The notes beneath the pieces are model-generated. The model did no database searches, was not told the DNA's origin, and was given only the letters and a program-made list of their open reading frames with translations. From assembly GCF_054482525.1 (NCBI RefSeq), contig NZ_CM137006.1: a stretch of DNA of 64,000 nucleotides. One strand, given 5' to 3'. This document shows, one piece after another, positions 1 to 64,000 of this stretch. The translations under genes were made by a program, and so were the position numbers. Positions within the stretch are counted from its first letter, which is position 1, and each line of letters opens with the position of its first letter.

Positions 1-1
1 C

Positions 2-883
2 ACCATTAAATGGGCGATCGCCGTTGGCGATCAGCGCGTTGAAACGGTGTATATCCCGGAAGACGACCGTGCCACGCTCTGCGTCTCTTCGCAGGTGGGG
101 TGTGCGCTGGAGTGTAAATTCTGTTCCACCGCCCAGCAGGGCTTTAACCGCAACCTGCGGGTATCGGAAATTATCGGCCAGGTGTGGCGTGCGGCGAAAA
201 TTGTCGGCGCAGCAAAAGTCACCGGTCAGCGTCCAATCACTAACGTAGTGATGATGGGTATGGGCGAGCCGCTGCTCAACCTGAACAACGTCGTTCCGGC
301 GATGGAAATCATGCTTGATGATTTCGGTTTTGGCCTGTCAAAACGTCGCGTCACGCTTTCCACTTCCGGTGTGGTTCCGGCGCTGGATAAACTGGGCGAT
401 ATGATCGACGTTGCGCTGGCTATCTCCCTGCACGCGCCGAACGACGAAATTCGTGACGAAATTGTGCCGATCAACAAAAAGTACAATATCGAAACGTTCC
501 TTGCGGCGGTGCGCCGTTATCTGGAGAAATCCAACGCCAATCAGGGCCGAGTCACTATTGAATACGTGATGCTTGACCACGTTAACGACGGCACTGAACA
601 CGCGCACCAACTGGCGGAACTGCTGAAAGATACGCCGTGTAAGATCAACCTGATCCCGTGGAATCCCTTCCCGGGCGCGCCGTATGGACGCAGCTCGAAC
701 AGCCGTATCGACCGTTTCTCAAAAGTGCTGATGAGCTACGGTTTCACCACTATTGTGCGTAAAACCCGTGGTGATGATATTGATGCTGCCTGTGGTCAGT
801 TGGCGGGCGATGTTATCGACCGTACGAAACGTACCCTGCGTAAACGGATGCAGGGTGAAGCCATCGACATTAAAGCGGTCTGA
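2..883 (+). CDS. rlmN: 23S rRNA/tRNA m2A methyltransferase RlmN, 5'-truncated at window edge
   Basis: Open frame from window start; CxxxCxxC radical-SAM motif (CALECKFC); recalled RlmN sequence; conserved neighbourhood. Confidence 0.9.
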
Positions 884-1167
884 TAGCCATTACGCCACGG
901 TTACTTTATGTACCGTGGCGTAATCTTTTATGAATGAAGTATTAAGTTGCAATTGTCTGGTCAATATTAACGGTGCGTTTTTGCTGACTTTAAGGCAGTA
1001 TGTAACGATGCAACAGTAAGTTAGCCTTAGTGAATGTGGGCTTTGTCACGAGCACACAGACGGTCTTATACTGTATGATAACGGTTAACTTAACGGATGT
1101 TTCGCGGTGTGGGTGAGCATGATGGTTCACCGGCATCTCAATTCTCATTTAAACGTACCTGCAGCGA

Positions 1168-2181
1168 ATGAATACTGAAGCCACGCACGACCAAAATGAA
1201 GCACTTACTACCGGCGCTCGCCTGCGTAATGCTCGCGAACAACTAGGACTTAGTCAGCAGGCCGTTGCCGAGCGACTTTGCCTGAAGGTTTCCACGGTAC
1301 GCGACATTGAAGAAGATAAGGCACCCGCCGATCTTGCTTCAACATTCCTGCGCGGATATATCCGCTCTTATGCGCGTCTGGTACATATTCCAGAAGAAGA
1401 ACTGCTGCCAGGGCTGGAAAAGCAGGCTCCACTACGGGCTGCAAAAGTTGCGCCGATGCAGAGTTTTTCCCTTGGTAAACGCCGCAAAAAACGTGACGGC
1501 TGGCTGATGACCTTCACCTGGCTGGTGTTGTTTGTGGTTATCGGCCTGAGCGGTGCCTGGTGGTGGCAAGACCACAAAGCTCAGCAGGAAGAGATCACCA
1601 CTATGGCCGATCAATCTTCGGCGGAATTGAGCAGTAATAGCGAGCAGGGGCAGAGTGTTCCGTTAAATACGTCGACAACTACAGACCCGGCTACAACGTC
1701 CACGCCGCCAGCGTCTGTGGATACTACCGCAACCAACACGCAAACACCTGCCGTAACTGCGCCAGCACCAGCTGTTGATCCGCAACAGAATGCGGTTGTT
1801 TCGCCTTCGCAGGCAAATGTTGATACCGCCGCGACCCCGGCACCAACGGCAACAACAACGCCAGATGGTGCTGCGCCGTTGCCAACCGATCAGGCTGGCG
1901 TGACCACGCCGGTGGCTGATCCGAATGCGCTGGTGATGAACTTTACTGCCGATTGCTGGCTGGAGGTCACTGATGCTACCGGTAAAAAATTGTTTAGCGG
2001 TATGCAGCGTAAAGACGGTAATTTGAACTTAACCGGCCAGGCACCGTACAAACTGAAAATTGGTGCGCCAGCCGCAGTACAGATCCAGTATCAAGGGAAA
2101 CCTGTCGATCTGAGTCGTTTTATCAGAACTAACCAGGTTGCGCGTCTGACCCTCAATGCCGAACAATCACCGGCGCAGTAA
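1168..2181 (+). CDS. rodZ: Cytoskeleton protein RodZ
   Basis: 337 aa ORF; N-terminal HTH, single TM, Pro/Thr-rich linker; position between rlmN and ispG. Confidence 0.9.
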
Positions 2182-2207
2182 CAGACGGGTAACGCGGGAG
2201 ATTTTTC

Positions 2208-3326
2208 ATGCATAACCAGGCTCCAATTCAACGTAGAAAATCAACACGTATTTACGTTGGGAATGTGCCGATTGGCGATGGTGCTCCCATCGCCGTACAG
2301 TCCATGACCAATACGCGCACGACAGACGTCGAAGCAACGGTCAATCAAATCAAGGCGTTGGAACGTGTTGGCGCTGATATCGTCCGTGTCTCCGTACCGA
2401 CGATGGACGCGGCAGAAGCGTTCAAACTCATCAAACAGCAGGTTAACGTGCCGCTGGTGGCTGACATCCATTTCGACTATCGCATTGCGCTGAAAGTAGC
2501 GGAATACGGCGTCGATTGTCTGCGTATTAACCCTGGCAATATCGGTAATGAAGAGCGTATTCGCATGGTGGTTGACTGTGCGCGCGATAAAAACATTCCG
2601 ATCCGTATTGGCGTTAACGCCGGATCGCTGGAAAAAGATCTGCAAGAAAAGTATGGCGAACCGACGCCGCAGGCATTGCTGGAATCCGCCATGCGCCATG
2701 TTGATCATCTTGATCGCCTGAACTTCGATCAGTTCAAAGTCAGCGTGAAAGCGTCAGACGTCTTCCTCGCTGTTGAGTCTTATCGTTTGCTGGCAAAACA
2801 GATCGATCAGCCGCTGCATCTGGGGATCACCGAAGCGGGTGGCGCGCGCAGCGGGGCGGTTAAATCCGCCATTGGTTTAGGTCTGCTGCTGTCTGAAGGC
2901 ATCGGCGACACGCTGCGCGTATCGCTGGCGGCCGATCCGGTTGAAGAGATCAAAGTCGGTTTCGATATTTTGAAATCGCTGCGTATCCGTTCGCGAGGGA
3001 TCAACTTCATCGCCTGCCCGACCTGTTCGCGTCAGGAATTTGATGTTATCGGTACGGTTAACGCGCTGGAGCAACGCCTGGAAGATATCATCACTCCGAT
3101 GGACGTTTCGATTATCGGCTGCGTGGTGAATGGCCCAGGTGAGGCGCTGGTTTCTACACTCGGCGTCACCGGCGGCAACAAGAAAAGCGGCCTCTATGAA
3201 GATGGCGTGCGCAAAGACCGTCTGGACAACAACGATATGATCGACCAGCTGGAAGCACGCATTCGTGCGAAAGCCAGTCAGCTGGACGAAGCGCGTCGAA
3301 TTGACGTTCAGCAGGTTGAAAAATAA
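2208..3326 (+). CDS. ispG: 4-hydroxy-3-methylbut-2-enyl diphosphate synthase IspG
   Basis: 372 aa ORF; recalled IspG/GcpE sequence incl. C-terminal CPTC...C cluster motif. Confidence 0.95.
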
Positions 3327-3436
3327 TAACGTGATGGGAAGCGCCTCGCTTCCCGTGTATGATTGAACCCGCATGGCTCCCGAAACATTGAGGGAAGCGT
3401 TGAGGGTTCATTTTTATATTCAGAAAGAGAATAAAC

Positions 3437-4711
3437 GTGGCAAAAAACATTCAAGCCATTCGCGGCATGAACGATTACCTGCCTGGCGAAACGGCCATCT
3501 GGCAGCGCATTGAAGGCACACTGAAAAACGTGCTCGGCAGCTACGGTTACAGTGAAATCCGCTTGCCGATTGTAGAGCAGACCCCGCTATTCAAACGTGC
3601 GATTGGTGAAGTCACCGACGTGGTTGAAAAAGAGATGTACACCTTTGAGGATCGCAATGGCGACAGCCTGACTCTGCGCCCTGAAGGGACGGCGGGCTGT
3701 GTACGCGCCGGCATCGAGCATGGTCTTCTGTACAATCAGGAACAGCGTCTGTGGTATATCGGGCCGATGTTCCGTCACGAGCGTCCTCAGAAAGGGCGTT
3801 ATCGTCAGTTCCATCAGTTGGGCTGCGAAGTTTTCGGTCTGCAAGGCCCGGATATCGACGCTGAACTGATTATGCTCACCGCCCGCTGGTGGCGCGCGCT
3901 GGGTATCTCCGAGCACGTAACTCTTGAGCTGAACTCTATCGGTTCGCTGGAAGCACGAGCCAATTACCGCGATGCGCTGGTGGCATTCCTTGAGCAGCAT
4001 AAAGAAAAGCTGGACGAAGACTGCAAACGCCGCATGTACACTAACCCGCTGCGCGTGCTGGATTCAAAAAATCCGGAAGTGCAGGCGCTTCTCAACGACG
4101 CTCCGGCATTAGGCGATTATCTGGACGAGGAATCTCGTGAGCATTTTGCCGGTCTGTGCAAACTGCTGGAGAGCGCGGGGATCGCTTACACCGTCAACCA
4201 GCGTCTGGTGCGTGGTCTGGATTACTATAACCGTACCGTTTTCGAGTGGGTGACTAACAGTCTCGGCTCCCAGGGCACCGTGTGTGCAGGCGGTCGTTAT
4301 GACGGTCTGGTGGAACAACTGGGCGGTCGTGCAACACCGGCTGTCGGTTTTGCGATGGGCCTCGAACGTCTTGTATTGTTAGTACAGGCCGTTAATCCGG
4401 AATTTAAAGCCGATCCTGTTGTCGATATATACCTGGTGGCTTCAGGTGCTGATACACAATCTGCGGCTATGGCATTAGCTGAGCGTCTGCGTGATGAATT
4501 ACCGGGCGTGAAATTGATGACCAACCACGGCGGCGGCAACTTTAAGAAACAGTTTGCCCGTGCTGATAAATGGGGTGCCCGCGTTGCTGTGGTGCTGGGT
4601 GAGTCTGAAGTGGCTAACGGCACAGCAGTAGTGAAGGATTTGCGCTCTGGTGAGCAAACGGCAGTTGCGCAGGATAGCGTAGCCGCGCATTTGCGCACGT
4701 TACTGGGTTAA
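3437..4711 (+). CDS. hisS: Histidyl-tRNA synthetase
   Basis: 424 aa ORF; class II aaRS motifs; recalled HisS. Confidence 0.95.
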
Positions 4712-4728
4712 GGAAGGAGAAGGACAGC

Positions 4729-5349
4729 GTGGAAATTTACGAGAACGAAAACGACCAGGTAGAAGCGGTTAAACGCTTTTTTGCTGAAAATGGCAAAGCA
4801 CTGGCTGTTGGGGTGATTTTGGGCGTTGGTGCACTGATTGGCTGGCGCTACTGGAACAGCCATCAGGTTGATTCTGCACGCTCCGCTTCTCTTGCCTATC
4901 AAAATGCGGTTACCGCAGTGAGCGAAGGCAAACCGGATAGCATTCCGGCGGCGGAAAAATTTGCTGCTGAAAATAAAAATACTTATGGTGCGCTGGCTTC
5001 TTTGGAACTTGCGCAGCAATTTGTTGACAAAAATGAACTAGAGAAAGCTGCCGCCCAGTTACAACAGGGGCTGGCAGACACGAGCGATGAAAATCTCAAA
5101 GCCGTGATAAATCTGCGTCTTGCTCGCGTTCAGGTTCAGCTCAAGCAGGCTGATGCCGCGCTGAAAACCCTTGATGCCATCAAAGGTGAAGGGTGGGCTG
5201 CCATTGTTGCCGACCTGCGTGGTGAAGCATTGCTGAGCAAAGGTGATAAGCAAGGTGCGCGTAGTGCATGGGAAGCAGGCGTGAAAAGCGATGTTACCCC
5301 GGCACTGAGCGAAATGATGCAGATGAAAATTAATAATTTGTCCATCTGA
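4729..5349 (+). CDS. yfgM: TPR-like membrane protein YfgM
   Basis: 206 aa ORF with GTG start; recalled YfgM N-terminus; conserved position. Confidence 0.85.
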   Translation: MEIYENENDQVEAVKRFFAENGKALAVGVILGVGALIGWRYWNSHQVDSARSASLAYQNAVTAVSEGKPDSIPAAEKFAAENKNTYGALASLELAQQFVDKNELEKAAAQLQQGLADTSDENLKAVINLRLARVQVQLKQADAALKTLDAIKGEGWAAIVADLRGEALLSKGDKQGARSAWEAGVKSDVTPALSEMMQMKINNLSI

Positions 5350-5359
5350 GAGGGACCCG

Positions 5360-6538
5360 ATGCAATTGCGTAAATTACTGCTGCCAGGACTGCTTTCCGT
5401 TACCCTTTTAAGCGGCTGTTCGCTGTTTAACAGCGAAGAAGATGTGGTAAAGATGTCCCCATTGCCGACCGTTGAAAACCAGTTTACGCCGACCACGGCG
5501 TGGAGCACTTCCGTTGGTAGCGGCATTGGCAACTTCTATTCCAATCTTCATCCGGCACTGGCGGACAACGTTGTCTATGCAGCGGACCGCGCTGGTTTAG
5601 TAAAAGCGCTGAATGCGGATGATGGCAAAGAAATCTGGTCTGTCAGCCTGGCCGAGAAAGATGGCTGGTTCTCTAAAGAGCCTGCATTACTTTCTGGCGG
5701 TGTGACCGTGTCTGGTGGGCATGTCTACATTGGCAGCGAAAAGGCGCAGGTTTACGCGCTGAATACCAGCGATGGTACTGTGGCATGGCAAACTAAAGTC
5801 GCGGGTGAAGCACTTTCGCGTCCGGTGGTCAGCGACGGTCTGGTGTTAATCCACACCAGTAACGGTCAGTTACAAGCGCTGAACGAAGCTGACGGCGCTG
5901 TCAAATGGACAGTTAACCTCGATATGCCTTCGCTCTCTTTGCGTGGCGAGTCTGCGCCGGCAACGGCTTTTGGTGCGGCCGTCGTGGGTGGCGATAATGG
6001 TCGCGTCAGCGCAGTGCTGATGGAACAGGGCCAGATGATTTGGCAGCAGCGTATTTCCCAGGCGACCGGTTCTACCGAAATTGACCGTCTGAGCGATGTT
6101 GACACGACTCCCGTCGTTGTTAACGGTGTTGTTTTCGCGCTGGCCTATAATGGTAACCTGACGGCGCTTGATCTGCGCAGTGGTCAGATTATGTGGAAAC
6201 GCGAACTGGGTTCGGTGAATGATTTCATCGTCGACGGCAATCGCATCTATCTGGTCGATCAAAATGACCGGGTGATGGCGTTGACCATTGATGGCGGCGT
6301 TACGCTGTGGACACAAAGCGATCTGTTGCATCGCCTGCTGACTTCTCCGGTGCTGTATAATGGCAACCTGGTGGTAGGTGACAGCGAAGGTTATCTGCAC
6401 TGGATTAACGTCGAAGATGGTCGTTTCGTTGCCCAGCAAAAAGTTGATAGTTCCGGTTTCCAGACTGAACCGGTTGCCGCTGATGGCAAACTGCTGATCC
6501 AGGCAAAAGACGGAACCGTGTACTCTATTACACGTTAA
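5360..6538 (+). CDS. bamB: Outer membrane assembly lipoprotein BamB
   Basis: 392 aa ORF; lipobox LLSGC; PQQ-like beta-propeller repeats. Confidence 0.9.
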   Translation: MQLRKLLLPGLLSVTLLSGCSLFNSEEDVVKMSPLPTVENQFTPTTAWSTSVGSGIGNFYSNLHPALADNVVYAADRAGLVKALNADDGKEIWSVSLAEKDGWFSKEPALLSGGVTVSGGHVYIGSEKAQVYALNTSDGTVAWQTKVAGEALSRPVVSDGLVLIHTSNGQLQALNEADGAVKWTVNLDMPSLSLRGESAPATAFGAAVVGGDNGRVSAVLMEQGQMIWQQRISQATGSTEIDRLSDVDTTPVVVNGVVFALAYNGNLTALDLRSGQIMWKRELGSVNDFIVDGNRIYLVDQNDRVMALTIDGGVTLWTQSDLLHRLLTSPVLYNGNLVVGDSEGYLHWINVEDGRFVAQQKVDSSGFQTEPVAADGKLLIQAKDGTVYSITR

Positions 6539-6655
6539 TCGTCTCTGTCGTTCACTTTGAAAACGGCTCCTGGACAGGGGCCGTTTTCCTGTTTTTAACA
6601 ACGACACGAATATAGCGTGCGTTGTCTGATGATGTATAAAAATGAGGCTTTAAAC

Positions 6656-8128
6656 ATGGTACCTGTGGTCGCGCTTGTCGGGCGCCCTAACGTAGGAAAA
6701 TCCACGTTATTTAACCGTCTAACTCGCACCCGAGATGCGCTGGTTGCGGATTTCCCGGGTCTGACTCGTGACCGTAAGTACGGTCGTGCAGAAATTGAAG
6801 GCCGTGAGTTTATCTGCATTGATACCGGCGGGATTGATGGTACAGAAGACGGTGTAGAAACCCGTATGGCGGAACAGTCGCTGCTGGCGATTGAAGAAGC
6901 GGACGTCGTACTGTTTATGGTGGATGCGCGCGCGGGCCTGATGCCGGCGGATGAAGCGATTGCCAAACATCTGCGCTCCCGTGAAAAACCGACCTTCCTG
7001 GTGGCAAACAAAACTGACGGGCTGGATCCCGATCAGGCGGTGGTTGATTTCTACTCGCTTGGTTTAGGGGAAATCTACCCGATCGCCGCGTCTCACGGTC
7101 GTGGCGTATTAAGTCTGCTGGAGCACGTGCTGCTGCCGTGGATGGAAGATCTCGCACCACAAGAAGAAGTGGATGAAGACGCTGAATACTGGGCGCAATT
7201 TGAAGCAGAAGAAAACGGCGAAGAAGAAGAGGAAGATGACTTCGACCCGCAAAGTCTGCCGATCAAACTGGCGATTGTGGGTCGTCCGAACGTAGGTAAG
7301 TCTACACTCACTAACCGTATTCTTGGTGAAGAGCGCGTTGTTGTTTACGACATGCCTGGCACCACGCGTGACAGTATCTACATTCCAATGGAACGCGACG
7401 GACGTGAGTATGTGCTCATTGACACCGCTGGCGTACGTAAACGCGGCAAAATCACCGATGCTGTAGAGAAGTTCTCGGTAATCAAAACGTTGCAGGCCAT
7501 TGAAGATGCCAACGTGGTGATGTTGGTGATTGATGCGCGCGAAGGTATTTCCGATCAGGATCTCTCCCTGCTGGGCTTTATTCTCAATAGTGGGCGCTCA
7601 CTTGTCATTGTGGTGAATAAGTGGGATGGCCTGAGCCAGGAAGTGAAAGAGCAGGTGAAAGAAACGCTGGACTTCCGTCTGGGCTTTATCGATTTTGCTC
7701 GTGTGCACTTTATCTCAGCCTTGCACGGCAGTGGTGTTGGTAATCTGTTTGAATCAGTACGTGAAGCGTATGACAGCTCCACCCGTCGTGTGGGGACCTC
7801 TATGCTGACGCGCATCATGACGATGGCTGTTGAAGATCACCAGCCGCCGCTGGTACGTGGTCGTCGTGTGAAGCTGAAATATGCCCACGCCGGTGGTTAT
7901 AACCCGCCGATTGTGGTGATTCACGGTAATCAGGTGAAAGACCTGCCTGATTCCTACAAGCGTTACTTGATGAACTACTTCCGCAAATCGCTGGACGTAA
8001 TGGGATCGCCGATTCGTATTCAGTTCAAAGAAGGGGAAAACCCGTATGCGAACAAGCGTAACACCCTGACGCCAACCCAGATGCGTAAACGTAAGCGTCT
8101 GATGAAGCACATCAAGAAAAATAAATAA
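6656..8128 (+). CDS. der: Ribosome-associated GTPase Der (EngA)
   Basis: Two tandem GTPase domains each with [10 protein letters not shown]-loop; start placed at MVPVV (K-12-like 490 aa). Confidence 0.9.
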
Positions 8129-8196
8129 TTATCCGTAAGTATTTTATCTGCCATTCCCTCTATAAATGTAGAGGGATGGCTACTGGAGGAATTCAT

Positions 8197-9809
<1,613 letters not shown>

Positions 9810-9940
9810 TTATTCAGTCGATAGTAACCCGCCCTTCGGGGATAGCAAGCATTTTTTGCAAAAAGGGGTAGATGCAATCGGTTACGCTCTGTATAATGCC
9901 GCGGCAATATTTATTAACCACTCTGGTCGAGATATTGCCC

Positions 9941-11407
9941 ATGCTACGTATCGCTAAAGAAGCTCTGACGTTTGACGACGTTCTCCTCGTTCCTGCTCAT
10001 TCTACCGTTCTGCCGAATACTGCTGACCTCAGCACCCAGCTGACGAAAACTATTCGTCTGAATATCCCTATGCTTTCCGCAGCAATGGATACCGTAACGG
10101 AAGCGCGCCTGGCTATTGCTCTGGCTCAGGAAGGCGGTATCGGCTTTATCCACAAAAACATGTCCATTGAACGCCAGGCAGAAGAAGTTCGCCGTGTGAA
10201 AAAACACGAATCTGGCGTGGTAACTGATCCGCAGACTGTTCTGCCAACCACGACGCTGCGCGAAGTGAAAGAACTGACCGAGCGTAACGGTTTTGCGGGC
10301 TATCCGGTCGTTACCGAAGAAAACGAACTGGTGGGTATTATCACCGGTCGTGACGTACGTTTTGTTACCGACCTGAGCCAGCCGGTTAGCGTTTACATGA
10401 CGCCGAAAGAACGTCTGGTCACCGTGCGTGAAGGTGAAGCCCGTGAAGTTGTGCTGGCAAAAATGCACGAAAAACGCGTTGAAAAAGCGCTGGTGGTTGA
10501 TGACGAATTCCACCTGATCGGCATGATCACCGTCAAAGACTTCCAGAAAGCGGAACGTAAACCGAACGCCTGTAAAGACGAGCAAGGCCGTCTGCGTGTT
10601 GGTGCAGCGGTTGGCGCGGGTGCGGGTAACGAAGAGCGTGTTGACGCGCTGGTTGCCGCAGGCGTTGACGTTCTGCTGATCGACTCCTCTCACGGTCACT
10701 CAGAAGGCGTTCTGCAACGTATCCGTGAAACCCGTGCTAAATATCCTGATCTGCAAATCATCGGCGGCAACGTGGCAACAGCTGCAGGTGCACGCGCTCT
10801 GGCAGAAGCTGGTTGCAGCGCGGTTAAAGTCGGTATCGGCCCAGGCTCTATCTGTACGACTCGTATCGTGACTGGCGTCGGTGTTCCACAGATCACCGCC
10901 GTTGCTGATGCAGTAGAAGCCCTGGAAGGCACCGGTATTCCGGTTATCGCTGACGGCGGTATCCGTTTCTCAGGCGATATCGCCAAAGCTATCGCCGCAG
11001 GCGCAAGCGCGGTGATGGTGGGTTCCATGCTGGCGGGTACTGAAGAATCTCCGGGTGAAATCGAACTCTACCAGGGCCGTTCTTACAAATCTTACCGTGG
11101 GATGGGCTCTCTGGGTGCGATGTCCAAAGGTTCTTCTGACCGTTACTTCCAGAGTGACAACGCTGCCGACAAACTGGTGCCGGAAGGTATCGAAGGTCGC
11201 GTGGCCTATAAAGGTCGCCTGAAAGAGATCATTCACCAGCAGATGGGCGGCCTGCGCTCCTGTATGGGCCTGACCGGCTGTGGTACTATCGACGAACTGC
11301 GTACTAAAGCGGAGTTTGTACGTATCAGCGGTGCGGGCATTCAGGAAAGCCACGTTCACGACGTGACCATTACTAAAGAGTCCCCGAACTACCGTCTGGG
11401 CTCCTGA
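9941..11407 (+). CDS. guaB: IMP dehydrogenase
   Basis: Start placed at MLRIAKEA (K-12-like 488 aa); CBS pair and catalytic GSICTT motif. Confidence 0.95.
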
Positions 11408-11475
11408 TTCTCTTCGCCCGACTTCATGTCGGGCGATTTATATTATCTGTTTCACTTGCCTCGGAATAAGCGTCA

Positions 11476-13053
11476 ATGACGGAAAACATTCATAAGCATC
11501 GCATCCTCATTCTGGACTTCGGTTCTCAGTACACTCAACTGGTTGCGCGCCGCGTGCGTGAACTGGGTGTTTACTGCGAACTGTGGGCGTGGGATGTGAC
11601 AGAAGCACAAATTCGTGACTTCAACCCAAGCGGCATTATTCTTTCCGGCGGCCCGGAAAGCACCACCGAAGAAAACAGCCCGCGCGCGCCGCAGTATGTC
11701 TTTGAAGCAGGCGTACCGGTATTCGGCGTTTGCTATGGCATGCAGACCATGGCAATGCAGTTGGGCGGTCACGTTGAAGCCTCTAACGAACGTGAATTTG
11801 GCTACGCGCAGGTTGAAGTCGTAAACGACAGCGCACTGGTTCGCGGTATCGAAGATGCGCTGACCGCAGACGGTAAACCGCTGCTCGATGTCTGGATGAG
11901 CCACGGCGATAAAGTTACCGCTATCCCGTCCGACTTCGTCACCGTAGCCAGCACCGAAAGCTGCCCGTTTGCCATTATGGCTAACGAAGAAAAACGCTTC
12001 TATGGCGTACAGTTCCACCCGGAAGTGACTCACACCCGCCAGGGTATGCGCATGCTGGAGCGTTTTGTGCGTGATATCTGCCAGTGTGAAGCCCTGTGGA
12101 CGCCAGCGAAAATTATCGACGATGCTGTAGCTCGCATCCGCGAGCAGGTAGGCGACGATAAAGTCATCCTCGGCCTCTCTGGTGGTGTGGATTCCTCCGT
12201 AACCGCAATGCTGCTGCACCGCGCTATCGGTAAAAACCTGACTTGCGTATTCGTCGACAACGGCCTGCTGCGTCTCAACGAAGCAGAGCAGGTTCTGGAT
12301 ATGTTTGGCGATCACTTTGGTCTGAACATTGTTCACGTTCCGGCAGAAGCTCGCTTCCTGTCAGCGTTGGCCGGCGAAAACGATCCGGAAGCAAAACGTA
12401 AAATCATCGGGCGCGTTTTCGTTGAAGTATTCGATGAAGAAGCACTGAAACTGGAAGACGTGAAGTGGCTGGCGCAGGGCACTATCTACCCTGACGTTAT
12501 TGAATCTGCCGCATCTGCAACCGGTAAAGCACACGTCATCAAATCTCACCACAACGTGGGCGGCCTGCCGAAAGAGATGAAGATGGGGCTGGTTGAACCG
12601 CTGAAAGAGCTGTTCAAAGACGAAGTGCGTAAGATTGGTCTGGAGCTGGGCCTGCCGTACGACATGCTGTACCGTCACCCGTTCCCGGGACCAGGCCTCG
12701 GCGTTCGTGTACTGGGCGAAGTGAAGAAAGAGTACTGCGACCTGCTGCGCCGTGCTGACGCCATCTTCATTGAAGAACTGCGTAAAGCGGACCTGTACGA
12801 CAAAGTCAGCCAGGCATTCACCGTCTTCCTGCCGGTACGTTCCGTTGGCGTAATGGGCGATGGTCGTAAGTATGACTGGGTTGTCTCTCTGCGTGCTGTC
12901 GAAACCATCGACTTTATGACCGCACACTGGGCGCACCTGCCGTATGACTTCCTCGGTCGCGTTTCCAACCGCATTATCAATGAAGTGAACGGTATTTCCC
13001 GCGTGGTGTATGACATCAGCGGCAAGCCACCAGCGACTATTGAGTGGGAATGA
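11476..13053 (+). CDS. guaA: GMP synthase (glutamine-hydrolysing)
   Basis: 525 aa ORF; GATase domain plus SGGVDSS PP-loop; recalled GuaA. Confidence 0.95.
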
Positions 13054-13099
13054 TTAACAGCTAACTCATAGCAACTCATTTCTATTCAGATATTAACTC

Positions 13100-13126
13100 A
13101 ACCCTCTGTTTTTACAGAGGGTTTTT
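13100..13126. repeat. Prophage left attachment site (attL); guaA terminator hairpin AACCCTCTGTTtttACAGAGGGTTTTT
   Basis: Near-identical copy at 53625-53652 (3 mismatches in loop); lies just after guaA stop and before the integrase. Confidence 0.7.
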
Positions 13127-13188
13127 GTTTTTATGTATTCATCTCTATTCACTCTACACCATATTTTTCGGCGGTACAGGTGACGGTA

Positions 13189-13203
13189 TTACCCTAAAGG
13201 TAT
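13189..13203. promoter_or_regulatory. TTACC-N5-GGTAt palindromic motif (variant) upstream of integrase
   Basis: Read directly: TTACCctaaaGGTAT. Confidence 0.35.
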
Positions 13204-13245
13204 ACTCTCATACCGTCATGAAAATGGTTTCTATACGGGTGAATT

Positions 13246-14496
13246 GTGCTTACCGATACAAAATTAAAAAACCTCAAGCCGCAGGACAAACTGTACAAGG
13301 TCTCCGATCGTGACGGGCTGTATGTAGCTGTGCTTACGTCAGGCACGGTCTCGTTTCGCTATGACTACCGTATCAACGGTCGTCGCGAAACACTGGTAAT
13401 CGGGCAGTATGGGCGTGACGGTATCAGCCTGGCAGAAGCGCGAGAAGAACTGATTGCTGCAAAGAAGCTGCTTAAAGCAGGCCAGTCGCCGGCTGCGGCT
13501 AAACGTGACGGTATCAAAAAGATTCGTGGTGCCGAGACGTTTGCGGTACATACCGACAGTTATATGAAACACGTCATCCTGGCTGACAGTACCCGCGCAA
13601 TGAAGCAGGCGGTGATTGACCGTGACATACTTCCGGTTCTTGGTAACAAAATGATGGCTGAAATTACCACATCGATGGTTCGTGATTTGTGTGACCGGAT
13701 TGTCGAACGCGGTGGTCGGGCAACAGCAGTACAGGCCAGGGAGATCATCAGCAGCGTATACCGTCACGCCAATGACCGTGGTCATGGTTTGTTTAATCCT
13801 GCGGCTGACATTAAACCTTCGTCTATCGCCATATTTAAACCACGAGAGCGAACACTGACACCAGAAGAAATTGGCCTGTTCTTCCGCACGCTGGATGCCA
13901 TTGGTGCTATGGGCACTATGAAAATGGCTTTAAAGCTGGTGCTTATCACTATGGTTCGTAAAGGCGAATTCACCAACGCAACGTGGGATGAAATAGATTT
14001 TAAAAAATGGACATGGACAATTCCTTCAGACCGCATGAAGGGAAGCCGGGCGCACGTTATTTACCTGCCTAAACAGGCTCAGGATATATTGGTCGGGTTG
14101 CAGATGTGCGCTGGTGGAAGTGAATATCTGGTTCCTGGTCGTTACAATTTCCGGAAGCCATTATCTAATGCCGCGCTGAACTCTCTGATCGACAGAACGG
14201 TGAAAATAATAAATGAAGATGGTGAGCATATTCAGGGCTTCACCGTACACGATATGCGCCGTACAGCCAGTACGTTGTTGCATGAGGCTGGTTATCCTTC
14301 AGACTGGATTGAAAAGGCTCTGGCACATGAGCAGAAAGGTGTGCGCGCCGTATATAACAAAGCGGAATACGCCAGACAGCGCGCCTACATGTTGCAGCAG
14401 TGGGCCGATATGATTGATTCCTGGATTAACGGGGAGCATACGGATCTGATTCCGTTCTCCCCGTCGAAGTTTGAGAAGTGGATGGCGGGGGAATAA
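13246..14496 (+). CDS. int: Tyrosine integrase (P4-type, with N-terminal arm-binding domain)
   Basis: 416 aa ORF with GTG start; N-terminus typical of P4-family integrases; catalytic-domain R...HDMRRT...Y pattern. Confidence 0.85.
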   Translation: MLTDTKLKNLKPQDKLYKVSDRDGLYVAVLTSGTVSFRYDYRINGRRETLVIGQYGRDGISLAEAREELIAAKKLLKAGQSPAAAKRDGIKKIRGAETFAVHTDSYMKHVILADSTRAMKQAVIDRDILPVLGNKMMAEITTSMVRDLCDRIVERGGRATAVQAREIISSVYRHANDRGHGLFNPAADIKPSSIAIFKPRERTLTPEEIGLFFRTLDAIGAMGTMKMALKLVLITMVRKGEFTNATWDEIDFKKWTWTIPSDRMKGSRAHVIYLPKQAQDILVGLQMCAGGSEYLVPGRYNFRKPLSNAALNSLIDRTVKIINEDGEHIQGFTVHDMRRTASTLLHEAGYPSDWIEKALAHEQKGVRAVYNKAEYARQRAYMLQQWADMIDSWINGEHTDLIPFSPSKFEKWMAGE

Positions 14497-14690
14497 CGTT
14501 TAATAGTTCTGCTGATTTTCTTCCATCTCTGCTTCTGCTGCCAGTGATTCAATTTTGTTTTCGAATATTGCTGACAGTGTTGCAAATTCAGCATCAGTGA
14601 CAGCGGGAATTGGAACAAACCTGATCCCGCTGTGTGCAAGCATGTTTGCAGTTTCAAGGCATTTTCTTAAATCTGCTGGTGATGCCCTGT

Positions 14691-15353
14691 TCATGCAGCA
14701 CGCTCCCGCCCCTGGTTGTCTGTTGGTGACATCGGAGAATTGCTGAATGCATTTGTTAATCCGCCAATATCCAACGCGTATCCTGGGTGTAGTTGCACTG
14801 CCGGGCCTTCGCACTGGTTACCCCAAACATCGAAGCCATGAGACGTCTGGCGGGCGAACAGTTCAATGCGAGAAACATCGCCTAACAATTGCACAAGTTT
14901 TTCACGAACGACATCTGGTTTTCTTGAATGCTCAAGCCGCGGTGCGGTAAATGACTGAACGATACCTGCATTAATGCGCGGAGGTAGTTTTCCCTTTACT
15001 GCAAACAGGCAATCTTCACTATTGGCGCGAGTCATGTGTCCCATACCCATAACCAGTTTATCTGGTTGTCGACTACCACATTTTATCCACGTGAAGCCCT
15101 TCATGGTCATCAGACGGAATCCCCAGGCTTCAACAACTTTTAGTGCTTCGAGTGGTTGTGTTGGCACCCACCACATGGCCAACAGACAGTTTTCATCGGC
15201 CAAATCCCACACAGGAAGGCGGCAGATATCCAGCACACTCATAACAGGATATTTAAAACCGGCACCGCGATTACCATCTGCGGCTTTGTCCCGGTATACC
15301 CAGGGTGGATCTGCATAGATTAGTGTGTATTTCTTAGTCATAAACCACCCCAC
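14691..15353 (-). CDS. DNA N6-adenine methyltransferase, MT-A70-like (orphan)
   Basis: 220 aa ORF; LIYADPPW motif IV; no adjacent restriction endonuclease candidate. Confidence 0.7.
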   Translation of the reverse strand: MGWFMTKKYTLIYADPPWVYRDKAADGNRGAGFKYPVMSVLDICRLPVWDLADENCLLAMWWVPTQPLEALKVVEAWGFRLMTMKGFTWIKCGSRQPDKLVMGMGHMTRANSEDCLFAVKGKLPPRINAGIVQSFTAPRLEHSRKPDVVREKLVQLLGDVSRIELFARQTSHGFDVWGNQCEGPAVQLHPGYALDIGGLTNAFSNSPMSPTDNQGRERAA

Positions 15354-15633
15354 AACATCCTATGCCGCTATAGTCGCCACGGCGAAGGCCGTTACCTTTT
15401 GTGATACATTGGTCCCTGCGAACCGCGATCCTTGCACGTTCAACATCACCAGAAGCAACATCCATACACTGAAGCCAAAGGTGAGCGGCAATGCGGAATT
15501 GCCCTTTTTTCTCTCTTTCAATCGCGCGTTTTTCGATCTCTATCGCCGCAGGAGTAACGGCGACAATCTTTGAAGGGCTGCGCATTGAAACCTTGTTCAT
15601 GTGATATTTTTCAAGTCGGCTTAACTTTCTCAC
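15334..15633 (-). CDS. Hypothetical phage protein
   Basis: 99 aa ORF in early-left operon overlapping methylase start; start codon uncertain. Confidence 0.35.
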   Translation of the reverse strand: MRKLSRLEKYHMNKVSMRSPSKIVAVTPAAIEIEKRAIEREKKGQFRIAAHLWLQCMDVASGDVERARIAVRRDQCITKGNGLRRGDYSGIGCCGVVYD

Positions 15634-15742
15634 TTAATCCAACCCTCTCTGAAAATTAATGCCAGCAGATAAAGCCATGCTGAAACAGAGGCCAGGAATA
15701 AGTACCATCCTGACCATTTGCTCCAGTGCCTTAGCAGCACAC

Positions 15743-15991
15743 TCATGCAGCGTTGCTCACAGGACGATATACACGTTGCTGAACAGGAGGCTTTTTACCC
15801 TGGAACTCTGCCGGGCTTGCTGCCTGACGTTCATCAAGCCAACGCTCAACTTCATCACGGTTCCATGCGCAGCGTTTATCGGTGATATACCAGCGTTTAG
15901 GAAATTCCCCTGCGCGCTCCATACGGTCGATAGTGCTCCATGACAGTGGCACCACCGCCAGGAGTTCCTTCTTACCTAATGCACCTTTCAT
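15743..15991 (-). CDS. AlpA-family phage transcriptional regulator / excisionase-like
   Basis: 82 aa; HTH region resembling AlpA (STIDRMERAGEFP...WLDE). Confidence 0.6.
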   Translation of the reverse strand: MKGALGKKELLAVVPLSWSTIDRMERAGEFPKRWYITDKRCAWNRDEVERWLDERQAASPAEFQGKKPPVQQRVYRPVSNAA

Positions 15992-16040
15992 AAATACCTC
16001 TCTTGGTTGCAGTGCGGCGCGCGTGGCGCCGCGGTGGTGG

Positions 16041-16922
16041 TTACATAGATGTTTCGTTTAATTCTTCCCGACGAACGCTGTAAACGTCGGTGGCTTTTGC
16101 CAGCAGTTCGTCATCATCTGAAAGTTTTTGTGCAATGTATTTGTAAGCCTTATCCAGTTCGGAGACAGTGCTGTAATTCATCGCTGCGCTGGTAAAGGCC
16201 ATCAGCATTTCTTCTGGCTCACGGCTATCCGCTTTACGCGTTTGCTCATCAGGCTTTTTCACTGATTTAGCGTTGATCAGACTGTTCATTCCCGCAGCCG
16301 TAGTCATTTGCGGAGTAATGTCTCGCTCAACGCGCGGTGCCGTTTCCTGTAATTCGTCAGGGGTGTAAACACCGAGAAGTACATCAGGAGCGTGCAGGCG
16401 AGCCCATCGTTTCGTGCAAAGATAGGCAAGTTGCTGGCGCGGATCCTGTTCCCACAATGGAGAGTTACGCACTCCTGCTTGCGCCATACTGATGGTAAGC
16501 TCACGTGGTTCTGCTTCTCCTTTAAGAACTGCTGACACAGTTACCGTCAGATTCGGTGATTTATCTGTTTTGCCGTTAACATTCGACCAGTCACCGCTCC
16601 AGCGATAATTCAGGCGTGTCGCCAGCAGGCTGGAAGAGGATACGACCGCGTTTACCAACTGTGCTTCGTAGCCTAACGTTCCGTTTACCACATGCGTTTT
16701 CTGCGCCACGGCGAAAGGGTTCATTCCCCACTGTGCCGCCTGCATGGTCACCGCCAGGCAATCGGCAGGTTTGCCTTCAAGATGTTTCGGTACAGTCGCT
16801 TTGCTTTGTGACATCAACTCCGCGAAACGCACCAGTTGATTCATGCCCTCGGGGCTGAAGATTGCCGCAGCAGTGCCTACAGTTGCGCCTGGTTGTGATG
16901 TGATTGCGATATCATTGCTCAT
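16041..16922 (-). CDS. RecT/Red-beta family single-strand annealing protein
   Basis: 293 aa; resemblance to lambda Bet core (QWGMNPF...RWARL); coupled to upstream exonuclease. Confidence 0.65.
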   Translation of the reverse strand: MSNDIAITSQPGATVGTAAAIFSPEGMNQLVRFAELMSQSKATVPKHLEGKPADCLAVTMQAAQWGMNPFAVAQKTHVVNGTLGYEAQLVNAVVSSSSLLATRLNYRWSGDWSNVNGKTDKSPNLTVTVSAVLKGEAEPRELTISMAQAGVRNSPLWEQDPRQQLAYLCTKRWARLHAPDVLLGVYTPDELQETAPRVERDITPQMTTAAGMNSLINAKSVKKPDEQTRKADSREPEEMLMAFTSAAMNYSTVSELDKAYKYIAQKLSDDDELLAKATDVYSVRREELNETSM

Positions 16923-17740
16923 ACGTACATATCCTGTTTACGTGCCCAGTCAGGGCGTTTAATAATTTCCACTCCGCCCCATTCATCGTTGATGCGGCAT
17001 TCGTGATAGGTATTCAGATCCCGGCGGAACAGAGCGTGCCCGGCATCGACATCCGGCGCATCCAGCTCGAACACGCGTACCGGATACCGACCACAATCAA
17101 TGCTTTCGCTCACGGCAAGAAAGAAAAAACCATGTGGCTGACCAGTAACCCTCATTGCGCCTTCGCGGTACATTGCGTCCTGCACGTGGTAGCGGAACTC
17201 CTCGATGTGGCGTGCAAAACGGTCCATATCTGTAACCTTTTTCACGTCGACGATCACGTTGTGCTCTTTCAGCCATTTGTCTGGACGAATGCGGCACAAC
17301 TCACCAGTCTCTTCATCGTTCCAGTACATTGATGCTTCGCAGTAACCAGGTGCTTCCAGCATCCAGCGTGCCGCCGGGTGAGCCATTGCGCTATCACGCA
17401 TCAGCTCCAGTTTCCGCCACTGCTCGGCATCAAGTACCGTAATCCCCATATCCGCCACATCACGAAGAAATGCCTCTTCGTCAGCTTTACCTTGTTTCGT
17501 CCGACGATCGAATTTCGGCGAAACAATGAAGCGTTTGTCGAACTCTCCAGGCTCCAGAAGCAGACAGTGCAATGCGGTTCCCATATCCAGTGCAGACTTT
17601 TTCTCTTCGTCTTCTGGTGCTGCCTGAACCCATTTAAGAAGCGCCGGATTCTTGGCAACCATGTCCAGTTGCGACTTACTCACGCCGTCCCCGGCGTGGT
17701 AGTCTTCGTTGCTGATGTCGAAATAAATTCCCGGCTTCAT
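16919..17740 (-). CDS. YqaJ-type PD-(D/E)XK exonuclease (recombination exonuclease)
   Basis: 273 aa; overlaps annealase gene by 4 nt; typical exo-annealase pair. Confidence 0.6.
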   Translation of the reverse strand: MKPGIYFDISNEDYHAGDGVSKSQLDMVAKNPALLKWVQAAPEDEEKKSALDMGTALHCLLLEPGEFDKRFIVSPKFDRRTKQGKADEEAFLRDVADMGITVLDAEQWRKLELMRDSAMAHPAARWMLEAPGYCEASMYWNDEETGELCRIRPDKWLKEHNVIVDVKKVTDMDRFARHIEEFRYHVQDAMYREGAMRVTGQPHGFFFLAVSESIDCGRYPVRVFELDAPDVDAGHALFRRDLNTYHECRINDEWGGVEIIKRPDWARKQDMYV

Positions 17741-18051
17741 GCCGCGTCCCTCTGCCCATCAAGCTGATCAGCCAGATCCCAGCGGGCGATAATTGCCATT
17801 GCCTCGCGCCGGTAGGAATCCATCAGTTCTTCGAACTCAGGGCTGTCTTTAGCTGCTTCCAGCACTTCCTGGCGAACTCCTTTGCCTGTTACAACGTCGA
17901 AAGTTGAGGCCAGTTGATGAAGCCGGATGCTCTCAATCAGTTCAACTTGTCGGTCATATAGCTGTTCTGACAGGCGGTAGTCCTTGTCGAATGCCAGCAT
18001 GATTTTTTGAAGATTTTTCTGCTGATTAACGTTCATTATCAGCCCTCCCAT
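17737..18051 (-). CDS. Hypothetical early protein
   Basis: 104 aa ORF, 4-nt overlap with exonuclease gene. Confidence 0.4.
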   Translation of the reverse strand: MGGLIMNVNQQKNLQKIMLAFDKDYRLSEQLYDRQVELIESIRLHQLASTFDVVTGKGVRQEVLEAAKDSPEFEELMDSYRREAMAIIARWDLADQLDGQRDAA

Positions 18052-18272
18052 ATCTCGTTATCGTTGGCCACATCGCGAGCTTCTTTGCTGACGAAAGCCC
18101 ACTTAATACCTTCCTGTAAGGTGCGGAACTTCCAGCTCATGAATCCGCATGCAGTAACGCAGTACCAACCGTTGATGATTTTCCACTGCATAACTTGTTA
18201 CCTCGGTTTGTTACCGTTGAGGTAATGATTATGCGTATTTGGTTTGGTGTCAATAGATATGAGTTAAAAAAA

Positions 18273-18287
18273 TTACCCACAAGGTAA
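18273..18287. promoter_or_regulatory. TTACC-N5-GGTAA motif at the early-left promoter position (OL-like)
   Basis: TTACCcacaaGGTAA between repressor 3' end and start of leftward operon. Confidence 0.5.
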
Positions 18288-18344
18288 TCTTGCTGGCAAT
18301 AAAAAAGCCGCCATGAGGCGGCTTACTTGCTGAAAACTATAGTT

Positions 18345-18929
18345 TTATTGTTTGCTTTTTTCGTTCTGGTTGATGACAAATTCAATGTAACTTTCGATCT
18401 TTGCTTTCTCGGTTTCGGGTAACAATGCGTAGCGCGAGCGGTCATAGTTGATAGTCGCAGGGTCGTGCGGGTGAATCAGTAATTCATAGCCGTGACGCCC
18501 GAATGCGGATGCAACATTCTCCAGGGTGGAAATGGAAACGCTGACCTCATTGTTTAACAGGCGGCTGATTGTCACCTGGGCGACGCCGGATGCGCGGTGA
18601 AGTTTTCCCTGTGTTGAAAGGTCGCGGCTTTCGCTCATCCAGCGTTCCAGGTTGTGAGCCGCCAGCTGACCAATGTCGCTTGGGCCGACAGGCTGAAAAC
18701 CTTCCTGAGAAAGCGAGCGATCGATATCAAGCCAGTTACGGGGTTTATTGGCGGCAGCTTCAATTTTTCGCGCAACCTGGTCGCCGATAACCTTCTTACC
18801 AAGAGCCCAGCGGTTTACCAGATTTGCCTGAGTTCCAAGTTTTTCTGCCATCCGCGTCTGAACACCATTGAATTCACGGTCGATCAAGTCGTTGAGATTT
18901 TGCCTGCGGACGTCCTGGATACTTTTCAT
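18345..18929 (-). CDS. Prophage repressor, two HTH domains, no LexA-like peptidase domain
   Basis: 194 aa; two HTH-like segments; divergent from Cro-like gene; no GxSM/K autocleavage motif seen. Confidence 0.6.
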   Translation of the reverse strand: MKSIQDVRRQNLNDLIDREFNGVQTRMAEKLGTQANLVNRWALGKKVIGDQVARKIEAAANKPRNWLDIDRSLSQEGFQPVGPSDIGQLAAHNLERWMSESRDLSTQGKLHRASGVAQVTISRLLNNEVSVSISTLENVASAFGRHGYELLIHPHDPATINYDRSRYALLPETEKAKIESYIEFVINQNEKSKQ

Positions 18930-18984
18930 TTTCTGGAAAATCGCCTCATATATGAATCAGTAGATGATTCAATTTAAAGCAATA

Positions 18985-19047
18985 TTACCCAACAGGTAAA
19001 TGCACCCCATAGGTAACTATCCTTGATTTTTGTTACCTTATGGGTGA
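18985..19047. promoter_or_regulatory. Operator region between repressor and cro-like gene: TTACCcaacaGGTAA (18985-18999) and TTACCttatgGGTgA (19033-19047)
   Basis: Two palindromic sites in the divergent promoter region. Confidence 0.55.
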
Positions 19048-19083
19048 ATATTTATTATCTGAAATAAATATCAGGCAATAGCT

Positions 19084-19314
19084 ATGAGCGATAACGGACA
19101 TTTCGATTTCAAAAAGCACTGGCTTGCACTTACTCCGGATGAGCGTGAAGCCTTCGCACAGGAAGCCGGAACGACGAGTCACTATATACAGACTCACTTA
19201 ACAGGTAAGCGCAAAATGCCAGGTAAGGTATTGATGAATGGGCTTTTTAAAGCCTGTAAAACAAGACAATGGCTGCGCTCAAAAGCAGAACTGGCATACT
19301 TCTTCTACTCATGA
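19084..19314 (+). CDS. Cro-like HTH regulator
   Basis: 76 aa; HTH segment; divergent from repressor. Confidence 0.55.
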   Translation: MSDNGHFDFKKHWLALTPDEREAFAQEAGTTSHYIQTHLTGKRKMPGKVLMNGLFKACKTRQWLRSKAELAYFFYS

Positions 19315-19336
19315 TATCCAGCCACAACCCTCTGTA

Positions 19337-19360
19337 GACCGCCACCCGGCGGTCTTTTCA
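19337..19360 (+). terminator. Rho-independent terminator after cro-like gene
   Basis: GACCGCC-accc-GGCGGTC followed by TTTT. Confidence 0.6.
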
Positions 19361-19369
19361 TATCTATTC

Positions 19370-19384
19370 GTACCTCAAAGGTAA
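19370..19384. promoter_or_regulatory. gTACC-N5-GGTAA motif (variant) after cro terminator
   Basis: GTACCtcaaaGGTAA. Confidence 0.35.
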
Positions 19385-19462
19385 TAAAAAACCAAATCTG
19401 GTTGATCAAATTTTCCAATTGTGCAAAATAGCCAATATCAATAACAAAAAGGGGCGGAAAAA

Positions 19463-19675
19463 TTGAAGATAGTAACCAGAATGGAGGCCGCAAAAGCCGG
19501 GTTAAATCGCTATTTCACAGGAAAGCGGTGCCGTCACGGCCATCTCTCTGAAAGGTATGTTCTGAACGGAACATGTGTTGAATGTGCAATGAATAGCGCC
19601 AACCGCCATCGTAATGAATTTGCTTGTGCACTAAAGAGTGCAAGAGGGGAAACCTATGGCAAGCAGCTGGATTAA
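19463..19675 (+). CDS. Small Cys/His-rich protein (cII position)
   Basis: 70 aa, TTG start with AAGGGG RBS; C..H..C..C pattern. Confidence 0.4.
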   Translation: MKIVTRMEAAKAGLNRYFTGKRCRHGHLSERYVLNGTCVECAMNSANRHRNEFACALKSARGETYGKQLD

Positions 19676-20486
19676 GGTTGAAGTTATCACTCCTGATAAA
19701 CCTGAAATTTTTCAGATAGCAGAAATTCTGGGTATTGATCCAGATGCTGTTCTTGGAAAGCTGGTTCGTATATGGGCATGGGCTGACCAGCAAACAATAG
19801 ACGGTAACGCTGGCAGCGTTACAAAAGGAGTACTTGATAGACTCGCTTTTATTACAGGATTTGCTGACGCCCTCATTAGCGTCGGATGGCTTGCTTATCA
19901 TGACGGCAAACTAATTCTTCCAAACTTTGAGCGACACAATGGAGAATCATCGAAAAAACGTGCACTTACGAATAGAAGAGTGGCAGAGCATCGAAAACGA
20001 GTAACGCAAAAAGTAACGCCAACAGCGTTACAAAAGGAGTTACCAGAGGAAGAGGAAGAGGAAGATATATATAAAACCCCACACATAGCGCACGTGCGCG
20101 AGGGTGCTCCGACCAGTGAAGCGAACAGTACGCCGTTGCAGGTGGCAGAACCTGAATTTCTGGATGGCCTGAGTGAACCCATCGGGAAATTTCCGATGAC
20201 AGATGGCTGGCTACCGTCGCCAGATTTTCGGCGGCGTGCTGCGCTGTGGGGAACGGCCCTGCCGGAACCGGAATTTACACCTGCTGAACTTGCTGCATTC
20301 CGGGATTACTGGATGGCTGAGGGCAAAGTGTTCACGCAGGTTCAGTGGGAACAAAAATTCGCCAGGCACGTAAATCATATCAGGGGAAAATCAAAAAATG
20401 CCGGGAAAAGCGATGAGCTTGACTGGAATAACACTGACTGGATAGAAGGGGTGTGGGATGAAATCAACTCCAGAACTTCTCAATGA
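19638..20486 (+). CDS. Replication initiation protein (O-like / DnaT-domain-like)
   Basis: 282 aa; acidic linker; immediately upstream of and overlapping lambda-P-like gene. Confidence 0.5.
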   Translation: MQEGKPMASSWIKVEVITPDKPEIFQIAEILGIDPDAVLGKLVRIWAWADQQTIDGNAGSVTKGVLDRLAFITGFADALISVGWLAYHDGKLILPNFERHNGESSKKRALTNRRVAEHRKRVTQKVTPTALQKELPEEEEEEDIYKTPHIAHVREGAPTSEANSTPLQVAEPEFLDGLSEPIGKFPMTDGWLPSPDFRRRAALWGTALPEPEFTPAELAAFRDYWMAEGKVFTQVQWEQKFARHVNHIRGKSKNAGKSDELDWNNTDWIEGVWDEINSRTSQ

Positions 20487-21234
20487 GTACGATCGCTTAC
20501 GTGAGCATGGTGTTGCTGTGCATGAAGAGCGGCGTGACAGCAATGGCAAAAAGGAGCAGGTTGCTAGAATTTTCAATGAACTATTTGTCCAGTTACAGGC
20601 TGCATTTCCTGCAAGCGTTTCGACCATAAGGGAGCAGAACAAACTTAATGAATTCCGTAAGCAATGGATGCTTGCGTTTCTGGAGAATGGGATCACTACA
20701 ATGGAACAGGTTAACGCTGGTATGCGCCACGCCCGCGCCAGTGAATCTCCGTTCTGGCCGTCGCCAGGGCAATTCATCAAGTGGTGCAAAGACAGCAAGA
20801 TGGTTCTTGGCGTCACCATTGACGATGTGATGGCGGAGTTTCACCGGTACAGCAAGGAAAAAAGTTTATATCCTGGTGGTCCCGAAAGATTCCCGTGGCG
20901 ACATCCGGTTATGTACTGGGTCGTATGTGATACCCGCCGTGCAATGTATCAGCGCCAGCTTAGCGAGATTGAGGTTGAGAAACACGCGCGCAGGCTGCTC
21001 GATGATTGGGCGAAAAAGGTGGCTTCCGGACAGCAGATACCCGATCCGGTGATCAGCATACAGGCAAAGCCAGAACCCATGAGTACGCCTCCTGACACTG
21101 GGAGAGACGTTTACCATCCACCAGGGCGAAGTTTCGGGTGCATGCCTAACGCCGCCACCCTGGGGGGAATAACACCGGCGCAGTGGCTGATAGAGGAATA
21201 CAGGCGGGGAAAGGCGGCAGGATTTATCAAGTAA
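20458..21234 (+). CDS. Lambda P-like replication protein (helicase loader)
   Basis: 258 aa; strong resemblance to lambda P (FPAS..., NGITTMEQVNAGMR). Confidence 0.8.
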   Translation: MKSTPELLNEYDRLREHGVAVHEERRDSNGKKEQVARIFNELFVQLQAAFPASVSTIREQNKLNEFRKQWMLAFLENGITTMEQVNAGMRHARASESPFWPSPGQFIKWCKDSKMVLGVTIDDVMAEFHRYSKEKSLYPGGPERFPWRHPVMYWVVCDTRRAMYQRQLSEIEVEKHARRLLDDWAKKVASGQQIPDPVISIQAKPEPMSTPPDTGRDVYHPPGRSFGCMPNAATLGGITPAQWLIEEYRRGKAAGFIK

Positions 21235-21271
21235 TACCAGCGCGATAGCGCATTTTTTTACGCCTACATGA

Positions 21272-21286
21272 TTACCTGTTGGGTAA
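21272..21286. promoter_or_regulatory. TTACC-N5-GGTAA motif
   Basis: TTACCtgttgGGTAA downstream of P-like gene. Confidence 0.45.
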
Positions 21287-21333
21287 TAAAATGTTCTAAT
21301 CTCTATTGATTTCATGTCTTATGTGGTTTTTAA

Positions 21334-21348
21334 TTACCTAAGGGGTAA
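21334..21348. promoter_or_regulatory. TTACC-N5-GGTAA motif immediately upstream of DUF1064 gene
   Basis: TTACCtaaggGGTAA ending 4 nt before ATG at 21352. Confidence 0.45.
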
Positions 21349-21351
21349 ATC

Positions 21352-21696
21352 ATGAGAAAACAGATACAGGCTCTTGGTCGACTCAAAACAGGCCAAATGA
21401 ACAAAACAGAATCTGCGTATTGCCAGCACCTTGAGCTGCGTAAACGTGCAGGAGAAATCGTCTGGTATCGATTTGAGGGTATCAAGCTGCGGTTAGCTGA
21501 CAACACGTTCTATACGCCCGATTTTGCTGTGATGCTCGCCACCGGCGAGATGGAACTGCACGAAGTGAAAGGTTTCTGGACCGACGACGCCAGGGTGAAA
21601 ACCAAAGTCGCCGCAGATCAGTATCCGTTCCGAATCATCGGGGTAACGGTTAAACCAAAGAAAGCAGGTGGTGGCTGGAACATCGAAGAGTTCTGA
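21352..21696 (+). CDS. DUF1064-family phage protein
   Basis: 114 aa; recalled DUF1064 pattern (FYTPDF...HEVKG). Confidence 0.55.
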   Translation: MRKQIQALGRLKTGQMNKTESAYCQHLELRKRAGEIVWYRFEGIKLRLADNTFYTPDFAVMLATGEMELHEVKGFWTDDARVKTKVAADQYPFRIIGVTVKPKKAGGGWNIEEF

Positions 21697-21757
21697 AGCG
21701 ACGATCTTTTTAGTTATCAATGTAATCAATAAGTTATGTGGATAAGCGAGGGTAAAG

Positions 21758-22276
21758 ATGGAAAGTAATATCAAAGGGTTAGTTGCCGCCGGGCATGAGA
21801 TGGCTTCGGAACTGAAAGCAGAATGTGGTGCCGTTGATATGCGCAGTGTGGCAAAGCTGATCAGCGATTTGGCAACGCAACTGGAAGTGCAACTGGTGCG
21901 TGCTAATGCGCTGGCGGCGGAGAATGAGCTGGCTCGTAAGGCAGTTCAGGCATTCTGCGATGTTGTTGGCGACAACACCGAGGTTATCGCTGAGGTGGTT
22001 GGGCGAGATGGCGTTCTGGTTATTTTGGAGGCCATGAAGGCAACAGGAAATATGCCAGCCACCGATGCTTTCCTGGCTGAAGTGCGGGCGCAGGGCGTGG
22101 ATGCTGCTATAGAAGCTGCAAAAAATCTGGTGGCCCAAGAATATGAGTATAAGGATTTCAAAGCGGCGCAGAGTGATTGCTGTATGCACCCTGGTTCAGA
22201 TCTGGTAGGGAAGGTTGAAATGACTGAGTGGTTAGTTGACTTTGCTGCCCAGCTTCGCAAAGGAGGCAACCAGTGA
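21758..22276 (+). CDS. Ea22-like phage protein
   Basis: 172 aa; family resemblance by recall. Confidence 0.45.
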   Translation: MESNIKGLVAAGHEMASELKAECGAVDMRSVAKLISDLATQLEVQLVRANALAAENELARKAVQAFCDVVGDNTEVIAEVVGRDGVLVILEAMKATGNMPATDAFLAEVRAQGVDAAIEAAKNLVAQEYEYKDFKAAQSDCCMHPGSDLVGKVEMTEWLVDFAAQLRKGGNQ

Positions 22277-22761
22277 GCGAAATTAATTACCAGGCACTGC
22301 GTGAGGCGGCGGAACGTGCAATTCCAGCAATGGAACGCCTGTTAATGTTGCCAGCTGATGATGATTTGTTAAGTGAACAGGAACTTAAAGATTACGGTGT
22401 GGATATTGATGCGCTCAACGCCTTCAAATTTCTGGCCGGACCAGAAACCGTGCTGGCACTACTGGATGAACGGGAAAGGAACCAGCAATACATCAAATCC
22501 CGCGACCAGGAGAACGAGGATATTGCGCTAACGGTAGGGAAGTTGCGCGTTGAGCTTGAGGCAGAAAAACAGCGGGCAAAGGATCTGTTTATGGAAAATG
22601 CTCGGCTTAAGTCAGGTATAGCCGGTCTGATACACCTCGGTATTCGATATGCAGATGTTGATGTCATGAAAATTGCTGGAGATGCCCAGCTTTCTACCCC
22701 ATGCACTGACAGCATCATAAACAGCATTGCAACAGGCATTCGCATCAACGGAGGTGAGTAG
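22273..22761 (+). CDS. Ea22-like phage protein
   Basis: 162 aa; N-terminus MSEINYQALREAAE typical of Ead/Ea22-like proteins. Confidence 0.5.
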   Translation: MSEINYQALREAAERAIPAMERLLMLPADDDLLSEQELKDYGVDIDALNAFKFLAGPETVLALLDERERNQQYIKSRDQENEDIALTVGKLRVELEAEKQRAKDLFMENARLKSGIAGLIHLGIRYADVDVMKIAGDAQLSTPCTDSIINSIATGIRINGGE

Positions 22762-22933
22762 TGCGTGTGGCATGTATTGGCTTGTTACCGTACCCGACTC
22801 GTTTTTGGGCTTCTGCGCTAATTGCAAAGCCACAGGTCCTGATGGCTGACAACATCACCCCAGCACCAAAGCGCCGCCATACCGGTATTGCAGCGGCACG
22901 ACGAGCAGCAAAGAGACGCAGGAGAGCAAAGCG

Positions 22934-23110
22934 ATGAAAAACCGTAAGGCAAAACGACTTTTTTTACAGCGACCTGTGCGTGTGGTGGAGCTGGTTATTA
23001 GCAACCATAAGATAGCGGTACTCCATCCATTTGGTCAGGTGGCTTTTGCCGCAAAGCGTAAGCCTACTGCGTCACAGAACAGGCGGAAGAAAGGGTACGC
23101 AGTAAGATGA
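22934..23110 (+). CDS. Small basic protein, N-terminus MKNRKAK (paralog 1)
   Basis: 58 aa, hand-translated, below ORF-track cutoff; stop overlaps start of next ORF (ATGA). Confidence 0.35.
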   Translation: MKNRKAKRLFLQRPVRVVELVISNHKIAVLHPFGQVAFAAKRKPTASQNRRKKGYAVR

Positions 23111-23295
23111 AAAACCGTAAAGCAAAGATTCTGTTAGTTCGTAGAAACGCTCCTGGCGTCTGGCAGTGGGTGAGACTCAGCAACCGACGGATGGGGTTGA
23201 TGAAATATTACGGGATGATGGATTGTGGTTTTTGCAAAAAGCCCAGCGCGGCGCAAAACCGCTGGAAAAACCATTTGCGCACTAAAGGAGAGTGA
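23107..23295 (+). CDS. Small basic protein, N-terminus MKNRKAK (paralog 2)
   Basis: 62 aa ORF; same N-terminal heptapeptide as upstream ORF. Confidence 0.4.
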   Translation: MKNRKAKILLVRRNAPGVWQWVRLSNRRMGLMKYYGMMDCGFCKKPSAAQNRWKNHLRTKGE

Positions 23296-23296
23296 T

Positions 23297-23812
23297 ATGG
23301 CGTTAACACACCGCGAACTCTGTCAGATTGCGTACAAGTTCCTTAAGCGCAACGGGTTCAAGGTTTGTTTTCATGACCGCTTTATAGCTGTAACCAGTAC
23401 CGGAGAACAGCCAGATGCTATGGGGTTCAGAAATTCAGCATCATGCCTGATAGAGGCGAAGTGTTCTCGTGCTGATTTGTTGGCAGATAGAAAAAAGCGT
23501 TTTCGTAAAAATCCGTCTCTTGGAATGGGCGACTGGCGATTCTTTATTAGTGAGCCGGGAATTATTTCAATTGAGGATTTACCACCTGGCTGGGGATTAC
23601 TTCACGTTGTTAACGGAAGAGTACGGAAAGTACATGGGTGGCCCAAGGGTAATTGCTGTTGGGGTAACCCTGAAGATAAACCTTTTATTGGGAATAAGCA
23701 GGTTGAATGCGATTACATGTTATCTGCATTAAGGCGCATGGAGTTGAGAGGGCACCTTAATGAAATATATGACGGTGTAATTGTTAATAAGAAAGAAGGA
23801 AACGCGGCATGA
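23297..23812 (+). CDS. Hypothetical protein, possible PD-(D/E)XK-type nuclease
   Basis: 172 aa from MALTHREL; D...EAK-like motif and C-terminal Cys cluster; weak assignment. Confidence 0.3.
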   Translation: MALTHRELCQIAYKFLKRNGFKVCFHDRFIAVTSTGEQPDAMGFRNSASCLIEAKCSRADLLADRKKRFRKNPSLGMGDWRFFISEPGIISIEDLPPGWGLLHVVNGRVRKVHGWPKGNCCWGNPEDKPFIGNKQVECDYMLSALRRMELRGHLNEIYDGVIVNKKEGNAA

Positions 23813-24204
23813 TCACTATTACCAATAAGAAACAGTATCCCAGCGAGCAATATCTTAATGAGCTGATCACCAACATAGAGTTTGCTGCAAGGGCACCAGT
23901 TGAAGTCGTGAGAGCAATGGCAGCAGAGCTACAGAAGCGGCGCGAAGCTGATAGCGCAGAACCAGTTGCTTATATTTTCAAACATCCGGCCGGGAAATTA
24001 TTCTGGGCTTTAACGGATGAAAGTAATAAAGAGCAAGCGGACGTTATTCCTGTTTATGCCGCCCCTCCAGTGCCAGTAGTACCTGAAGAAAAACCAATGC
24101 CTAACCCTCTTAAAATGTACGCGGTCGATGCTGTTGCCGCTATTGCAGAGGTGAGAGGCTGGAATGCCTGCCGCGCCGCCATGCTTCAGGGTAAAGGAGA
24201 GTGA
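23809..24204 (+). CDS. Hypothetical phage protein
   Basis: 131 aa ORF in co-directional operon. Confidence 0.4.
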   Translation: MITITNKKQYPSEQYLNELITNIEFAARAPVEVVRAMAAELQKRREADSAEPVAYIFKHPAGKLFWALTDESNKEQADVIPVYAAPPVPVVPEEKPMPNPLKMYAVDAVAAIAEVRGWNACRAAMLQGKGE

Positions 24205-24205
24205 T

Positions 24206-24415
24206 ATGGCTATTGCCGCAAGTTACACCATGCATCTCTATTGTGACTGCCGCCAGTGTACGGAAGGTGTATATCCAGTGCCAGACTTCGGTGAGTATAT
24301 CGGTACGTCATGGTCTGGTTGTGCAAAAGAGGCCCGTAAAGACGGGTGGCGAATAAGCGCCGACAAAACACGTGCTTTTGCGCCCGGGCATAAAGTTTTG
24401 AGGATTAACACATGA
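24206..24415 (+). CDS. Hypothetical small Cys-rich protein
   Basis: 69 aa from internal ATG of ORF 24164-24415. Confidence 0.3.
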   Translation: MAIAASYTMHLYCDCRQCTEGVYPVPDFGEYIGTSWSGCAKEARKDGWRISADKTRAFAPGHKVLRINT

Positions 24416-25215
24416 CCACTATTACCAAAGAACGTATTGAATTGTTCATTAAAAATCCGCTTGAAAACGGGCTTACTCGTGGCGAACAAATGGAACTGGC
24501 ACGAATTGCACTGGCATCACTGGAACGCGAACAGATTCGCCACGAGCATGCCAAATGGTCTGACTCCACATTTGGCTGCGTTGGCCCCATTGGTCCACTG
24601 AAACACCTCTCAAAAGAGGCACTGGAAGCCGCAGCCGAACCAGACGATCTTAGCGAGTGGGCTGATATGCAGTTTCTGTTGTGGGATGCACAGCGCCGTG
24701 CTGGCATCAGCGATGCTGAAATTAACGTTGCTATGGAAGATAAATTGAAGATCAACATGGAGCGCCAGTGGCCTGAGCCAAAAGATGGTGAGCCTCGCTT
24801 GCACATTAAAGAACCCGGCAACTCTCCGGTAATTCCGGATGGTTTATCCACGGTATGCGCTGAGGCTTATCAGGTTGTAGGAGTTATGGCAGATGCGCTT
24901 GGTGTATTCGGTGATGCAGCAGTACAGAACGTTCTGGATAACCTGTCACAGCAAAAACTTGTTCACAGAGATGTGCTGCCGTTCTCGCTTCCGGCAACTC
25001 CGGATGGTTGGATAAGCTGTAGTGATCTAATGCCGGAAGACACCAAAATGTTACTGGCATTTAGTCAAGGTGAAATCGTGGCAGCATATTGGAACTGGGT
25101 TGTAAATCCAATTGATTACAAAAAATATAGAGCTTTCACGTATTTATCAGGAAATATCTTGGATGACGTAACCCACTGGATGCCGCTACCAGAACCGCCG
25201 CAGGAGGTGAAGTGA
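24412..25215 (+). CDS. Phage protein with C-terminal DUF551-like domain
   Basis: 267 aa; C-terminal W-rich segment ending HWMPLPEPP. Confidence 0.5.
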   Translation: MTTITKERIELFIKNPLENGLTRGEQMELARIALASLEREQIRHEHAKWSDSTFGCVGPIGPLKHLSKEALEAAAEPDDLSEWADMQFLLWDAQRRAGISDAEINVAMEDKLKINMERQWPEPKDGEPRLHIKEPGNSPVIPDGLSTVCAEAYQVVGVMADALGVFGDAAVQNVLDNLSQQKLVHRDVLPFSLPATPDGWISCSDLMPEDTKMLLAFSQGEIVAAYWNWVVNPIDYKKYRAFTYLSGNILDDVTHWMPLPEPPQEVK

Positions 25216-25565
25216 TGGACTATTCACAGTTAAGTGATTTTGAAATTAACAGAATGGTAGGAGACATAATTTTTAAAGGCCTTTGGGCGTGTAAACCGGA
25301 AACATCAGGGAATAACACCAACAAATGGTATTACGGAAATACTGATACAACTTTTGAGCCATTAAACCCTTTACCTGACTACTGCAATAATCCATCGGAT
25401 GCATGGCCTATTATTGTTGATAATAAAATCAGTCTAACCTGCCACCAATCTCGCGGTGAGTGGTCAGCTGTTTTTAATGTCGAGAACATTTGCTTTCATG
25501 CGAATAATCCACTCCGAGCCGCCATGATTGTATTTCTCATGATGCAGGAAAATCAGAATGGCTAA
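25212..25565 (+). CDS. Hypothetical phage protein (NinX/DUF2591-like?)
   Basis: 117 aa ORF; weak recall only. Confidence 0.35.
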   Translation: MMDYSQLSDFEINRMVGDIIFKGLWACKPETSGNNTNKWYYGNTDTTFEPLNPLPDYCNNPSDAWPIIVDNKISLTCHQSRGEWSAVFNVENICFHANNPLRAAMIVFLMMQENQNG

Positions 25566-25896
25566 ATCAGCAGCAGAGCGCAAAGCCGCTCAGAGAGCCA
25601 GACAAGCTGCATCTGGTGTGCGTAAGCTGGAGATTGTGCTTGATGCTCAGGAAATTGAAATGCTTGAGCGTAACTGTGCCGCACGTCGCCCCGGGCGTGC
25701 GCCTTACGAATTTGGTGAGTATATAGCGTTACTGATCCGCCAGGATGATGCACGCGTGCGCGGGCGTATAAAATCGATCAGTAGAAAACGTTGCGGTAAG
25801 TGCGGCGAGAGAGTTCCCGTTAATTCATGCCCGTGTAATGGTGACTCGCAATGCTGGGTGACTAAAGGCTGGTATGAAACGAAATTAATAGTGTGA
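25558..25896 (+). CDS. Hypothetical protein with C-terminal zinc-ribbon; candidate late-gene regulator
   Basis: 112 aa; CGKCG...CPCNGDSQC; last gene before late operon. Confidence 0.3.
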   Translation: MAKSAAERKAAQRARQAASGVRKLEIVLDAQEIEMLERNCAARRPGRAPYEFGEYIALLIRQDDARVRGRIKSISRKRCGKCGERVPVNSCPCNGDSQCWVTKGWYETKLIV

Positions 25897-25982
25897 CATG
25901 TCACGAGTAGATTATGCATGATGAATTTGACGGGTTTTGAATACTGCCGCCAACTATGGCGGCTTTATTTTGCATGGTACTA

Positions 25983-26015
25983 TTACCACAACGGTAACTA
26001 TTACCACGGTGGTTA
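25983..26015. promoter_or_regulatory. Tandem TTACC-N5-GGTAA sites abutting terminase small subunit start
   Basis: TTACCacaacGGTAA (25983-25997) and TTACCacggtGGTtA (26001-26015). Confidence 0.45.
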
Positions 26016-26611
26016 TGATGCCTGCTGAACCTAAAACCTATAAACGCAAATCAACGCAATTTAAGCCACTAACAGCAATGCAGGAGGCTTATTGCCAGTC
26101 ATACATCAAAACGCCTGAAAACCAGACTCAGGCAGCGATTAACGCAGGATTCTCCCCAAATACAGCGGCAGTTAAAGCCAGTGTCATGATGCGCGATGAA
26201 CGCATTCAGAAACGGATTGCCGAGTTGATGGAGGAGCGCAACAAACGAATGCGCGTCAGTGCTGATTACGTTCTCATGCGCCTGGTGGAGATCGACCAGA
26301 TGGACGTTATCGACATCCTCAACGACGATGGGAGCCTTAAACCAATCCGTGAGTGGCCGAAAATCTGGCGCACTACGCTTAGTGGCTTTGATCTGTCATC
26401 GACCATCATGAACATGAACGAGGATTCGATAGAGACAATCCTCAAAAAAATTAAATGGCCTGACAAGGTGAAGAACCTTGAGCTGATTGGTAAGCATGTT
26501 GATGTCAATGCGTTCAAAGAACGTCTGGATGTTAATGTGAATGTGACAATTGCTGATCGCATAGCGGCAGCCAGGAAGAGACTGAAAGAACGTCAGGATG
26601 GCAATCAGTGA
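26015..26611 (+). CDS. Terminase small subunit
   Basis: Start placed at MMPAEPK within ORF 25937-26611; HTH-like N-terminal region; precedes large subunit with 4-nt overlap. Confidence 0.6.
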   Translation: MMPAEPKTYKRKSTQFKPLTAMQEAYCQSYIKTPENQTQAAINAGFSPNTAAVKASVMMRDERIQKRIAELMEERNKRMRVSADYVLMRLVEIDQMDVIDILNDDGSLKPIREWPKIWRTTLSGFDLSSTIMNMNEDSIETILKKIKWPDKVKNLELIGKHVDVNAFKERLDVNVNVTIADRIAAARKRLKERQDGNQ

Positions 26612-28083
26612 CAGATACAGCGTTATCTCCTGAAGAGCAGTTAATTGAGGATATTGCAGGGTTCACTCACGATCCGCTTGGCTATGCCCTCTATGCGTTC
26701 CCGTGGGGGGAAGAGGGGACTGAACTGGCACATGCTACCGGCCCACGTCAGTGGCAGGCCGATGCGTTCCGAGAGATACGTGATCACCTGCAGAATCCAG
26801 AGACGCGTTATCAGCCGCTTATGCTGGCACGTGCTTCTGGTCACGGTATTGGTAAATCCGCATTCATCTCAATGCTCATCAACTGGGGCATGTCCACTTG
26901 CGAGGATTGTAAGGTCGTGGTGACCGCCAACACCGACAACCAGCTACGAACGAAGACCTGGCCGGAAATTATCAAGTGGTCGAACCTTGCTATCACGAAA
27001 GACTGGTTTACCTGTACCGCTACCGCGATGTACAGCAATGACCCTGGGCACGACAAGCGGTGGCGGGCTGACGCAATACCCTGGTCTGAGCACAACACTG
27101 AGGCATTCGCCGGACTACACAACGAGCGCAAACGCATCATCGTGGTGTTTGATGAAGCGTCGAACATTGCGGATCTGGTGTGGGAAGTTGCCGAGGGTGC
27201 GCTTACGGACGAAGACACTGAGATTATTTGGGTGGCGTTCGGAAACCCTACACGTAACACCGGGCGTTTTCGCGAATGTTTCCGCAAATATAAACACCGC
27301 TGGAAAACTGCGCAGATTGACAGCCGGACGGTGGAAGGCACTAACAAACAGCAGTTGCAGAAATGGGTTGATGACTACGGGGAAGACAGCGACTTCGTTA
27401 AAATCCGTGTGCGTGGCATATTCCCTGATGCATCTGAATTGCAGTTTATCCCTACCGGTCTTACTGACGAGGCAATGAAACGGGTGGTAACCGCTGCGCA
27501 GGTTGCACATGCTCCGGTGATAATCGGCGTTGACCCGGCATACTCCGGCGTTGATGACGCTGTGATATACCTGCGGCAGGGGCTACACAGTAAGGTGCTG
27601 TGGACTGGCAACAAGACTACCGACGATCTGATTATGGCGAAGCGTATCGCTGACTTTGAAGACCAGTATCAGGCTGACGCGGTGTTCATCGACTTCGGTT
27701 ACGGAACCGGTTTGAAGTCAATCGGTGACGGCTGGGGTCGTACATGGCAACTTGTTCCGTTCGGTGGCGCGTCTACTGACCCGCAGATGCTCAACAAGCG
27801 TGGGGAGATGTTCAACTCATGCAAGACATGGCTGAGGCTCGGTGGCATGCTGGATGACCAGGAAACAGCGGACGACCTGTCGGCAGCAGAGTACAAAGTT
27901 CGAGTGGACGGTAAAATCGTTATCGAACCGAAGGAAGATATCAAAGAGCGACTTGGGCGTTCTCCTGGTAAAGGCGATGCGCTACTGCTGACGTTTGCGT
28001 TCCCTGTGTCGAAGCGTCTGCGAATTCCCGGTCAGCAGAACCAGCAAGGCAAGGCCATCACAGATTACGATCCCTATGCTTAA
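26608..28083 (+). CDS. Terminase large subunit
   Basis: 491 aa; Walker A-like GHGIGKS; ATPase-nuclease architecture. Confidence 0.8.
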   Translation: MTDTALSPEEQLIEDIAGFTHDPLGYALYAFPWGEEGTELAHATGPRQWQADAFREIRDHLQNPETRYQPLMLARASGHGIGKSAFISMLINWGMSTCEDCKVVVTANTDNQLRTKTWPEIIKWSNLAITKDWFTCTATAMYSNDPGHDKRWRADAIPWSEHNTEAFAGLHNERKRIIVVFDEASNIADLVWEVAEGALTDEDTEIIWVAFGNPTRNTGRFRECFRKYKHRWKTAQIDSRTVEGTNKQQLQKWVDDYGEDSDFVKIRVRGIFPDASELQFIPTGLTDEAMKRVVTAAQVAHAPVIIGVDPAYSGVDDAVIYLRQGLHSKVLWTGNKTTDDLIMAKRIADFEDQYQADAVFIDFGYGTGLKSIGDGWGRTWQLVPFGGASTDPQMLNKRGEMFNSCKTWLRLGGMLDDQETADDLSAAEYKVRVDGKIVIEPKEDIKERLGRSPGKGDALLLTFAFPVSKRLRIPGQQNQQGKAITDYDPYA

Positions 28084-28173
28084 TCCGCTGGTGGGGATAA
28101 TGTCGTTGATATCCTCTGGTGAGGATAAAACAAAGCCAGCTCATAGGCTGGCTGTTTGTGACATGTCACAGAG

Positions 28174-28596
28174 CTAGAAAATAATTTCATCAAATGCAGC
28201 ATTTATTGCCTTTGCTTCGCTAATGGCGCCTTGTTTATCGACAATAGCTTTTTTACCAAGCACCTCGGCAAGGCACTGTAGCTTCATGTTGTATAAGTGT
28301 TCGCTCATGTAATCATTATCACTTTTTGCTTTAGCGCAAACAGAGCGAGAAATATCAAACACATCGCCTTTTTCCATTTCAGAACGTTGTGCTGTTATCC
28401 AGTCATGGAACGTAACGCTAGTACCATGGTCTTCGCTAAGAGTTAACCCGGTCAGTCCCTCACTCTGAATTACTTCGTAATGCATTTCATTACCAGCAAA
28501 AACGCCATAAAAAACGCAGTCTTCAGCCTGAACGATACGAGAATATTTTAATGGCCATTCATTTAGATACTTAGCCAACATATCAATTGTTTTCAT
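28174..28596 (-). CDS. Hypothetical protein (moron, opposite strand inside late region)
   Basis: 140 aa ORF antisense to the late operon, downstream of tRNA-Arg on same strand. Confidence 0.45.
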   Translation of the reverse strand: MKTIDMLAKYLNEWPLKYSRIVQAEDCVFYGVFAGNEMHYEVIQSEGLTGLTLSEDHGTSVTFHDWITAQRSEMEKGDVFDISRSVCAKAKSDNDYMSEHLYNMKLQCLAEVLGKKAIVDKQGAISEAKAINAAFDEIIF

Positions 28597-28794
28597 GATC
28601 TCACCTTAAAAAAATGCCCGGCGAACCGGGCGAACTGGAAGCAATGAGTTATGCCTTCCGTGGCTGTACGGGTTTACAGCATGAAGTCATCGCAATGGCG
28701 TCCTGCTGTAAAAAGGGCGGTGATAGTCCTTCAAGGGAAACCATCACCGCCAAGCACCTGGAACTTCTGGCATCACGGTCCTTAGGCGTGATTC

Positions 28795-28871
28795 TGGCGC
28801 GGCATGCAGGATTCGAACCTGCGACCAACCGCTTAGAAGGCGGTTGCTCTGTCCAACTGAGCTAATGCCAC
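28795..28871 (-). tRNA. tRNA-Arg (anticodon UCU), phage-encoded
   Basis: Hand-folded cloverleaf: 7-bp acceptor stem, D-arm GCTC/GAGC, anticodon loop CTTCTAA, T-arm GCAGG-TTCGAAT-CCTGC, 3' CCA encoded. Confidence 0.85.
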
Positions 28872-29193
28872 AACGCTGAGAGCACTTAGCCTGTTAAGGC
28901 GCCACACTTTGTCGCGGCTCCATAAATGCTCTCATCGTTGTACCCTCGTCTCTTCCGAGGTGTCACACCGAATCGCCGGGATGGTGAATCCCCGTGCGCG
29001 GAATAAAACCGCTCGACTTGCACATTCCGGCTACCTGGTTCGTTTGCCCGAGCAAGGGAGGGTGCCCCTTAAACGTATCCAGACCGCTATCGGCGCATGT
29101 GCCATACGCCGTACTGCTCAAAATAAAAGCTCACCCCACCTGTTCAATTTAACGACAAGCCAGTCAGATTAGTAACTGGAGTGAATTCTTTGG

Positions 29194-29208
29194 TTACCTG
29201 AAAGGTAA
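29194..29208. promoter_or_regulatory. TTACC-N5-GGTAA motif upstream of portal region
   Basis: TTACCtgaaaGGTAA. Confidence 0.45.
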
Positions 29209-29298
29209 TAATTCGTGCGTTAAATGTCAACTGTCTACGATAAATAAATCATATGTGGTTAAATTGGTAATAATTTAATTGCGTACGGAGTCATTGAT

Positions 29299-29505
29299 AT
29301 GTGCATGGGTAGCTCACCATCAGTGCCTGCAACACCAGAAGTTCAGGCAGCACCACAGGAGCAGGATGCCGCCGTTGTTGATGCCCGCGACGAAGAAACT
29401 CGTCGCCGTCGCGCTGCTGCTGGTCGTAGTTCTACGCTGCTTACCGGTTCTCAGGGCGACACATCAACCGCTAATACCAGCGGTAAAACGCTGCTTGGTC
29501 AGTAA
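29299..29505 (+). CDS. Small hypothetical protein upstream of portal
   Basis: 68 aa ORF with RBS GGAG; Ala/Arg-rich. Confidence 0.35.
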   Translation: MCMGSSPSVPATPEVQAAPQEQDAAVVDARDEETRRRRAAAGRSSTLLTGSQGDTSTANTSGKTLLGQ

Positions 29506-29519
29506 CCGGAGTCATTGAA

Positions 29520-31199
29520 ATGGCGGAAACAACTAAAGAGCGATTGAACAAACAGTTCGCACAACTTGAAAGCGAGCGTCAGTCGTTCGAGCCGCACTGG
29601 CGCGAGTTGAGTGATTACATCAACCCGCGTGGTTCCCGCTTTCTGACTTCTGAGGTCAACCGTAACGATCGGCGCAATACACGCATTATTGATTCGACCG
29701 GGACTATGGCGGCGCGCACTCTCGCCAGCGGCATGATGTCAGGCATCACAAGCCCCGCGCGTCCGTGGTTTCGCCTGGCTACGCCAGATCCTGAAATGAT
29801 GGATTATGGCCCTGTTAAGTTGTGGCTTGAGGCAGTTCAGAACCGCATGAACGATATGTTCAATAAGTCGAATCTCTACCAGTCTCTTCCGCAGTTATAC
29901 GGAAGCCTCGGCACATACAGCACTGGTGCAATGGCAGTGCTGGAGGATGACGAGGACATCATTCGCACAATGCCATTCCCGATAGGCAGTTACTACCTGG
30001 CTAACTCACCTCGTGGCAGTGTTGACACCTGTTTTCGCAAGTTCTCTATGACTGTTCGTCAGCTTGTTCAGGAGTTCGGGCTAAATAACGTCAGCGAATC
30101 CGTAAAAAGCATGTGGGAAAGCGGCACCTACGAGAAGTGGATCGAAGTGATGCATTCGGTTTACCCGAACATTGACCGCGATACATCGAAGCTGGATAGC
30201 AAGAACAAGCCATTCAAATCGGTTTATTACGAGGTTGGTGGAGATAACGACAAGTTGTTGCGTGAGTCCGGATTCGATGAGTTTCCAATTATGGCTCCGC
30301 GCTGGGAAGTTAACGGCGAAGATGTTTATGGATCATCATGCCCGGGTATGCTGGCGCTTGGACCTGTTAAGGCATTGCAGCTTCTCCAGAAGCGCAAGTC
30401 GCAGTTGATTGATAAAGCCACCAATCCGCCGATGGTTGCTCCGACTTCCCTCAAGAATCAGCGCGCCTCCCTTCTTCCTGGCGACATCACGTATATCGAT
30501 CAGATTACTGGTCAGGATGGCTTCAGGCCTGCTTATCTGGTTAACCCCAGTACAGCAGATTTGGTGGCAGACATTCAGGACACTCGTCAAATCATTAACA
30601 GCGCCTACTTTGTCGATCTGTTCATGATGTTGCAGAACATCAATACCCGCTCGATGCCTGTTGAAGCGGTGATCGAAATGAAAGAAGAAAAACTTCTGAT
30701 GTTGGGGCCGGTTCTGGAGCGTCTGAACGACGAATGTCTTAATCCTCTCATTGACCGCGCTTTCTCGATGATGGTGCGCAAAAACATGCTGCCGCCACCG
30801 CCTGACGCGATGGAAGGCATGCCCCTGAAGGTCGAATACATTTCCGTCATGGCTCAGGCGCAGAAGTCTATCGGCCTGTCCAGTCTGGCGTCCACGGTTA
30901 ACTTCATTGGTCAACTTGCGCAAGCGAAACCAGAAGCTCTCGACAAACTCAACGTTGATCAGGCGATCGATGCATTCGCTGATATGTCCGGAGTGTCTCC
31001 AACCGTCATTGTTCCGCAGGAACAGGTTGAGCAGGCTCGCCAGCAACGGGCACAGCAACAACAGCAGCAACAAATGATGGCGATGGGGATGGCGGCGGCA
31101 CAGGGGGCCAAGACGCTAAGCGAAGCTAAAACTTCGGATCCGAGTGTGTTGTCAGCTATGGCGAATGCAGTTAGTGGTCAGGGTGGGCAATCACAATGA
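29520..31199 (+). CDS. Portal protein
   Basis: 559 aa; position after terminase; C-terminal Gln-rich tail. Confidence 0.7.
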   Translation: MAETTKERLNKQFAQLESERQSFEPHWRELSDYINPRGSRFLTSEVNRNDRRNTRIIDSTGTMAARTLASGMMSGITSPARPWFRLATPDPEMMDYGPVKLWLEAVQNRMNDMFNKSNLYQSLPQLYGSLGTYSTGAMAVLEDDEDIIRTMPFPIGSYYLANSPRGSVDTCFRKFSMTVRQLVQEFGLNNVSESVKSMWESGTYEKWIEVMHSVYPNIDRDTSKLDSKNKPFKSVYYEVGGDNDKLLRESGFDEFPIMAPRWEVNGEDVYGSSCPGMLALGPVKALQLLQKRKSQLIDKATNPPMVAPTSLKNQRASLLPGDITYIDQITGQDGFRPAYLVNPSTADLVADIQDTRQIINSAYFVDLFMMLQNINTRSMPVEAVIEMKEEKLLMLGPVLERLNDECLNPLIDRAFSMMVRKNMLPPPPDAMEGMPLKVEYISVMAQAQKSIGLSSLASTVNFIGQLAQAKPEALDKLNVDQAIDAFADMSGVSPTVIVPQEQVEQARQQRAQQQQQQQMMAMGMAAAQGAKTLSEAKTSDPSVLSAMANAVSGQGGQSQ

Positions 31200-31492
31200 C
31201 AGATTACGAAGACGATCAACTGAAAGAAGAAAACGCCCGTAAGCAACGTGACATGGCGCAGCGTGAAATTGATGACATTCGCTTTGTCATGAGCAGTGAA
31301 CAGGGGCGTCGCGTTGTCTGGTCGGTGCTGGAGAAAGGCCGTGTGTTTTCCGCTATCTCACCGATGGACGCTATGGCAATGGCATTTAATGAGGGGCAAC
31401 GCAATCTGGCGCTGGAACTGTTTCAGCGCGTTATGGCGCATTGCCCTGAACAGTATTTGAAGATGGCCAAAGAGGCCAGTGAACAGGAGTGA
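31196..31492 (+). CDS. Hypothetical head-assembly protein
   Basis: 98 aa ORF overlapping portal stop. Confidence 0.4.
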   Translation: MTDYEDDQLKEENARKQRDMAQREIDDIRFVMSSEQGRRVVWSVLEKGRVFSAISPMDAMAMAFNEGQRNLALELFQRVMAHCPEQYLKMAKEASEQE

Positions 31493-32190
31493 TCATGAAT
31501 TTATTTGAGCGTTTGCTGTATCGCCGTCTTTGCAATGAGCAACCAGTCGATGGTGGAGCAGCTCCGGCTGCGTCAGAACCGTCAGCGCCTGCAGGTGATA
31601 ACCATGCTCCAGTTGGTGATCCATCACAACCGGAAGGTGATAAGTCACAACCTGTTGCTGATGGCGATAAACCTGCTGATGACAAAAATCCTGAAAACGA
31701 TAAGCAGGATGAAAAAAAGGACGGCGATAAACCAGAGGGTGCGCCTGAGAAGTACGAGTTTCAGGCTGCCGAAGGCGTAGAGCTGGATACAGAAGCGTTG
31801 AAGGAATTCGAGCCGGTGGCGCGAGAACTAAACCTGACCAACGAGCAAGCGCAAAAGCTGGTTGATGCTTATCCGAAGATTCTGGCAGGTGTTCAGCAGC
31901 GCCAGGTAGAAGCCTGGCAGAAAACAACCGAGCAGTGGGCTGCGGATGTAAAAGCTGACAAAGAAATCGGTGGCGACAAGTTGATTTCTAACCTTAGCGC
32001 CGCACAGCGTGCGCTTGACCAGTTCGGGACACCTGAACTCAAAGAATATCTGAACACCACCGGGCTGGGTAATCACCCTGATCTGGTCAAAACGTTCGTG
32101 AAAATCGGAAAGGCGATGTCTGAAGATGGCATGGTCACCGGTGGTAATGAAGGCCAGCGTAGTGCGGCCGAAGTGCTCTATGGCAAATAA
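31489..32190 (+). CDS. Scaffolding protein
   Basis: 233 aa, acidic, low complexity, immediately upstream of capsid gene. Confidence 0.55.
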   Translation: MIMNLFERLLYRRLCNEQPVDGGAAPAASEPSAPAGDNHAPVGDPSQPEGDKSQPVADGDKPADDKNPENDKQDEKKDGDKPEGAPEKYEFQAAEGVELDTEALKEFEPVARELNLTNEQAQKLVDAYPKILAGVQQRQVEAWQKTTEQWAADVKADKEIGGDKLISNLSAAQRALDQFGTPELKEYLNTTGLGNHPDLVKTFVKIGKAMSEDGMVTGGNEGQRSAAEVLYGK

Positions 32191-32198
32191 GAGAGGAA

Positions 32199-33191
32199 AT
32201 GACAATGGCTGTTAAAGGCTTAACTGCGCTAACGCTGGCTGACTGGGGTAAGCGCGTCGATCCAAACGGGAAAGTCGATAAGATTATCGAGCTTCTCGGT
32301 CAAACTAACCCGATCCTTCAGGATATGCCTTTTGTCGAAGGGAACCTTCCTACCGGACACCGAACCACTATTCGTTCTGGTTTACCTTCAGCTACCTGGC
32401 GTTTGCTGAACTATGGCGTACAGCCAAGCAAATCAACCACAGTGCAGGTAACCGATTCCGTTGGCATGCTGGAAACCTATGCGGAAGTCGATAAGTCACT
32501 GGCTGATCTGAACGGCAATACCGCCGAATTCCGCCTGTCTGAAGACCGCGCATTTATTGAAGCGATGAATCAGCAGATGGCGCAGACGCTGTTTTATGGT
32601 GATTCCAGCGTTAACCCTCAGCAGTTTATGGGACTGTCCTCCCGCTATTCCAGCCTGTCTGCGGGTAATGCTCAGAATATCATTGATGCTGGTGGCACGG
32701 GTACAGATAACACCTCAATCTGGTTAGTGGTGTGGGGCGAAAACACCGTGCATGGCATCTTCCCGAAAGGGCAGAAGGCTGGCATCCAGATGGAAGATAA
32801 AGGCCAGGTGACACTGGAAGATGCTAATGGCGGCAAGTACGAAGGCTATCGCACCCATTACAAATGGGATAACGGACTTGCTCTGCGTGACTGGCGTTAT
32901 GTTGTTCGCATTGCAAACATCGATGTCAGCAATCTTTCAGAACCATCCTCTGCCGCAAATATTGCGAAGTTGATGGTTAAAGCACTACATCGCATTCCAA
33001 ACCGTGGCATGGGCCGCCCGGTGTTCTACATGAACCGCACTGTAGGCCAGGCTCTTGATCTGCAGTCTCTGGAGAAAACATCTCTGGCTATCAGCGTAAA
33101 AGAGACAGAAGGCGAGTGGTGGACTTCATTCCGTGGTGTACCAATCCGTGAAACTGATGCGCTTCTGGAAACAGAAGCCCGCGTGGTGTAA
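32199..33191 (+). CDS. Major capsid protein
   Basis: 330 aa; position after scaffold; followed by hairpin. Confidence 0.65.
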   Translation: MTMAVKGLTALTLADWGKRVDPNGKVDKIIELLGQTNPILQDMPFVEGNLPTGHRTTIRSGLPSATWRLLNYGVQPSKSTTVQVTDSVGMLETYAEVDKSLADLNGNTAEFRLSEDRAFIEAMNQQMAQTLFYGDSSVNPQQFMGLSSRYSSLSAGNAQNIIDAGGTGTDNTSIWLVVWGENTVHGIFPKGQKAGIQMEDKGQVTLEDANGGKYEGYRTHYKWDNGLALRDWRYVVRIANIDVSNLSEPSSAANIAKLMVKALHRIPNRGMGRPVFYMNRTVGQALDLQSLEKTSLAISVKETEGEWWTSFRGVPIRETDALLETEARVV

Positions 33192-33242
33192 CGCCTGTTA
33201 TTAACCTGTGGGTCGTAACAGACCCACTAATGGAGAAAGAAG

Positions 33243-33680
33243 ATGATCACCGACAAACTGTTGATGTTCTCCGAAGCTCAGGCGGTTACGAATACCGCGG
33301 CTTCTACTGACGTAATCGATCTCGGTCCAATTGACGGAAAACGTCGTGATATCGGCGTGGGTTACCCGCTTGAGTTTTGGGTGCTGGTTAACGCAGCCGC
33401 CGCAGCAAGCGGTGATGCAACTGTAAACATCCAGTTGCAGACGAGTGAGAATAACACCTCATGGACCACTATTTATGATAGTGGCGCACTGGTAAAGACC
33501 GCCCTGACAGCAGGTAAACGAGTTGTTTCTGCAAAGGTGCCTGCCGGTGTTCAGCGATATCTGCGTGTTAACTACTCCGTCGCAACTGGCCCACTAACGG
33601 CTGGCGAATTCACTGCTGGTATCAGTCTTGATGTTGATGCCAATACGCCGTATCCGATCCGCTCAAAAGTAACTGGTTAA
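33243..33680 (+). CDS. Virion-associated hypothetical protein
   Basis: 145 aa ORF in late operon. Confidence 0.4.
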   Translation: MITDKLLMFSEAQAVTNTAASTDVIDLGPIDGKRRDIGVGYPLEFWVLVNAAAAASGDATVNIQLQTSENNTSWTTIYDSGALVKTALTAGKRVVSAKVPAGVQRYLRVNYSVATGPLTAGEFTAGISLDVDANTPYPIRSKVTG

Positions 33681-33681
33681 G

Positions 33682-34026
33682 GTGATATCGATGTCAGGTG
33701 AGAAACCAAGATACCGCGTTCTGCGCCTCTCTCATATCCATAACACTCTGTGGCCGGAGGGGGCAGAAATCGAATACGAAGGTGAGCCTGGTAGCGCACT
33801 GGAACCTGTTAACGATGCAGCCAGACAGGCAAAAGCAAAAGTTGCAGGAAAGGTGTCAATGGCAGCAACCAGCACCAAAATCATCAACGATGTGTCAGAT
33901 GATGGTGAACTGGATAAGCTCCGTGAAGAGTACGAATTGCTCTTTAACGAGAAGCCACACCATAACGCCAAAGCTGAAACGCTCCGCGAGAAGATCGCAG
34001 ATAAGCGTAAAGAACTGGGCGTGTAA
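33682..34026 (+). CDS. Virion-associated hypothetical protein
   Basis: 114 aa ORF. Confidence 0.4.
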   Translation: MISMSGEKPRYRVLRLSHIHNTLWPEGAEIEYEGEPGSALEPVNDAARQAKAKVAGKVSMAATSTKIINDVSDDGELDKLREEYELLFNEKPHHNAKAETLREKIADKRKELGV

Positions 34027-34043
34027 GCCTCGCGAATCAGACA

Positions 34044-34064
34044 AGGGGCTTCGGCCCCTTTATT
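34044..34064 (+). terminator. Intra-operon rho-independent terminator/attenuator
   Basis: AGGGGC-ttcg-GCCCCT followed by TTATT. Confidence 0.5.
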
Positions 34065-34070
34065 GCAGGA

Positions 34071-34400
34071 GTGTATATGGAACTCGTAAACCTCAAAACC
34101 GGCACTGACAGCTACCAGGATGAGAGCGGAGAAACCAGAACTCGTGATGAATACCCGTGGGGGCTGTGCATCACTCTTAATAACGACACATTGAATAAGC
34201 TGAAGGCGCAACCTAAGGGCGTCGGAACGGAAGTGATGATAACTGCAAAGGCTGTTATTCGAGGCCTGTCTGCCAGAGAAACTGACGATGGCGTTAATCG
34301 CAGCGCCGATCTGCAGATCACTGATATGGCGATCGCTCCTGTTTCCGGGGATGTAGAAAAATCAGCGGCTGAAACTCTGTACGGTAACGGAGGTGAGTGA
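34071..34400 (+). CDS. Virion-associated hypothetical protein
   Basis: 109 aa ORF. Confidence 0.4.
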   Translation: MYMELVNLKTGTDSYQDESGETRTRDEYPWGLCITLNNDTLNKLKAQPKGVGTEVMITAKAVIRGLSARETDDGVNRSADLQITDMAIAPVSGDVEKSAAETLYGNGGE

Positions 34401-35005
34401 TGGCCTCTGTAGTAGAGATCTGTAATCGTGCGCTGTCCAATATTGGCAACAGCCGCAGCATTAACAGCCTGACGGAAGCCAGCAAGGAAGCGGGGGAATG
34501 TTCGCTGCACTTTGAGGCCTGCCGTGATGCTGTGCTTTCTGATTTTGACTGGAACTTTGCTACCAAACGCGTGGCGCTTGCAGATACGAGCAATCCACCG
34601 CCTGACTGGGAATATGCGTACCAGTACCCGTCAGATTGTCTGCGCATTACTGAAATTATGCTTCCTGGTGTACGCAATCCAACAGCAGCAATGCGCGTTC
34701 AGTACGAAGTTGGTGCAGACACCAACGGAACAGGAAAGTTGATCTACACAGACCAGCCTCAGGCATGGCTCAAGTATGTCTCTCGCGTTACAGATGTGAA
34801 CATGTTTGATGCCATTTTTATGGAGGCGTTGGCCTGGCGTCTTGCGGCAGCTATTAACATGGCGCTGACTGGGAATGCAGACCTCGGTACGTTTGCCCTC
34901 AATATGTACAATCGCGTGATTCTTAGTGCTGGCTCGCATAGCCAGAATGAATCACAGGAACCACAGCCACCGGTTGACGAGTTTACCATTGCGAGGTTGT
35001 CCTGA
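34397..35005 (+). CDS. Tail adaptor-like protein (T7 gp11-sized)
   Basis: 202 aa; assigned by size and position before the 823-aa tail protein. Confidence 0.4.
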   Translation: MMASVVEICNRALSNIGNSRSINSLTEASKEAGECSLHFEACRDAVLSDFDWNFATKRVALADTSNPPPDWEYAYQYPSDCLRITEIMLPGVRNPTAAMRVQYEVGADTNGTGKLIYTDQPQAWLKYVSRVTDVNMFDAIFMEALAWRLAAAINMALTGNADLGTFALNMYNRVILSAGSHSQNESQEPQPPVDEFTIARLS

Positions 35006-37476
35006 TGGCTATCAGTTGGATCCAGCCCAGCTTTGCCGGTGGTGAGATTGGACCGTCGTTGTACGGACGTATCGACATGGCGAAGTACCAGGTGGCATTG
35101 CGCAAGTGCGATAACTTTATCGTGCGGCAGTATGGCGGCGTTGAGAATCGACCTGGTACGCGTTTTGTCGGTGCCGCCAAATACCCAAATCGGAAATGCC
35201 GCCTGATCCCGTTCCAGTTCTCGACGGTTCAGACCTATGCTCTGGAGTTCGGACACCAGTACATGCGCGTTATCAAAGATGGTGCGTTGGTGCTGAACAG
35301 CAGCAATGTTATTTATGAAATTGCCACGCCATATACTGAAGCCGATCTGTTCCGAATTAAATTTACGCAAAGCGCCGACGTGCTTACGCTGGTTCACCCG
35401 GCATACCCGCCGAAAGAGTTGCGCCGCTATGCGCATGACAACTGGCAACTGGTTGATGTGGTAACGAAGAACGGGCCATTTGAAGATATCAATATTGACG
35501 AGTCAGTGACGGTTTATGCCAGCGCCAGCACTGGGACAATTACGTTAACGGCAAGCGCCTCTATTTTTGGCGCGGAGCAGGTAGGCAAATTGTTCTATCT
35601 GGAACAGCCTGCAGTGGATTCTGTGCCGGTATGGGAAACCAGTAAGAGTACGTCGATTGGCGATATTCGCCGTGCAGACAGTAACTACTATCGCGCCGTT
35701 ACAGCAGGAAAAACAGGCACTTTGCGCCCTTCGCATACAGAAGGCACATCATGGGATGGCTGGGGCGGATCCGGTGATGATGATACTGGCATTGAGTGGG
35801 AGTATCTGCACAGTGGTTTTGGCATTGCCCGTATAACTGCTGTAAATGGCACTACTGCAACTGCTGAGGTGATTTCCTATATCCCTTCGCAGGTCGTTGG
35901 CGAGGATAATGCCAGCTATAAATGGGCTAAATATGCCTGGAACAGTGTTAATGGTTATCCTGGCACTGTTGTTTATTATCAACAACGTCTTTACTTCGCC
36001 GCATCGACTGCGTTCCCTCAGACTATCTGGGCCAGCCGTACTGGGGATTATAAGGATTTTGGCAAAAGCAATCCTACGCAGGATGACGACAGAATTATCT
36101 ACACCTATGCCGGGCGTCAGGTTAATGAGATCCGCCACCTGATTGATGTTGGTTCGCTGGTGGCGCTGACTTCCGGAGGTGAGTATGTCATCACCGGCGA
36201 CCAGAACAAAGTGTTAACCCCATCATCATTTGCATTCAGCTCTCAGGGATCAAATGGCTCAAGCAACGTCCCGCCAATTGCCGTGGCGAATATTGCTTTG
36301 TTCGTCCAGGAGAAAGGCAGTGTTGTACGTGATCTGGCCTACTCATTCGATGTTGACGGCTATCAGGGGAACGACCTGACCATCCTTGCCAATCATCTTT
36401 TTCAGAAGCACAGCATTGTTGACTGGTGCTTCTCGATTGTCCCTTACTCCAGCGCCTTCTGCATTCGTGATGACGGTAAATTGCTGGTGATGACCTATTT
36501 GCGTGATCAGCAGGTTTTTGCATGGGCACCACAATCCAGTACCGGGAAATATGAAAGCACATGCAGTATCAGCGAAGGCAATGAAGATGCGGTGTATTTC
36601 GTCGTTAACCGAACCGTTAACGGGCAAACAGTGAGATACATAGAGCGACTGTCCAGCCGTTTATTTACCAGCGATGAAGATGCTTTCTTTGTTGATTCTG
36701 GCCTTAGCTATGATGGAAGAAATACGTCTGACAGAACGATGACCATCACTGGTGGTTCTGGTGAATGGGATTACCGCGCGGAATATACAATCAGTATTTC
36801 TGGTGGTGCGTACTTCACCAGTAGTGATGTCGGTGCGCAACTACAATTCCCTTATACCGGAACTGATCCTGATACTGGCGATGAAGTGTCAAAAGAATTA
36901 CGTTGCGACATTATTTCTGTAACCAGCAATACCGCTGTAGTGGTTCGTCCTAACAGGAACGTCCCATCATCCCTCAGGAATGTGGCCACCACGAACTGGC
37001 AGATGGCGCGCCGGACATTTGGAGGCCTGTCTCATCTTGAAGGCCAGATCGTAAACATTCTCTCTGATGCGAACGTGGAACCACAGAAAGTTGTTTCCGG
37101 AGGTGCCGTCACGCTGGAATCTCCGGGGGCTGTAGTGCACATCGGCCTGCCAATAACTGCTGAATTCGAAACACTGGATATCAACATTAGCGGACAGGAA
37201 ACGCTGCTGGACAAAAAACAGGTGATCCCGTCCGTTACTCTGGTTGTGAATGCCAGTCGCGGCATCTGGGCGACTACGCCCGGCGGTAAATGGTACGAAT
37301 ATCCACAGCGTGAATTCGAGTTCTACGATGATCCTGTTGATGATGCTACCGGAAAAGTAGAAGTGAAACTGGACAGTAACTGGGGCAAAAACGGGCGTGT
37401 AAAAATCCGTCAGCTTGACCCGTTGCCGCTGTCTGTTCTTGCCGTTATTCCTCGCCTTACTGTTGGGGGAGTCTGA
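35005..37476 (+). CDS. Large tail protein (nozzle/tubular-B-like)
   Basis: 823 aa; assigned by size and position. Confidence 0.45.
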   Translation: MAISWIQPSFAGGEIGPSLYGRIDMAKYQVALRKCDNFIVRQYGGVENRPGTRFVGAAKYPNRKCRLIPFQFSTVQTYALEFGHQYMRVIKDGALVLNSSNVIYEIATPYTEADLFRIKFTQSADVLTLVHPAYPPKELRRYAHDNWQLVDVVTKNGPFEDINIDESVTVYASASTGTITLTASASIFGAEQVGKLFYLEQPAVDSVPVWETSKSTSIGDIRRADSNYYRAVTAGKTGTLRPSHTEGTSWDGWGGSGDDDTGIEWEYLHSGFGIARITAVNGTTATAEVISYIPSQVVGEDNASYKWAKYAWNSVNGYPGTVVYYQQRLYFAASTAFPQTIWASRTGDYKDFGKSNPTQDDDRIIYTYAGRQVNEIRHLIDVGSLVALTSGGEYVITGDQNKVLTPSSFAFSSQGSNGSSNVPPIAVANIALFVQEKGSVVRDLAYSFDVDGYQGNDLTILANHLFQKHSIVDWCFSIVPYSSAFCIRDDGKLLVMTYLRDQQVFAWAPQSSTGKYESTCSISEGNEDAVYFVVNRTVNGQTVRYIERLSSRLFTSDEDAFFVDSGLSYDGRNTSDRTMTITGGSGEWDYRAEYTISISGGAYFTSSDVGAQLQFPYTGTDPDTGDEVSKELRCDIISVTSNTAVVVRPNRNVPSSLRNVATTNWQMARRTFGGLSHLEGQIVNILSDANVEPQKVVSGGAVTLESPGAVVHIGLPITAEFETLDINISGQETLLDKKQVIPSVTLVVNASRGIWATTPGGKWYEYPQREFEFYDDPVDDATGKVEVKLDSNWGKNGRVKIRQLDPLPLSVLAVIPRLTVGGV

Positions 37477-37940
37477 TGATCGATGTTCAAATTATTCCCG
37501 CTACCGAAGAGCATCTTCAGATGATTTTGCCGGATGTTCGTCAGGCTGATATTGACGAACTGTATGCGGTATCGCTGATGACTACCGAAGATGCGCTGCG
37601 CGTTGGTCTTCGCACTGCGACTATGGCCTGGTCAGGGTTCGCGAACGGAGAACTGGTAACCATGTTTGGTGTATCTCCGGCGTCAATGATCGGTGGCAAT
37701 GGTACGCCCTGGCTGGTAGGAACCAGCCGTATTGAAAAATATCAGAAGACATTTCTGCGCCACTGCCGCCCTGTATTGCAGCAGATGCTGGCAGTTTATC
37801 CGCGCCTGGAAAACTACGTCGACGAGCGAAACCATGTTGCCAAAGCATGGCTGCACTGGCTTGGATTCAGGCTTGAAGAAGCCGCGCCTTATGGTGCTCT
37901 TGGTCTTAATTTCCACAGATTTCACATGGAGAGAAAATAA
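37476..37940 (+). CDS. Internal virion protein (gp13-like position)
   Basis: 154 aa ORF. Confidence 0.35.
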   Translation: MIDVQIIPATEEHLQMILPDVRQADIDELYAVSLMTTEDALRVGLRTATMAWSGFANGELVTMFGVSPASMIGGNGTPWLVGTSRIEKYQKTFLRHCRPVLQQMLAVYPRLENYVDERNHVAKAWLHWLGFRLEEAAPYGALGLNFHRFHMERK

Positions 37941-38485
37941 TGTGCGATCCGGTTATTGCTGGTGGCGCAATGCTCGCCATGAGTGGCATTCAGGCATACA
38001 CCCAGTACCAACAGGGAAAGTATGCCTCGAAGGTTGCAGAAGCGAACGCAGATATAGCCACAGCTCAGGCAAATGATGCAATAAACAGAGGTAACGCTGA
38101 AGCTGAGCAACGACGCAGAGAGACCCGACAGCGGCTTGGTACACAGGCGGCGACAATGGGGGCTACCGGCGCTGATTTATCTACAGGTAACGCGCTGGAT
38201 ATATTTGGCGACACTGCCCAGTTTGGCGCTCTTGATTCGCTGACGACGGTGAATAACGCGCAACGCGAGGCTTACGGTTATCAGGTTCAGGCTGCCAACT
38301 ATAAAGCAGAAGCCAGTTCAGCCCGTAAACAGGGGAATGTGGGAGCAGCAACAACATTGCTCACTGCGCCTCTGAAGGCATACGGTGCCTACCAGATGTT
38401 TGGTGGGACGTGGAGTCCGTTTACTCAAAGTACTCCTGCACCAATCGGGGCAGCAGCAGGAACCAGATTACCCGGAGGATTATAA
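37940..38485 (+). CDS. Internal virion protein (gp14-like position)
   Basis: 181 aa ORF; Ala/Gln-rich. Confidence 0.4.
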   Translation: MCDPVIAGGAMLAMSGIQAYTQYQQGKYASKVAEANADIATAQANDAINRGNAEAEQRRRETRQRLGTQAATMGATGADLSTGNALDIFGDTAQFGALDSLTTVNNAQREAYGYQVQAANYKAEASSARKQGNVGAATTLLTAPLKAYGAYQMFGGTWSPFTQSTPAPIGAAAGTRLPGGL

Positions 38486-40998
38486 TGCCAGTCGTACCAA
38501 CAGTATCCGGACGTCAGGTTGAGAGCCGTGGAGTTCAGTCAGCAGGCTTGCAGACGTTTTCTCAGCCAGGTATTGGTGATGCTTTTGTTCGGGCAGGGGC
38601 AGAGGCTATTGATGTTTTTGGTCAGGCAAAACAGCGTGCCAATATCGCTCTGGCTCAGGAGGCATCTCTTAACCTCAGTCAGATAAGCAGTGATCTGCTG
38701 AATAATCCTGAAACAGGATTGCTTAACCTGAAAGGGAAAAATGCTATTGGAAAAGGCCATGAGTATACGCAGCAGTTTGATGCTCAGGTCGAACAACTGG
38801 CTATGTCGCTGCCGGATGAACAGGCTCGTAATGCTTTCATGCAGCAGGCGCAGCAGCAGCGCATTCAGTTCACTACGCAGGCAGGGCGGCACGAGATAGG
38901 GCAAATAAATGCCTACGAAGAAGGCCAGTTTCAGGCTACGCTGCTGAACAATGGTAAAAATGCCGCAGCATTGTATGGCGACAACGCCGCATACGTATTG
39001 GCTAATAAGCAAACTTTCCAGCAAATTGAGGATTACGGCATTGCACATGGCTGGAGTGACGAGCAAATCCAGGCCAAGAAAATCGAGTTTAAAGAAGCAA
39101 CAGCAAAAGCAACTGCTCAAAATGCTATTGGAGCAAACTATCTTCAGGTAAGACAGCAAAACGGCGAGTTAAGCGATACTGCTGCTGGATCTCGCCGTGC
39201 TGTAGCAGATAGTGGCTCTTTCGATCGTACCCGCGGTATACGCAACAATAACCCCGGCAATCTTGAATACAGCAAAACTAATCCGTGGGTTGGGCAGACA
39301 GGTGATGATGGTCGCTTTGCTAAATTCGAAACACCTGAACACGGTATTCGTGCATTAGGGCGGAACCTGATGTCGTATCAGCGGCAGGGTATTGATACCG
39401 TCAGCGAGATAATTAATCGCTGGGCACCGCCCACTGATAAAAATGACACAATGTCGTATATCAAAGCAGTGTGCGAACAACTTGGCGTTTCTGCTGATGA
39501 GTCTCTCGATGCATCTAATCCGGATACCCTGAAGGCGCTTTGTGCAGCCATTATCCATCATGAAAACGGTAGCCAGCCATACAGTGATCAGCAGTTAACT
39601 GATGGTGTTAGTGCTGCGCTGGGGCTTTCTCAGCTACCGACAAAAAATAAACGTTATACCGGTGTAGCTTGGTTCGATGCTTTAAGTGAATCAGATCAGG
39701 CCAGCGTGTTGCGACAGACTGATGCACTAGCCAGACAACAGCAGGCTGAATATAAAACGATGCTCGACAGCCGGGTTCGCGATGCGACGGCTGCGTATAT
39801 GCGTGGCGTTGAATTTCCTAACCCACCTGGTGAGGATGATTTTATTGCAGCTTATGGAGTCAGAGAAGGAAACCTGCGATATACCGAGTTTAAGAATACG
39901 CAGATCGCCGGACAGTATATAGGCTCTTTCCGCAACATGCCGACAAGCAGCATTACAGCATATGTTGAGCAATTACGCCCGGATACTGGTGATACAGGGG
40001 AGGGGTATGCGGCACGCGCAGCTCTTTATGACAACGTTGTTTCGGCTGCAAATCAGGTGATAAAGCAGCGGCAGTCGGATCCTGTGCAGTTCTCTCTTGC
40101 CTCCGGACAGGCAAAGCCTATCGACATGAGCAATAAGGATAACTTTGGACAGAGCGTTGCCTTGCGTGCCGCTCAGGTCAGTGACCTTGCTAAGTCATAT
40201 GGCACTCCACTGACGTTCTTTTCCAAAGACGAGGCCAATCAGATCGGTGTTTTCTTTCGTGATGCTCCAGTTTCCCAACAGGCAGCATATCTCGATACCA
40301 TCAGGCAGAGCACTGGTGGTGGGCAGGTGTATATGTCAGCACTACAGCAGATCAGTGCCAACGCTCCATCTGCTGCCGTTGCCGGGATACTGATGGATAA
40401 GCCTGGTGGTATTTTGGCAGAAAAAAACTGGTTTAATCCGGATGTTTCCGTGTCTCCTGAAACCGCTGCGCAGACAATTCTTGCTGGCGCGGCGGCTCGT
40501 AAAGGTACTGATGATGCGAAAGGTATTCCGATGCCTAAAGATGCTGATCTTCGCCTTGAGTTTTCTGACATGGTGAAGGATGCATTTGCTGGTGACGCTC
40601 AGGGGGCATCAATGGCATACGAGATCGCAAAGGATTATTACGCTGGTGTGATGGCGAAAAAAGGCGTGGTATCAGGCGAAATTGACAATGATGTCTGGAA
40701 ACAGGCTGTTAACGTAGCTACAGGTGGCGTGCATGACTATAACGGAATGGGGAATGTCCTTTTGCCGTGGGGAATGTCTGCAGAGCAATTCGATAAGCAG
40801 GTTAATCAGGCTTGGAATGAACAAGTTGTCGGCTCTGGGATAAAAACACCGCCTGGTCAGTATGGTTTGCAAAGTTACGGCGATAGTCAGTACCTGGTGA
40901 AACTTGGTACTGGTTATCTGCTGAAAGATGATGGTTCTCCCGTTGTTCTTAATCTGACACAGAAGCGTCAGAGATTCTCCGGAGATATTCCGCAATGA
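38485..40998 (+). CDS. Internal virion / ejection protein
   Basis: 838 aa from ATG with GGAGG RBS (inside ORF 38410-40998). Confidence 0.5.
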   Translation: MPVVPTVSGRQVESRGVQSAGLQTFSQPGIGDAFVRAGAEAIDVFGQAKQRANIALAQEASLNLSQISSDLLNNPETGLLNLKGKNAIGKGHEYTQQFDAQVEQLAMSLPDEQARNAFMQQAQQQRIQFTTQAGRHEIGQINAYEEGQFQATLLNNGKNAAALYGDNAAYVLANKQTFQQIEDYGIAHGWSDEQIQAKKIEFKEATAKATAQNAIGANYLQVRQQNGELSDTAAGSRRAVADSGSFDRTRGIRNNNPGNLEYSKTNPWVGQTGDDGRFAKFETPEHGIRALGRNLMSYQRQGIDTVSEIINRWAPPTDKNDTMSYIKAVCEQLGVSADESLDASNPDTLKALCAAIIHHENGSQPYSDQQLTDGVSAALGLSQLPTKNKRYTGVAWFDALSESDQASVLRQTDALARQQQAEYKTMLDSRVRDATAAYMRGVEFPNPPGEDDFIAAYGVREGNLRYTEFKNTQIAGQYIGSFRNMPTSSITAYVEQLRPDTGDTGEGYAARAALYDNVVSAANQVIKQRQSDPVQFSLASGQAKPIDMSNKDNFGQSVALRAAQVSDLAKSYGTPLTFFSKDEANQIGVFFRDAPVSQQAAYLDTIRQSTGGGQVYMSALQQISANAPSAAVAGILMDKPGGILAEKNWFNPDVSVSPETAAQTILAGAAARKGTDDAKGIPMPKDADLRLEFSDMVKDAFAGDAQGASMAYEIAKDYYAGVMAKKGVVSGEIDNDVWKQAVNVATGGVHDYNGMGNVLLPWGMSAEQFDKQVNQAWNEQVVGSGIKTPPGQYGLQSYGDSQYLVKLGTGYLLKDDGSPVVLNLTQKRQRFSGDIPQ

Positions 40999-42797
40999 GT
41001 TACTTTGGCCTTAATCCAGTAAACCAGAATCAGCAGCTTGACGAAGCAGCATCAAATCCAGCTGGCTTTAACAGCGATGTTGGTTTTTTCGACAATGCTG
41101 TAGGAGCGGCATTGTCTGGTTTGTACTCCGGGCTGGTGGCAAAGCCAGATCAGTTGCTATGGGCAGGGATGGATAAAATCGTATCCCCGATTGCTCAGTT
41201 TGTTAACGAAAACACCTCGCTCAATGATACTTCAGTTTCATACATTGCCGAGCAGAGAAAACTAGCAGAGCAGCAGGTTAAGCGGCTGACGCCTGATGCC
41301 GCGACAACCGGAACCGCTGGGCAGGTTCTTTATGGGTTGTTCGATATGGGCGGGCAGGCTGTTGTCGGTACAACGCTCGGTGGTCCTGTCGGAGGTGCAG
41401 CGGCGGTAACTTCGCTACAGGGTTTTTCTGAGTTTGAACGGCTGACAGCACAGGGTGTTGATTTCAGGACGGCGCAGGAAGCGGGATTAGTGCAGGGCAT
41501 TACTGCTGGTGCCGGAACGCTGATCCCTATGAGCCTCGGGTTACGTGCTGGTGGTGCGCTGGCGGAAGGTGTGGCGGCTCAGCTTGCGCGGACGGGTGAG
41601 AGTTCAGTGCGACGCGCCGCAGCAACAGCAGTACGTGCAACGCCAGATATTGCCTATGCCGCAGGTACAAATATTGCGTTCGGTATGGCACAGCGTGGGC
41701 TTACTGCAAAAACACTTCGTGATGGTGGCTATAGCGAAATGGCTAACCAGTATGATGTGTTGGATCGACAGGCAATTGCTATTGATGCTGTTCTTGGGGT
41801 GGCGTTTGGTGGTGTCGGCAGATTTATTAACTCTCGCGGCGAGTCTACAAACGCACCAAATTTTTCACCAGTTGATATCGATGCTGCACTGGCGGCGAAT
41901 GCCGCTCATCATGCTGAAATTGATATTGCGCCCGGCGTGCCGATCAACGTGCTTTCGCGCAATTCTCACATTCAGGCTCTGCGAAAAGCTATGTCTGATG
42001 TTAGCCAGGGGAGACCTGTAGACGTTGCCAGCATTGTTGAGTCTGCATCTTTCAGTGAAATTCCTGGGCGCAAGAGTCTGCTGTCTCAGGCAGTTAATGA
42101 GGCTCTGTCATCTGTAGATGATGGAGTAACGGCGCGCGCTATAGAAAATCGGTTGCTTGAAGAACAGGCCGCGCAGCTTTTGCCGCGTGGAGATAGACAG
42201 GTTTACCAGTCTGAAATCGCTAATAGCCAACGAATTATTGAAAATCTCACTGAACAGCGTGCACAAATTCTTGCAGAAGAGCCAACCGGTAGCGGTAAAG
42301 CTTTGTCTCGTGCTCGATCAGATAAACAGGCCAGACTTCGCGATATTGATCAACGAATCCGGCAGGCACAAGAACGCCTGGAATTTTCCCGTAACGCGTT
42401 GGCACCGCACGAGCCTGGCGGTCAGTTTTTTGAAGCTCGAGCAGAACTGGCTCGGAGACAGCAGGCAGAAAGTGAACTTAATGCTCAGGCTGTTTCATTC
42501 TATAAAACAGCAGAGGTCAGGACGCCAGACGAAGTAGCTCCTTTTGAGCCTGATAAAATATTGCAACAGGCAGAACAAAAAATGATGTCAGATCAGGCAG
42601 GAGATATTGATCTGCGCATAGCTGAAGACTCGCTGCTTGAATCACCTGACATGATAATCACCGTGCTGGATGATGATGGTAATCCACAATCGCGCAGTGC
42701 GCGTGAAGTACTGGATGAAGCGAACAGGGAAAGTGAGCAGGCAATACAGGATTCCAGCCTGTTTGATGTTGCTGTGGCGTGTTTCTTGAGAGGTTAA
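40995..42797 (+). CDS. Internal virion / ejection protein
   Basis: 600 aa; Ala-rich N-terminal half, coiled-coil-like C-terminal half. Confidence 0.5.
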   Translation: MSYFGLNPVNQNQQLDEAASNPAGFNSDVGFFDNAVGAALSGLYSGLVAKPDQLLWAGMDKIVSPIAQFVNENTSLNDTSVSYIAEQRKLAEQQVKRLTPDAATTGTAGQVLYGLFDMGGQAVVGTTLGGPVGGAAAVTSLQGFSEFERLTAQGVDFRTAQEAGLVQGITAGAGTLIPMSLGLRAGGALAEGVAAQLARTGESSVRRAAATAVRATPDIAYAAGTNIAFGMAQRGLTAKTLRDGGYSEMANQYDVLDRQAIAIDAVLGVAFGGVGRFINSRGESTNAPNFSPVDIDAALAANAAHHAEIDIAPGVPINVLSRNSHIQALRKAMSDVSQGRPVDVASIVESASFSEIPGRKSLLSQAVNEALSSVDDGVTARAIENRLLEEQAAQLLPRGDRQVYQSEIANSQRIIENLTEQRAQILAEEPTGSGKALSRARSDKQARLRDIDQRIRQAQERLEFSRNALAPHEPGGQFFEARAELARRQQAESELNAQAVSFYKTAEVRTPDEVAPFEPDKILQQAEQKMMSDQAGDIDLRIAEDSLLESPDMIITVLDDDGNPQSRSAREVLDEANRESEQAIQDSSLFDVAVACFLRG

Positions 42798-42802
42798 ATT
42801 AA

Positions 42803-45277
42803 ATGAGACAGGAATGTATACAAGCGGTCCAGCAGGCGGCGCAGCGCACGTTAACGGCGCGAGAAATACAGAACATTGAAGACCGCATTTATCGAAATAT
42901 GCGCTCCATTGCTCGTGATGACCCGATGTCGTGGCGACAACTTTCCGAATCAGAACGGTTGTATCGTGCAGCACAATTGGCATCTGAAGAATTACAGCGA
43001 GAAGCGGCATTAAAGAAACGTCGTGTGGCCCTCACTATAGCCGCACGTCAGAGATTGGATAAATTTATCAATAGCTATCAAGGGGCTGATGGGAAACTTG
43101 GCGCTCTTAACCGTACTATTGCTTTTAATGCAGACGGTAAATCGAATTTCCTCTCTGTTGAATCCAGAACAAAAGCCACCCGTGATTATGCATTGAGTCA
43201 ATTGCAGGAGGCATTCGAAGCAGTTGATCCTCGCTTTTTTGGTCTGTTTGAAGATGAAGCGGGCGTACGTGACCTGATATATGAAATGCGGGGGCAAAAT
43301 ACTGGCAATGCTAAAGCAAGAAAAGGTGCTAAGGCGTGGAGAGAAGTTACAGAGCTGCTGCGCCGCCGGTTTAATGATGCTGGTGGGGACATTGGCTATC
43401 TCGAAAACTGGGGGATCCCTCAACATCATTCTATGGAAAAGGTTGGGGCGGTATCAAAAGATAAATGGGTTAGCGATGTTATAGGTAAGCTGGATCGCAA
43501 ATATTATACCCGAGCCGATGGACAACTGATGAACGATGCCGAGTTGTCTGCATTTCTTGGAGAGGCTTATAACACGATCGCTACTGGTGGGCTGAATAAG
43601 CTTACTGATACCGGAATGCGAATTTCCGGCGCACGTGCTAACCGTGGTAATGCATCACGACAGATACATTTCAAAGATGCAGATTCCTATCTGCAATATC
43701 AGCAACTTTATGGCGATCGCTCTCTATGGGAAATCATGGTCGGTCACCTGGAAGGTATCAGTAAAGATATTGCACTGGTGGAAACATATGGTCCAAACCC
43801 CGATCATGTTTTCCGCTCTCTTCTTGATCAGGTGAAGGCAGAAACGGCAACAGCTAACCCGAGTAAAACCGGTAAAGTCGAGCGGCTGGCGAACAACACA
43901 GAGAATCTGTACAACTTTATTTCCGGAAAGACACAGCCTGTAGCGAATCCGCACATCGCGCGATGGTCTGACAATATCCGCAACTGGCTGGTTGCCAGCA
44001 GACTCGGATCCGCGTTGCTGTCATCGTTCTCTGATCTTGGAACCATGTATCTGTCTGCGAAGGTTACCAACCTTCCAATGAACCAGTTATTCCGCAACCA
44101 GCTTGAAGCTATGGACCCAACGAACCGTACAGAACTTGCGCGGGCGCGCCGCGCTGGTCTGGCGATGGAATCTCTACTTGGCAGCGTTAACCGCTGGGCG
44201 ATGGATAATATGGGGCCGTCTGTGTCTCGTTGGGCTGCAACGGCGGTAATGCGTGCCAGTGGGCTTACAGCATGGTCAGATGCGCACAAGCGCGCCTATG
44301 GCGTAACCATGATGGGAAGCCTGGGAGAAGTAGTGTCACGGACACCAGACCTTCGTCGCCTCGATGACTCTGATTTTCGTATCCTGAAAAGCAAAGGGAT
44401 TACTGACACAGACTGGAGCGTATGGAAGTTGGCGCAACAGGAGGACTGGGGGAACGGTAATAATACGATGCTGACACCGGAAAGCATTATGCGTATCCCT
44501 GATTCAGCAGTTAAACATCTTGGTGAGCCTGAACGCGTGAAATTTGAGGCAATGCGTAAACTGCTCGGTGCCGTAACTGAAGAAGTTGATATGGCTGTTA
44601 TTACACCGGGAGCACGTGAGCAACTGATAACCGGTTCTGGTATTCAGCGTGGAACATGGAAAGGTGAATTAACGAGAAGTGTTTTCCTGTTTAAATCGTT
44701 CCCTATCTCGGTTGTTATGCGTCACTGGTCACGCGCTATGGGTATGCCGTCTGCTGGTGGGCGTGCGGCATATATTGCGACGTTTATTGCCAGTACGACC
44801 ATTCTTGGCGCTTTGTCGCAACAACTTAACGACCTTGCGTCTGGTCGTAATCCTCGAGAGATGACAGGAGAAGATGCTGCTAAATTTTGGCTTGGTGCTC
44901 TACTGAAAGGTGGTGGTCTTGGCCTTTACGGTGACTTTTTATTGTCAGATCACACTAGGTACGGGAGCGGCGCGCTGGCGTCGATGCTTGGCCCGGTAGC
45001 TGGTCTGGTTGATGACGTAGTGAAGATAGCTCAGGGCATACCGCTAAATGCTGTGGAAGGGAAGAGTGAGCAGACTGGTGGTGATCTGGTGAAGCTGGGG
45101 AAAGGTTTGATGCCAGGTGCGAATCTCTGGTACTTGAAGGCGGCTCTCGATCACATGATCTTTAATCAGATGCAGGAGTATTTTTCACCAGGCTATTTGC
45201 GTAAAATGGAGCAACGTTCGAAGAAAGAGTTTAACCAGACATACTGGTGGCGACCTCAGGATGTCACTCCGCAATAA
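42803..45277 (+). CDS. Internal virion / ejection protein
   Basis: 824 aa ORF. Confidence 0.5.
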   Translation: MRQECIQAVQQAAQRTLTAREIQNIEDRIYRNMRSIARDDPMSWRQLSESERLYRAAQLASEELQREAALKKRRVALTIAARQRLDKFINSYQGADGKLGALNRTIAFNADGKSNFLSVESRTKATRDYALSQLQEAFEAVDPRFFGLFEDEAGVRDLIYEMRGQNTGNAKARKGAKAWREVTELLRRRFNDAGGDIGYLENWGIPQHHSMEKVGAVSKDKWVSDVIGKLDRKYYTRADGQLMNDAELSAFLGEAYNTIATGGLNKLTDTGMRISGARANRGNASRQIHFKDADSYLQYQQLYGDRSLWEIMVGHLEGISKDIALVETYGPNPDHVFRSLLDQVKAETATANPSKTGKVERLANNTENLYNFISGKTQPVANPHIARWSDNIRNWLVASRLGSALLSSFSDLGTMYLSAKVTNLPMNQLFRNQLEAMDPTNRTELARARRAGLAMESLLGSVNRWAMDNMGPSVSRWAATAVMRASGLTAWSDAHKRAYGVTMMGSLGEVVSRTPDLRRLDDSDFRILKSKGITDTDWSVWKLAQQEDWGNGNNTMLTPESIMRIPDSAVKHLGEPERVKFEAMRKLLGAVTEEVDMAVITPGAREQLITGSGIQRGTWKGELTRSVFLFKSFPISVVMRHWSRAMGMPSAGGRAAYIATFIASTTILGALSQQLNDLASGRNPREMTGEDAAKFWLGALLKGGGLGLYGDFLLSDHTRYGSGALASMLGPVAGLVDDVVKIAQGIPLNAVEGKSEQTGGDLVKLGKGLMPGANLWYLKAALDHMIFNQMQEYFSPGYLRKMEQRSKKEFNQTYWWRPQDVTPQ

Positions 45278-45286
45278 GGAAGTGTT

Positions 45287-45460
45287 GTGTTTTTAATTAT
45301 TTTGAGTGTGATAATTTCTGGTGGATTGTTATTTATTGACCGCTACAAATATTTTCTTAACCCTCAGACTCAAGCTATTTGCTGGTTCATCTTTGTTGTG
45401 CAGGGAGTAGTTCTTGTTGCAAGCCTTATTGAGGGGAGGCCTCTTATTTTTACTGGGTAA
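45287..45460 (+). CDS. Small membrane protein (2 predicted TM)
   Basis: 57 aa hand-translated ORF, GTG start 6 nt after AAGGA RBS. Confidence 0.35.
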   Translation: MFLIILSVIISGGLLFIDRYKYFLNPQTQAICWFIFVVQGVVLVASLIEGRPLIFTG

Positions 45461-45472
45461 ATAGGTGACTAC

Positions 45473-45769
45473 ATGCAAGCTATAGGATTCATTGTTTATA
45501 TCGTCGTTGGTCTTTTTCAGTTGGCAGCAATTATGGCTGGGCTTGAATCATGGTGGGGATTGCACTGGATAATTGCAGCCCCCATTGCTTTCATCGTGAG
45601 CTATATTCCATTTGTTGGAGCGATTGTTGGTATGGTTGGCGCTGTGGATGTATGGCGGTGGGAGTGGTGGCAGGCTGGCCTTCTCTTCTTTGGTGGGATC
45701 ATCTTTGCTATTGTCTGCGGTGGAATGTCATCATTTTTCGAATGGCTATCATTCAGAAAAGGGACGTGA
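45473..45769 (+). CDS. Small membrane protein (about 3 TM)
   Basis: 98 aa hydrophobic ORF. Confidence 0.5.
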   Translation: MQAIGFIVYIVVGLFQLAAIMAGLESWWGLHWIIAAPIAFIVSYIPFVGAIVGMVGAVDVWRWEWWQAGLLFFGGIIFAIVCGGMSSFFEWLSFRKGT

Positions 45770-46032
45770 CATGTCACAGGCCGCTTTCGCGGCCTTGTTT
45801 TTAACGAATGCCACCGCCGCCCGGACGGGAATCCGCAGAACGCCCACCGCAGCGGGAGCCGTCAGCGGCAGTATCGCTGTCGTGCTGACAACGACCGGCA
45901 AAGGCCTGAGTTGAAGCTACCAGAGACAACAAAACGAACAGTGCAGCAAATGCTTTTTTCATTGTGAAATTTCCATCTATAAGCCACCTCAATGTGGCGT
46001 CAATGAGTGTAGCACTGACTTTTGTTTCGTCC

Positions 46033-46055
46033 ACAAAAAATCCCGCAGCGCGGGC
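46033..46055 (-). terminator. Rho-independent terminator of the minus-strand cargo operon
   Basis: Minus strand reads GCCCGC-GCT-GCGGG-A-TTTTTT directly after toxin stop codon. Confidence 0.7.
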
Positions 46056-46601
46056 TTATTCCTTCCATTTATCAGAAAAAAGATCTTCTTCTAAAGGCAT
46101 TGGTTCTGTTTTTGTTTTCTCAAAGAATTGATAACTGATAGTGATTGCTGCCTCTTTAAACTCTTCTTGCTCAGTTATGTTGTGGGCATCTGCGTCAACA
46201 AAAAACATAACCAGCGCATCACGATTGTGATTTACCGAATAAACTAAAAAGCAATTACTTGTTGGTATGCATTTTACTTGCACAGACGCTATTTTTTTCC
46301 ATGCATCCCAAGATGATTTTTTACCAGTGTGTTTTTTATCACTATCTTCTGGAATATAGTCTTGGTTATCGACATGAGTATGCCTGACATTTAGTTTAAG
46401 CATTTCTGTCGGACGAGCAAATGCAGCATCTTTACCAAGAGATGGATGGTATCCCGTTTTCCAATACTGGGTAAAGGCATCAGATACTTTCTTCAGCTCA
46501 AGATCAGATGCACAAAGGGCCGAGAAATTTTGCGTATGCAATACTCGACCCTTATATCTGACAATTTGATTTTTATCATTCTGCGACGCAGACGAACTCA
46601 T
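46056..46601 (-). CDS. YafO-like toxin candidate with N-terminal extension
   Basis: 181 aa from ATG with AAGGA RBS; C-terminal part resembles recalled YafO core. Confidence 0.4.
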   Translation of the reverse strand: MSSSASQNDKNQIVRYKGRVLHTQNFSALCASDLELKKVSDAFTQYWKTGYHPSLGKDAAFARPTEMLKLNVRHTHVDNQDYIPEDSDKKHTGKKSSWDAWKKIASVQVKCIPTSNCFLVYSVNHNRDALVMFFVDADAHNITEQEEFKEAAITISYQFFEKTKTEPMPLEEDLFSDKWKE

Positions 46602-46755
46602 AATTTTCCTTATTGTTACGAGAATCAAAGAAAGCGCGGGATACGCGACTTGCGTGATCTTTTGTCATAGTAACTTTTACGCACTCTACGCTTCCATTGA
46701 AAGAACGTCTTGCGGCAGCTTGCGCTCTACGCATCTGCAATTTTTCGTTTCGCAT
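46576..46755 (-). CDS. Small basic protein, candidate antitoxin/regulator
   Basis: 59 aa hand-translated ORF (below ORF-track cutoff) with GAGGT RBS; 3' end overlaps toxin start by 26 nt. Confidence 0.3.
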   Translation of the reverse strand: MRNEKLQMRRAQAAARRSFNGSVECVKVTMTKDHASRVSRAFFDSRNNKENYEFVCVAE

Positions 46756-46815
46756 GACATTACCTCATATCTCATAAGTTCATTACACGGATTAATAAAA
46801 ATGAAACCAATCCGT

Positions 46816-46830
46816 TTACCCTTGAGGTAA
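46816..46830. promoter_or_regulatory. TTACC-N5-GGTAA motif upstream of small ORF/toxin pair
   Basis: TTACCcttgaGGTAA. Confidence 0.45.
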
Positions 46831-46902
46831 TAGTACGCTATTCACCCACAGTCTGCAATCTGTACAGAATTATTTAAAGGCACATCCCTGTGCCGCCGCC
46901 CG

Positions 46903-47598
46903 TCAGAAGAACCCTGCCTTGTCGTTGATGTACTCCGCGTGCGTCTGGATATCACGCAGGCATTTGCTCACACCGACGATGTAGCAGAACATGGTGGTCA
47001 GCTCCGCCGCCGCGCCCGATACGTCGTGCCCGTCGTCCTGTAACTGGTTCAGCAGATTCATCAGCAGTGAGTTCTCCGTCAGGCCGAGAACACCAGACGG
47101 CGAATGAATCAGGCTGCGGTAGCCGGGCTTCAGTGGGGCACTGTAGGTTTTGTTCTCTATCTTCATCGCCTGCATCACTGCTGATGCTGTGGCGTTGGCT
47201 ACCTGGTCGGCAACCATCTTTATGCGCTCTTCCTGCGGGAGCGAGTTTTTAATGTAACTTCCGGTGCGGCGGATCTGAGGAAGAACCTCACCTGTAACCC
47301 ATTTACGAAAGCGGTATGGGATAGTGCCTGGTGTCACTGCGTCGCGGCAGCGGAGGATCAGTGTGTAGAGGCCTGACTCGGAGATGATGATCGATTCTTG
47401 CTCACCGCCAGGGGTGTCGGTTGAAGCGACGCCCTTCTCATCATCATCAAGTTTTCGAACAGCATCTCGATGGTTTGCTATGCCTATAGCCCGACAAACA
47501 TCTGAAGCGATAAACCATGGCTCACCATTAATGACGATTACTCGTATATCGGCTTGGGATTCGAAAGAAAAAATGGACGTGCTTTTTGTAGCTGTCAT
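46903..47598 (-). CDS. BRO-N domain antirepressor-like protein
   Basis: 231 aa; N-terminal Bro-N-like pattern (INGEPWFIASDVCRAIG); C-terminal domain paralogous to ORF 47914-48171. Confidence 0.6.
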   Translation of the reverse strand: MTATKSTSIFSFESQADIRVIVINGEPWFIASDVCRAIGIANHRDAVRKLDDDEKGVASTDTPGGEQESIIISESGLYTLILRCRDAVTPGTIPYRFRKWVTGEVLPQIRRTGSYIKNSLPQEERIKMVADQVANATASAVMQAMKIENKTYSAPLKPGYRSLIHSPSGVLGLTENSLLMNLLNQLQDDGHDVSGAAAELTTMFCYIVGVSKCLRDIQTHAEYINDKAGFF

Positions 47599-47867
47599 AG
47601 TGGTTACCTTTTAGTCTGGTTAATCACCACTACCGACGCCAATCGGTTGGTGGTGAGCTGTGCAGGGTTGGCGTAACCGGCTAAAAGGACCCGGCGCACC
47701 TTTCGGTGCCCCCACACAGCCCACCATAATACGAATGTGGCCGTGCTATACGCATAAAAAAACCGCTTGCGCGGTGAATGCGCCTTTTAGTAATCCGGGA
47801 CGCCAATCCCGGCACTGGATTTTGCCAGTGCCCGATTACTATGGCACAAGAGGAGTGCGATGTAAAT

Positions 47868-47882
47868 TTACCGCAAAGGTAA
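47868..47882. promoter_or_regulatory. TTACC-N5-GGTAA motif upstream of BRO-N gene
   Basis: TTACCgcaaaGGTAA. Confidence 0.45.
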
Positions 47883-47913
47883 ATATAAGCACTTCATTTG
47901 GTAATTGCAAACC

Positions 47914-48171
47914 TTATCTGGTTTGTTTTCGTAATTGTTCGGCACAATAGTCGAGATGTGTTTGCAGATCCTGCATAGACATCTGTGAGCTGGTGACGTA
48001 GTTAATCAGTGCAGTCAGTTCGGCAAGTGGGCCATCGACATTAAATCCATCCTTATCTAGATCCCGGAGTAATTTCATCAAGTGCGATCCCTCCACCAGT
48101 GACTTGACGCCTCCCGGCGTGTGAATCCTTTCGGTAAATCCGTCTTCCAGTGGATAGTGATACTGCTGCAT
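47914..48171 (-). CDS. Small LexA-controlled protein, Tum-like antirepressor candidate
   Basis: 85 aa from ATG with GGAG RBS; ~45% identity by eye to C-terminal 60 aa of adjacent BRO-N protein; LexA box upstream. Confidence 0.5.
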   Translation of the reverse strand: MQQYHYPLEDGFTERIHTPGGVKSLVEGSHLMKLLRDLDKDGFNVDGPLAELTALINYVTSSQMSMQDLQTHLDYCAEQLRKQTR

Positions 48172-48191
48172 CTTAATCTTCTCCATGCAAT

Positions 48192-48211
48192 AACTGTATA
48201 TTTATACAGTA
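48192..48211. promoter_or_regulatory. LexA (SOS) box AACTGTATATTTATACAGTA
   Basis: CTGT-N8-ACAG with AT-rich spacer, near-consensus; upstream of minus-strand gene 47914-48171. Confidence 0.75.
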
Positions 48212-48248
48212 TCAAATAATTTGTTTGCTATCCAGCACGTTTTGCAAA

Positions 48249-48263
48249 TTACCTAAAAGGTAA
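48249..48263. promoter_or_regulatory. TTACC-N5-GGTAA motif in divergent region between cargo operon and tailspike
   Basis: TTACCtaaaaGGTAA. Confidence 0.45.
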
Positions 48264-48367
48264 TATCTATTTATATTCACAGTATTTCTATCCATATGTG
48301 GTTTTTCAGGTAATAGAATAACCAGATATGCGGCGCAACGGGTGCTGCGACTATCTGGAGATTTAAC

Positions 48368-51142
48368 ATGACGGTCTCAACCGAAGTTGACCACAACGAA
48401 TACACAGGTAACGGCGTTACGACATCATTTCCGTATACCTTCCGCATTTTCAAAAAAACAGACCTGGTTGTTCAGGTGTCTGACCTGAACGGTAACGTAA
48501 CAGAATTGGTTCTGGATACCGGTTATACGGTAACTGGGGCGGGCACTTATAGTGGCGGTTCTGTTGTTCTTCCGTCGCCGCTTGCTGCTGGCTGGAAAAT
48601 CACGATAGAGCGTGTGCTTGATGTGGTGCAGGAGACTGATCTTCGCAATCAGGGAAAATTTTTCCCCGAAGTTCATGAGGATGCATTTGACTACCTGACG
48701 ATGCTGATCCAGCGATGTTTTGGGTGGTTCAGACGTGCATTGATGAAACCATCTTTGCTTGCAAAATATTACGATGCAAAGCAAAACAGAATTTCTAACC
48801 TTGCAGATCCATCACTTGAGCAGGATGCTGTAAATAATCGCTCAATGCGTAATTATGTCGATGCTGCAATCGCCGGGGTTGTTGGTGGTTTTGGTTGGTT
48901 TATTCAGTATGGTTTTGGGGCAGTATATCGAACGTTCCAGGATAAGATGCGGGATATCGTCAATGTTCGCGATTTTGGTGCAAAAGGGGATGGCATTACT
49001 GACGATACAGACGCAATAACAAATGCCATCATTTACTGCGCATCTAACGGAAAACGCCTGAAGTGGGATTCTGGTGTGTATTTGATTAGCCGCATAAAAT
49101 GCGGCGGGGATAATTATAACTATGACTGGGTAGCTGATGGCAAGGTTGTCTTAAAGTCAACCGCAAAAGAGCCTCTTGGTCCAAACTGGATTGATGATTA
49201 TTTCATAAGACTCGAAGGTGGAGATGCCACGCCAATTGACTATAATTCAACAATAAATCCTGGTGACACATCAATATCAATTAACTCAGCATATTCTGTT
49301 GATGCAGGCGATATAATTATGATTCATGGTAATCGCTTAATTCAGACAGATAATAGAGGACAGGCTTGTGAAGGTGAAATGCATGTTGTTACTGCTTTTG
49401 ATAATGCAACAAAAAAAGCGGAGATATCAGGTGCATTTTATTTTTTCTACTCTGCGAGCAATGATTACTCAACGACCGTAACAGCATCTGTATCCGGAGG
49501 TGAATTCTCATTTGGTAATGATGCAACATTAACAAAACAATACAATCAGGTAAAAGTAACAGGTGTCACCGGAGCTAACGCCGGAATATCAAGATACATA
49601 ACTCATTGGGATTACGACACTAAAACAGCAAAATTTGAATATGCTCAGGGACCATTCCCGTTTAAACCATCTGTTGGAGACGTGTTTAAAATCACAAGAA
49701 AGGCAAATATATATAAAAGAAAACCATGCTACGGCAGAATTGTCGGTGATTTCAATTTTGAAAGACCTGTCACGCAGAACGCATCTCCTGGTGATTTGGG
49801 GTTCCGTGGTCTTGTGATAGATGGCGCTGTTGATATGCATATAGAAGGAATAAAACTAATCGGCTTTTCAGAAACTGGAATTTTTCTTGAGTCATGCTAC
49901 AGAACGAAAATAATAGAGCCATATATTGAATACTCAAACCGTGCATATGATTTAACAAACGGCACTGGTTATGGTGTTGAAATATACAATAGCAGCTATT
50001 GCACAGTCGTGGATATGATAGCATTTGCTTGCAGGAGGGGGCTTGATGTAAGCGGGACTCAAATGGTATCACTGTATAATAACATTATAAATCCAACGAT
50101 GATGGGTGGTGGAACTGCATATGATGGAGTTAAATTTTTCCCTGATGGCGATACAAGAAATTCATGTTGCGGTGGACACGGCCCATCATACGAAACAACT
50201 TTTACAGGCGGCAATTCAGTCAATTTGTATTATGCTGGTGTAATACGCGGATTAAATGAAGTGTATGATGGAATGAACGCCAGGGGATTTAGCGGACCGG
50301 CTCCTTTTTTTGTAAGATATAGTGGTGGTGGGTTCACGATTCAGAACTGTAATTATATTGATGGTTTTACTGAGATGTCTTTGCCATACAACTTGAGGTA
50401 CAAACCTGTGAATGCAACTCAACGTAATCACAGACCTTTTGTTTTTATTGAAACAACTCTGGCACAGACAGACAGAAACTCTTACTATAAAGAACTTCCT
50501 GTTGTTATTAAGAATAATACCGCAAGGACTGTTCTCAAGGGCTTTTTACGTTTTGAGGTTAATGATGGCCTCACCCCTCTAATCCAAAATATTTATTTTG
50601 GTGGTAATTTATGCATGGCGAACCCAGAAACATCAGACTCTGTATCAGGGCAAACAGAGGCAGTAATGGTTTATTCATCAGTTCCTGGTGCAATAATTGT
50701 TCGAAATTTCCATGATCTTGGCGGTAACAGAATTGTTCCTGTTGGAGCAGGATACAGATACTGCGGTATGTTCAACACGCCAGATGGAATAGCAGGAACA
50801 ATAGTTCAACCAGACGGAAAATATCTAATAACACTTGAAGCCAACAAATCTACAAGTATCCTTGTTGGTGGATATGTCCCATGTGTTCGCCTTGATATGC
50901 ACGACATACTTGATATTCATGGGGTAATTGCAGTTGGTGTTCTTATTCATCGTGGTGAGGCAATTGATTTTTCTCCTTTAAAAGAAATTAATAAGCAAAA
51001 TGTTGTATTGAAAACCGGAGTTCTTTCAGATAATGATGGTGATGAAAATAACTTAAATATTTCGTTTGACTTTGCAACCATATATTTAAGCAACAAGATG
51101 CCAAATAAGATTCAACTATCTATTGAAGTATCAGGAGTGTAA
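48368..51142 (+). CDS. Tailspike / receptor-binding protein
   Basis: 924 aa; N-terminal virion-attachment-like region, large repetitive beta-rich body; position typical. Confidence 0.6.
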   Translation: MTVSTEVDHNEYTGNGVTTSFPYTFRIFKKTDLVVQVSDLNGNVTELVLDTGYTVTGAGTYSGGSVVLPSPLAAGWKITIERVLDVVQETDLRNQGKFFPEVHEDAFDYLTMLIQRCFGWFRRALMKPSLLAKYYDAKQNRISNLADPSLEQDAVNNRSMRNYVDAAIAGVVGGFGWFIQYGFGAVYRTFQDKMRDIVNVRDFGAKGDGITDDTDAITNAIIYCASNGKRLKWDSGVYLISRIKCGGDNYNYDWVADGKVVLKSTAKEPLGPNWIDDYFIRLEGGDATPIDYNSTINPGDTSISINSAYSVDAGDIIMIHGNRLIQTDNRGQACEGEMHVVTAFDNATKKAEISGAFYFFYSASNDYSTTVTASVSGGEFSFGNDATLTKQYNQVKVTGVTGANAGISRYITHWDYDTKTAKFEYAQGPFPFKPSVGDVFKITRKANIYKRKPCYGRIVGDFNFERPVTQNASPGDLGFRGLVIDGAVDMHIEGIKLIGFSETGIFLESCYRTKIIEPYIEYSNRAYDLTNGTGYGVEIYNSSYCTVVDMIAFACRRGLDVSGTQMVSLYNNIINPTMMGGGTAYDGVKFFPDGDTRNSCCGGHGPSYETTFTGGNSVNLYYAGVIRGLNEVYDGMNARGFSGPAPFFVRYSGGGFTIQNCNYIDGFTEMSLPYNLRYKPVNATQRNHRPFVFIETTLAQTDRNSYYKELPVVIKNNTARTVLKGFLRFEVNDGLTPLIQNIYFGGNLCMANPETSDSVSGQTEAVMVYSSVPGAIIVRNFHDLGGNRIVPVGAGYRYCGMFNTPDGIAGTIVQPDGKYLITLEANKSTSILVGGYVPCVRLDMHDILDIHGVIAVGVLIHRGEAIDFSPLKEINKQNVVLKTGVLSDNDGDENNLNISFDFATIYLSNKMPNKIQLSIEVSGV

Positions 51143-51178
51143 TTGTATCAATTTGCTAAATTAAAAAAGGATAAAAAT

Positions 51179-51463
51179 ATGGATACAACACCAATAACAC
51201 ATGCAGTATGCGCGGTTATTGCGCAGATACTGGTTGGCCTTTCTACCGGAAACTGGGCTTACGGTGCGATAGCCGGTTGTACGTTCTTCATTGCGCGTGA
51301 ACACACCCAGGCAGAATATCGCTGGATAGAAAAGTTTGGGAAAGGGAAACGTATCAACATGCCATGGTGGGGAGGTTTTGATCCACGCGTGTGGGATGTG
51401 GGAAGTCTGTTGGATTTTGCTGTTCCTGTCATTTTTTGTTTTTGTATTTATTTCTCTATTTGA
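51179..51463 (+). CDS. Small membrane protein after tailspike
   Basis: 94 aa from ATG with AAGGA RBS; two hydrophobic segments. Confidence 0.4.
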   Translation: MDTTPITHAVCAVIAQILVGLSTGNWAYGAIAGCTFFIAREHTQAEYRWIEKFGKGKRINMPWWGGFDPRVWDVGSLLDFAVPVIFCFCIYFSI

Positions 51464-51683
51464 CCGCTACCGCGCCATCAAATGGCGCGGTATTCAACCC
51501 GATCTCCATAGTTTGAATCATTTCTGTACTGTTGTTTCTTCAGTGTTATGTAAAAGGTGAGCCTTATTATCGGCATGAAAACAGGGGATTGACGATGTTG
51601 AAGTAACAAAAAACCATAAATGGTTTATCATGCATAATGCTTTACTGTTCAGGAGGTAGTTATGCATATAAACGGTGGAAAAC

Positions 51684-52088
51684 ATGTCAGCTCAACTAAC
51701 CAGTGAAACTTTAAATCAGTGGCTTAGCATGAGTTCTCTGGCGGCGGTGATAGCAGGAGTTCCTCCTGAGGTTGCTTTGGGGGCTTTGGCTGGAGCGGTA
51801 ATTTTTGTTACCTCTGCGGTAGAGTATCCCATTCGTCGTCGTGTACTCTTGTCGATGCTTAGCTTTCTCTGCGGCCTTCTTTTTTATAAACCAGCAGCAT
51901 CAATTCTTATCGGCATAGCCAGCATGATCCCTACTATCACGCAGGACTCTTTTGAAAAAGGGATTGTTTTCTCTGCTGGCGCATTCGTGTCAGCAATTGT
52001 TGCTGTGCGTATTGGTATATGGCTCTACCACCGTTCCGATAATCCACGCGAGTTAATTCCGGGGAGAAAAGACGATGGTAACGCATGA
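51684..52088 (+). CDS. Membrane protein, holin candidate
   Basis: 134 aa; several TM segments; upstream of endolysin. Confidence 0.4.
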   Translation: MSAQLTSETLNQWLSMSSLAAVIAGVPPEVALGALAGAVIFVTSAVEYPIRRRVLLSMLSFLCGLLFYKPAASILIGIASMIPTITQDSFEKGIVFSAGAFVSAIVAVRIGIWLYHRSDNPRELIPGRKDDGNA

Positions 52089-52383
52089 GTTTTTTTTGCT
52101 TATCACCAATGCAGTTATTTGTACTGGCATAGCAATTCGTGTTGTCACATTCCGGCGTAACGGATCTCAACATCGAAGATGGGGGGGGTGGCTTGCTTAT
52201 TTCCTGATTGTTGCTGCGGCCAGTATTCCGGTTCGTGTTGCCTATGCAATCTGGTTCCGCACGCCAATGGCTGTGGATTTATCTGAGGTCATTATCAACG
52301 CTGTCATGCTCGCTGCGGTTATTAAAACGCGCGGTAACGTCGTTCAAATTTTCAAAGTATCGAGGTCTAAACATGGAGATTAA
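52075..52383 (+). CDS. Holin-like membrane protein
   Basis: 102 aa; 3 TM-like segments; directly upstream of endolysin. Confidence 0.45.
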
Positions 52384-53002
52384 ACAATTCCAGCGAGCTG
52401 CTGGTATTAGCGAGGCGCTGGCCGCACGCTGGTTCTCGCATATAACTTCTGCGATGAAAGAGTTTGGTATCAGCAAACCAGAAGATCAGGCAATGTTTAT
52501 TGCTCAGGTCGGGCATGAGTCTGGAGGTTTCACCCGGTTGCAGGAAAATTTCAACTACAGCGTCAGCGGACTGGCTAACTTTGTTCGGGCTGGGCGTCTC
52601 ACTCAGGGACAGGCCAACGCACTGGGTCGCCGTGCTGGTGAACCGCCATTACCACTCGAGCGCCAGCGTGCGATCGCAAATTTGGTGTACAGCAAACGCA
52701 TGGGGAACAATGCCCCCGGCGATGGCTGGAATTACCGGGGTCGCGGACTTATCCAGATTACCGGTTTGAATAACTATCGTGATTGCGGAAACGGCCTGAA
52801 AGTGGACCTGCTGGAGAATCCTGAACTGTTGGCGCAGGACGAATACGCGGCTCGTAGCGCGGCGTGGTTCTTCTCCAGCAAAGGCTGCATGAAGTATACC
52901 GGAGATATTGCACGTGTAACTCTGCTTATCAATGGTGGCCGGAACGGCATTGATGACCGGCGCGCGCGATACATCACTGCCAGTAAGGTGCTGGCGGTAT
53001 GA
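52373..53002 (+). CDS. Endolysin, GH19 chitinase-like
   Basis: 209 aa from ATG with GAGG RBS; conserved HESGGF and [12 protein letters not shown]-type motifs. Confidence 0.7.
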
Positions 53003-53496
53003 TCTGGGCATTCGCAAAAGCATACTGGAAACAGTTGGTTATCATGGCGATGCTTGCTGTTCTGGTCATATCAGGAGTTGTAGCCTGGAATGCACACGGT
53101 AGTCGTCAGTACGACGCCGGGTATGCACAGGCACAGGAAGATCAGAAACAGGCTGATGATAAGGCCAGGTCACAACGTGATCAGGAGAAAACACAAATTG
53201 AACGTGAAGCACAATCCCGTATCGATGTGGCGCGTGTTGATGCTGAGCATGCTAATGCCGCTGCTGACAGCCTGCGCGCCGAGCTTGACAAAACCAAGCG
53301 ACTCGCCGAACACTATACCGGATCTTTCCCCACTGGCACGTCAGCCAGCAAGGTCATCGGTGTGCTCGCCGACATGCTTGAAGAAAGCAACCGAGTTTAC
53401 AACGCAACAGCAGCTGAGGCTGAAAAGTATCGGATTGCAGGAGAATCCTGCGAACAGCAATACGATTCACTGAAGAAACAAAAATCGTGGCACTGA
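52999..53496 (+). CDS. i-spanin (Rz-like)
   Basis: 165 aa; N-terminal TM then charged coiled-coil; overlaps endolysin stop. Confidence 0.65.
53225..53473 (+). CDS. o-spanin (Rz1-like) embedded in Rz gene, +1 frame
   Basis: Lipobox LLTAC after hydrophobic leader, Pro-rich mature region; start codon uncertain. Confidence 0.5.
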   Translation: MWRVLMLSMLMPLLTACAPSLTKPSDSPNTIPDLSPLARQPARSSVCSPTCLKKATEFTTQQQLRLKSIGLQENPANSNTIH

Positions 53497-53624
53497 TTTC
53501 CGGTGACGGTATATAAAACGGTACGGCGAAAATCAGGTTGCAGAAAGTTGTTATCAGTCAATTGGTTATGTGTGTCGTAAATAATTGAGTGGGAATAATT
53601 TGACCCTGCACTATGAATGAACAA

Positions 53625-53652
53625 AACCCTCTGTTACTACAGAGGGTTTTTT
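53625..53652. repeat. Prophage right attachment site (attR); AACCCTCTGTTactACAGAGGGTTTTTT
   Basis: Direct repeat of 13100-13126; host genes resume immediately after. Confidence 0.7.
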
Positions 53653-53690
53653 ATCTTCAAGAATTATAGGCTTGAAGTTACTTACATCGA

Positions 53691-54230
53691 TTAATTAAAC
53701 CAGCTGTCCGATTTGTTCTCTTCTGCTTTGCCCACGCTTTTCATCAGATCTCGACCGCCCTCAGTCATATTCCTGTTTGCGTCAGCTTCAGATTGCACCA
53801 CATCGGTTTGCGCAGCTTTGTGCTTCAGTTCCTGATCGATAAATTCGTTTTCTCGCTTAACGCGGGCTTCTTCTTTCGCCAGCGCCAGTTTTTGTTTCTG
53901 AATCTCTAAGCTGCGTAGCTCATCTTCATAACTTTGATCGCGTTTTTTGTCCGCAGAGGCTTCGGCGTCCAGTTTATCCTGACGAGCTTTCTTATTTGCC
54001 GCTGCCGTTGCCGCTCTTTTGTTAGCGGCGGCCTGGGCGTTTGCGCGACGTTGCTTCTCTTGCTGGATTTCCCTGTTGCGCTCCGCGACCCATTCGTCAT
54101 GCTGCCTTTGCTCTTCATTTTTACCTTGCTGTTCCGCTTCTGCGACAGCAGAGAGTTGATCCTGCAATGATGAGGCGATAGCCGGATAGCTTAAGGAGGC
54201 TAAGATGGCGCAAAGAAAAACTTTCTTCAT
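53691..54230 (-). CDS. yfgI: Periplasmic protein YfgI
   Basis: 179 aa; signal peptide; charged coiled-coil; conserved position next to guaA in K-12. Confidence 0.7.
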   Translation of the reverse strand: MKKVFLCAILASLSYPAIASSLQDQLSAVAEAEQQGKNEEQRQHDEWVAERNREIQQEKQRRANAQAAANKRAATAAANKKARQDKLDAEASADKKRDQSYEDELRSLEIQKQKLALAKEEARVKRENEFIDQELKHKAAQTDVVQSEADANRNMTEGGRDLMKSVGKAEENKSDSWFN

Positions 54231-54245
54231 GACTCCTCCTGATCA

Positions 54246-54764
54246 TTAGCTCTTTTCAGGACATTTGGTATTTGGCTGAATACGCGTTTCGTTATACGTC
54301 GTGGTAATAACAACGGCTAAACCTGTCGTAAACTGGCACTCTTTACCCACCTGGGTGGAGGTATACACTTTGGTGCCTTCCTTATACGTTAGAGAAACAC
54401 CTTCCACTAAGGTTTTATCATTCACCATAGAACCCGCTGCCGCGCCAACAGCTCCGCCGCCAACTGCACCTGCCGTCGTTCCGGAATTGCTGCCAGACCC
54501 GACGTTGTGGCCAATAACACCGCCAGCGACTGCACCAATAAGCGCGCCGAAGGCTTGTGCGTTTCGTTTATTTTGGGAGTTGTCTACGGCAACTTTTGCG
54601 GGAAGAATGGAAATAATATTAACGGTTTTAGTTTCTTGTTTGGTATTCAGTTGATCGGTTTGATAAACATCGGCGGCATGATCATCAGCATTTGACTGGC
54701 ATCCTGCCAGAGTGAATGACGCTAACATTGCCACAGGCAGAAGACATTTTTTAAATTTCATCAC
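54246..54764 (-). CDS. yfgH: Glycine-zipper outer-membrane lipoprotein YfgH
   Basis: 172 aa; lipobox LAGC; Gly-zipper segment. Confidence 0.7.
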   Translation of the reverse strand: MMKFKKCLLPVAMLASFTLAGCQSNADDHAADVYQTDQLNTKQETKTVNIISILPAKVAVDNSQNKRNAQAFGALIGAVAGGVIGHNVGSGSNSGTTAGAVGGGAVGAAAGSMVNDKTLVEGVSLTYKEGTKVYTSTQVGKECQFTTGLAVVITTTYNETRIQPNTKCPEKS

Positions 54765-55074
54765 TATTCCTTGTTATACACATTACGAAAAATAAGACAT
54801 TTAAGATCATCAAAAGAGGAAAGTAAATGTATTGCGTATAAAGGAATAGATTAAATTTATTAAAATTCATGTGGAAAATAATTTATAAAAATACATCATT
54901 AAAACATATGTATTAATTTTATATTTATTTCGCAGCCAAACAGGATAAACATCAGTCAGGACAAAGACGTAAAATTTAAGATGAAAGAATATCTGCCGCT
55001 TTGATAATCCCAAAGAGCAAAAGCATCCGACAGCGAGGTGCCGTTATGTTCTGTGAAAGTTGAGAAGGTAACCG

Positions 55075-55266
55075 CTAACGTTGTACCGGTGATTCGACGG
55101 AGAGTGTGGATTGCTGAGCTTCTTTTTTGCTCTGATGGTGCTGCCATGCACCGACGGACGAGTAGATAAAACGGCCAAAGAAGAAGATAAAGCTGATGAG
55201 CAGTACGATACGGGTCATGCGACTGTTAAATCGGTGTCGTTTTCGCATACTGGTTGCCTGACTCAC
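55075..55266 (-). CDS. yfgG: Small membrane protein YfgG
   Basis: 63 aa; single TM; conserved position. Confidence 0.55.
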   Translation of the reverse strand: MSQATSMRKRHRFNSRMTRIVLLISFIFFFGRFIYSSVGAWQHHQSKKEAQQSTLSVESPVQR

Positions 55267-55617
55267 AAAAGGTTCCTTGAAGTATGTCCCACGCTGTGGA
55301 CGGTACTTACATTAAGGCACAACAGGACAAAATGGTCAATTCTTCGTTATGTAAAAAAGCGTCAGTGGATACATATTTTAATGTTATGGAAGTTAATTTA
55401 ATTATTTACAATGATGATGTAATAATGATGAATTAACATGATAAACGTAATAATTCATTAATCAGGGTTATTTTGTTTGATATATATCAATTGGAACTTT
55501 CATATGACACTTAGAATCAATGCTCTCTATAGTGATGAATAATCATCATTCGAAGTCAGGTGGGATGCCTGTCTGAATACACCTCCTTCAGGATGTGGGG
55601 GATTCTGCTGAGCATCT

Positions 55618-57861
55618 ATGAAACTGAATGCAACTTATATAAAAATACGTGATAAATGGTGGGGGCTTCCGCTGTTCCTGCCTTCTTTAATCTTGCCCAT
55701 TTTCGCCCACATTAATACTTTCGCGCATATTTCTTCCGGTGAGGTTTTTCTCTTTTATCTGCCTCTGGCTCTGATGATCAGCATGATGATGTTTTTCAGC
55801 TGGGCGGCATTGCCAGGGATCGCCTTAGGGATTTTTGTCCGCAAATATGCAGAGCTGGGTTTTTACGAAACGCTCTCATTAACGGCTAATTTTATTATCA
55901 TTATCATTCTCTGTTGGGGCGGTTACAGGGTCTTTACTCCCCGGCGTAACAACGTTTCACATGGTGATACCCGTTTAATTTCCCAGCGTATATTCTGGCA
56001 GATTGTGTTTCCTGCAACGCTGTTTCTGATACTTTTCCAGTTTGCTGCGTTTGTAGGATTACTGGCGAGCAGAGAAAATCTGGTCGGCGTCATGCCTTTT
56101 AACCTCGGGACCTTAATCAATTATCAGGCCTTACTGGTGGGCAATCTGATTGGTGTCCCGCTGTGCTACTTCATCATTCGTGTAGTGCGAAATCCGTTTT
56201 ATTTACGTAGTTATTATTCGCAATTAAAACAGCAGGTTGATGTCAAAGCCACCAAAAAAGAGTTCGCACTCTGGCTACTGGCATTAGGTGCTTTACTGCT
56301 GCTGTTATGCATGCCGTTAAATGAAAAAAGCACAATTTTTAGCACCAACTATACCTTGTCATTATTGCTGCCCCTGATGATGTGGGGAGCGATGCGCTAT
56401 GGTTATAAGCTGATTTCGCTGCTCTGGGCGGTCGTGTTGATGATCAGCATCCACAGCTATCAAAATTACATTCCCATTTATCCTGGCTATACCACGCAGC
56501 TGACCATAACCTCCTCCAGTTATCTGGTATTCTCTTTTATTGTCAATTATATGGCTGTACTGGCAACCCGTCAGAGAGCGGTAGTCAGACGCATTCAGCG
56601 GCTTGCGTATGTGGACCCGGTAGTTCATCTGCCAAATGTTCGCGCCCTGAATCGCGCGTTGCGTGATGCCCCCTGGTCTGCGCTTTGTTATTTACGCATC
56701 CCTGGCATGGAAATGCTGGTTAAAAACTATGGCATCATGCTACGGATTCAGTACAAGCAAAAACTTTCTCACTGGCTGTCACCATTGCTGGAACCGGGTG
56801 AAGATGTTTATCAGCTATCGGGTAACGATCTCGCGCTGCGACTGAATACAGAATCGCACCAGGAGCGCATTACCGCACTGGATAGCCATCTCAAGCAATT
56901 TCGTTTCTTTTGGGATGGAATGCCGATGCAACCGCAGATTGGCGTCAGTTACTGCTATGTGCGCTCGCCAGTGAATCATATCTACTTACTGCTGGGAGAG
57001 CTAAATACGGTCGCCGAACTTTCCATCGTGACCAACGCCCCAGAAAATATGCAGCGTCGCGGGGCAATGTATTTGCAACGCGAATTGAAAGATAAAGTCG
57101 CGATGATGAATCGGCTACAGCAGGCGCTGGAACACAACCATTTTTTCCTGATGGCCCAGCCGATTACCGGTATGCGTGGCGATGTCTACCATGAAATTCT
57201 TCTGCGTATGAAAGGTGAGAATGATGAACTGATCAGCCCCGACAGCTTCTTGCCGGTCGCGCACGAATTTGGTTTATCGTCGAGTATCGACATGTGGGTC
57301 ATTGAACATACGCTGCAATTTATGGCTGAAAACAGAGCGAAGATGCCCGCTCACCGTTTTGCCATTAATCTGTCGCCAACCTCGGTATGTCAGGCTCGTT
57401 TTCCCGTTGAAGTCAGTCAGCTGCTGGCTAAATATCAGATTGAAGCGTGGCAACTTATTTTTGAAGTCACCGAAAGTAATGCTCTGACCAATGTTAAGCA
57501 GGCGCAAATCACCTTGCAGCATCTTCAGGAATTAGGCTGCCAGATTGCGATTGATGATTTCGGCACCGGCTACGCCAGCTATGCGCGGCTTAAAAATGTG
57601 AATGCCGATTTGCTTAAAATTGACGGCAGTTTTATCCGCAATATTGTGTCAAATAGTCTGGATTATCAGATAGTGGCGTCGATTTGCCACCTGGCGCGAA
57701 TGAAGAAAATGCGGGTAGTGGCAGAGTATGTTGAAAACGAAGAGATCCGCGAGGCGGTGCTCTCTTTGGGGATCGATTATATGCAGGGTTATCTTATTGG
57801 TAAGCCGCAACCGTTAATTGATACGCTGAATGAAATCGAACCCATTCGCGAAAGTGCCTGA
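55618..57861 (+). CDS. yfgF: c-di-GMP phosphodiesterase (membrane sensor + degenerate GGDEF + EAL)
   Basis: 747 aa; N-terminal multi-TM domain; EAL-domain motifs (EVTES, DDFGTGYAS). Confidence 0.85.
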   Translation: MKLNATYIKIRDKWWGLPLFLPSLILPIFAHINTFAHISSGEVFLFYLPLALMISMMMFFSWAALPGIALGIFVRKYAELGFYETLSLTANFIIIIILCWGGYRVFTPRRNNVSHGDTRLISQRIFWQIVFPATLFLILFQFAAFVGLLASRENLVGVMPFNLGTLINYQALLVGNLIGVPLCYFIIRVVRNPFYLRSYYSQLKQQVDVKATKKEFALWLLALGALLLLLCMPLNEKSTIFSTNYTLSLLLPLMMWGAMRYGYKLISLLWAVVLMISIHSYQNYIPIYPGYTTQLTITSSSYLVFSFIVNYMAVLATRQRAVVRRIQRLAYVDPVVHLPNVRALNRALRDAPWSALCYLRIPGMEMLVKNYGIMLRIQYKQKLSHWLSPLLEPGEDVYQLSGNDLALRLNTESHQERITALDSHLKQFRFFWDGMPMQPQIGVSYCYVRSPVNHIYLLLGELNTVAELSIVTNAPENMQRRGAMYLQRELKDKVAMMNRLQQALEHNHFFLMAQPITGMRGDVYHEILLRMKGENDELISPDSFLPVAHEFGLSSSIDMWVIEHTLQFMAENRAKMPAHRFAINLSPTSVCQARFPVEVSQLLAKYQIEAWQLIFEVTESNALTNVKQAQITLQHLQELGCQIAIDDFGTGYASYARLKNVNADLLKIDGSFIRNIVSNSLDYQIVASICHLARMKKMRVVAEYVENEEIREAVLSLGIDYMQGYLIGKPQPLIDTLNEIEPIRESA

Positions 57862-57899
57862 ATAATGCGGGCCGACATTTCTTGTCGGCCCGCAAAGCA

Positions 57900-61512
<3,613 letters not shown>

Positions 61513-61683
61513 TACCACTTTTACTCCGTTTTATTCACGGGACACTGCCTGGATATTATGGCGAGCAATATTGGCAGATGTCCAACTATGCCAGAAAAGG
61601 GGGAAAAAAACTGCTGGAGCTTGCGATTTACAGGTGAATTGAAAAACGCCAGCGGCAGAGCTGGCGCTTTAACTACGGGGGCA

Positions 61684-62321
61684 TTACTCGTCGGCAGCGT
61701 AGCCCTGCGGCGGCAGACGTTGACCATCCAGCCACGCGGCGTTTTCGTGCATTTTCAGACGACCATCGGCAAACCAGCTAATCACCAGTGGATAAATAGC
61801 GTGTTCCTGGGTTTGCACGCGGGCGGTGATGTCATCTTCCGTATCACCAGCAAATACCGGGACTTTCGCCTGTAAAATAACCGGGCCACCGTCCAGTTCA
61901 TCGGTGACGAAATGCACCGATGTACCGTGCTCTTCATCGCCATTTTCCAGCGCCTGACGATGGGTGTGTAATCCGGGATATTTCGGCAGCAGAGAAGGGT
62001 GAATGTTCAGCAAACGCCCGGCATAGTGGGAGACAATCGCCGGGCTGAGAATGCGCATAAAACCAGCCAGCACGACCACATCGGGTGCGTACATGTCGAT
62101 TTCATGAATCAACTCCCGGTCATAGGCTTCACGACTGTCAAACGCGCTGGCGATGAGCGTATGCGTTGCAATACCCGCCTGGCGGGCGCGTTCAAGGCCG
62201 AACGCGTCAGCCTTATTGCTGAAAACTGCCCGTACGGTGCCTTTAATTTTATTGGTTTTGCAGGCGTCAATAATTGCCTGCAAATTACTTCCGTTGCCGG
62301 AAATAAGCACCACAATATTCA

Positions 62322-62322
<1 letters not shown>
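61684..62322 (-). CDS. purN: Phosphoribosylglycinamide formyltransferase
   Basis: 212 aa; MNIVVLISGNGSNLQAII N-terminus. Confidence 0.9.
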
Positions 62323-63377
<1,055 letters not shown>

Positions 63378-63422
63378 TTACTTGCGGTAGAAAAATAAAA
63401 TTCGGCGCAATTCTAACAGGGA

Positions 63423-63438
63423 AAGCAAACGTTTGCGA
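63423..63438. promoter_or_regulatory. PurR operator AAGCAAACGTTTGCGA upstream of purMN
   Basis: Match to PurR-box palindrome (GCAAACGTTTGC) about 65 bp upstream of purM start. Confidence 0.7.
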
Positions 63439-63683
63439 GACTGCTTTACACAACCTTTTTGTACGTCTTTTCCCCAGGCGCGCGGCAAAACAATACTTGT
63501 ACCAGGGCAAAGGATCGTTTTCGGATGGAATAATCTTCTTCCATAACTATTTGAATATAAAATAACTTTATCTCAAACCGTTATCATTTTGACTAAAGTC
63601 AACGAAAATAATATTGCCGCCTTGAAGAAAGGAGGTATAATCCGTCGATTTTTTTTGTGGCTGCCCCTCAAAGGAGAAAGAGT

Positions 63684-64000
63684 ATGAAGATCGTGGAAGT
63701 CAAACACCCACTCGTCAAACACAAGCTGGGACTGATGCGTGAGCAAGATATCAGCACCAAGCGCTTTCGCGAACTCGCTTCCGAAGTGGGTAGCCTGCTG
63801 ACTTACGAAGCGACCGCCGACCTAGAAACGGAAAAAGTAACTATCGAAGGCTGGAACGGCCCGGTAGAAATCGACCAGATCAAAGGTAAGAAAATTACCG
63901 TTGTGCCAATTCTGCGTGCGGGTCTGGGGATGATGGACGGTGTGCTGGAAAACGTTCCGAGCGCGCGCATCAGCGTCGTCGGTATGTACCGTAATGAAGA
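63684..64000 (+). CDS. upp: Uracil phosphoribosyltransferase, 3'-truncated at window edge
   Basis: N-terminus [20 protein letters not shown]; RBS AAGGAG; divergent from purM. Confidence 0.9.

Follow-up and report, generated by a model that had tools for sequence, protein, structure and literature searches.

In all probability (about 94% by our estimate), the prophage found between guaA and yfgI in the 64,000-nt stretch of DNA analysed here (the window) sits at the final 17 bases of guaA, an attachment site already known, with the crossover falling within this 17-mer. By sequence comparison the element is an ordinary, already well-described prophage of the phiV10/epsilon15-type Uetakevirus group. 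The practical gain lies in a corrected map, in which the prophage ends at the 17-bp guaA terminal core and not at the hairpins nearby; beyond annotation it carries little weight. The preliminary description of this DNA correctly placed a prophage of ~40.5 kb between guaA and yfgI, and it is at the junctions that the present account departs from it.

The insertion site and the limits of the prophage

A four-way alignment of attL, attR, the attP of phiV10 and an empty E. coli guaA-yfgI site yields a common core of 17 bp, ATTGAGTGGGAATGATT, present in both the phiV10 attP and the empty attB. It stands at 13039 to 13055 (plus strand), the true left junction, where it encodes Ile-Glu-Trp-Glu-stop plus TT and takes in the last four codons and the stop codon of guaA, and again at 53584 to 53600 (plus strand), the true right junction, in the form ATTGAGTGGGAATAATT, which differs by one G to A change from attL, attP and attB. 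For the 17-mer, whose attR copy has a single mismatch, a pattern search expects 0.01 matches by chance. In the same alignment attL consists of host-left, core and phage-right sequence, and attR of phage-left, core and host-right. Homology to phiV10 in blastn runs from exactly 13039 to exactly 53600, its ends coinciding with the core, and most E. coli genomes match the guaA side only as far as base 13055; no observation speaks against this placement of the core. The limits of the element are 13056-53600 rather than 13100-53652, as had been proposed, because the junction repeat is the 17-mer and the spacer and hairpin at attL are phage DNA; the prophage proper (plus strand) measures 40,545 bp, as supported by megablast with 85-87% coverage at 96.9-99.6% identity to HEMP4, TL-2011b and ZX5, by colinear blastn against phiV10 and by the phiV10 annotation.

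The same 17 bp have been reported as the core in both attP and attB of vB_EcoP_ZX5, whose attB, attL and attR were verified by PCR and Sanger sequencing, and a passage of that paper states that the 17-bp core was proved for phiV10 and epsilon15 (PMC9782041). The published ZX5 core is identical to the one found here. Occupation of the site is common: among 5,426 complete E. coli genomes, 567 contain an attL-type and 512 an attR-type junction, so that ~10% carry these junctions.

The host genes at the locus are undisturbed. The gene for GMP synthase, guaA (11476-13053, plus strand, 525 aa), is intact in the open reading frame list, with its last four codons and stop inside the attL core, and its length and position are the same as those annotated in the empty-site strain B20159 and the lysogen PCN033. 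Its convergent neighbour yfgI (DUF5384) lies at 53691-54230 on the minus strand.

Two hairpins of different origin

The preliminary description took imperfect direct repeats of 27-28 bp as the att core and concluded that the phage had integrated into the guaA terminator. The repeat itself is real, its copies at 13100-13126 (AACCCTCTGTTTTTACAGAGGGTTTTT) and 53625-53651 (AACCCTCTGTTACTACAGAGGGTTTTT) being identical at 25 of 27 positions (two mismatches; none expected in 100 shuffles), and both copies are indeed stem-loops with T tracts, which fold into G+C-rich stems of 10-12 bp followed by T runs and are detected by a terminator scan. Alignment to an uninterrupted guaA-yfgI locus, the comparison on which that description had itself proposed to be judged, places the repeat away from the junctions. 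The hairpin at attL (13100-13133, plus strand), with a 10-bp stem, a TTTT loop and a T tract by folding and terminator scan, is a phage-borne predicted rho-independent terminator. That at attR (53623-53656), with a 12-bp stem that folds on both strands and T runs on each, is the native, bidirectional predicted guaA/yfgI terminator found in the same scan; its sequence is identical to that 3' of guaA in the empty site, and insertion has moved it ~40.5 kb away from guaA. The attL hairpin does not follow the guaA stop codon directly, as had been stated, and begins 46 nt past the stop codon and 44 nt past the core.

Recombination inside the guaA terminator hairpin, with the 27-28 bp repeat as core and a hybrid hairpin left at each junction, would account for two hairpins so nearly identical lying close to both ends of the element. 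Such a crossover is nonetheless extremely improbable: the 44-nt stretch separating the attL hairpin from the guaA stop region is phage sequence that equals the phiV10 attP and is unlike the 24-nt host spacer; homology to the phage starts 61 nt left of the attL hairpin and halts 24 nt short of the attR one; the loops are not hybrid, attL matching attP exactly and attR matching attB exactly; and the published, verified core is the 17-mer at the end of the guaA reading frame (PMC9782041). Neither the four-way alignment nor blastn against phiV10 revealed a host/phage hybrid hairpin at either junction, the attL hairpin and spacer being wholly phage and the attR hairpin wholly host. Nor is the attL hairpin regenerated from a split host hairpin, as every Uetakevirus examined carries it complete in attP. 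Conservation of both spacer and hairpin extends to the attP of phiV10, epsilon15, SPN1S, Tyrion and BUCT711 (five Uetakeviruses from four host genera), the hairpin occurring in Uetakeviruses of Escherichia, Salmonella, Enterobacter and Klebsiella, and the phiV10 and epsilon15 records annotate it as a terminator flanked by Int and IHF sites. What holds of the earlier account is that terminators are kept on both sides, one hairpin following guaA at attL and another preceding yfgI at attR; termination is predicted in each case, and both hairpins probably function in this way.

The likeness of the two suggests a captured host guaA terminator as the ancestor of the phage hairpin, whose stem recurs identically in E. 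coli and at least one further host lineage. Convergence or chance would fit the confinement of homology to the 27-nt hairpin, between flanking spacers whose sequences are unrelated and whose lengths are 20 nt apart, and the unrelated native guaA terminators of some other hosts of these phages (L209, L230). This is improbable, since the two agree at 25 of 27 bases in an equivalent relative position, for which the expected count is 0; moreover, selection for a stem alone would leave the sequence of the stem unfixed, and the CCCTCTG/CAGAGGG stem is native to E. coli and also to another host type (L171, L190). The likeness itself may have arisen by capture, gene conversion or selection.

Integrase, arm-type sites and early genes

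The tyrosine integrase (13246-14496, plus strand; Pfam and PHROGs) has 416 aa, the same length as that of phiV10, and comprises Arm-DNA-bind_3, central Phage_int_M and catalytic Phage_integrase domains in Pfam. The epsilon15 integrase belongs to a cluster targeting the guaA 3' flank (PMC8138268). The decamer GTGACGGTAT, annotated in epsilon15 as the integrase-binding site, occurs five times in the window (0.06 expected) and flanks the core on both sides. One arm-type Int site lies in the P' arm (13180-13189, plus strand) and another in the P arm (53503-53512, plus strand), 71 nt upstream of the attR core; further sites are found at 13415-13424 and 13505-13514 on the plus strand and at 13758-13767 on the minus strand. 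Their relative positions are the same as those of the sites annotated in epsilon15.

A lambdoid-style early region within an epsilon15/phiV10-like element had been recognised in the preliminary description, and Pfam and PHROGs agree. It includes a candidate AlpA-family excisionase or regulator (15743-15991, minus strand; PF05930; phrog_66, 'excisionase and transcriptional regulator'), a CI-like repressor with two helix-turn-helix motifs (18345-18929, minus strand), which matches Pfam HTH_3 and PHROG repressor families and is a homologue of phiV10 p40, and, divergent from the repressor gene, a cro-like gene at 19084-19314.

The route of integration that these features suggest is one in which a P4-like tyrosine integrase would join the 17-bp attP core to the identical last 17 bp of guaA; the core is duplicated, and for this reason guaA keeps its reading frame unchanged. 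The DNA past the guaA stop at attL is that of the phage and supplies its own predicted rho-independent terminator 44 nt beyond the core. In the circular, free phage this hairpin would end the late/lysis operon ahead of int, and in the lysogen it would end guaBA transcripts and shield int, while the native bidirectional guaA/yfgI terminator, moved to attR 3' of the phage Rz gene, would still terminate yfgI.

Relationship to known Uetakeviruses

The whole-prophage comparison bears out the proposed kinship with epsilon15 and phiV10. Five Escherichia phages, phiV10, vB_EcoP_ZX5, TL-2011b, HEMP4 and phiv142-3, have 75-87% of the length in common with the element at 96-99.6% nucleotide identity, and agree with it in gene order, integrase length, guaA 3' site and the features of attP (core, spacer, hairpin, arm sites). 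In megablast, 84-87% of the first 20 kb is covered by HEMP4, TL-2011b and ZX5 at 96.9-99.6% identity, and 75-82% of the second 20 kb by phiV10 and HEMP4 at 95.9-98.6%. Modules are colinear with phiV10 in ORF size and order and in blastn, in the sequence terS, terL, portal, capsid, tail and ejection proteins, tailspike, lysis, attP, int, early left, repressor and early right. Assignment to Uetakevirus follows the taxonomy line of the phiV10 record; ZX5 has been placed in the same genus (PMC9782041). A search of the literature on HEMP4 returned nothing relevant.

Differences from these Escherichia phages are mosaic replacements in the replication and nin regions, a moron at 28170-28595, a block at 45281-46891, replacement of the tailspike C-terminus and the region downstream of it (48803-51611), where phiV10 carries an oac acetyltransferase and no oac-like ORF was seen in the prophage, and the private G to A change in the attR core. 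Salmonella phage epsilon15, the type of the group, has the same core and hairpin, the same Int arm sites (GTGACGGTAT) and the same late-gene order, and its record places the hairpin between Rz and int as a rho-independent terminator; in common segments, however, nucleotide identity is only ~75-83%, and the repressor, tailspike and host differ. The virion would be expected to be that of a short-tailed podovirus by homology to the structurally characterised epsilon15.

The late region and its control

The late region (25937-53496, plus strand), with ORF sizes equal or close to those of phiV10 p01-p30 and supporting Pfam matches, encodes terS, terL, portal, protease/scaffold, capsid, tail and ejection proteins, the tailspike (48368-51142), holins, endolysin and Rz, and is interrupted by minus-strand blocks at 28174-28871 and 46056-48186. 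The preliminary description found neither a recognisable Q antiterminator nor a phage RNA polymerase, and Pfam and PHROGs on the candidate ORFs concur: no PF06530-type Q was matched among the early-right ORFs tested, and no T7-type single-subunit RNA polymerase domain among the five ORFs of at least 600 aa (823, 862, 600, 824 and 924 aa), which correspond to phiV10 virion proteins and tailspike. RNA-based antitermination of the put- or nut-like kind was also considered and set aside, no such Rfam family appearing even at E <=0.5. How the late genes are controlled is a question for the whole known genus and not peculiar to the window; a search for papers on Uetakevirus late genes found none.

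Between the early-right genes and terS lies a terminator-like hairpin, GCCGCCAACTATGGCGGC plus TTTATTTT (25946-25971, plus strand; scan and fold), conserved in Salmonella PAT1 and Klebsiella relatives; it is not a universal feature, being absent from this place in Enterobacter phage BUCT554. The last gene before terS (25558-25896, plus strand; phrog_536) encodes a conserved, regulator-like protein of 112 aa with an invariant Cys cluster, and the palindrome GTGACATGTCAC (25892-25903) contains its stop codon. One could suppose that this Cys-rich protein is an unrecognised late-gene regulator of Uetakeviruses, an antiterminator or activator unlike the Q of lambda, 21 or 82 that would act via this conserved palindrome, a promoter-like site and the hairpin at 25946-25971, and, secondarily, that the phage-borne copy of the guaA terminator is a selected 'replacement part', a general design rule for guaA 3'-end elements; we consider the whole proposal improbable. 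The palindrome and a terminator travel with the gene. The proposed role in late activation is weakened by homologues in Pectobacterium phage ZF40 and, within the nin region, in lambdoid prophages of Salmonella, which have PF06530; both also encode a canonical Q. In Pantoea phage AH07 the homologue adjoins xis/int, which likewise speaks against it. A sequence search of the PDB gave no matches to the protein, its AlphaFold model from a 37-sequence alignment is of low confidence (pLDDT 60.5), and Foldseek with this low-confidence model against the PDB returned nothing with E below 6, the ribbon-helix-helix protein NikR appearing at a probability of only 0.12.

Intactness and the change in the attR core

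The prophage is apparently intact as judged from its sequence. A decaying, non-excisable remnant would be consistent with an attR core one base off the attL core, the more so as the G to A change is absent from all 84 E. coli-type attR copies of IMG/VR loci and all 558 of complete E. coli genomes, not one complete E. coli genome being identical over the junction at 53584 to 53600. In the lambda Int family of tyrosine recombinases a mismatch in the overlap region can block recombination. Decay is unlikely all the same: all structural, lysis, int and xis-like ORFs match their phiV10 counterparts in length, exactly or nearly so, identity to the deposited phage record HEMP4 reaches 99.6%, blastn against phiV10 showed no IS elements or truncations, and the close relative ZX5 was spontaneously induced to 10^7 PFU/mL (PMC9782041). 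For ZX5, excision and integration at these sites were demonstrated by PCR and Sanger sequencing (PMC9782041). In a prophage that is otherwise apparently intact, the G to A change could make excision less efficient should it fall within the strand-exchange overlap; a mutation, a host polymorphism or a sequencing error may be its source.

Other elements at the guaA terminus

GIsul2, CMGI-3 and other guaA 3'-end islands use the same conserved guaA terminus and a related subgroup of tyrosine integrases (PMC9376610; PMC8138268), and the GIsul2 core, GAGTGGGA, falls inside the 17-mer (PMC9376610). Island-type attL arms have their own hairpin and T tract past the core, as in the phage. The islands are no phages, however, and neither their arm sequences nor their hairpin (GCCCGCGTAACTGCGGGC) is related to those of the phage. 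In many phyla guaA-targeting elements show a hairpin and T tract ~50-70 nt past the same core. Tandem occupancy by phage and island is seen in other genomes, the window containing none. In lysogens, ~10% of complete E. coli genomes, guaA ends at a phage-supplied hairpin, where termination is predicted, and at the widely conserved IEWE-stop end of GMP synthase unrelated elements each bring their own terminator, which supports the general view that integrative elements keep their conserved target gene expressed. Phages and islands of the P4, Sf6 and P22 type at tRNA 3' ends likewise duplicate the 3' end of a conserved host gene in their attP, and insertion thereby reconstitutes the gene; here, in contrast, a protein-coding gene is targeted at its end, with the phage also supplying a predicted transcription terminator.

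The attachment site in guaA

The element lies between the host gene pair guaB (9872-11407) and guaA (11476-13053) on its left and yfgI (53691-54230, minus strand) on its right, an arrangement of flanking genes that is the same as in annotated E. coli genomes; the left flank also carries the host sRNA sroE at 3326-3417 on the plus strand (Rfam, 116.6 bits), in ordinary chromosomal context. The preliminary description had set the prophage at 13100-53652, inserted in the guaA terminator and bounded by imperfect copies of a hairpin, and a repeat search recovers these copies (13092-13126 versus 53617-53651, 86% identity). The 27-mer AACCCTCTGTTTTTACAGAGGGTTTTT is present without mismatches at 13100-13126 and with two, both in the loop, at 53625-53651, and gave no match in any of 100 shuffled sequences. 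Both copies have stems of 10-12 bp followed by T runs, with fold z-scores of -5.8 and -4.8, and are detected by a terminator scan; the right-hand copy likewise folds with a T run on its minus strand.

Because a guaA query matches most E. coli genomes no further than window base 13055, the left and right junctions (attL and attR) were aligned with the phage site of phiV10 (attP) and the empty guaA-yfgI site (attB) of strain B20159. The four sites share a single segment, ATTGAGTGGGAATGATT, a 17-bp core (attL 13039-13055, attR 53584-53600) that comprises the last four guaA codons (Ile-Glu-Trp-Glu), the stop codon and two bases beyond it. On the left side of this core attL equals attB and attR equals attP, and on its right side attL equals attP and attR equals attB. 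In a blastn comparison with the whole phiV10 genome homology begins exactly at 13039 (phiV10 26720) and stops exactly at 53600 (phiV10 26736), and the window has two occurrences of the 17-mer, one of them with a single mismatch, where 0.01 would be expected. The alignment, the limits of phiV10 homology and the distribution of the 17-mer together delimit the prophage as 13056-53600, a length of 40,545 bp.

The 44 nt separating the attL core from the attL hairpin are phage DNA, as is that hairpin itself. At attR the hairpin, which starts 24 nt past the core, is the host's own terminator, present downstream of guaA in the empty site. A crossover within the hairpin repeat, as first proposed, is not borne out, since the attL hairpin matches attP exactly, the attR hairpin matches attB exactly, and there are no hybrid loops. 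The repeat is a phage-borne terminator paired with a displaced native one, and not the site of crossover. Position 14 of the attR core (window 53597) reads AATAATT in place of AATGATT, a variant absent from 84 E. coli-type attR copies in IMG/VR, and an 85-bp query spanning the attR junction found no identical match among complete E. coli genomes. The change could mark the side of crossover, represent a private mutation or have an effect on excision.

The decamer GTGACGGTAT, an integrase-binding site according to the annotation of the epsilon15 record, occurs five times in the window versus 0.06 expected. The attR core has one copy 71 nt upstream, and the attL core has four on its right side, all within approximately 720 nt. 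Judged by position, these putative sites have the layout expected of P and P' arms that have been separated at the 17-mer. For the related phage ZX5 the core of attP was given in 2022 as 'attgagtgggaatgatt', 190 bp 5' of int, with the attB core at the guaA 3' end, and was confirmed at attB, attL and attR by PCR with Sanger sequencing (PMC9782041). Insertion of TL-2011b has been reported 'within the guaA gene' (PMC3293862), and in the GenBank records of phiV10 and epsilon15 the attP hairpin, which lies between Rz and int, is already marked as a rho-independent terminator. The prophage belongs to a known phage group and occupies a known, experimentally defined attachment site.

Exchange of terminators

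Integration duplicates the 17-bp core, and GuaA is therefore unaltered. The whole guaA 3' untranslated region and its predicted terminator are supplied by the phage, and the native terminator, predicted to be bidirectional, is shifted to attR, with the phage Rz gene on one side and yfgI on the other. When the phage is free, its hairpin would close the late and lysis operon before int is reached. After integration the phage hairpin would end guaBA transcripts and shield int from host read-through, and the native hairpin at attR would end both the phage late operon and yfgI. With these roles in the two states, every transcription unit would stay insulated, whether the phage is integrated or excised.

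The phage hairpin is conserved in the attP of Escherichia, Salmonella, Enterobacter and Klebsiella phages, with occasional loop changes and with stem changes that are compensatory or give G-U pairs. E. coli and one other host type (IMG/VR loci L171 and L190) share the same CCCTCTG/CAGAGGG stem in their native terminators; the native guaA terminators of other hosts (L209, L230) are unrelated, as are the spacers flanking the two hairpins. The simplest reading, which we infer from these comparisons, derives the P' arm from an enterobacterial guaA 3' flank that had been captured.

Of 5,426 complete E. coli genomes, 567 have attL-type and 512-558 have attR-type junctions. A scan of one genome per species found the 17-mer at guaA termini in many phyla, and exact copies occur even in very distant taxa (ranging, by record titles, from Rickettsia and Clostridia to an archaeal MAG; loci L008-L127). 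Many of the loci hold other integrative elements, in which an arm with a hairpin and T tract lies approximately 50-70 nt past the core, and GIsul2 uses GAGTGGGA, contained in the same 17-mer (PMC9376610). The element-borne terminator appears, from sequence, to be a general design at guaA. The 17-mer often has an arm of island type on its 3' side, with GTCTGGCA repeats and the hairpin GCCCGCGTAACTGCGGGC (L008-L127; L141, L149, L155, L194), and in some IMG/VR contigs the site is occupied in tandem, a Uetakevirus attR core being followed directly by an island arm.

Gene content of the prophage

By megablast against phage records the element between the repeats is a temperate podovirus of the phiV10/epsilon15 type. 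TL-2011b, HEMP4 and vB_EcoP_ZX5 cover 84-87% of its left 20 kb at 96.9-99.6% identity, and HEMP4, phiv142-3 and phiV10 cover 75-82% of its right 20 kb at 95.9-98.6% identity. The open reading frames from terS to Rz, and the integrase, agree in size with the phiV10 annotation, and by blastn the mosaic differences from phiV10 are limited to the replication and nin segments, a moron (28170-28595), a block at 45281-46891, and the tailspike C-terminus with its downstream region (48803-51611). By Pfam, PHROGs and the phiV10 annotation, the early region contains a two-HTH repressor, a cro-like gene, PerC, DnaT-like and lambda-P-like replication genes, NinX, an Ead/Ea22 protein, RecT with an exonuclease, an MT-A70 methylase and a candidate AlpA-type excisionase.

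The tailspike, of 924 aa with a pectate-lyase-like fold signature, together with its downstream region occupies 48368-51611, where G+C content is 39-41% versus approximately 50% in the rest of the prophage. Past the N-terminal ~145 aa of the tailspike this stretch is unrelated to phiV10, and a 106-aa open reading frame (phrog_1443) takes the place of the phiV10 O-acetyltransferase gene oac. These features suggest that a module for host range and serotype has been swapped. Between terL and the portal gene, a moron block on the minus strand contains a tRNA-Arg (anticodon TCT; 28795-28871, minus strand), adjoining a 140-aa open reading frame whose annotation, phrog_4846, carries no function; O157 typing phages 9 and 10 have the same tRNA-Arg in their annotations.

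Immediately upstream of a Bro-N antirepressor gene (46903-47598, minus strand) are three Rfam matches on the same strand: the C4 antisense RNA (47646-47731, 79 bits), the Hfq-binding RNA isrK (47756-47831, 78 bits) and, near threshold, the c4-a1b1 target motif (47792-47844). The segment 46903-47844 looks like an RNA-controlled antirepressor module of the P1/P7 immI type, also resembling isrK-anrP of Gifsy-1, in a podovirus prophage. Downstream of the antirepressor, a 190-aa open reading frame (46056-46628, minus strand) has a sub-threshold match to the YafO toxin (PF13957, 23.2 bits versus a cut-off of 25).

Late gene control

The initial statement that the element has no recognisable Q antiterminator or phage RNA polymerase holds at the sensitivity of Pfam and PHROGs, which returned no Q-family match in the early-right open reading frames and did not detect an RNA polymerase domain among the five of at least 600 aa; Rfam gave no RNA resembling nut or put. 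The gene that directly precedes terS (25558-25896) encodes a protein of 112 aa with six invariant Cys residues, assigned to phrog_536 ('transcriptional regulator'), and its structure model was of too poor quality for classification of the fold. Among its 739 homologue clusters, those named by their source are called 'hypothetical protein' or 'phage protein'. A perfect 12-bp palindrome, GTGACATGTCAC (25892-25903), overlaps the stop codon of the gene. Relatives from Salmonella and Klebsiella share it, as do Salmonella lambdoid prophages (L255), and Enterobacter relatives have it with one change. It is followed by a promoter-like site and a terminator-like hairpin (25946-25971); after the hairpin, up to 26030 and just 5' of the terS start, are ATTACC-N5-GGTAA(C/T) inverted repeats.

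Homologues of the 112-aa protein are also encoded by Salmonella lambdoid prophages, within their nin region, and by Pectobacterium phage ZF40, both of which have a canonical Q, and the palindrome and terminator travel with the gene. Because of this co-occurrence and co-travel, the protein is a weak candidate for a late regulator. In Enterobacter phage BUCT554 (L252) and Klebsiella phage ST512-KPC3phi13.3 (L253) an extra small open reading frame lies between the palindrome and terS, preceded, approximately 20-60 nt past the palindrome, by TTGACT...GATTATACT together with TACTGTTTAAATATACAGTA, which resembles a LexA box; this arrangement suggests a moron under SOS control. In a Salmonella lambdoid prophage (L255, 4480-4500) the module is likewise followed by a similar box, CTG-N10-CAG.

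What the first reader, a model, noticed from the sequence alone, without database searches (positions are those of the whole stretch)
13189..48263. A 15-bp palindrome TTACC-N5-GGTAA recurs at 13 intergenic sites across the prophage
Nine perfect sites (18273, 18985, 21272, 21334, 25983, 29194, 46816, 47868, 48249) plus four one-mismatch variants (13189, 19033, 19370, 26001), all intergenic and all within the prophage. Chance expectation for a 10-specified-base palindrome in 40 kb is about 0.04. Sites sit at the classical operator positions (repressor/cro divergent region and the leftward early promoter) but also before int, the DUF1064 operon, terminase small subunit, portal, the antirepressor/toxin cargo operon and the tailspike. 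That is far broader than a lambda-type CI operator set, so either the repressor directly silences nearly every prophage transcription unit, or the motif belongs to another phage factor (a late activator, or part of a phage-specific promoter).
Basis: seen in the sequence. Interest (0 to 1): 0.75.

Follow-up and report, generated by a model that had tools for sequence, protein, structure and literature searches.

The report
Prophage repressor operators, genome-wide set
The repeated palindrome TTACC-N5-GGTAA is the binding site (operator) of the repressor of an epsilon15/phiV10-type prophage, placed at almost every promoter of the phage; it is real and conserved, but the same sites are already annotated in the type phage of the genus.

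Summary
All lie in non-coding DNA of a 40.6-kb guaA-integrated Uetakevirus prophage (13039-53600). None occurs in 23 kb of host flank or 100 kb of E. coli K-12.

The motif and its positions recur in phiV10, Tyrion, a Klebsiella phage, epsilon15 and SPC32H. The half-sites are invariant and the spacers drift.

The epsilon15 GenBank record already labels seven of these sites as repressor-binding. The 194-aa repressor here is a homolog of SPC32H Rep (PDB 5D50). That protein is a tetramer inactivated by a LexA-controlled antirepressor, which is also present here behind a LexA box.

New supporting evidence: in unrelated Pseudomonas siphoviruses, cI shares only the Rep N-terminal HTH domain. Those cI genes are flanked by TTACC-N4-GGTAA (55 sites in 19 loci, none at other spacings).

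The geometry indicates repression. Sites abut or overlap the -10 or lie in the promoter spacer, and pairs exactly 62 bp apart bracket two promoters.

The late-activator and promoter-element alternative is not. Caveats: the pre-int site is doubtful, the lysis operon has no site, and sites at late promoters lie upstream of the core promoter. This is known biology with modest new detail.

The parts
18345..18929 (-). Repressor gene rep (194 aa): N-terminal HTH DNA-binding domain, middle HTH-like dimerisation domain, C-terminal tetramerisation/Ant-binding region
   Evidence: E 3.5e-42 to SPC32H Rep (PDB 5D50_A) over residues 1-190. Pfam finds HTH_3/HTH_26 only and no S24 peptidase; 99.5% identical to the phiV10 and ZX5 repressors.
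18211..18225 (.). OL1: operator abutting the -10 of the leftward early promoter PL and covering +1
   Evidence: PL = TTGACA 18253-18248, 17 bp, AATCAT 18230-18225; invariant in 6 phages.
18273..18287 (.). OL2: upstream operator of PL, 62 bp from OL1 (centre about -62), just after the rep terminator
   Evidence: 62-bp spacing in 147 pairs from 77 unique related loci.
18985..18999 (.). OR3-type operator next to the rep side of the rep/cro divergent region; overlaps a possible PRM -35 (TTTACC-17-TTAAAT on the minus strand, inferred)
19002..19016 (.). OR2-type site, degenerate here (GCACCccataGGTAA) but perfect in epsilon15, SPC32H and the Klebsiella phage; 17 bp from OR3
   Evidence: 17-bp spacing in 56 loci.
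19033..19047 (.). OR1-type operator (TTACCttatgGGTGA) filling the -35/-10 spacer of the rightward promoter PR (TTGATT 19023-19028, GAATAT 19046-19051; the tool's alternative is TTGTTA-17-TATTAT at 19030-19058)
   Evidence: The site is imperfect in every lineage, while the core ACC-N5-GGT is invariant.
19084..19314 (+). Cro-like small repressor, expected to share the operators (inferred)
   Evidence: phrog_35; 58-84% identity across the genus, with the HTH segment AGTTSHYIQTHLTG invariant.
19370..19384 (.). Weak operator (GTACC..GGTAA) after the cro terminator, upstream of the replication-operon promoter. The right half is invariant and the left half is imperfect in all lineages.
21272..21286 (.). 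Upstream operator of the DUF1064/RuvC-operon promoter (P3), placed after the replication-operon terminator
21334..21348 (.). Downstream operator of P3, 62 bp from 21272. It abuts the -10 (TTGATT 21306-21311, 17 bp, TTTAAT 21329-21334), and its spacer carries the Shine-Dalgarno sequence for the ATG at 21352.
25983..25997 (.). Operator abutting the -10-like TACTAT (25978-25983, preceded by TG) of the terS promoter, just after a terminator
26001..26015 (.). Second terS operator (1 mismatch), 18 bp from the first. Its spacer carries the Shine-Dalgarno sequence for the terS ATG at 26018.
   Evidence: The same pair occurs in phiV10, Tyrion and epsilon15.
29194..29208 (.). Operator in the divergent region between the leftward tRNA-Arg/p03 unit and the rightward gp3/portal structural operon. 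It overlaps the -10 of a leftward TTGACA(29230-29225)-17-TACCTT promoter and lies 56 bp upstream of the late-promoter block.
   Evidence: Epsilon15 annotates the homologous site as repressor-binding.
46816..46830 (.). Operator abutting the -10 of a leftward cargo promoter (TTGCAG 46858-46853, 17 bp, TACTAT 46835-46830) for genes 46576-46755 and 46056-46628
   Evidence: plus the sequence read. The promoter reading is my own: it matches 7 of 12 consensus positions, below the scan threshold.
47868..47882 (.). Operator abutting the -10 of the leftward promoter TTGCAA(47910-47905)-17-TATATT(47887-47882), which drives the Bro-N/Ant-like fusion gene 46903-47598
   Evidence: Homologous sites occur in phiV10 (20497), Tyrion (21393) and the Klebsiella phage (17377).
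48249..48263 (.). Operator in the ant/tailspike divergent region. It lies 44 bp upstream of the tailspike late-promoter block and about 57 bp upstream of the inferred ant transcription start.
   Evidence: Epsilon15 annotates the homologous site as repressor-binding.
13189..13203 (.). Doubtful site before int (TTACC..GGTAT). The mismatch is invariant in six phages. The site lies inside the inverted repeat GACGGTAT (13182-13189) / ATACCGTC (13210-13217).
   Evidence: The epsilon15 record labels this stretch integrase-binding and RNase III.
47914..48186 (-). Small antirepressor Ant, which inactivates Rep
   Evidence: 87% identical to SPC32H Ant; PDB 5D50_E, E 1.3e-46.
48194..48209 (.). LexA box CTGTATATTTATACAG just upstream of ant (SOS control of induction)
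   Evidence: CTGTAT..ATACA conserved in six phages.

Best explanation
The palindrome (core ACC-N5-GGT; full form ATTACC-N5-GGTAAT) is the operator of the prophage's own repressor Rep (18345-18929, minus strand). Rep is a member of the epsilon15/SPC32H family.

Binding: each palindrome takes a pair of N-terminal helix-turn-helix domains. Rep is a tetramer, so one molecule can hold two palindromes. These lie either side by side (17-18 bp apart at the rep/cro region and at terS) or exactly 62 bp apart, bracketing a promoter (PL and the DUF1064 operon).

Why so many sites: this genus does not use a lambda-like antitermination cascade. Terminators cut the genome into about 14 separate transcription units, each with its own promoter, and operators sit at 12-13 of them. 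In the lysogen, Rep therefore shuts the early-left, cro, replication, post-replication, terminase and cargo promoters directly by occluding the -10/+1 or the spacer. It also sits next to the portal and tailspike late promoters.

Induction: DNA damage removes LexA from the box in front of ant, and Ant takes the Rep tetramer apart.

Shown here: the sites, their excess, their conservation, their position relative to promoter-like hexamers, the homology of Rep and Ant to the solved SPC32H proteins, and the co-inheritance of the half-site with the Rep N-terminal domain.

Inferred: actual binding at each site, looping between paired sites, repression at the late promoters, and sharing of the sites with the Cro-like protein.
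For: Excess and specificity:
- 10 perfect sites against 0.01 expected, all inside the prophage.
- No perfect site in 123 kb of host DNA.

Conservation:
- The same motif at syntenic positions in phiV10, epsilon15, SPC32H, Tyrion and the Klebsiella phage BUCT711: 13-18 one-mismatch-or-better sites per genome (epsilon15 15, phiV10 14, Tyrion 15, BUCT711 13, each against about 0.5 expected; SPC32H 18)..
- Half-sites are invariant while the spacers vary.

Prior annotation: seven protein_bind 'repressor' features in the curated epsilon15 record coincide exactly with motif hits.

The proteins:
- Rep is homologous to SPC32H Rep, PDB 5D50.
- Ant is 87% identical to SPC32H Ant and has a LexA box in front of it.
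- Citing papers report that SPC32H Rep binds palindromic DNA as a tetramer with an N-terminal DNA-binding domain and a DNA-looping-type tetramerisation domain (PMC9638917, PMC9986798).

Independent comparative test: Pseudomonas siphovirus PseuP_224 and 19 related contigs share only the Rep-like N-terminal domain (about 40% identical), fused to an S24-type C-terminal domain. Their cI genes are flanked by TTACC-N4-GGTAA: 55 sites, and none at spacers of 2, 3, 5, 6, 7 or 8 bp.

Geometry:
- PL TTGACA-17-AATCAT ends on the first base of the operator.
- The same junction occurs at P3, terS, 46816 and 47868.
- An operator lies inside the PR spacer.
- The 62-bp spacing is found in 147 pairs from 77 unique loci.

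Experiment in a close relative: overexpressing the 99.5%-identical ZX5 repressor abolished free phage and cut holin and endolysin transcripts by more than 99.9% (PMC9782041).
Against: - There are no binding data for this prophage.
- The primary SPC32H and epsilon15 papers were not available, so I could not confirm which DNA fragments were tested in vitro.
- At the portal and tailspike late promoters the operator lies 44-56 bp upstream of the conserved late block, not over the core promoter, so direct repression there is uncertain.
- The lysis operon of this prophage has no site, so repression is not needed at every unit.
- The pre-int site has a fixed mismatch and an alternative explanation.
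- The Cro-like proteins of the two phage groups fall in the same broad PHROG family. The comparative test therefore does not fully separate Rep from Cro as the reader of the motif.
Confidence: 0.85

Rival explanations
1. Only the sites at the early promoters (PL, PR/PRM, the replication operon, P3 and perhaps terS) are working operators. The single sites near the portal, tailspike/ant, cargo genes and int do not repress the adjacent late units. Instead they serve other roles: control of the divergent leftward promoters, anchors for long-range bridging by the tetramer, roadblocks to read-through, or relics.
For: - The late promoters carry their own conserved block (CCATATRTGGTT-N7-TAnnAn), and the operator lies 44-56 bp upstream of it at non-constant distances.
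- Site 29194 overlaps the -10 of a leftward TTGACA promoter rather than the rightward late promoter.
- The lysis operon has no site in this prophage.
- The int site has a fixed mismatch and sits in an Int/RNase III-annotated repeat.
Against: - The sites are perfect palindromes conserved at these exact positions in six phages from four host genera while their flanks diverge, so they are under selection.
- The cargo sites 46816 and 47868 abut a -10 exactly as OL1 does.
- The epsilon15 curators annotated them as repressor sites.
Confidence: 0.3
2. The motif is read mainly by the Cro-like protein (19084-19314) and not by Rep.
For: - Cro is more conserved across the genus than Rep (58-84% against 43-78% identity), matching the invariance of the motif.
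- A Cro-like gene also lies beside the motif in the Pseudomonas branch, in the same broad PHROG family.
Against: - The Uetakevirus and Pseudomonas Cro proteins have no detectable pairwise similarity, whereas the Rep/cI N-terminal domains are about 40% identical with an invariant HTH core.
- SPC32H Rep is reported to bind palindromic sites through its N-terminal domain.
- In known lambdoid switches both proteins share the operators, so exclusive binding by Cro is unlikely.
Confidence: 0.05
3. The motif is the binding site of a late-gene activator (for example the 112-aa Zn-ribbon protein 25558-25896), or is part of a phage-specific promoter.
For: - Sites lie upstream of terS, portal and tailspike.
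- The Zn-ribbon protein falls in a PHROG labelled 'transcriptional regulator' and is the last gene before terS.
Against: - Five sites overlap -10/+1 and one fills a promoter spacer, which are repressor positions.
- The densest clusters flank rep and cro.
- The motif recurs beside cI in phages that share none of the late genes.
- The late promoters have a different shared element.
- The Zn-ribbon protein has no informative Pfam or NCBIfam match.
Confidence: 0.03
4. The palindrome is a target of a DNA methyltransferase or restriction system, or a chance or compositional feature.
For: The bipartite form resembles Type I recognition sequences, and the phage encodes an adenine methylase.
Against: - Such targets are not confined to promoter regions, nor held at fixed distances from -10 hexamers.
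- None of 100 shuffles reached the observed count.
- Host DNA has no perfect site.
Confidence: 0.01

Closest known systems
Repressor-binding sites annotated in Salmonella phage epsilon15 (GenBank AY150271.2) and the Rep/Ant/LexA switch of Salmonella phage SPC32H (PDB 5D50, 5D4Z)
   Same: - Same motif at the same syntenic positions.
- Homologous Rep (E 3.5e-42).
- Ant 87% identical, with a LexA box before ant.
- Same genus (Uetakevirus).
   Different: - Rep is only about 43% identical overall; the N-terminal domain is much better conserved.
- This E. coli lineage has a degenerate OR2, lacks the third OL site and the lysis-region site, and has extra operator-controlled cargo promoters (46816, 47868).
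- The epsilon15 record annotates 7 of its 11 perfect sites and omits those between rep and cro.
Lambda-type CI/Cro switch (OR1-3, OL1-3)
   Same: - Divergent repressor and cro genes with three palindromic operators between them.
- A second operator cluster at the leftward early promoter.
- Operators overlap the core promoters.
- The repressor is multimeric and able to bridge sites.
   Different: - Operators lie at eight or more further promoters across the genome.
- There is no S24 autocleavage domain; induction is by an antirepressor.
- No N/Q-type antitermination cascade is evident. Each operon has its own terminator and promoter.
Global repressors of plasmid backbones (KorA/KorB of RK2/RP4)
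   Same: One element-encoded repressor with a palindromic operator repeated at many promoters, silencing most transcription units of a mobile element. This is a resemblance in logic, recalled from the literature (KorA: PMC2665229, listed).
   Different: The proteins are unrelated, the element is a plasmid rather than a phage, and no antirepressor switch is involved.
Mycobacteriophage L5 gp71 'stoperators'
   Same: There are many repressor sites spread over the whole prophage, beyond the immunity region (from general knowledge; multiple asymmetric operators are mentioned in PMC1934351).
   Different: L5 sites are asymmetric, orientation-dependent and act within transcribed regions to stop elongation. 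The sites here are symmetric and sit at promoters.
Rco of Bacillus plasmid pLS20 (TetDloop repressors)
   Same: An N-terminal DNA-binding domain plus a C-terminal p53-like tetramerisation domain that supports DNA looping between operator clusters. PMC9986798 names SPC32H Rep as a structural analogue.
   Different: No sequence similarity in the tetramerisation domain. Looping by the phage Rep has not been shown. The 62-bp promoter-bracketing pairs are inferred here from sequence alone.

Membership tests
Uetakevirus (epsilon15/SPC32H-type) Rep-operator-Ant immunity system | Repressor homologous to SPC32H Rep along its whole length, without an S24 autocleavage domain | tested here: met
   E 3.5e-42 over residues 1-190 of 194. 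Pfam finds HTH domains only; the C-terminal domain differs from the S24-type cI.
Uetakevirus (epsilon15/SPC32H-type) Rep-operator-Ant immunity system | Small antirepressor Ant transcribed from a LexA-controlled promoter next to the tailspike gene | tested here: met
   87% identity to SPC32H Ant (PDB 5D50_E). LexA box at 48194-48209; the box is conserved in six phages.
Uetakevirus (epsilon15/SPC32H-type) Rep-operator-Ant immunity system | Operator motif ATTACC-N5-GGTAAT at the positions annotated as repressor-binding in epsilon15 | tested here: met
   seven annotated features equal motif hits; the sites align column for column with those in the window.
Uetakevirus (epsilon15/SPC32H-type) Rep-operator-Ant immunity system | Physical binding of Rep to these sites and release by Ant | not testable with these tools
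   Only second-hand statements about SPC32H are available. The primary papers are not held.
Lambda-type CI/Cro switch | Divergent repressor/cro genes with a tripartite operator between them and a second cluster at PL | tested here: met
   three sites at 18985, 19002, 19033; two sites at PL.
Lambda-type CI/Cro switch | Operators confined to the immunity region (OL and OR) | tested here: not met
   sites also occur at 21272/21334, 25983, 29194, 46816, 47868 and 48249. In the Pseudomonas branch with S24-type cI, by contrast, sites lie only beside cI.
Lambda-type CI/Cro switch | RecA-stimulated autocleavage of the repressor (S24 peptidase domain) | tested here: not met
   no Peptidase_S24 match; no GNSMEP-type motif, unlike PseuP_224 cI.
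Mycobacteriophage L5-type stoperators | Asymmetric, orientation-dependent sites within transcribed regions | tested here: not met
   The sites are perfect palindromes located at promoters and after terminators.

The most novel reading that the evidence does not exclude
A single tetrameric, p53-like 'TetDloop' repressor may organise the whole 40-kb prophage. It would clamp early promoters between operator pairs held at exactly 62 bp (PL and P3) or in 17-18-bp tandems (OR, terS). It would use the isolated operators at late, cargo and divergent promoters as bridging anchors. The prophage would then be silenced unit by unit, like a plasmid KorA/KorB regulon, rather than by a lambda-type cascade. 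A conserved affinity hierarchy would set the order of derepression: the sites inside PR and after cro are imperfect in every lineage. A Rep-controlled second antirepressor (the Bro-N/Ant fusion, 46903-47598) would give positive feedback on induction.
Probability: 0.3. Interest if true: 0.5.

Novelty: already known. Interest (0 to 1): 0.25.

Why it matters
The result matters mostly as a correct annotation. It assigns the operator set, promoters, antirepressor and SOS input of a common guaA-integrated E. coli prophage type (phiV10, ZX5, HEMP4), whose records lack these features.

Beyond that, PMC9986798 states that how SPC32H-type Rep represses genes has not been extensively characterised. The strict 62-bp promoter-bracketing pairs, the 17-18-bp tandems and the link between the N-terminal domain and the half-site (N5 with the tetrameric Rep, N4 with S24-type cI) give concrete, testable predictions for that question. 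They also provide a compact, portable operator/repressor pair for engineering.

Tried and rejected
- I tried to read the primary papers: epsilon15 genome (Virology 2007; DOI, PMC2698709, PMID), SPC32H (J Virol 2013, PMC3807360) and SPC32H (PNAS 2016, PMC4983836). None is held. Statements about them are therefore second-hand or come from the GenBank record.
- Text searches for the motif in the paper library found nothing relevant.
- The first scan of viral contigs with the Rep N-terminal alignment returned only identical relatives. Re-ranking on the Pseudomonas sequence gave the informative branch.
- I considered a strict second palindrome, AACC-N6-GGTT. It is not significantly enriched as a strict pattern. 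The conserved piece is the asymmetric CCATATRTGGTT block, which I kept as a side observation.
- I considered whether the half-site GGTAA downstream of the portal and tailspike operators forms a second operator. The distances (62, 50 and 53 bp) are not constant and the left half does not match, so I rejected this.
- I tried to place PRM and the ant promoter by eye. The readings are given as inferences only.
- The Zn-ribbon protein gave no informative Pfam or NCBIfam match.

Full report
**Observation.** An exact scan of the window finds 10 perfect TTACC-N5-GGTAA sites: 18211, 18273, 18985, 21272, 21334, 25983, 29194, 46816, 47868 and 48249. Dinucleotide-preserving shuffles expect 0.01. With one mismatch allowed there are 17 sites against 1.3 expected. 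The other three (48481, 51808, 57789) lie in coding or host DNA and fit the background.

The att cores at 13039 and 53584 bound a 40.6-kb prophage at the 3' end of guaA, and every perfect site is inside it. The 23.4 kb of host flank in the window and 100 kb of E. coli K-12 contain no perfect site. K-12 does contain seven one-mismatch sites per 100 kb, so one-mismatch sites count only where position and conservation support them.

**What the element is.** The immunity region is 99.9% identical to Escherichia phage HEMP4 and 97-98% identical to vB_EcoP_ZX5, TL-2011b and phiV10. This is a Uetakevirus, the epsilon15/phiV10 group of temperate podoviruses. The 194-aa protein at 18345-18929 (minus strand) is 99.5% identical to the phiV10 and ZX5 repressors. 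It is a full-length homolog of the Rep protein of Salmonella phage SPC32H, PDB 5D50 (E 3.5e-42). It has helix-turn-helix domains but no S24 peptidase domain.

The small gene 47914-48186 (minus strand) is 87% identical to SPC32H Ant, the other chain of 5D50. It is preceded by a LexA box, CTGTATATTTATACAG, at 48194-48209, and the box is conserved across the genus.

Papers that cite the SPC32H work describe Rep as follows. It is a tetramer that binds palindromic DNA through N-terminal domains drawn from different dimers. It is disassembled by tetrameric Ant (PMC9638917). It carries a C-terminal p53-like, DNA-looping-type tetramerisation domain, and its repression mechanism is 'not extensively characterized' (PMC9986798). 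In ZX5, overexpressing the repressor abolished free phage and cut holin and endolysin transcripts by more than 99.9%. That paper defines no operator (PMC9782041).

**The motif is already annotated.** The curated epsilon15 record (AY150271.2) carries seven protein_bind features labelled 'repressor'. They lie before terS, before gp3/portal, before the tailspike, three to the left of the repressor gene, and one before the post-replication operon. All seven coincide, to within one base at each end, with TTACC-N5-GGTAA hits in that genome. Epsilon15 in fact has 11 perfect sites, including two between rep and cro that the record does not annotate.

Other genomes of the genus carry between 13 and 18 one-mismatch-or-better sites at the same syntenic places: phiV10 14, Tyrion 15, the Klebsiella phage BUCT711 13 (each against about 0.5 expected) and SPC32H 18. 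Alignments of eight orthologous intergenic regions show invariant half-sites with freely varying spacers inside otherwise diverged DNA. That is the signature of a protein-binding site.

**An independent test of who reads the motif.** All Uetakeviruses share the motif, so within the genus it cannot be tied to one protein. A distant tblastn hit, Pseudomonas phage PseuP_224, is a lambdoid siphovirus with HK97-like structural genes and a Q-like antiterminator. Its cI has a Rep-like N-terminal domain (about 40% identical, with an invariant HTH core) fused to an unrelated S24/LexA-type C-terminal domain.

Its cI gene is flanked by four TTACC-N4-GGTAA sites (0.14 expected) and by none with N5. In 19 viral contigs of that branch there are 55 TTACC-N4-GGTAA sites, and none with spacers of 2, 3, 5, 6, 7 or 8 bp. 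The sites lie at fixed offsets beside cI. Conversely, 80 close relatives of the window carry 389 N5 sites and no N4 sites.

So the half-site follows the Rep-type N-terminal domain, and the spacer follows the rest of the protein. In the lambdoid branch the sites stay at the cI flanks, while in Uetakevirus they are spread over the genome.

One caveat: a Cro-like gene also sits beside the motif in the Pseudomonas phage and falls in the same broad PHROG family as the Uetakevirus Cro. The two Cro proteins show no pairwise similarity. Cro probably shares the operators, as in other switches, but Rep is the better-supported reader.

**Geometry.**
- *PL:* TTGACA, 17 bp, AATCAT on the minus strand. The last base of the -10 is the first base of operator 18211. 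A second operator, 18273, lies exactly 62 bp upstream, just after the rep terminator.
- *P3, the promoter of the DUF1064 operon:* the same module. It runs terminator, operator 21272, CTATTGA -35, 17 bp, -10, then operator 21334, again 62 bp apart. The spacer of the downstream operator provides the Shine-Dalgarno sequence.
- *The 62-bp spacing:* it occurs in 147 operator pairs from 77 unique related loci. It is 63 bp at PL in the Klebsiella-type group.
- *Between rep and cro:* three sites at 18985, 19002 (degenerate here, perfect in epsilon15) and 19033. They are 17 and 31 bp apart. The third fills the -35/-10 spacer of PR.
- *terS:* two sites 18 bp apart. The first abuts a TG-TACTAT -10, and the second carries the Shine-Dalgarno sequence for the ATG at 26018.
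- *Cargo promoters:* sites 47868 and 46816 abut the -10 of leftward promoters. These drive a Bro-N/Ant-like fusion gene and an unknown gene.
- *Site 29194:* it overlaps the -10 of a conserved leftward TTGACA promoter that points at tRNA-Arg and the p03 homolog. It lies 56 bp upstream of the late-promoter block of the portal operon.
- *Site 48249:* it lies between the ant and tailspike promoters.

These are repressor positions, not activator positions.

**Limits.**
- The late promoters (portal, tailspike, lysis) share a different conserved block, CCATATRTGGTT followed seven bases later by a -10-like hexamer. The operator lies 44, 47 or 56 bp upstream of it. Direct repression there is therefore not evident from geometry.
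- This prophage has no operator at its lysis operon. The relatives have one there, in a divergent region that also holds leftward conversion genes absent here.
- The site before int keeps its GGTAT mismatch in all six phages. It lies inside the inverted repeat GACGGTAT...ATACCGTC, which the epsilon15 record labels Int-binding and RNase III. I do not count it as an operator.
- The site after cro (19370) and the site inside PR are imperfect in every lineage, with only ACC-N5-GGT invariant. That suggests deliberately weak sites.

**Verdict.** The motif is the Rep operator of an epsilon15/phiV10-type prophage. The breadth of the site set is real, and the architecture of the genus explains it: many terminator-bounded units, each with its own promoter. 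The same set has already been recorded for epsilon15, and the Rep/Ant/LexA switch has been solved for SPC32H, so the finding is known biology.

- the missed tenth site and the third OR site;
- the strict 62-bp promoter-bracketing module;
- operators that double as ribosome-binding regions;
- operator-controlled cargo promoters, including a second antirepressor-like gene;
- the link between the N-terminal domain and the half-site, with a spacer that depends on the oligomerisation domain;
- a separate late-promoter element.

None of these has been tested experimentally.

Noticed in passing
window 29249-29274, 48292-48319, 51612-51638 (also 21317-21328): A second conserved element, CCATATRTGGTT followed seven bases later by a -10-like hexamer, marks the portal, tailspike and lysis promoters. 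It is invariant or nearly so in six phages and has no good -35, so it looks like an activator-dependent late promoter. The binder is unknown; candidates are the Zn-ribbon protein 25558-25896 (phrog_536) and the PerC-like protein 15334-15633.
   Followed up: partly
window 19390-19403 and 47910-47923: Perfect AACC-N6-GGTT palindromes lie next to Rep operators. The one after cro is part of an invariant block, CCAnATnnGGTTGATC, that overlaps the -35 of the replication-operon promoter. As a strict pattern it is not significantly enriched genome-wide.
   Followed up: partly
window 46903-47598 (minus strand): A 231-aa protein combines a Bro-N antirepressor domain with a C-terminus homologous to the small Ant (phrog_450). 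Its promoter is overlapped by operator 47868, so a second antirepressor-like protein may be made once Rep is lifted, which could give positive feedback.
   Followed up: partly
window 28795-28871 (minus strand) and 29202-29230: tRNA-Arg(tct) lies in the terL-portal gap, downstream of a conserved leftward CTATTGACA-type promoter whose -10 region is covered by operator 29194. The tRNA may therefore be under repressor control.
   Followed up: partly
window 51143-51675: This prophage lacks the operator that epsilon15, phiV10, Tyrion and SPC32H carry upstream of the lysis operon. It also lacks the leftward O-antigen conversion genes (oac/gtr/wzy) that face that site in the relatives. A plus-strand 106-aa ORF (51143-51463) sits there instead.
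   Followed up: partly
window 25937-26020: The longest terS ORF starts at TTG 25937, as annotated in phiV10, and would bury both terS operators in coding sequence. Alignment with epsilon15 and Tyrion points to ATG 26018, right after the second operator, whose spacer supplies the Shine-Dalgarno sequence.
   Followed up: yes
window 13182-13217: The inverted repeat GACGGTAT...ATACCGTC encloses the pre-int 'site' and is conserved in six phages. The epsilon15 record labels it integrase-binding and RNase III. It may control int expression rather than bind Rep.
   Followed up: partly
L106-L166 (Klebsiella-type loci), about position 2765; L005 near 7270: The third leftward operator of Klebsiella-type phages is TTACCAAATGGTAA (N4). 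It is a 1-bp deletion of the N5 site found in epsilon15, and it is fixed in about 60 loci.
   Followed up: partly
L006 19661-19891 (minus strand): The PseuP_224 record annotates a plus-strand ORF (19269-19514) upstream of cI but not the Cro-like 76-aa ORF on the opposite strand (phrog_35, E 4e-11). That ORF is the likely cro.
   Followed up: yes
window 13100-13123 and 53623-53650: Near-identical terminator hairpins (AACCCTCTGT...ACAGAGGGTT) follow both att cores. The phage carries a copy of the guaA terminator, so guaA keeps a terminator after integration.
   Followed up: no

Follow-up and report, generated by a model that had tools for sequence, protein, structure and literature searches.

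Described Relatives of the Methyltransferase

The gene studied here is already known: it is annotated in phage phiV10, in RefSeq and in the PHROGs, and relatives of its product have been the subject of experiments. In phiV10 (NC_007804), gene p33 ("DNA methyltransferase") lies between p32 (DUF1382) and p34 (PerC-type activator), and this group adjoins a convergent P4-type integrase gene.

The MT-A70 enzyme M.EcoPA8orf6770P from the Stx2a phage PA8, a lambdoid, has an N-terminal DPPW motif, and its gene lies close to int in the early-left accessory region, between that for PNB-2 and an overlapping DUF1382/Orf63 gene. It methylates 16S rRNA only in complex with PNB-2; this complex prefers 16S rRNA and 30S subunits and raises spontaneous prophage induction, and the phenotype of the PA8 homolog is lost when DPPW is mutated to APPA (Gong et al., NAR 2024, PMC10810198). 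The C-terminal tail characteristic of the STEC-type enzymes was proposed by the same authors to be needed for holoenzyme formation with PNB-2, and variants without this tail also lack PNB-2. The same paper calls M.EcoGV from an O104:H4 Stx2 phage "highly similar" to the PA8 enzyme, reports that its overproduction by itself leads to GATC methylation in vivo, and mentions GATC as the REBASE annotation of similar proteins; Forde et al. (PMC6602927) likewise give GATC as the site of M.EcoGV. GATC activity in this lineage is nevertheless contested, because the PA8 enzyme, when purified and assayed by itself, was almost inactive in vitro on dam- DNA (PMC10810198).

Prokaryotic MT-A70 enzymes (beta2 class) with Dam-like GATC specificity are also described from Serratia phage BZS1 (p32), Escherichia phage HK639 (gp35) and Tn1549 (M.EfaBMDam) (PMC7556043). 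They are orphans borne on mobile elements, and those from phages are encoded in the integrase-side early region. BZS1 p32, which is 75% identical to HK639 gp35 and is located near the integrase gene, renders DNA resistant to MboI and sensitive to DpnI in a dam- host (PMC7556043). The same catalytic fold and DPPW motif occur in the eukaryotic METTL3-METTL14 and ciliate MTA1/AMT1 enzymes, although these work only as heteromers, carry additional domains and modify mRNA or ApT in DNA. With regard to the small genes of this region, Orf63 of phage lambda is a DUF1382 protein of about 63 aa; its gene, part of the early-left operon, lies between those for recombination and those for integration. The protein is reported to be an intertwined homodimer with a pro-lytic phenotype, and the exo-xis genes of lambda, as described by Khan et al., include no methylase (PMC10869804).

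Organization of the Locus and Its Prophage

We examined a window of 64,000 nt in which a 14-bp direct repeat, TACAGAGGGTTTTT, bounds a prophage of about 40.5 kb situated just after guaA; the copy at 13113–13126 (plus strand) is the candidate attL core and the second copy, at 53638–53651, the candidate attR. The prophage is of the phiV10/epsilon15 type (Uetakevirus), and the segment of interest is the promoter-distal accessory end of its early-left operon, which corresponds to the "exo-xis" region of lambdoid phages. All genes of the operon are on the minus strand: a PD-(D/E)XK exonuclease (16919–17740; Pfam DUF3799, E = 4e-22) and RecT (16041–16922; Pfam RecT, E = 1.4e-31), which are separate ORFs in the window but a single annotated fusion in phiV10, are followed by five genes chained by overlaps of 4 or 8 nt. 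These encode an 82-aa AlpA-family HTH protein, similar to excisionases and regulators (15743–15991; Pfam PF05930 and PHROG 66, "excisionase and transcriptional regulator"), a 38-aa hydrophobic peptide that, from its translation and the phiV10 annotation, resembles phiV10 p35 (15630–15746), a PerC-family small regulator of 99 aa read from a GTG (15334–15633; Pfam PF06069 and PHROG 868), the methyltransferase of 216 aa read from an ATG (14691–15341; assigned from the ORF, Pfam and PHROG), and a 64-aa homolog of lambda Orf63 (14500–14694; Pfam PF07131 and PDB 8DSB). The 38-aa ORF overlaps the stop codon of the AlpA-like gene through an ATGA and the start of the PerC-family gene through a GTGA; the methyltransferase ATG lies over the stop codon of the PerC-family ORF in an 8-nt overlap, ATGACTAA, and an ATGA joins the methyltransferase stop to the start of the 64-aa ORF. 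A preliminary description, made from the same DNA, had noticed the overlapping small ORFs on both sides of the methyltransferase, including that with its start, and they are indeed present. It had also placed the methyltransferase gene distally in the leftward early operon; this is right for its position at the integrase-proximal end, but the gene is the penultimate one, and the Orf63 homolog, the last, lies between it and the convergent P4-type tyrosine integrase gene (13246–14496, plus strand; Pfam Arm-DNA-bind_3 and Phage_integrase), whose stop codon is 3 nt from that of the Orf63 homolog.

The order and overlaps of p32 to p34 and the adjoining integrase gene in phiV10 are the same as here. 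The 1.8-kb segment is 98% identical in DNA to that of phiV10, with only point differences, and the methyltransferase is 97% identical to p33, of which it is the ortholog; the phiV10 oac segment had no match in the window comparison. The segment is widespread in Escherichia coli, with matches in 564 of 5426 complete genomes (about one in ten), of which 533 cover 80% or more of it, and is 95–99% identical across hundreds of genomes. In one relative in RefSeq, identity is 99.8% across the 1.8-kb locus and 95–99% across most of the prophage. Among viral contigs, the methyltransferase was found with 97–99% identity in 80, all of them phiV10-like.

The early-left operon looks repressor-controlled. 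A sigma-70-like promoter candidate (TTGACA-17-AATCAT; 18225–18253, minus strand) is placed between the first ORF of the operon and an intrinsic terminator (18324–18305, minus strand; terminator prediction) that follows the gene for a putative prophage repressor with two HTH motifs (18345–18929, minus strand; annotated as such in the RefSeq relative and phiV10). Two operator-like palindromes, TTACC-N5-GGTAA (18211–18225 and 18273–18287; motif search), flank this candidate, and the same motif recurs in the repressor/cro-like intergenic region (18985 and 19033); there are 17 matches in the window versus 1.3 expected, and both the promoter and the operators are assigned solely by their fit to a consensus. 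We found no terminator-like site on the minus strand from the promoter candidate down to position 14500. Because the promoter candidate is bracketed by operator-like palindromes shared with the immunity region, the methyltransferase gene is probably silent in the lysogen.

An Intact MT-A70 Methyltransferase

The product of the gene is almost certainly an intact orphan adenine methyltransferase of the MT-A70 (beta-class) type, in agreement with its first assignment in the preliminary description. Its match to Pfam MT-A70 (PF05063) spans the complete model (positions 1–172 of 172; E = 5.8e-22, 78.9 bits for a cut-off of 23.9), and it also matches PHROG 359, "DNA methyltransferase" (E = 1.6e-119), and a PADLOC Type II MTase model (E = 3.3e-76); the NCBIfam search returned no model for this protein or for the DUF1382 product. 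A GTG at 15353 is an alternative start. The DPPW motif occupies residues 11–14, and in an alignment of 10 diverse phage homologs D11, P12 and W14 were invariant and P13 was found in 9 of the 10. D11, P12 and W14 are among 51 invariant residues, and the S-x-K-P (139–142) and RIELF-x-R (158–164) motifs were invariant as well. DPPW is close to the N-terminus and the SAM-binding region comes after it, which corresponds to a permuted order of beta strands, and the protein is predicted to be a SAM-dependent N6-adenine methyltransferase.

Comparisons with known structures point in the same direction. The best matches in PDB by sequence were Tetrahymena MTA1 (4e-13) and METTL3 (2e-6), with about 23% identity to the eukaryotic enzymes, and the DPPW motif aligned onto that of MTA1. 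An AF2 model, of moderate quality since the alignment had only 10 sequences (mean pLDDT 71, 80–93 in the core, and below 50 in the C-terminal ~30 residues), retrieved with Foldseek METTL3 and MTA1 chains as best matches (E about 1e-13, TM 0.60–0.65, about 0.63). The 216-aa protein has no separate target-recognition domain and is a bare catalytic domain. Its reading frame is intact and dN/dS is 0.08–0.09, with saturated dS; the gene is maintained by selection.

These data also bear on whether the gene might be a decaying or functionless passenger, as could be suspected from the near inactivity in vitro of the purified PA8 homolog alone and from phage PA2, in which the homolog is disrupted by IS629 with phage viability kept. 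The intact frame, the invariant residues, which include D11, P12 and W14 of DPPW, the low dN/dS and the conservation of the enzyme and of the segment among viral contigs and genomes all speak against it, and we consider it very unlikely.

The Flanking Genes

Judging from their profile matches and substitution patterns, both small ORFs flanking the methyltransferase are real genes and not chance ORFs, because of the matches to DUF1382, lambda Orf63 and PerC and of dN/dS values of 0.26 for the DUF1382 gene and 0.11 for the PerC gene, the latter over 99 codons in comparison with phage Tyrion. The 64-aa ORF, which had been listed just as possible in the preliminary description, matches Pfam DUF1382 (PF07131) over positions 1–60 of 60 (E = 1.8e-30) and, through residues 2–62, the NMR structure of lambda Orf63 (PDB 8DSB; E = 8.5e-13). 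The name of this PDB entry, "Xis (Excision72)", would make the ORF an excisionase; this identity was discarded, as the entry is lambda Orf63 (PMC10869804). The homolog shares with lambda Orf63 its family, size and operon, but its gene here closes the operon and is coupled in translation to that of the methyltransferase.

The upstream 99-aa ORF is a putative PerC-family regulator: it scores 30.1 bits with Pfam PerC (PF06069; cut-off 22.6), covering only model positions 5–50 of 90, and matches PHROG 868, "transcriptional activator", over residues 1–99 of 99 (E = 5.7e-62). Its start has been called differently, giving 83 aa in RefSeq and 88 aa in phiV10; the GTG start that yields 99 aa is supported because of the GTGA overlap with the upstream 38-aa ORF, a GAGGG Shine-Dalgarno-like sequence and the 99-codon alignment with Tyrion.

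Absence of a Linked Restriction Enzyme and of PNB-2

The methyltransferase had been described as lacking a partner restriction enzyme, and this holds for all the sequences that we inspected: none is annotated in the phiV10 segment 21981–35781 of the record or in the prophage of the RefSeq relative, and none was recognized with Pfam among the window-specific ORFs, a few small ones of which have no Pfam assignment. In place of the linked endonuclease of a Type II system, the neighbors of the gene are those for PerC, Orf63 and the integrase. It is extremely improbable that the enzyme represents the modification component of a restriction-modification system, even though it matches PADLOC Type II methyltransferase models and a nuclease could be sought among the several small prophage ORFs without Pfam assignment. 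Both flanking genes were identified as non-nucleases, with the integrase gene directly next, the gene occupies a variable accessory slot whose neighbors differ in related phages, and a repressed methylase accompanied by an active nuclease would give a non-viable lysogen.

The enzyme is 83% identical to that of PA8 over residues 1–187, and both genes are followed by an overlapping DUF1382 gene in equivalent regions of their phages, although the phage here is a podovirus of the epsilon15 type. Similarity is limited to this catalytic part: divergence is complete after about residue 190, so the last ~30 residues are unrelated to those of the PA8 enzyme and the STEC-type tail (its last ~27 aa) is missing. 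The upstream gene is PerC-like here and PNB-2 in PA8; a tblastn search of the whole window found no homolog of PNB-2 (best E = 4.5) nor, with HK639 gp37 as query, of this protein (best E = 1.8), and PerC and PNB-2 showed no sequence similarity. PerC was also discarded as an equivalent of PNB-2 because, besides this, it is not next to the methyltransferase in Tyrion, Klebsiella phi3.2 and SPC32N. The BZS1/HK639 enzymes agree with ours in family and size, but are far more distant than that of PA8: HK639 gp35 is 45% identical, and enzymes of its type have an insertion of ~24 residues that is absent here and are preceded by a PNB-2-like gene (gp37, 54% identical to PNB-2, in HK639).

Target and Possible Role

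We favor, with a probability of about 0.55 for the statement as a whole, that this is an orphan methylase of the phiV10 lineage, silent in the lysogen and produced upon induction or infection, with Dam-like methylation of GATC in DNA; its timing of expression, its GATC specificity and its biological role are here deduced. The shared operator-like palindromes at the operon promoter would keep the gene silent in the lysogen. Once expressed, after induction or infection, the enzyme would most likely methylate GATC in DNA as a mimic of Dam, so that rapidly replicating phage DNA would stay fully methylated; this might protect it from restriction of the DpnII/MboI type, or have other Dam-linked effects on replication, repair or induction. 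GATC activity is suggested because the core is 83% identical to that of the PA8 enzyme, the "highly similar" M.EcoGV is reported to act on GATC, BZS1 p32 and HK639 gp35 are more distant kin, and PNB-2, by which the PA8 enzyme is redirected to rRNA, is absent. Composition supports neither side: GATC is neither avoided nor enriched in a manner that could hint at specificity, with an observed/expected ratio of 0.73 in the prophage versus 0.78 in the flanking chromosome. A mimic of Dam has no obvious selective value in a dam+ host, though the gene is clearly under selection. An enzyme specific for GATC would also add no new motif to a dam+ lysogen and, because of this and of the probable silence of the gene in the lysogen, a comparison of the methylomes of lysogen and cured strain would be uninformative. 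The preliminary description proposed protection from restriction or an epigenetic role; protection from restriction is indeed possible, but the proposal is generic and misses the data on the enzymes of Stx2a phages and of the BZS1 p32 type.

Two other targets have to be weighed against GATC. The enzyme might act chiefly as a 16S rRNA m6A methyltransferase and adjust the spontaneous induction of the prophage, with another specificity partner such as the PerC-like protein, the Orf63-like dimer or a host factor. We see this as a minority possibility. It draws on the resemblance of the core to that of the PA8 enzyme, which with PNB-2 prefers 16S rRNA and 30S subunits, on the statement in Gong et al., after Iyer et al., that MT-A70 enzymes are typically heteromeric (PMC10810198), and on the coupling of both neighbors to the methyltransferase gene by overlapping codons; additionally, small winged-HTH proteins recur directly upstream of related methylases (PNB-2, HK639 gp37, the "regulator" of ST101-KPC2phi6.1, from Klebsiella, and Tyrion gp30). 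However, PNB-2 is missing from the window and PerC does not resemble it, the tail suspected by Gong et al. of binding PNB-2 is replaced, and the neighbors are not constant companions of the enzyme: other genes lie between PerC and the methyltransferase in Tyrion, Klebsiella phi3.2 and SPC32N, and DUF1382 occurs in lambda with no methylase described among the exo-xis genes. As an obligate partner, DUF1382 was rejected, since the pairing is found in phiV10-like and Stx phages but not in four other related phages, where the small ORFs downstream of the methylase are not DUF1382. The enzyme might instead be a DNA adenine methyltransferase of relaxed or non-GATC specificity, serving the phage genome as a broad anti-restriction device, which we hold to be unlikely. 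Orphan beta-class enzymes of that kind exist in phages, namely M.EcoGI/GII (PMC6602927) and the enzyme of Serratia prophage OS31 (PMC7556043), the protein is minimal and devoid of a separate target-recognition domain, and specificity can shift at such divergence; yet the sequence-nearest characterized members are reported as GATC enzymes, membership of M.EcoGI/GII and the OS31 enzyme in the MT-A70 clade is not demonstrated, and nothing at the locus favors another motif.

A more speculative variant, which we would give little credence, is that in the PNB-2-less epsilon15/phiV10 lineage the coupled PerC-like protein or Orf63-like dimer acts as an alternative targeting subunit, directing the enzyme to RNA or to particular sites in DNA and thereby setting how often the prophage is induced. 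As a separate observation, the co-expression constructs of Gong et al. reach the end of the DUF1627 gene and hence also carried the DUF1382 gene, so a role of Orf63 could have gone unnoticed.

Significance for the Family

The interest of the locus is mainly comparative, as it holds a natural variant of the Stx-phage enzyme without PNB-2 and with a different C-terminal tail. If its coupled neighbors did target the enzyme, the small "exo-xis" proteins would serve a phage MT-A70 enzyme as interchangeable specificity modules, which would parallel METTL3-METTL14 in a prokaryotic system. This PNB-2-less variant could help to settle whether these enzymes are Dam-like DNA methylases or rRNA methylases, and where in the protein the partner is recruited.

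Gene organization beside the integrase

Three leftward ORFs are genuine coding genes: a PerC-family gene (15334–15633, minus strand; 99 aa from a GTG), a methyltransferase gene (14691–15341, minus strand; 216 aa) and a DUF1382 gene (14500–14694, minus strand; 64 aa). Pfam searches matched the methylase to MT-A70 (E = 5.8e-22), the 64-aa ORF to DUF1382 (E = 1.8e-30) and the 99-aa ORF to PerC (30.1 bits, cut-off 22.6), and pairwise dN/dS against diverged homologs, with dS saturated, was 0.08–0.09 for the methylase, 0.11 for PerC and 0.26 for DUF1382. The 64-aa ORF, with an ATG on the methylase stop, had been called only possible in the preliminary description and is a real gene. Upstream lie a hydrophobic 38-aa ORF resembling phiV10 p35 (15630–15746, minus strand) and an AlpA-like gene (15743–15991, minus strand). 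The 38-aa ORF shares an ATGA with the AlpA-like stop and a GTGA with the PerC GTG start; in ATGACTAA the start codon of the methylase overlaps the PerC stop, as described before, and the DUF1382 start and the methylase stop share an ATGA. The overlaps run from the AlpA-like gene to DUF1382, and the five genes are therefore coupled.

The PerC-family start is annotated variously (83 aa in RefSeq, 88 aa in phiV10, 99 aa in the PHROG profile and in Tyrion); we favour the 99-aa GTG start, given its GTGA overlap with the conserved 38-aa membrane-peptide ORF, which carries no RefSeq annotation in a closely related genome. A weak resemblance of this protein to the ANR (AraC negative regulator) family falls short of the cut-off (E = 3.4e-5).

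Prophage context and distribution

The window opens with E. coli guaB and guaA, directly followed by a prophage of ~40.5 kb bounded by a 14-bp direct repeat (TACAGAGGGTTTTT; copies at 13113 and 53638), beyond which host genes return from yfgI onward. This candidate att core (14 bp; 13100–13126 region and 53638–53651) overlaps a terminator-like hairpin starting 47 nt past the guaA stop, and integration would therefore regenerate the hairpin. The 1.8 kb around the three genes shows 98% identity with Escherichia phage phiV10 (Uetakevirus, epsilon15-like) and has counterparts, at 95–99.8% identity, in 564 of 5,426 complete E. coli genomes. RefSeq names the genes at matching loci as DUF1382 family protein, MT-A70 family methyltransferase, PerC family transcriptional regulator, HTH regulator and RecT; the locus is therefore already annotated, and the feature is known and ordinary.

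Elsewhere in the prophage, the recombination module (16041–17740) comprises two overlapping ORFs, for a PD-(D/E)XK exonuclease (273 aa) and RecT (293 aa), whereas a single RecE-RecT fusion of 1,761 nt is annotated in phiV10; similarity to both phiV10 and strain 1517k, which also carries a prophage, breaks at 16448–16645. A 267-aa ORF with a dATP/dGTP pyrophosphohydrolase domain (PF04447, E = 2.4e-41) plus DUF551 (24412–25215) sits where the prophage departs from the closest RefSeq genome. Amid the late region, two leftward ORFs (46056–47598, minus strand) encode a 190-aa product with a YafO-toxin-like match below threshold and a 231-aa Bro-N domain protein; the segment is missing from the 1517k prophage and has TTACC-N5-GGTAA copies on its flanks. 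A tRNA-Arg gene (anticodon TCT; 28795–28871, minus strand) lies between the terminase and portal regions.

Probable regulation of the early-left operon

The leftward operon, which includes the recombination genes and ends with DUF1382, is preceded by a putative repressor gene (18345–18929, minus strand) ending in a strong intrinsic terminator (18324–18305) and, just ahead of the first operon ORF, by a sigma-70-like site (TTGACA-17-AATCAT; 18253–18225); from there to 14500 the minus strand has no terminator-like site. On either side of this candidate promoter is a perfect TTACC-N5-GGTAA palindrome (18211, 18273), and the motif also occurs twice within the repressor/cro-like intergenic region; this arrangement is consistent with repressor control of the operon, so that the methylase would probably be silent in the lysogen. 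Allowing one mismatch, there are 17 copies in the window against 1.3 expected, 16 of them inside the prophage (13189, 18211, 18273, 18985, 19033, 19370, 21272, 21334, 25983, 26001, 29194, 46816, 47868, 48249, 48481 and 51808). Nine of these 16 avoid every ORF in a crude gene set, and another three overlap nothing but short, spurious-looking ORFs; among the sites are some ahead of int, some around the early-left promoter and some in the immunity region. The palindrome has the look of an operator used across the phage by a single regulator.

The methylase had been taken for the distal gene of the operon, but DUF1382 comes last, its stop 3 nt from that of the convergent integrase gene (13246–14496, plus strand). 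A terminator-like site is absent from the junction (14494–14502); early-left transcription should therefore enter int antisense, possibly as a control on integrase expression.

Identity of the methylase

The DPPW motif occupies residues 11–14. An alignment of ten phage homologs (identity down to 47%) has 51 invariant columns, including D11, P12 and W14, with P13 kept in nine of the ten, as well as S139-x-K141-P142, R158-I-E-L-F-x-R164 and W173-G-N175. Among PDB sequences it is closest to Tetrahymena MTA1 (E = 4e-13) and human METTL3 (E = 2e-6), and an AlphaFold2 model (mean pLDDT 71; core blocks 80–93; last ~40 residues <50) superposes on the catalytic domains of both with a TM of ~0.63. Sequence and model identify a minimal beta-class MT-A70 N6-adenine methyltransferase with a tail predicted to be disordered.

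Synteny and the exo-xis counterpart

The epsilon15-like phages Tyrion, Klebsiella phi3.2 and SPC32N share the order AlpA, 38-aa ORF, PerC, variable insert (DUF1317, wHTH or DndB), methylase, small ORFs and convergent int. The insert parts PerC from the methylase, and PerC is therefore not a fixed neighbour; in Tyrion a 75-aa winged-HTH gene stands directly upstream of the methylase. None of the small ORFs that follow the methylase in these three phages belongs to DUF1382. The slot in which the methylase lies is variable and accessory.

The 64-aa product matches PDB 8DSB (E = 8.5e-13). The molecule in this entry, deposited under the name "Xis (Excision72)", is actually lambda Orf63 solved by NMR, a dimeric DUF1382 protein that is encoded in the exo-xis region and has pro-lytic phenotypes (PMC10869804). 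In phiV10 terms, the segment thus corresponds to the exo-xis accessory region of lambdoid phages. Phages PA8 and 06-3462 also have a DUF1382 gene after the methylase, with an overlap of 41 nt. For the PA8 co-expression plasmids, the published reverse primer lies at the 3′ end of DUF1627 (1634–1655 in PA8, our L003); the PA8 constructs therefore also included the DUF1382/Orf63 and DUF1627 genes, and a ~7-kDa Orf63-like protein could have been present in the reported preparations of methylase and its partner protein, PNB-2.

Function of the methylase

A tblastn search found methylase homologs in 516 of 50,697 phage records. Stx2a-converting phages, including PA8 (KP682374), carry an enzyme with 83–84% identity across residues 1–187, studied in PA8 as M.EcoPA8orf6770P (Gong, Chakraborty and Koudelka; PMC10810198). 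In their work, spontaneous induction and virulence rose with the intact gene but not when DPPW was mutated to APPA. The enzyme purified alone had almost no activity on DNA or RNA, whereas with PNB-2, the product of the upstream gene, it formed a 1:1 complex preferring 16S rRNA and 30S subunits. An RNA or rRNA methylase using another partner is one of the less likely readings here. The whole window contains no homolog of PNB-2 (143 aa; best tblastn E = 4.5); the upstream gene is PerC-like and unrelated to it, unlike in HK639 and Klebsiella phage ST101-KPC2phi6.1, with PNB-2-like "regulator" genes upstream of their own methylases. The C-terminal ~30 residues are likewise unrelated to the STEC tail, which is suspected of mediating PNB-2 binding; variants without this tail also lack PNB-2 (PMC10810198).

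A Dam-like GATC DNA methylase made in lytic growth is our main reading, with a probability of about 0.5. According to Gong et al. (PMC10810198), the "highly similar" M.EcoGV of the O104 strain methylates GATC in vivo if overproduced without PNB-2, and similar proteins are entered in REBASE as GATC enzymes; Forde et al. (PMC6602927) give the same specificity for M.EcoGV. A more distant relative, the MT-A70 enzyme p32 of Serratia phage BZS1, encoded near the integrase gene, is GATC-specific by MboI/DpnI digestion in a dam- host and 75% identical to HK639 gp35 (PMC7556043), which is 45% identical to our methylase. GATC composition gives no clue (143 prophage sites, observed/expected 0.73 versus 0.78 in the flanking chromosome). 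A DNA methylase of other or relaxed specificity is unlikely. A passenger gene devoid of function, for which the near-inactivity of the lone PA8 enzyme might speak, is very improbable with the low dN/dS and invariant residues, and half of a hidden restriction-modification pair is hardly credible: neither the phiV10 segment inspected nor a closely related RefSeq prophage has an annotated restriction enzyme, and Pfam found none among ORFs particular to this version of the prophage. The methylase therefore stays an orphan, as first proposed, and its identity as an intact orphan MT-A70 adenine methyltransferase is nearly certain.

The preliminary observation stands with minor corrections, while its interpretation is supported only in part. 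Lysogen and cured methylomes in a dam+ background would probably be alike, enzyme active or not, because a lysogen likely keeps the gene repressed and host Dam already methylates GATC; the failure to gain a motif, proposed as a refutation, would therefore not refute activity. The remaining value of the locus is comparative: as a natural variant without PNB-2, it bears on the dispute over whether this methylase lineage is specific for DNA or for rRNA.

Follow-up and report, generated by a model that had tools for sequence, protein, structure and literature searches.

Features at the early/late boundary

The window analysed here is a 64,000-nucleotide stretch of contig NZ_CM137006.1 (NCBI RefSeq assembly GCF_054482525.1) and carries an epsilon15/phiV10-type prophage whose insertion site is guaA. 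The following features were located between the last early gene of the prophage and the terminase genes.

25558..25896, plus strand: 112-aa ORF of the epsilon15 gp49 / N15 gp46 family (phrog_536, modelled fold)
25893..25904: palindrome 1, GTGACATGTCAC, a perfect 12-bp palindrome enclosing the TGA of the ORF (25894-25896); candidate site of the 112-aa protein
25893..25922, plus strand: weak sigma-70-like promoter match, GTGACA-18-CATGAT (9/12 match)
25946..25972, plus strand: strong intrinsic terminator T1, GCCGCCAACTATGGCGGC + TTTATTTT (7-bp stem with 6 G-C pairs, 4-nt loop, tail TTTATTTT)
25983..25997: perfect putative Rep operator, TTACCACAACGGTAA (from the motif match and the epsilon15 annotation)
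26001..26015: one-mismatch Rep operator-like site, TTACCACGGTGGTTA, overlapping the ribosome-binding site and start codon of terS
26006..26611, plus strand: terS (Terminase_2), with ATG 26006 aligned to the annotated epsilon15 start

The 112-aa ORF was confirmed as a real ATG-to-TGA frame ending in ...CGKCGERVPVNSCPCNGDSQCWVTKGWYETKLIV and as the last ORF ahead of terS. The terS gene was identified by its match to Terminase_2 (E=1e-29), with a start at ATG 26003/26006; the TTG start assigned by PGAP (25937) is probably wrong, since translation from it would read through T1. Both palindrome 1 and T1, which lies between the 112-aa ORF and the operators, were absent from an earlier note on this DNA. 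The T1 stem is conserved in epsilon15 and PAT1, and a Klebsiella relative has lost T1 and kept the palindrome and the operator. The -35-like hexamer of the weak promoter match is the left arm of the palindrome; its epsilon15 counterpart reads GTGACA-17-TAAATT, and the position of the match is not conserved across an 18-nt indel. Neither a promoter scan nor inspection brought out a convincing sigma-70 promoter between T1 and terS, and the other operators yielded poor matches only (for example -35 TTACCT with -10 TCTAAT or TATATT, at 21272 and 48249).

Probable assignment of the TTACC-N5-GGTAA sites to the repressor Rep

18211..19047: putative operators around rep, with sites at 18211, 18273, 18985 and 19033
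18345..18929, minus strand: CI-type repressor Rep, homologue of the Salmonella phage SPC32H repressor (PDB 5D50, E=1.7e-41)

Ten perfect copies of TTACC-N5-GGTAA were counted in the window, all within the prophage, against 0.01 expected; shuffled sequence never contained ten, and a few further sites with one mismatch accompany the perfect ones. The earlier note had placed two such sites immediately before terS: the first (25983-25997) is indeed perfect, whereas the second (26001-26015) carries one mismatch. The same pair is kept in epsilon15 as one perfect and one single-mismatch site, 18 bp apart. The divergent early promoters on both sides of rep carry the motif, with sites 18211 and 18273, 62 bp apart, bracketing the best PL match (18253-18225) and sites 18985 and 19033 lying at the PR match (19030-19058), the latter inside PR and with one mismatch.

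Twelve perfect copies are found in epsilon15, and those checked have orthologous positions: ahead of terS, ahead of the portal operon and beside rep. The GenBank record of epsilon15 annotates seven sites as 'protein_bind: repressor', including that at 12-27 before terS, and the sequences of the features so annotated at 12-27, 2931-2947, 19895-19911, 32479-32632 and 35906-35922 are TTACC-N5-GGTAA. Among the loci fetched, the motif was restricted to phage loci with the repressor (L001, L002, L003, L006 and L007, from Uetakevirus-type phages with Rep homologues), and no copy was found in the other 18, including the complete N15, Chlobot and Vibrio phage K303. These three and 11 partial loci, likewise without a copy, all encode homologues of the 112-aa protein.

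Because the motif flanks rep, is annotated as repressor-binding in epsilon15 and is absent where homologues of the 112-aa protein occur elsewhere, it was attributed to Rep. The proposal that the 112-aa protein acts through these sites, and thereby explains a motif present throughout the prophage, was abandoned, the motif being found only in repressor-carrying phage loci. On the basis of the GenBank annotation and the comparative data, the tandem sites at 25983 and 26001 are very likely operators of Rep and part of the ten-site set, and Rep is the probable binder of the motif; its N-terminal HTH domain retains NLVNRW, the putative recognition stretch, at an overall identity to epsilon15 Rep of 43%. 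Such sites stand at the early-left and early-right units, the middle unit and the units of terS-terL, portal and tailspike, and each plus-strand operon is preceded by Rep operators. With operators at each unit, Rep probably silences each of them directly in the lysogen, and it appears to reach every operon in this way through about a dozen operators.

This arrangement shows no substantive difference from the epsilon15/SPC32H Rep system, whose operator part is already annotated for epsilon15. The repressor is homologous, the 15-bp inverted repeat is identical and so are its places (62-bp-spaced pairs beside rep, a tandem before terS, singles before the portal and tailspike operons). The window represents a new member of this system, from E. 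coli, whose site set differs slightly, and its LexA box adjoining an antirepressor-type module fits the SPC32H paradigm. The cro-like gene is also followed by a terminator and then a Rep-like site, and ATGTGGTTW occurs downstream of three operators, in a suggestive position and at a count that is not significant.

Family membership and predicted fold of the 112-aa protein

The statements of the earlier note that the 112-aa protein is not Q-like and that the prophage has no recognisable Q were borne out. The protein gave no Pfam match at E<=0.01 and no match to profiles of Q, RinA, ArpU or Ogr, and no Q-type domain was found in any of the other early ORFs tested (no matches to Q, N, RinA, ArpU or Ogr profiles). 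Pfam, PDB sequence and Rfam searches with the ORF and the intergenic region returned nothing above threshold. Its sole PHROGs match is phrog_536, 'transcriptional regulator', which places it in the N15 gp46 / epsilon15 gp49 family. Phage records carrying this family have hosts in Escherichia, Salmonella, Klebsiella, Yersinia, Pectobacterium, Vibrio and Aeromonas, and the Chlobot homologue is 88% identical to the 112-aa protein. The paper on vB_EcoP_ZX5 does not mention the gene. In a Pfam scan of 56 family members, for which 25 families were listed (among them all families hit by at least two members), Q, Ogr/Delta, RinA and ArpU were not among the 25. An AF2 monomer model of the 112-aa protein (pLDDT 91.5) has the following elements.

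N-terminus: basic helix (modelled)
Strand 22-28, helices 30-42 and 52-74: ribbon-helix-helix core (modelled)
C79, C82, C91/C93 and C99: C-terminal zinc ribbon (modelled)

In a fused-dimer model residues 22-28 form strands in both copies, as an inter-subunit ribbon would predict, so that the model contains both the strand-helix-helix unit and the antiparallel two-stranded dimer ribbon of the CopG/MetJ/Arc class. Curated ribbon-helix-helix (RHH) profiles were matched by only one or two of the 56 members (RHH_5, RHH_1 and RepB-RCR_reg, E=0.013-0.07). The 112-aa protein is probably a dimeric RHH DNA-binding protein with a C-terminal zinc ribbon and with GTGAC-N2-GTCAC as its own site. It counts against this reading that the strand residues vary across the family and the DNA arms of the palindrome are invariant; the site would be read by the invariant Arg8 and Arg13 of the N-terminal helix or else by a conserved host factor.

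Distribution of the GTGAC-N2-GTCAC palindrome

Three perfect copies of GTGAC-N2-GTCAC are present in the window, all in the prophage, against 0.05 expected. Those other than palindrome 1, with their terminators, are as follows.

28134..28153, minus strand: terminator T2, after palindrome 2
28158..28169: palindrome 2, GTGACATGTCAC, between the stop of a minus-strand 140-aa gene and T2
45766..45802, plus strand: palindrome 3, GTGACATGTCAC (45766-45777), with terminator T3

Palindrome 2 lies just downstream of terL, the 140-aa gene occupying 28174-28596 on the minus strand. Palindrome 3 encloses the TGA of a 98-aa gene (45473-45769), and T3 (GGCCGCTTTCGCGGCC + TTGTTTTT) begins one nucleotide past it. 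In the window and in epsilon15 alike, all three palindromes are situated between a stop codon and an intrinsic terminator; the number of perfect palindromes is three in epsilon15 (at orthologous places), three in N15 and three in Vibrio phage K303.

Loci of relatives were retrieved by exact-sequence look-ups of cluster representatives of the 112-aa family. A perfect palindrome was found at the family gene or within about 230 nt of it in 11 of the 14 lineages (31-100% protein identity); in most of these cases a terminator comes next and lysis or packaging genes after it. No palindrome was found near the family gene in L009 and L011, which counts against the palindrome as the site of the protein. 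The TGA of the family gene is inside the palindrome in the window type, N15, L018, L020 and L021. The non-coding half of the palindrome is invariant, and the 18-nt indel falls in its flanking spacer.

Several known sites were considered as the identity of the palindrome. A SlmA site (GTGAGTACTCAC) and a CRP site (TGTGA-N6-TCACA) were each ruled out on spacing or sequence. True matS, GTGAC[AG]N[TC]GTCAC (PMC3603311, PMC3116907), was rejected on the 2-bp centre of the palindrome, and no matS was found in the window even at one mismatch. A literature search with the palindrome sequences returned no phage paper, and no description of the pairing of the 112-aa protein with the palindrome was found.

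Proposed role in late-gene switching

The question addressed is that of late-gene switching in epsilon15/phiV10-type phages and in the many Q-less prophages of Vibrio, Aeromonas and others. Phages of the epsilon15/phiV10 type are in use as O157 and Salmonella reporter phages. Two systems that had been merged in the earlier note, Rep with its operators and the 112-aa protein with its palindrome, are separated here. The candidacy of the 112-aa protein as the missing late-gene regulator is somewhat strengthened, because searches of the prophage detected no Q-like protein, because the gene is found, in several unrelated lineages, just upstream of a late operon for lysis, for packaging or for both, and because its own conserved palindrome and a terminator stand after the gene and ahead of the late genes. 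The leading hypothesis is a Q-like late switch operated through GTGAC-N2-GTCAC; if the protein is the regulator, it would work through this palindrome and not through TTACC-N5-GGTAA.

In the mechanism envisaged, the 112-aa gene is the last early gene and its product would build up during the early phase and bind the palindrome, with the weak promoter-like element, T1 and the late genes downstream. The bound protein would let RNA polymerase cross T1, whether by antitermination or by activation of the adjoining promoter, and this crossing would turn on terS-terL once the early product sufficed; at operon ends, the pairs of palindrome and terminator at 28158 and 45766 would serve as added control points. 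That the protein fills the lambdoid role of Q in this manner, as a late switch acting via the palindrome, is put forward tentatively and with less than even confidence. The explanation in three layers taken as a whole (Rep operators, RHH protein with palindrome, late switch) is judged to fall just short of an even chance.

The order family gene, palindrome, leader, strong terminator and holin/lysis genes was found in L018, K303, L023, L019 and L014, and as far as the strong terminator also in L020; in K303 and the L018 element no Q is annotated. A promoter-like match is included in this layout in L018 (TTGACA-17-TATCTT, then two terminators), in K303 (TTGAAA-17-TATGTT, then a terminator with a 12-bp stem) and, more weakly, in L023. 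In a Mu-like element the family gene directly precedes GemA and Mor. Several findings count against a late switch. In N15, ZF40, Chlobot and L011 the family member coexists with a Q-like protein, and the N15 family gene lies 2 kb from the annotated late promoter. Palindromes 2 and 3 mark the ends of convergent operons, places that require no late promoter, and palindrome 2 serves a minus-strand gene from which read-through would run antisense to terL. The absence of T1 from the Klebsiella relative and the poor (9/12), positionally unconserved promoter match of the window were counted on the same side, as was the usual role of RHH proteins as repressors.

As a generalisation, the epsilon15 gp49 / N15 gp46 family may form an unrecognised class of late switches, analogous to Q and unrelated to it in fold, a proposal which we regard as doubtful. 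Dimers with RHH and zinc-ribbon domains would then bind a matS-like palindrome in their own stop codon and license RNA polymerase past the terminator guarding the lysis/packaging operon, in temperate phages of all the host groups named above (Escherichia to Aeromonas). Were the module one of antitermination or activation, a new family would join the small list of phage late regulators, and a conserved gene without assigned function in more than 150 sequenced phages would be explained.

Alternative explanations

It is also conceivable, but rather unlikely in our estimate, that the 112-aa protein acts as a repressor of the RHH type, or as a roadblock, and at the palindromes reinforces the operon boundaries at T1, T2 and T3. 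There would then be no dedicated late activator, and the late operons would fire from their own Rep-controlled promoters upon Rep inactivation. Such a function agrees with the position of every palindrome of the window and epsilon15 between stop codon and intrinsic terminator, two of these positions being where genes converge, with the Rep operators ahead of each plus-strand operon, with the terminator and Rep-like site that also trail the cro-like gene, and with the typical repressor activity of RHH proteins. However, no convincing sigma-70 promoter was found beside the terS operators, and in K303, L018, L019 and L023 a strong terminator stands directly ahead of the lysis genes, so that late expression would be blocked unless it were overridden. 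Furthermore, if the last early product were a roadblock, the route to the late genes would be closed just when these were needed.

A non-transcriptional role, in which the protein and its three sites constitute a DNA-organising or bridging system of the MatP/matS kind on the phage genome, or in which the protein targets matS- or SlmA-like sites of the host and disturbs chromosome handling or division in lytic growth, is considered improbable. The palindrome has the arms of matS (GTGAC...GTCAC), three unrelated phages each carry exactly three dispersed sites in the genome, and in an hhalign run the two RHH helices align in register with residues 101-139 of MatP; the hhalign match is, however, not significant (probability 0.6%). 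The host groups of the phages with the family are those in which MatP occurs. Against this role, the site has a centre of 2 bp and not 3, the protein has neither the N-terminal helical bundle nor the C-terminal coiled coil of MatP, and a role in transcription is indicated by how closely the sites are tied to stop codons, to terminators and to the leaders of late operons. The likeness of the palindrome to matS raises cross-talk with host chromosome organisation as a separate question.

More improbable still, the palindrome could be read by a conserved host protein, or be a structural element of the terminator region, as RNA or DNA, and be linked to the gene through the stop overlap only. Its arms are invariant although the proteins are about 30% identical with variable strand residues, its outer 4 bp are those of the SlmA and MatP sites, and the RNA can fold a small 5-bp hairpin. 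However, this hairpin is weak, the palindrome is neither the matS nor the SlmA consensus, and in lineages at 31-36% identity perfect copies are found 138-225 nt downstream, at the start codon or before terS, so that linkage by descent is insufficient. Activation of a late promoter by the 112-aa protein through tandem TTACC-N5-GGTAA sites, with the motif as its regulon, is scarcely tenable: the gene is close to these sites, the prophage has no detectable Q-like protein, and protein and motif always occur together within Uetakeviruses, but the motif brackets rep at PL/PR with a repressor-binding annotation in epsilon15, is missing from the family-bearing loci counted above, and is different from the conserved palindrome that the family has of its own.

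Comparison with known regulators

The proposed switch resembles the lambda Q/PR'/tR' system in its layout: in the window the early genes end with that of the candidate regulator, and the DNA site at the 3' end of this gene precedes, in order, a short leader, an intrinsic terminator and the late genes. In the relatives L018, K303 and L023 a recognisable promoter is added, followed by lysis and then packaging genes, as in the Q layout, and the annotated late promoter of N15 has the short promoter-to-terminator layout of Q systems. In contrast to Q, the 112-aa protein is half the size, is modelled as an RHH dimer and has no sequence or fold similarity to it. Its site is a perfect palindrome that runs across the stop codon and is usually found upstream of the promoter, not inside it, with extra sites at other operon ends, and several phages carry Q in addition to a family member.

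With MatP the protein shares an RHH DNA-binding core placed after a basic segment, the palindrome arms and a similar host range; it differs from MatP in possessing a zinc ribbon and in lacking the four-helix bundle and the coiled coil. Membership of the MatP family was rejected on the hhalign probability, the 2-bp palindrome centre and the absence of matS from the window.

The Ogr/Delta proteins of P2-like phages are likewise small phage proteins with a Cys4 zinc motif and a dyad-symmetric DNA site, TGT-N12-ACA at about -55. They act at the early-to-late transition, whereas the 112-aa protein is only proposed to do so; it has no match to Pfam Ogr_Delta, and its fold and site are different. In P2-like Yersinia phages, a member of the 112-aa family is present besides the phage's own late activator.

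Prophage and gene neighbourhood

Bases 25200-26700 of the window were 100% identical to Escherichia phage HEMP4 and 94-98% identical to vB_EcoP_ZX5, TL-2011b, phiV10 and the O157 typing phages 9 and 10, and the whole stretch was present in about 70 complete E. coli genomes. Judged from guaA, the integrase gene and a remaining gene order that is that of epsilon15 and phiV10, the prophage is of the Uetakevirus type, inserted at guaA.

Genes of the prophage and its insertion site
11476-13053, guaA (GMP synthase)
13246-14496, integrase
15334-15633, minus strand, PerC-family transcriptional activator gene (Pfam PerC, E=6e-7) belonging to the early-left operon, a further candidate phage or host regulator
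28174-28871, minus-strand insert separating terL from the portal operon, with a 140-aa gene (minus strand) and tRNA-Arg(TCT) (28795-28871)
46056-46628, minus strand, YafO-like toxin domain with a weak match (E=7e-5, short of the Pfam cut-off), located between structural operon and tailspike gene, where TL-2011b annotates a YafO toxin

The 112-aa open reading frame at 25558-25896 is real, ends in the cysteine motif quoted in the earlier note and precedes terS, which matches Terminase_2 (E=1e-29); on its 5' side are a NinX-family gene and a dATP/dGTP pyrophosphohydrolase-domain/DUF551 fusion gene (Pfam). The PGAP start of terS in a near-identical genome is a TTG (25937-26611), which would read through the intrinsic terminator T1 (25946-25972); this start is probably wrong, because the epsilon15 terS start aligns with ATG 26006 (terS 26006-26611).

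TTACC-N5-GGTAA sites

It had been proposed that the 112-aa protein might activate the late genes through two tandem TTACC-N5-GGTAA sites before terS, and so account for this motif throughout the prophage. The tandem sites are present, one as a perfect copy (25983-25997) and the other, 18 bp further on (26001-26015), with one mismatch and overlapping the terS ribosome-binding site and start codon. The mechanistic link to the protein is wrong, because five lines of evidence make the motif the predicted operator of the prophage repressor, and no alternative explanation of its distribution is needed.

Perfect copies number 10 in the window, against 0.01 expected, and all lie within the prophage. 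Sites 18211 and 18273 stand on either side of the best match to a leftward promoter (TTGACA-17-AATCAT, 18253-18225), sites 18985 and 19033 are located at the best rightward match (TTGTTA-17-TATTAT, 19030-19058), and the two pairs flank a 194-aa helix-turn-helix gene (18345-18929, minus strand) whose product matches the repressor of Salmonella phage SPC32H (PDB 5D50, E=1.7e-41). The epsilon15 GenBank record annotates the same motif as 'protein_bind, repressor, lysogeny': one such site, at positions 12-27, immediately precedes terS, and further ones stand ahead of the portal and tailspike operons. Operators of this kind are ordinary and, in epsilon15, were already annotated; epsilon15 also keeps the one-mismatch partner of the site at 12-27, 18 bp downstream of it. 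The repressors of this prophage and of epsilon15 share only 43% identity overall, with a conserved N-terminal helix-turn-helix region that includes NLVNRW, taken to be the recognition helix. The motif was present in all five Uetakevirus-type loci, had zero copies in the complete genomes of N15, Vibrio phage K303 and the lambdoid phage Chlobot, whose homologue is 88% identical to the 112-aa protein, and was absent from 11 further partial loci encoding homologues; many phages with a homologue have no repressor of this type.

As at terS, a terminator paired with an operator also breaks up the early-right operon: terminator AGACCGCCACCCGGCGGTCT with a T-rich tail (19336-19384 region) stands directly 3' of the cro-like gene 19084-19314, and a one-mismatch operator-like site follows at 19370. 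The window has just three copies of ATGTGGTTW (21321, 29253, 48296), each 32-44 nt downstream of an operator preceding a plus-strand operon, and this sequence might be a promoter-proximal element; its count alone is not significant, as 13 of 100 shuffles reach three. A perfect LexA box, CTGTATATTTATACAG (48184-48199), upstream of the minus-strand 90-aa gene 47914-48186, adjoins the operator at 48249 near a Bro-N (antirepressor-type) gene (46903-47598), an arrangement that suggests an antirepressor module under SOS control, resembling that of SPC32H.

Family and predicted fold of the 112-aa protein

The protein was assigned to phrog_536 (E=1e-53), which also includes epsilon15 gp49 and N15 gp46; the epsilon15 record itself points to this relationship. 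As the earlier note had held, it is not Q-like: it has neither a Pfam match nor a Q profile match, and the search for Q, Ogr, RinA and ArpU profiles matched neither this protein nor the other early open reading frames tested. Using tblastn, the family was found in 153 phage records (Escherichia, Salmonella, Klebsiella, Enterobacter, Yersinia, Pectobacterium, Vibrio, Aeromonas); it is small, accounting for 153 of 1.8 billion cluster representatives at 50% identity, and R8, R13, E54, L59, C79, C82, P87, G95 and C99 are invariant or nearly so.

An AlphaFold model built on 56 sequences was confident (pLDDT 91.5) and comprises, from the N to the C terminus, a basic helix, an extended segment (20-29), helices 30-42 and 52-75, a small zinc-ribbon-like hairpin and a last helix. 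When two copies were modelled through a flexible linker, residues 22-28 became beta-strands in both, as they should if they form the inter-subunit ribbon of a ribbon-helix-helix (RHH) dimer. Curated RHH sequence profiles pick up the family only marginally, and the predicted fold is that of the models.

A palindrome at the stop codon

Two features overlooked earlier lie between the open reading frame and the operators, namely a 12-bp perfect palindrome, GTGACATGTCAC, that includes the TGA stop of the gene, and the strong terminator T1. Among E. coli and Salmonella relatives the block TGTGACATGTCACGA shows no variation, and the spacer beyond it has an 18-nt indel and many substitutions. The window contains exactly three copies of GTGACATGTCAC, compared with an expectation of 0.05 for GTGAC-N2-GTCAC; copies 2 and 3 are both at operon ends.

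Palindromes in the window
25893-25904, palindrome 1, behind the 112-aa gene, 42 nt before T1
28158-28169, palindrome 2, 4 nt past the stop of the 140-aa gene (minus strand) and 4-5 nt ahead of terminator T2 (28134-28153, also minus strand), just downstream of terL
45766-45777, palindrome 3, enclosing the TGA stop of the last structural gene, with terminator T3 (45779-45802) 1 nt further on

Epsilon15 (locus L003) has three copies at orthologous places, two of them at 2142 and 19517, and every copy in both sits between a stop codon and an intrinsic terminator.

Palindromes in other carriers of the gene family (L numbers denote the phage or prophage loci compared)
ZF40 (67% protein identity), 2 nt past the stop
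Chlobot, 7 nt past the stop
N15 (L005; 35% identity), GTGACTGGTCAC around the stop, and a further two perfect copies elsewhere in the genome
L018, L020 and L021, around the stop
Mu-like element, within the 3'-terminal part of the gene, with GemA and Mor following immediately
L014, L023 and K303, 138-225 nt downstream of the gene; in K303 also one copy 20 nt ahead of terS and one 20 nt ahead of another gene
L015, on the start codon of the family gene itself and enclosing the TGA of the gene upstream
L019, imperfect copy with a single mismatch
L009 (P2-like Yersinia locus) and L011, palindrome looked for, none

The 112-aa protein most likely recognises GTGAC-N2-GTCAC, because a perfect palindrome stands at or next to the family gene in 11 of 14 lineages, the chance of one per 600-bp span is about 6 in 10,000, and descent cannot account for displaced or duplicated palindromes among proteins only 31-36% identical. 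Literature searches with palindrome sequences found no phage paper, and the combination of protein, stop-codon palindrome and recurring palindrome-terminator-late-genes layout appears undescribed.

A possible role in the switch to late genes

The order in the window is last early gene, palindrome, T1, two repressor operators, terS. The left arm of palindrome 1, GTGACA, scores as a -35 element with CATGAT 18 nt later (9/12 match), the epsilon15 counterpart being GTGACA-17-TAAATT, and no convincing sigma-70 promoter was found between T1 and terS. The palindrome, promoter and terminator logic is clearer in unrelated carriers of the family. Locus L018 has a palindrome at the stop, TTGACA-17-TATCTT, two terminators, and then holin and lysozyme genes; K303, with no Q annotated among its 66 genes, has a palindrome, TTGAAA-17-TATGTT, a terminator with a 12-bp stem, a holin gene and, later, terS. 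L023 is similar, but its promoter match is weaker and overlaps the palindrome, and in L019, L014 and L020 a terminator was present and no promoter was detected. This layout resembles that of the Q gene, late promoter PR' and terminator tR' in lambda, and the annotated late promoter of N15 shows the same form. The preferred reading is that the 112-aa protein would govern whether transcription proceeds beyond the early region into the late genes, most likely by antitermination and possibly by activation.

Alternatively, the protein could be a roadblock that sharpens operon boundaries, the late operons simply being released once the repressor is inactivated. This is the less probable account, at perhaps one chance in four in our estimation. 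Three facts speak for it and against the preferred reading: Q-like genes coexist with the family member in N15, ZF40, Chlobot and L011; palindromes 2 and 3 are located at the ends of converging operons, places in which antitermination would serve no purpose or do harm; and T1 is replaced in a Klebsiella relative by an SOS-controlled umuD-like gene. In that relative, phage ST11-OXA245phi3.2 (L007), the gene (2790-3245) is inserted between the palindrome and the repressor operator and is equipped with a LexA box (TACTGTTTAAATATACAGTA) and a promoter (TTGACT-17-TACTGT) of its own.

A role in chromosome organisation, as MatP has, is improbable: the arms of the phage palindrome equal those of matS, the MatP site (GTGAC[AG]N[TC]GTCAC; PMC3603311, PMC3116907), and MatP binds DNA through an RHH, the fold predicted for the phage protein, but the phage centre is 2 bp rather than 3 bp, the window contains no true matS, and a profile comparison of the family with MatP was not significant, although in register over the two helices.

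One of the three N15 palindromes (28550-28561) falls in the leader region of the antirepressor (immC), with a minus-strand promoter-like TTGACG-18-TAGAGT about 25 bp downstream of it, which hints that N15 gp46 may regulate the antirepressor operon rather than late genes.
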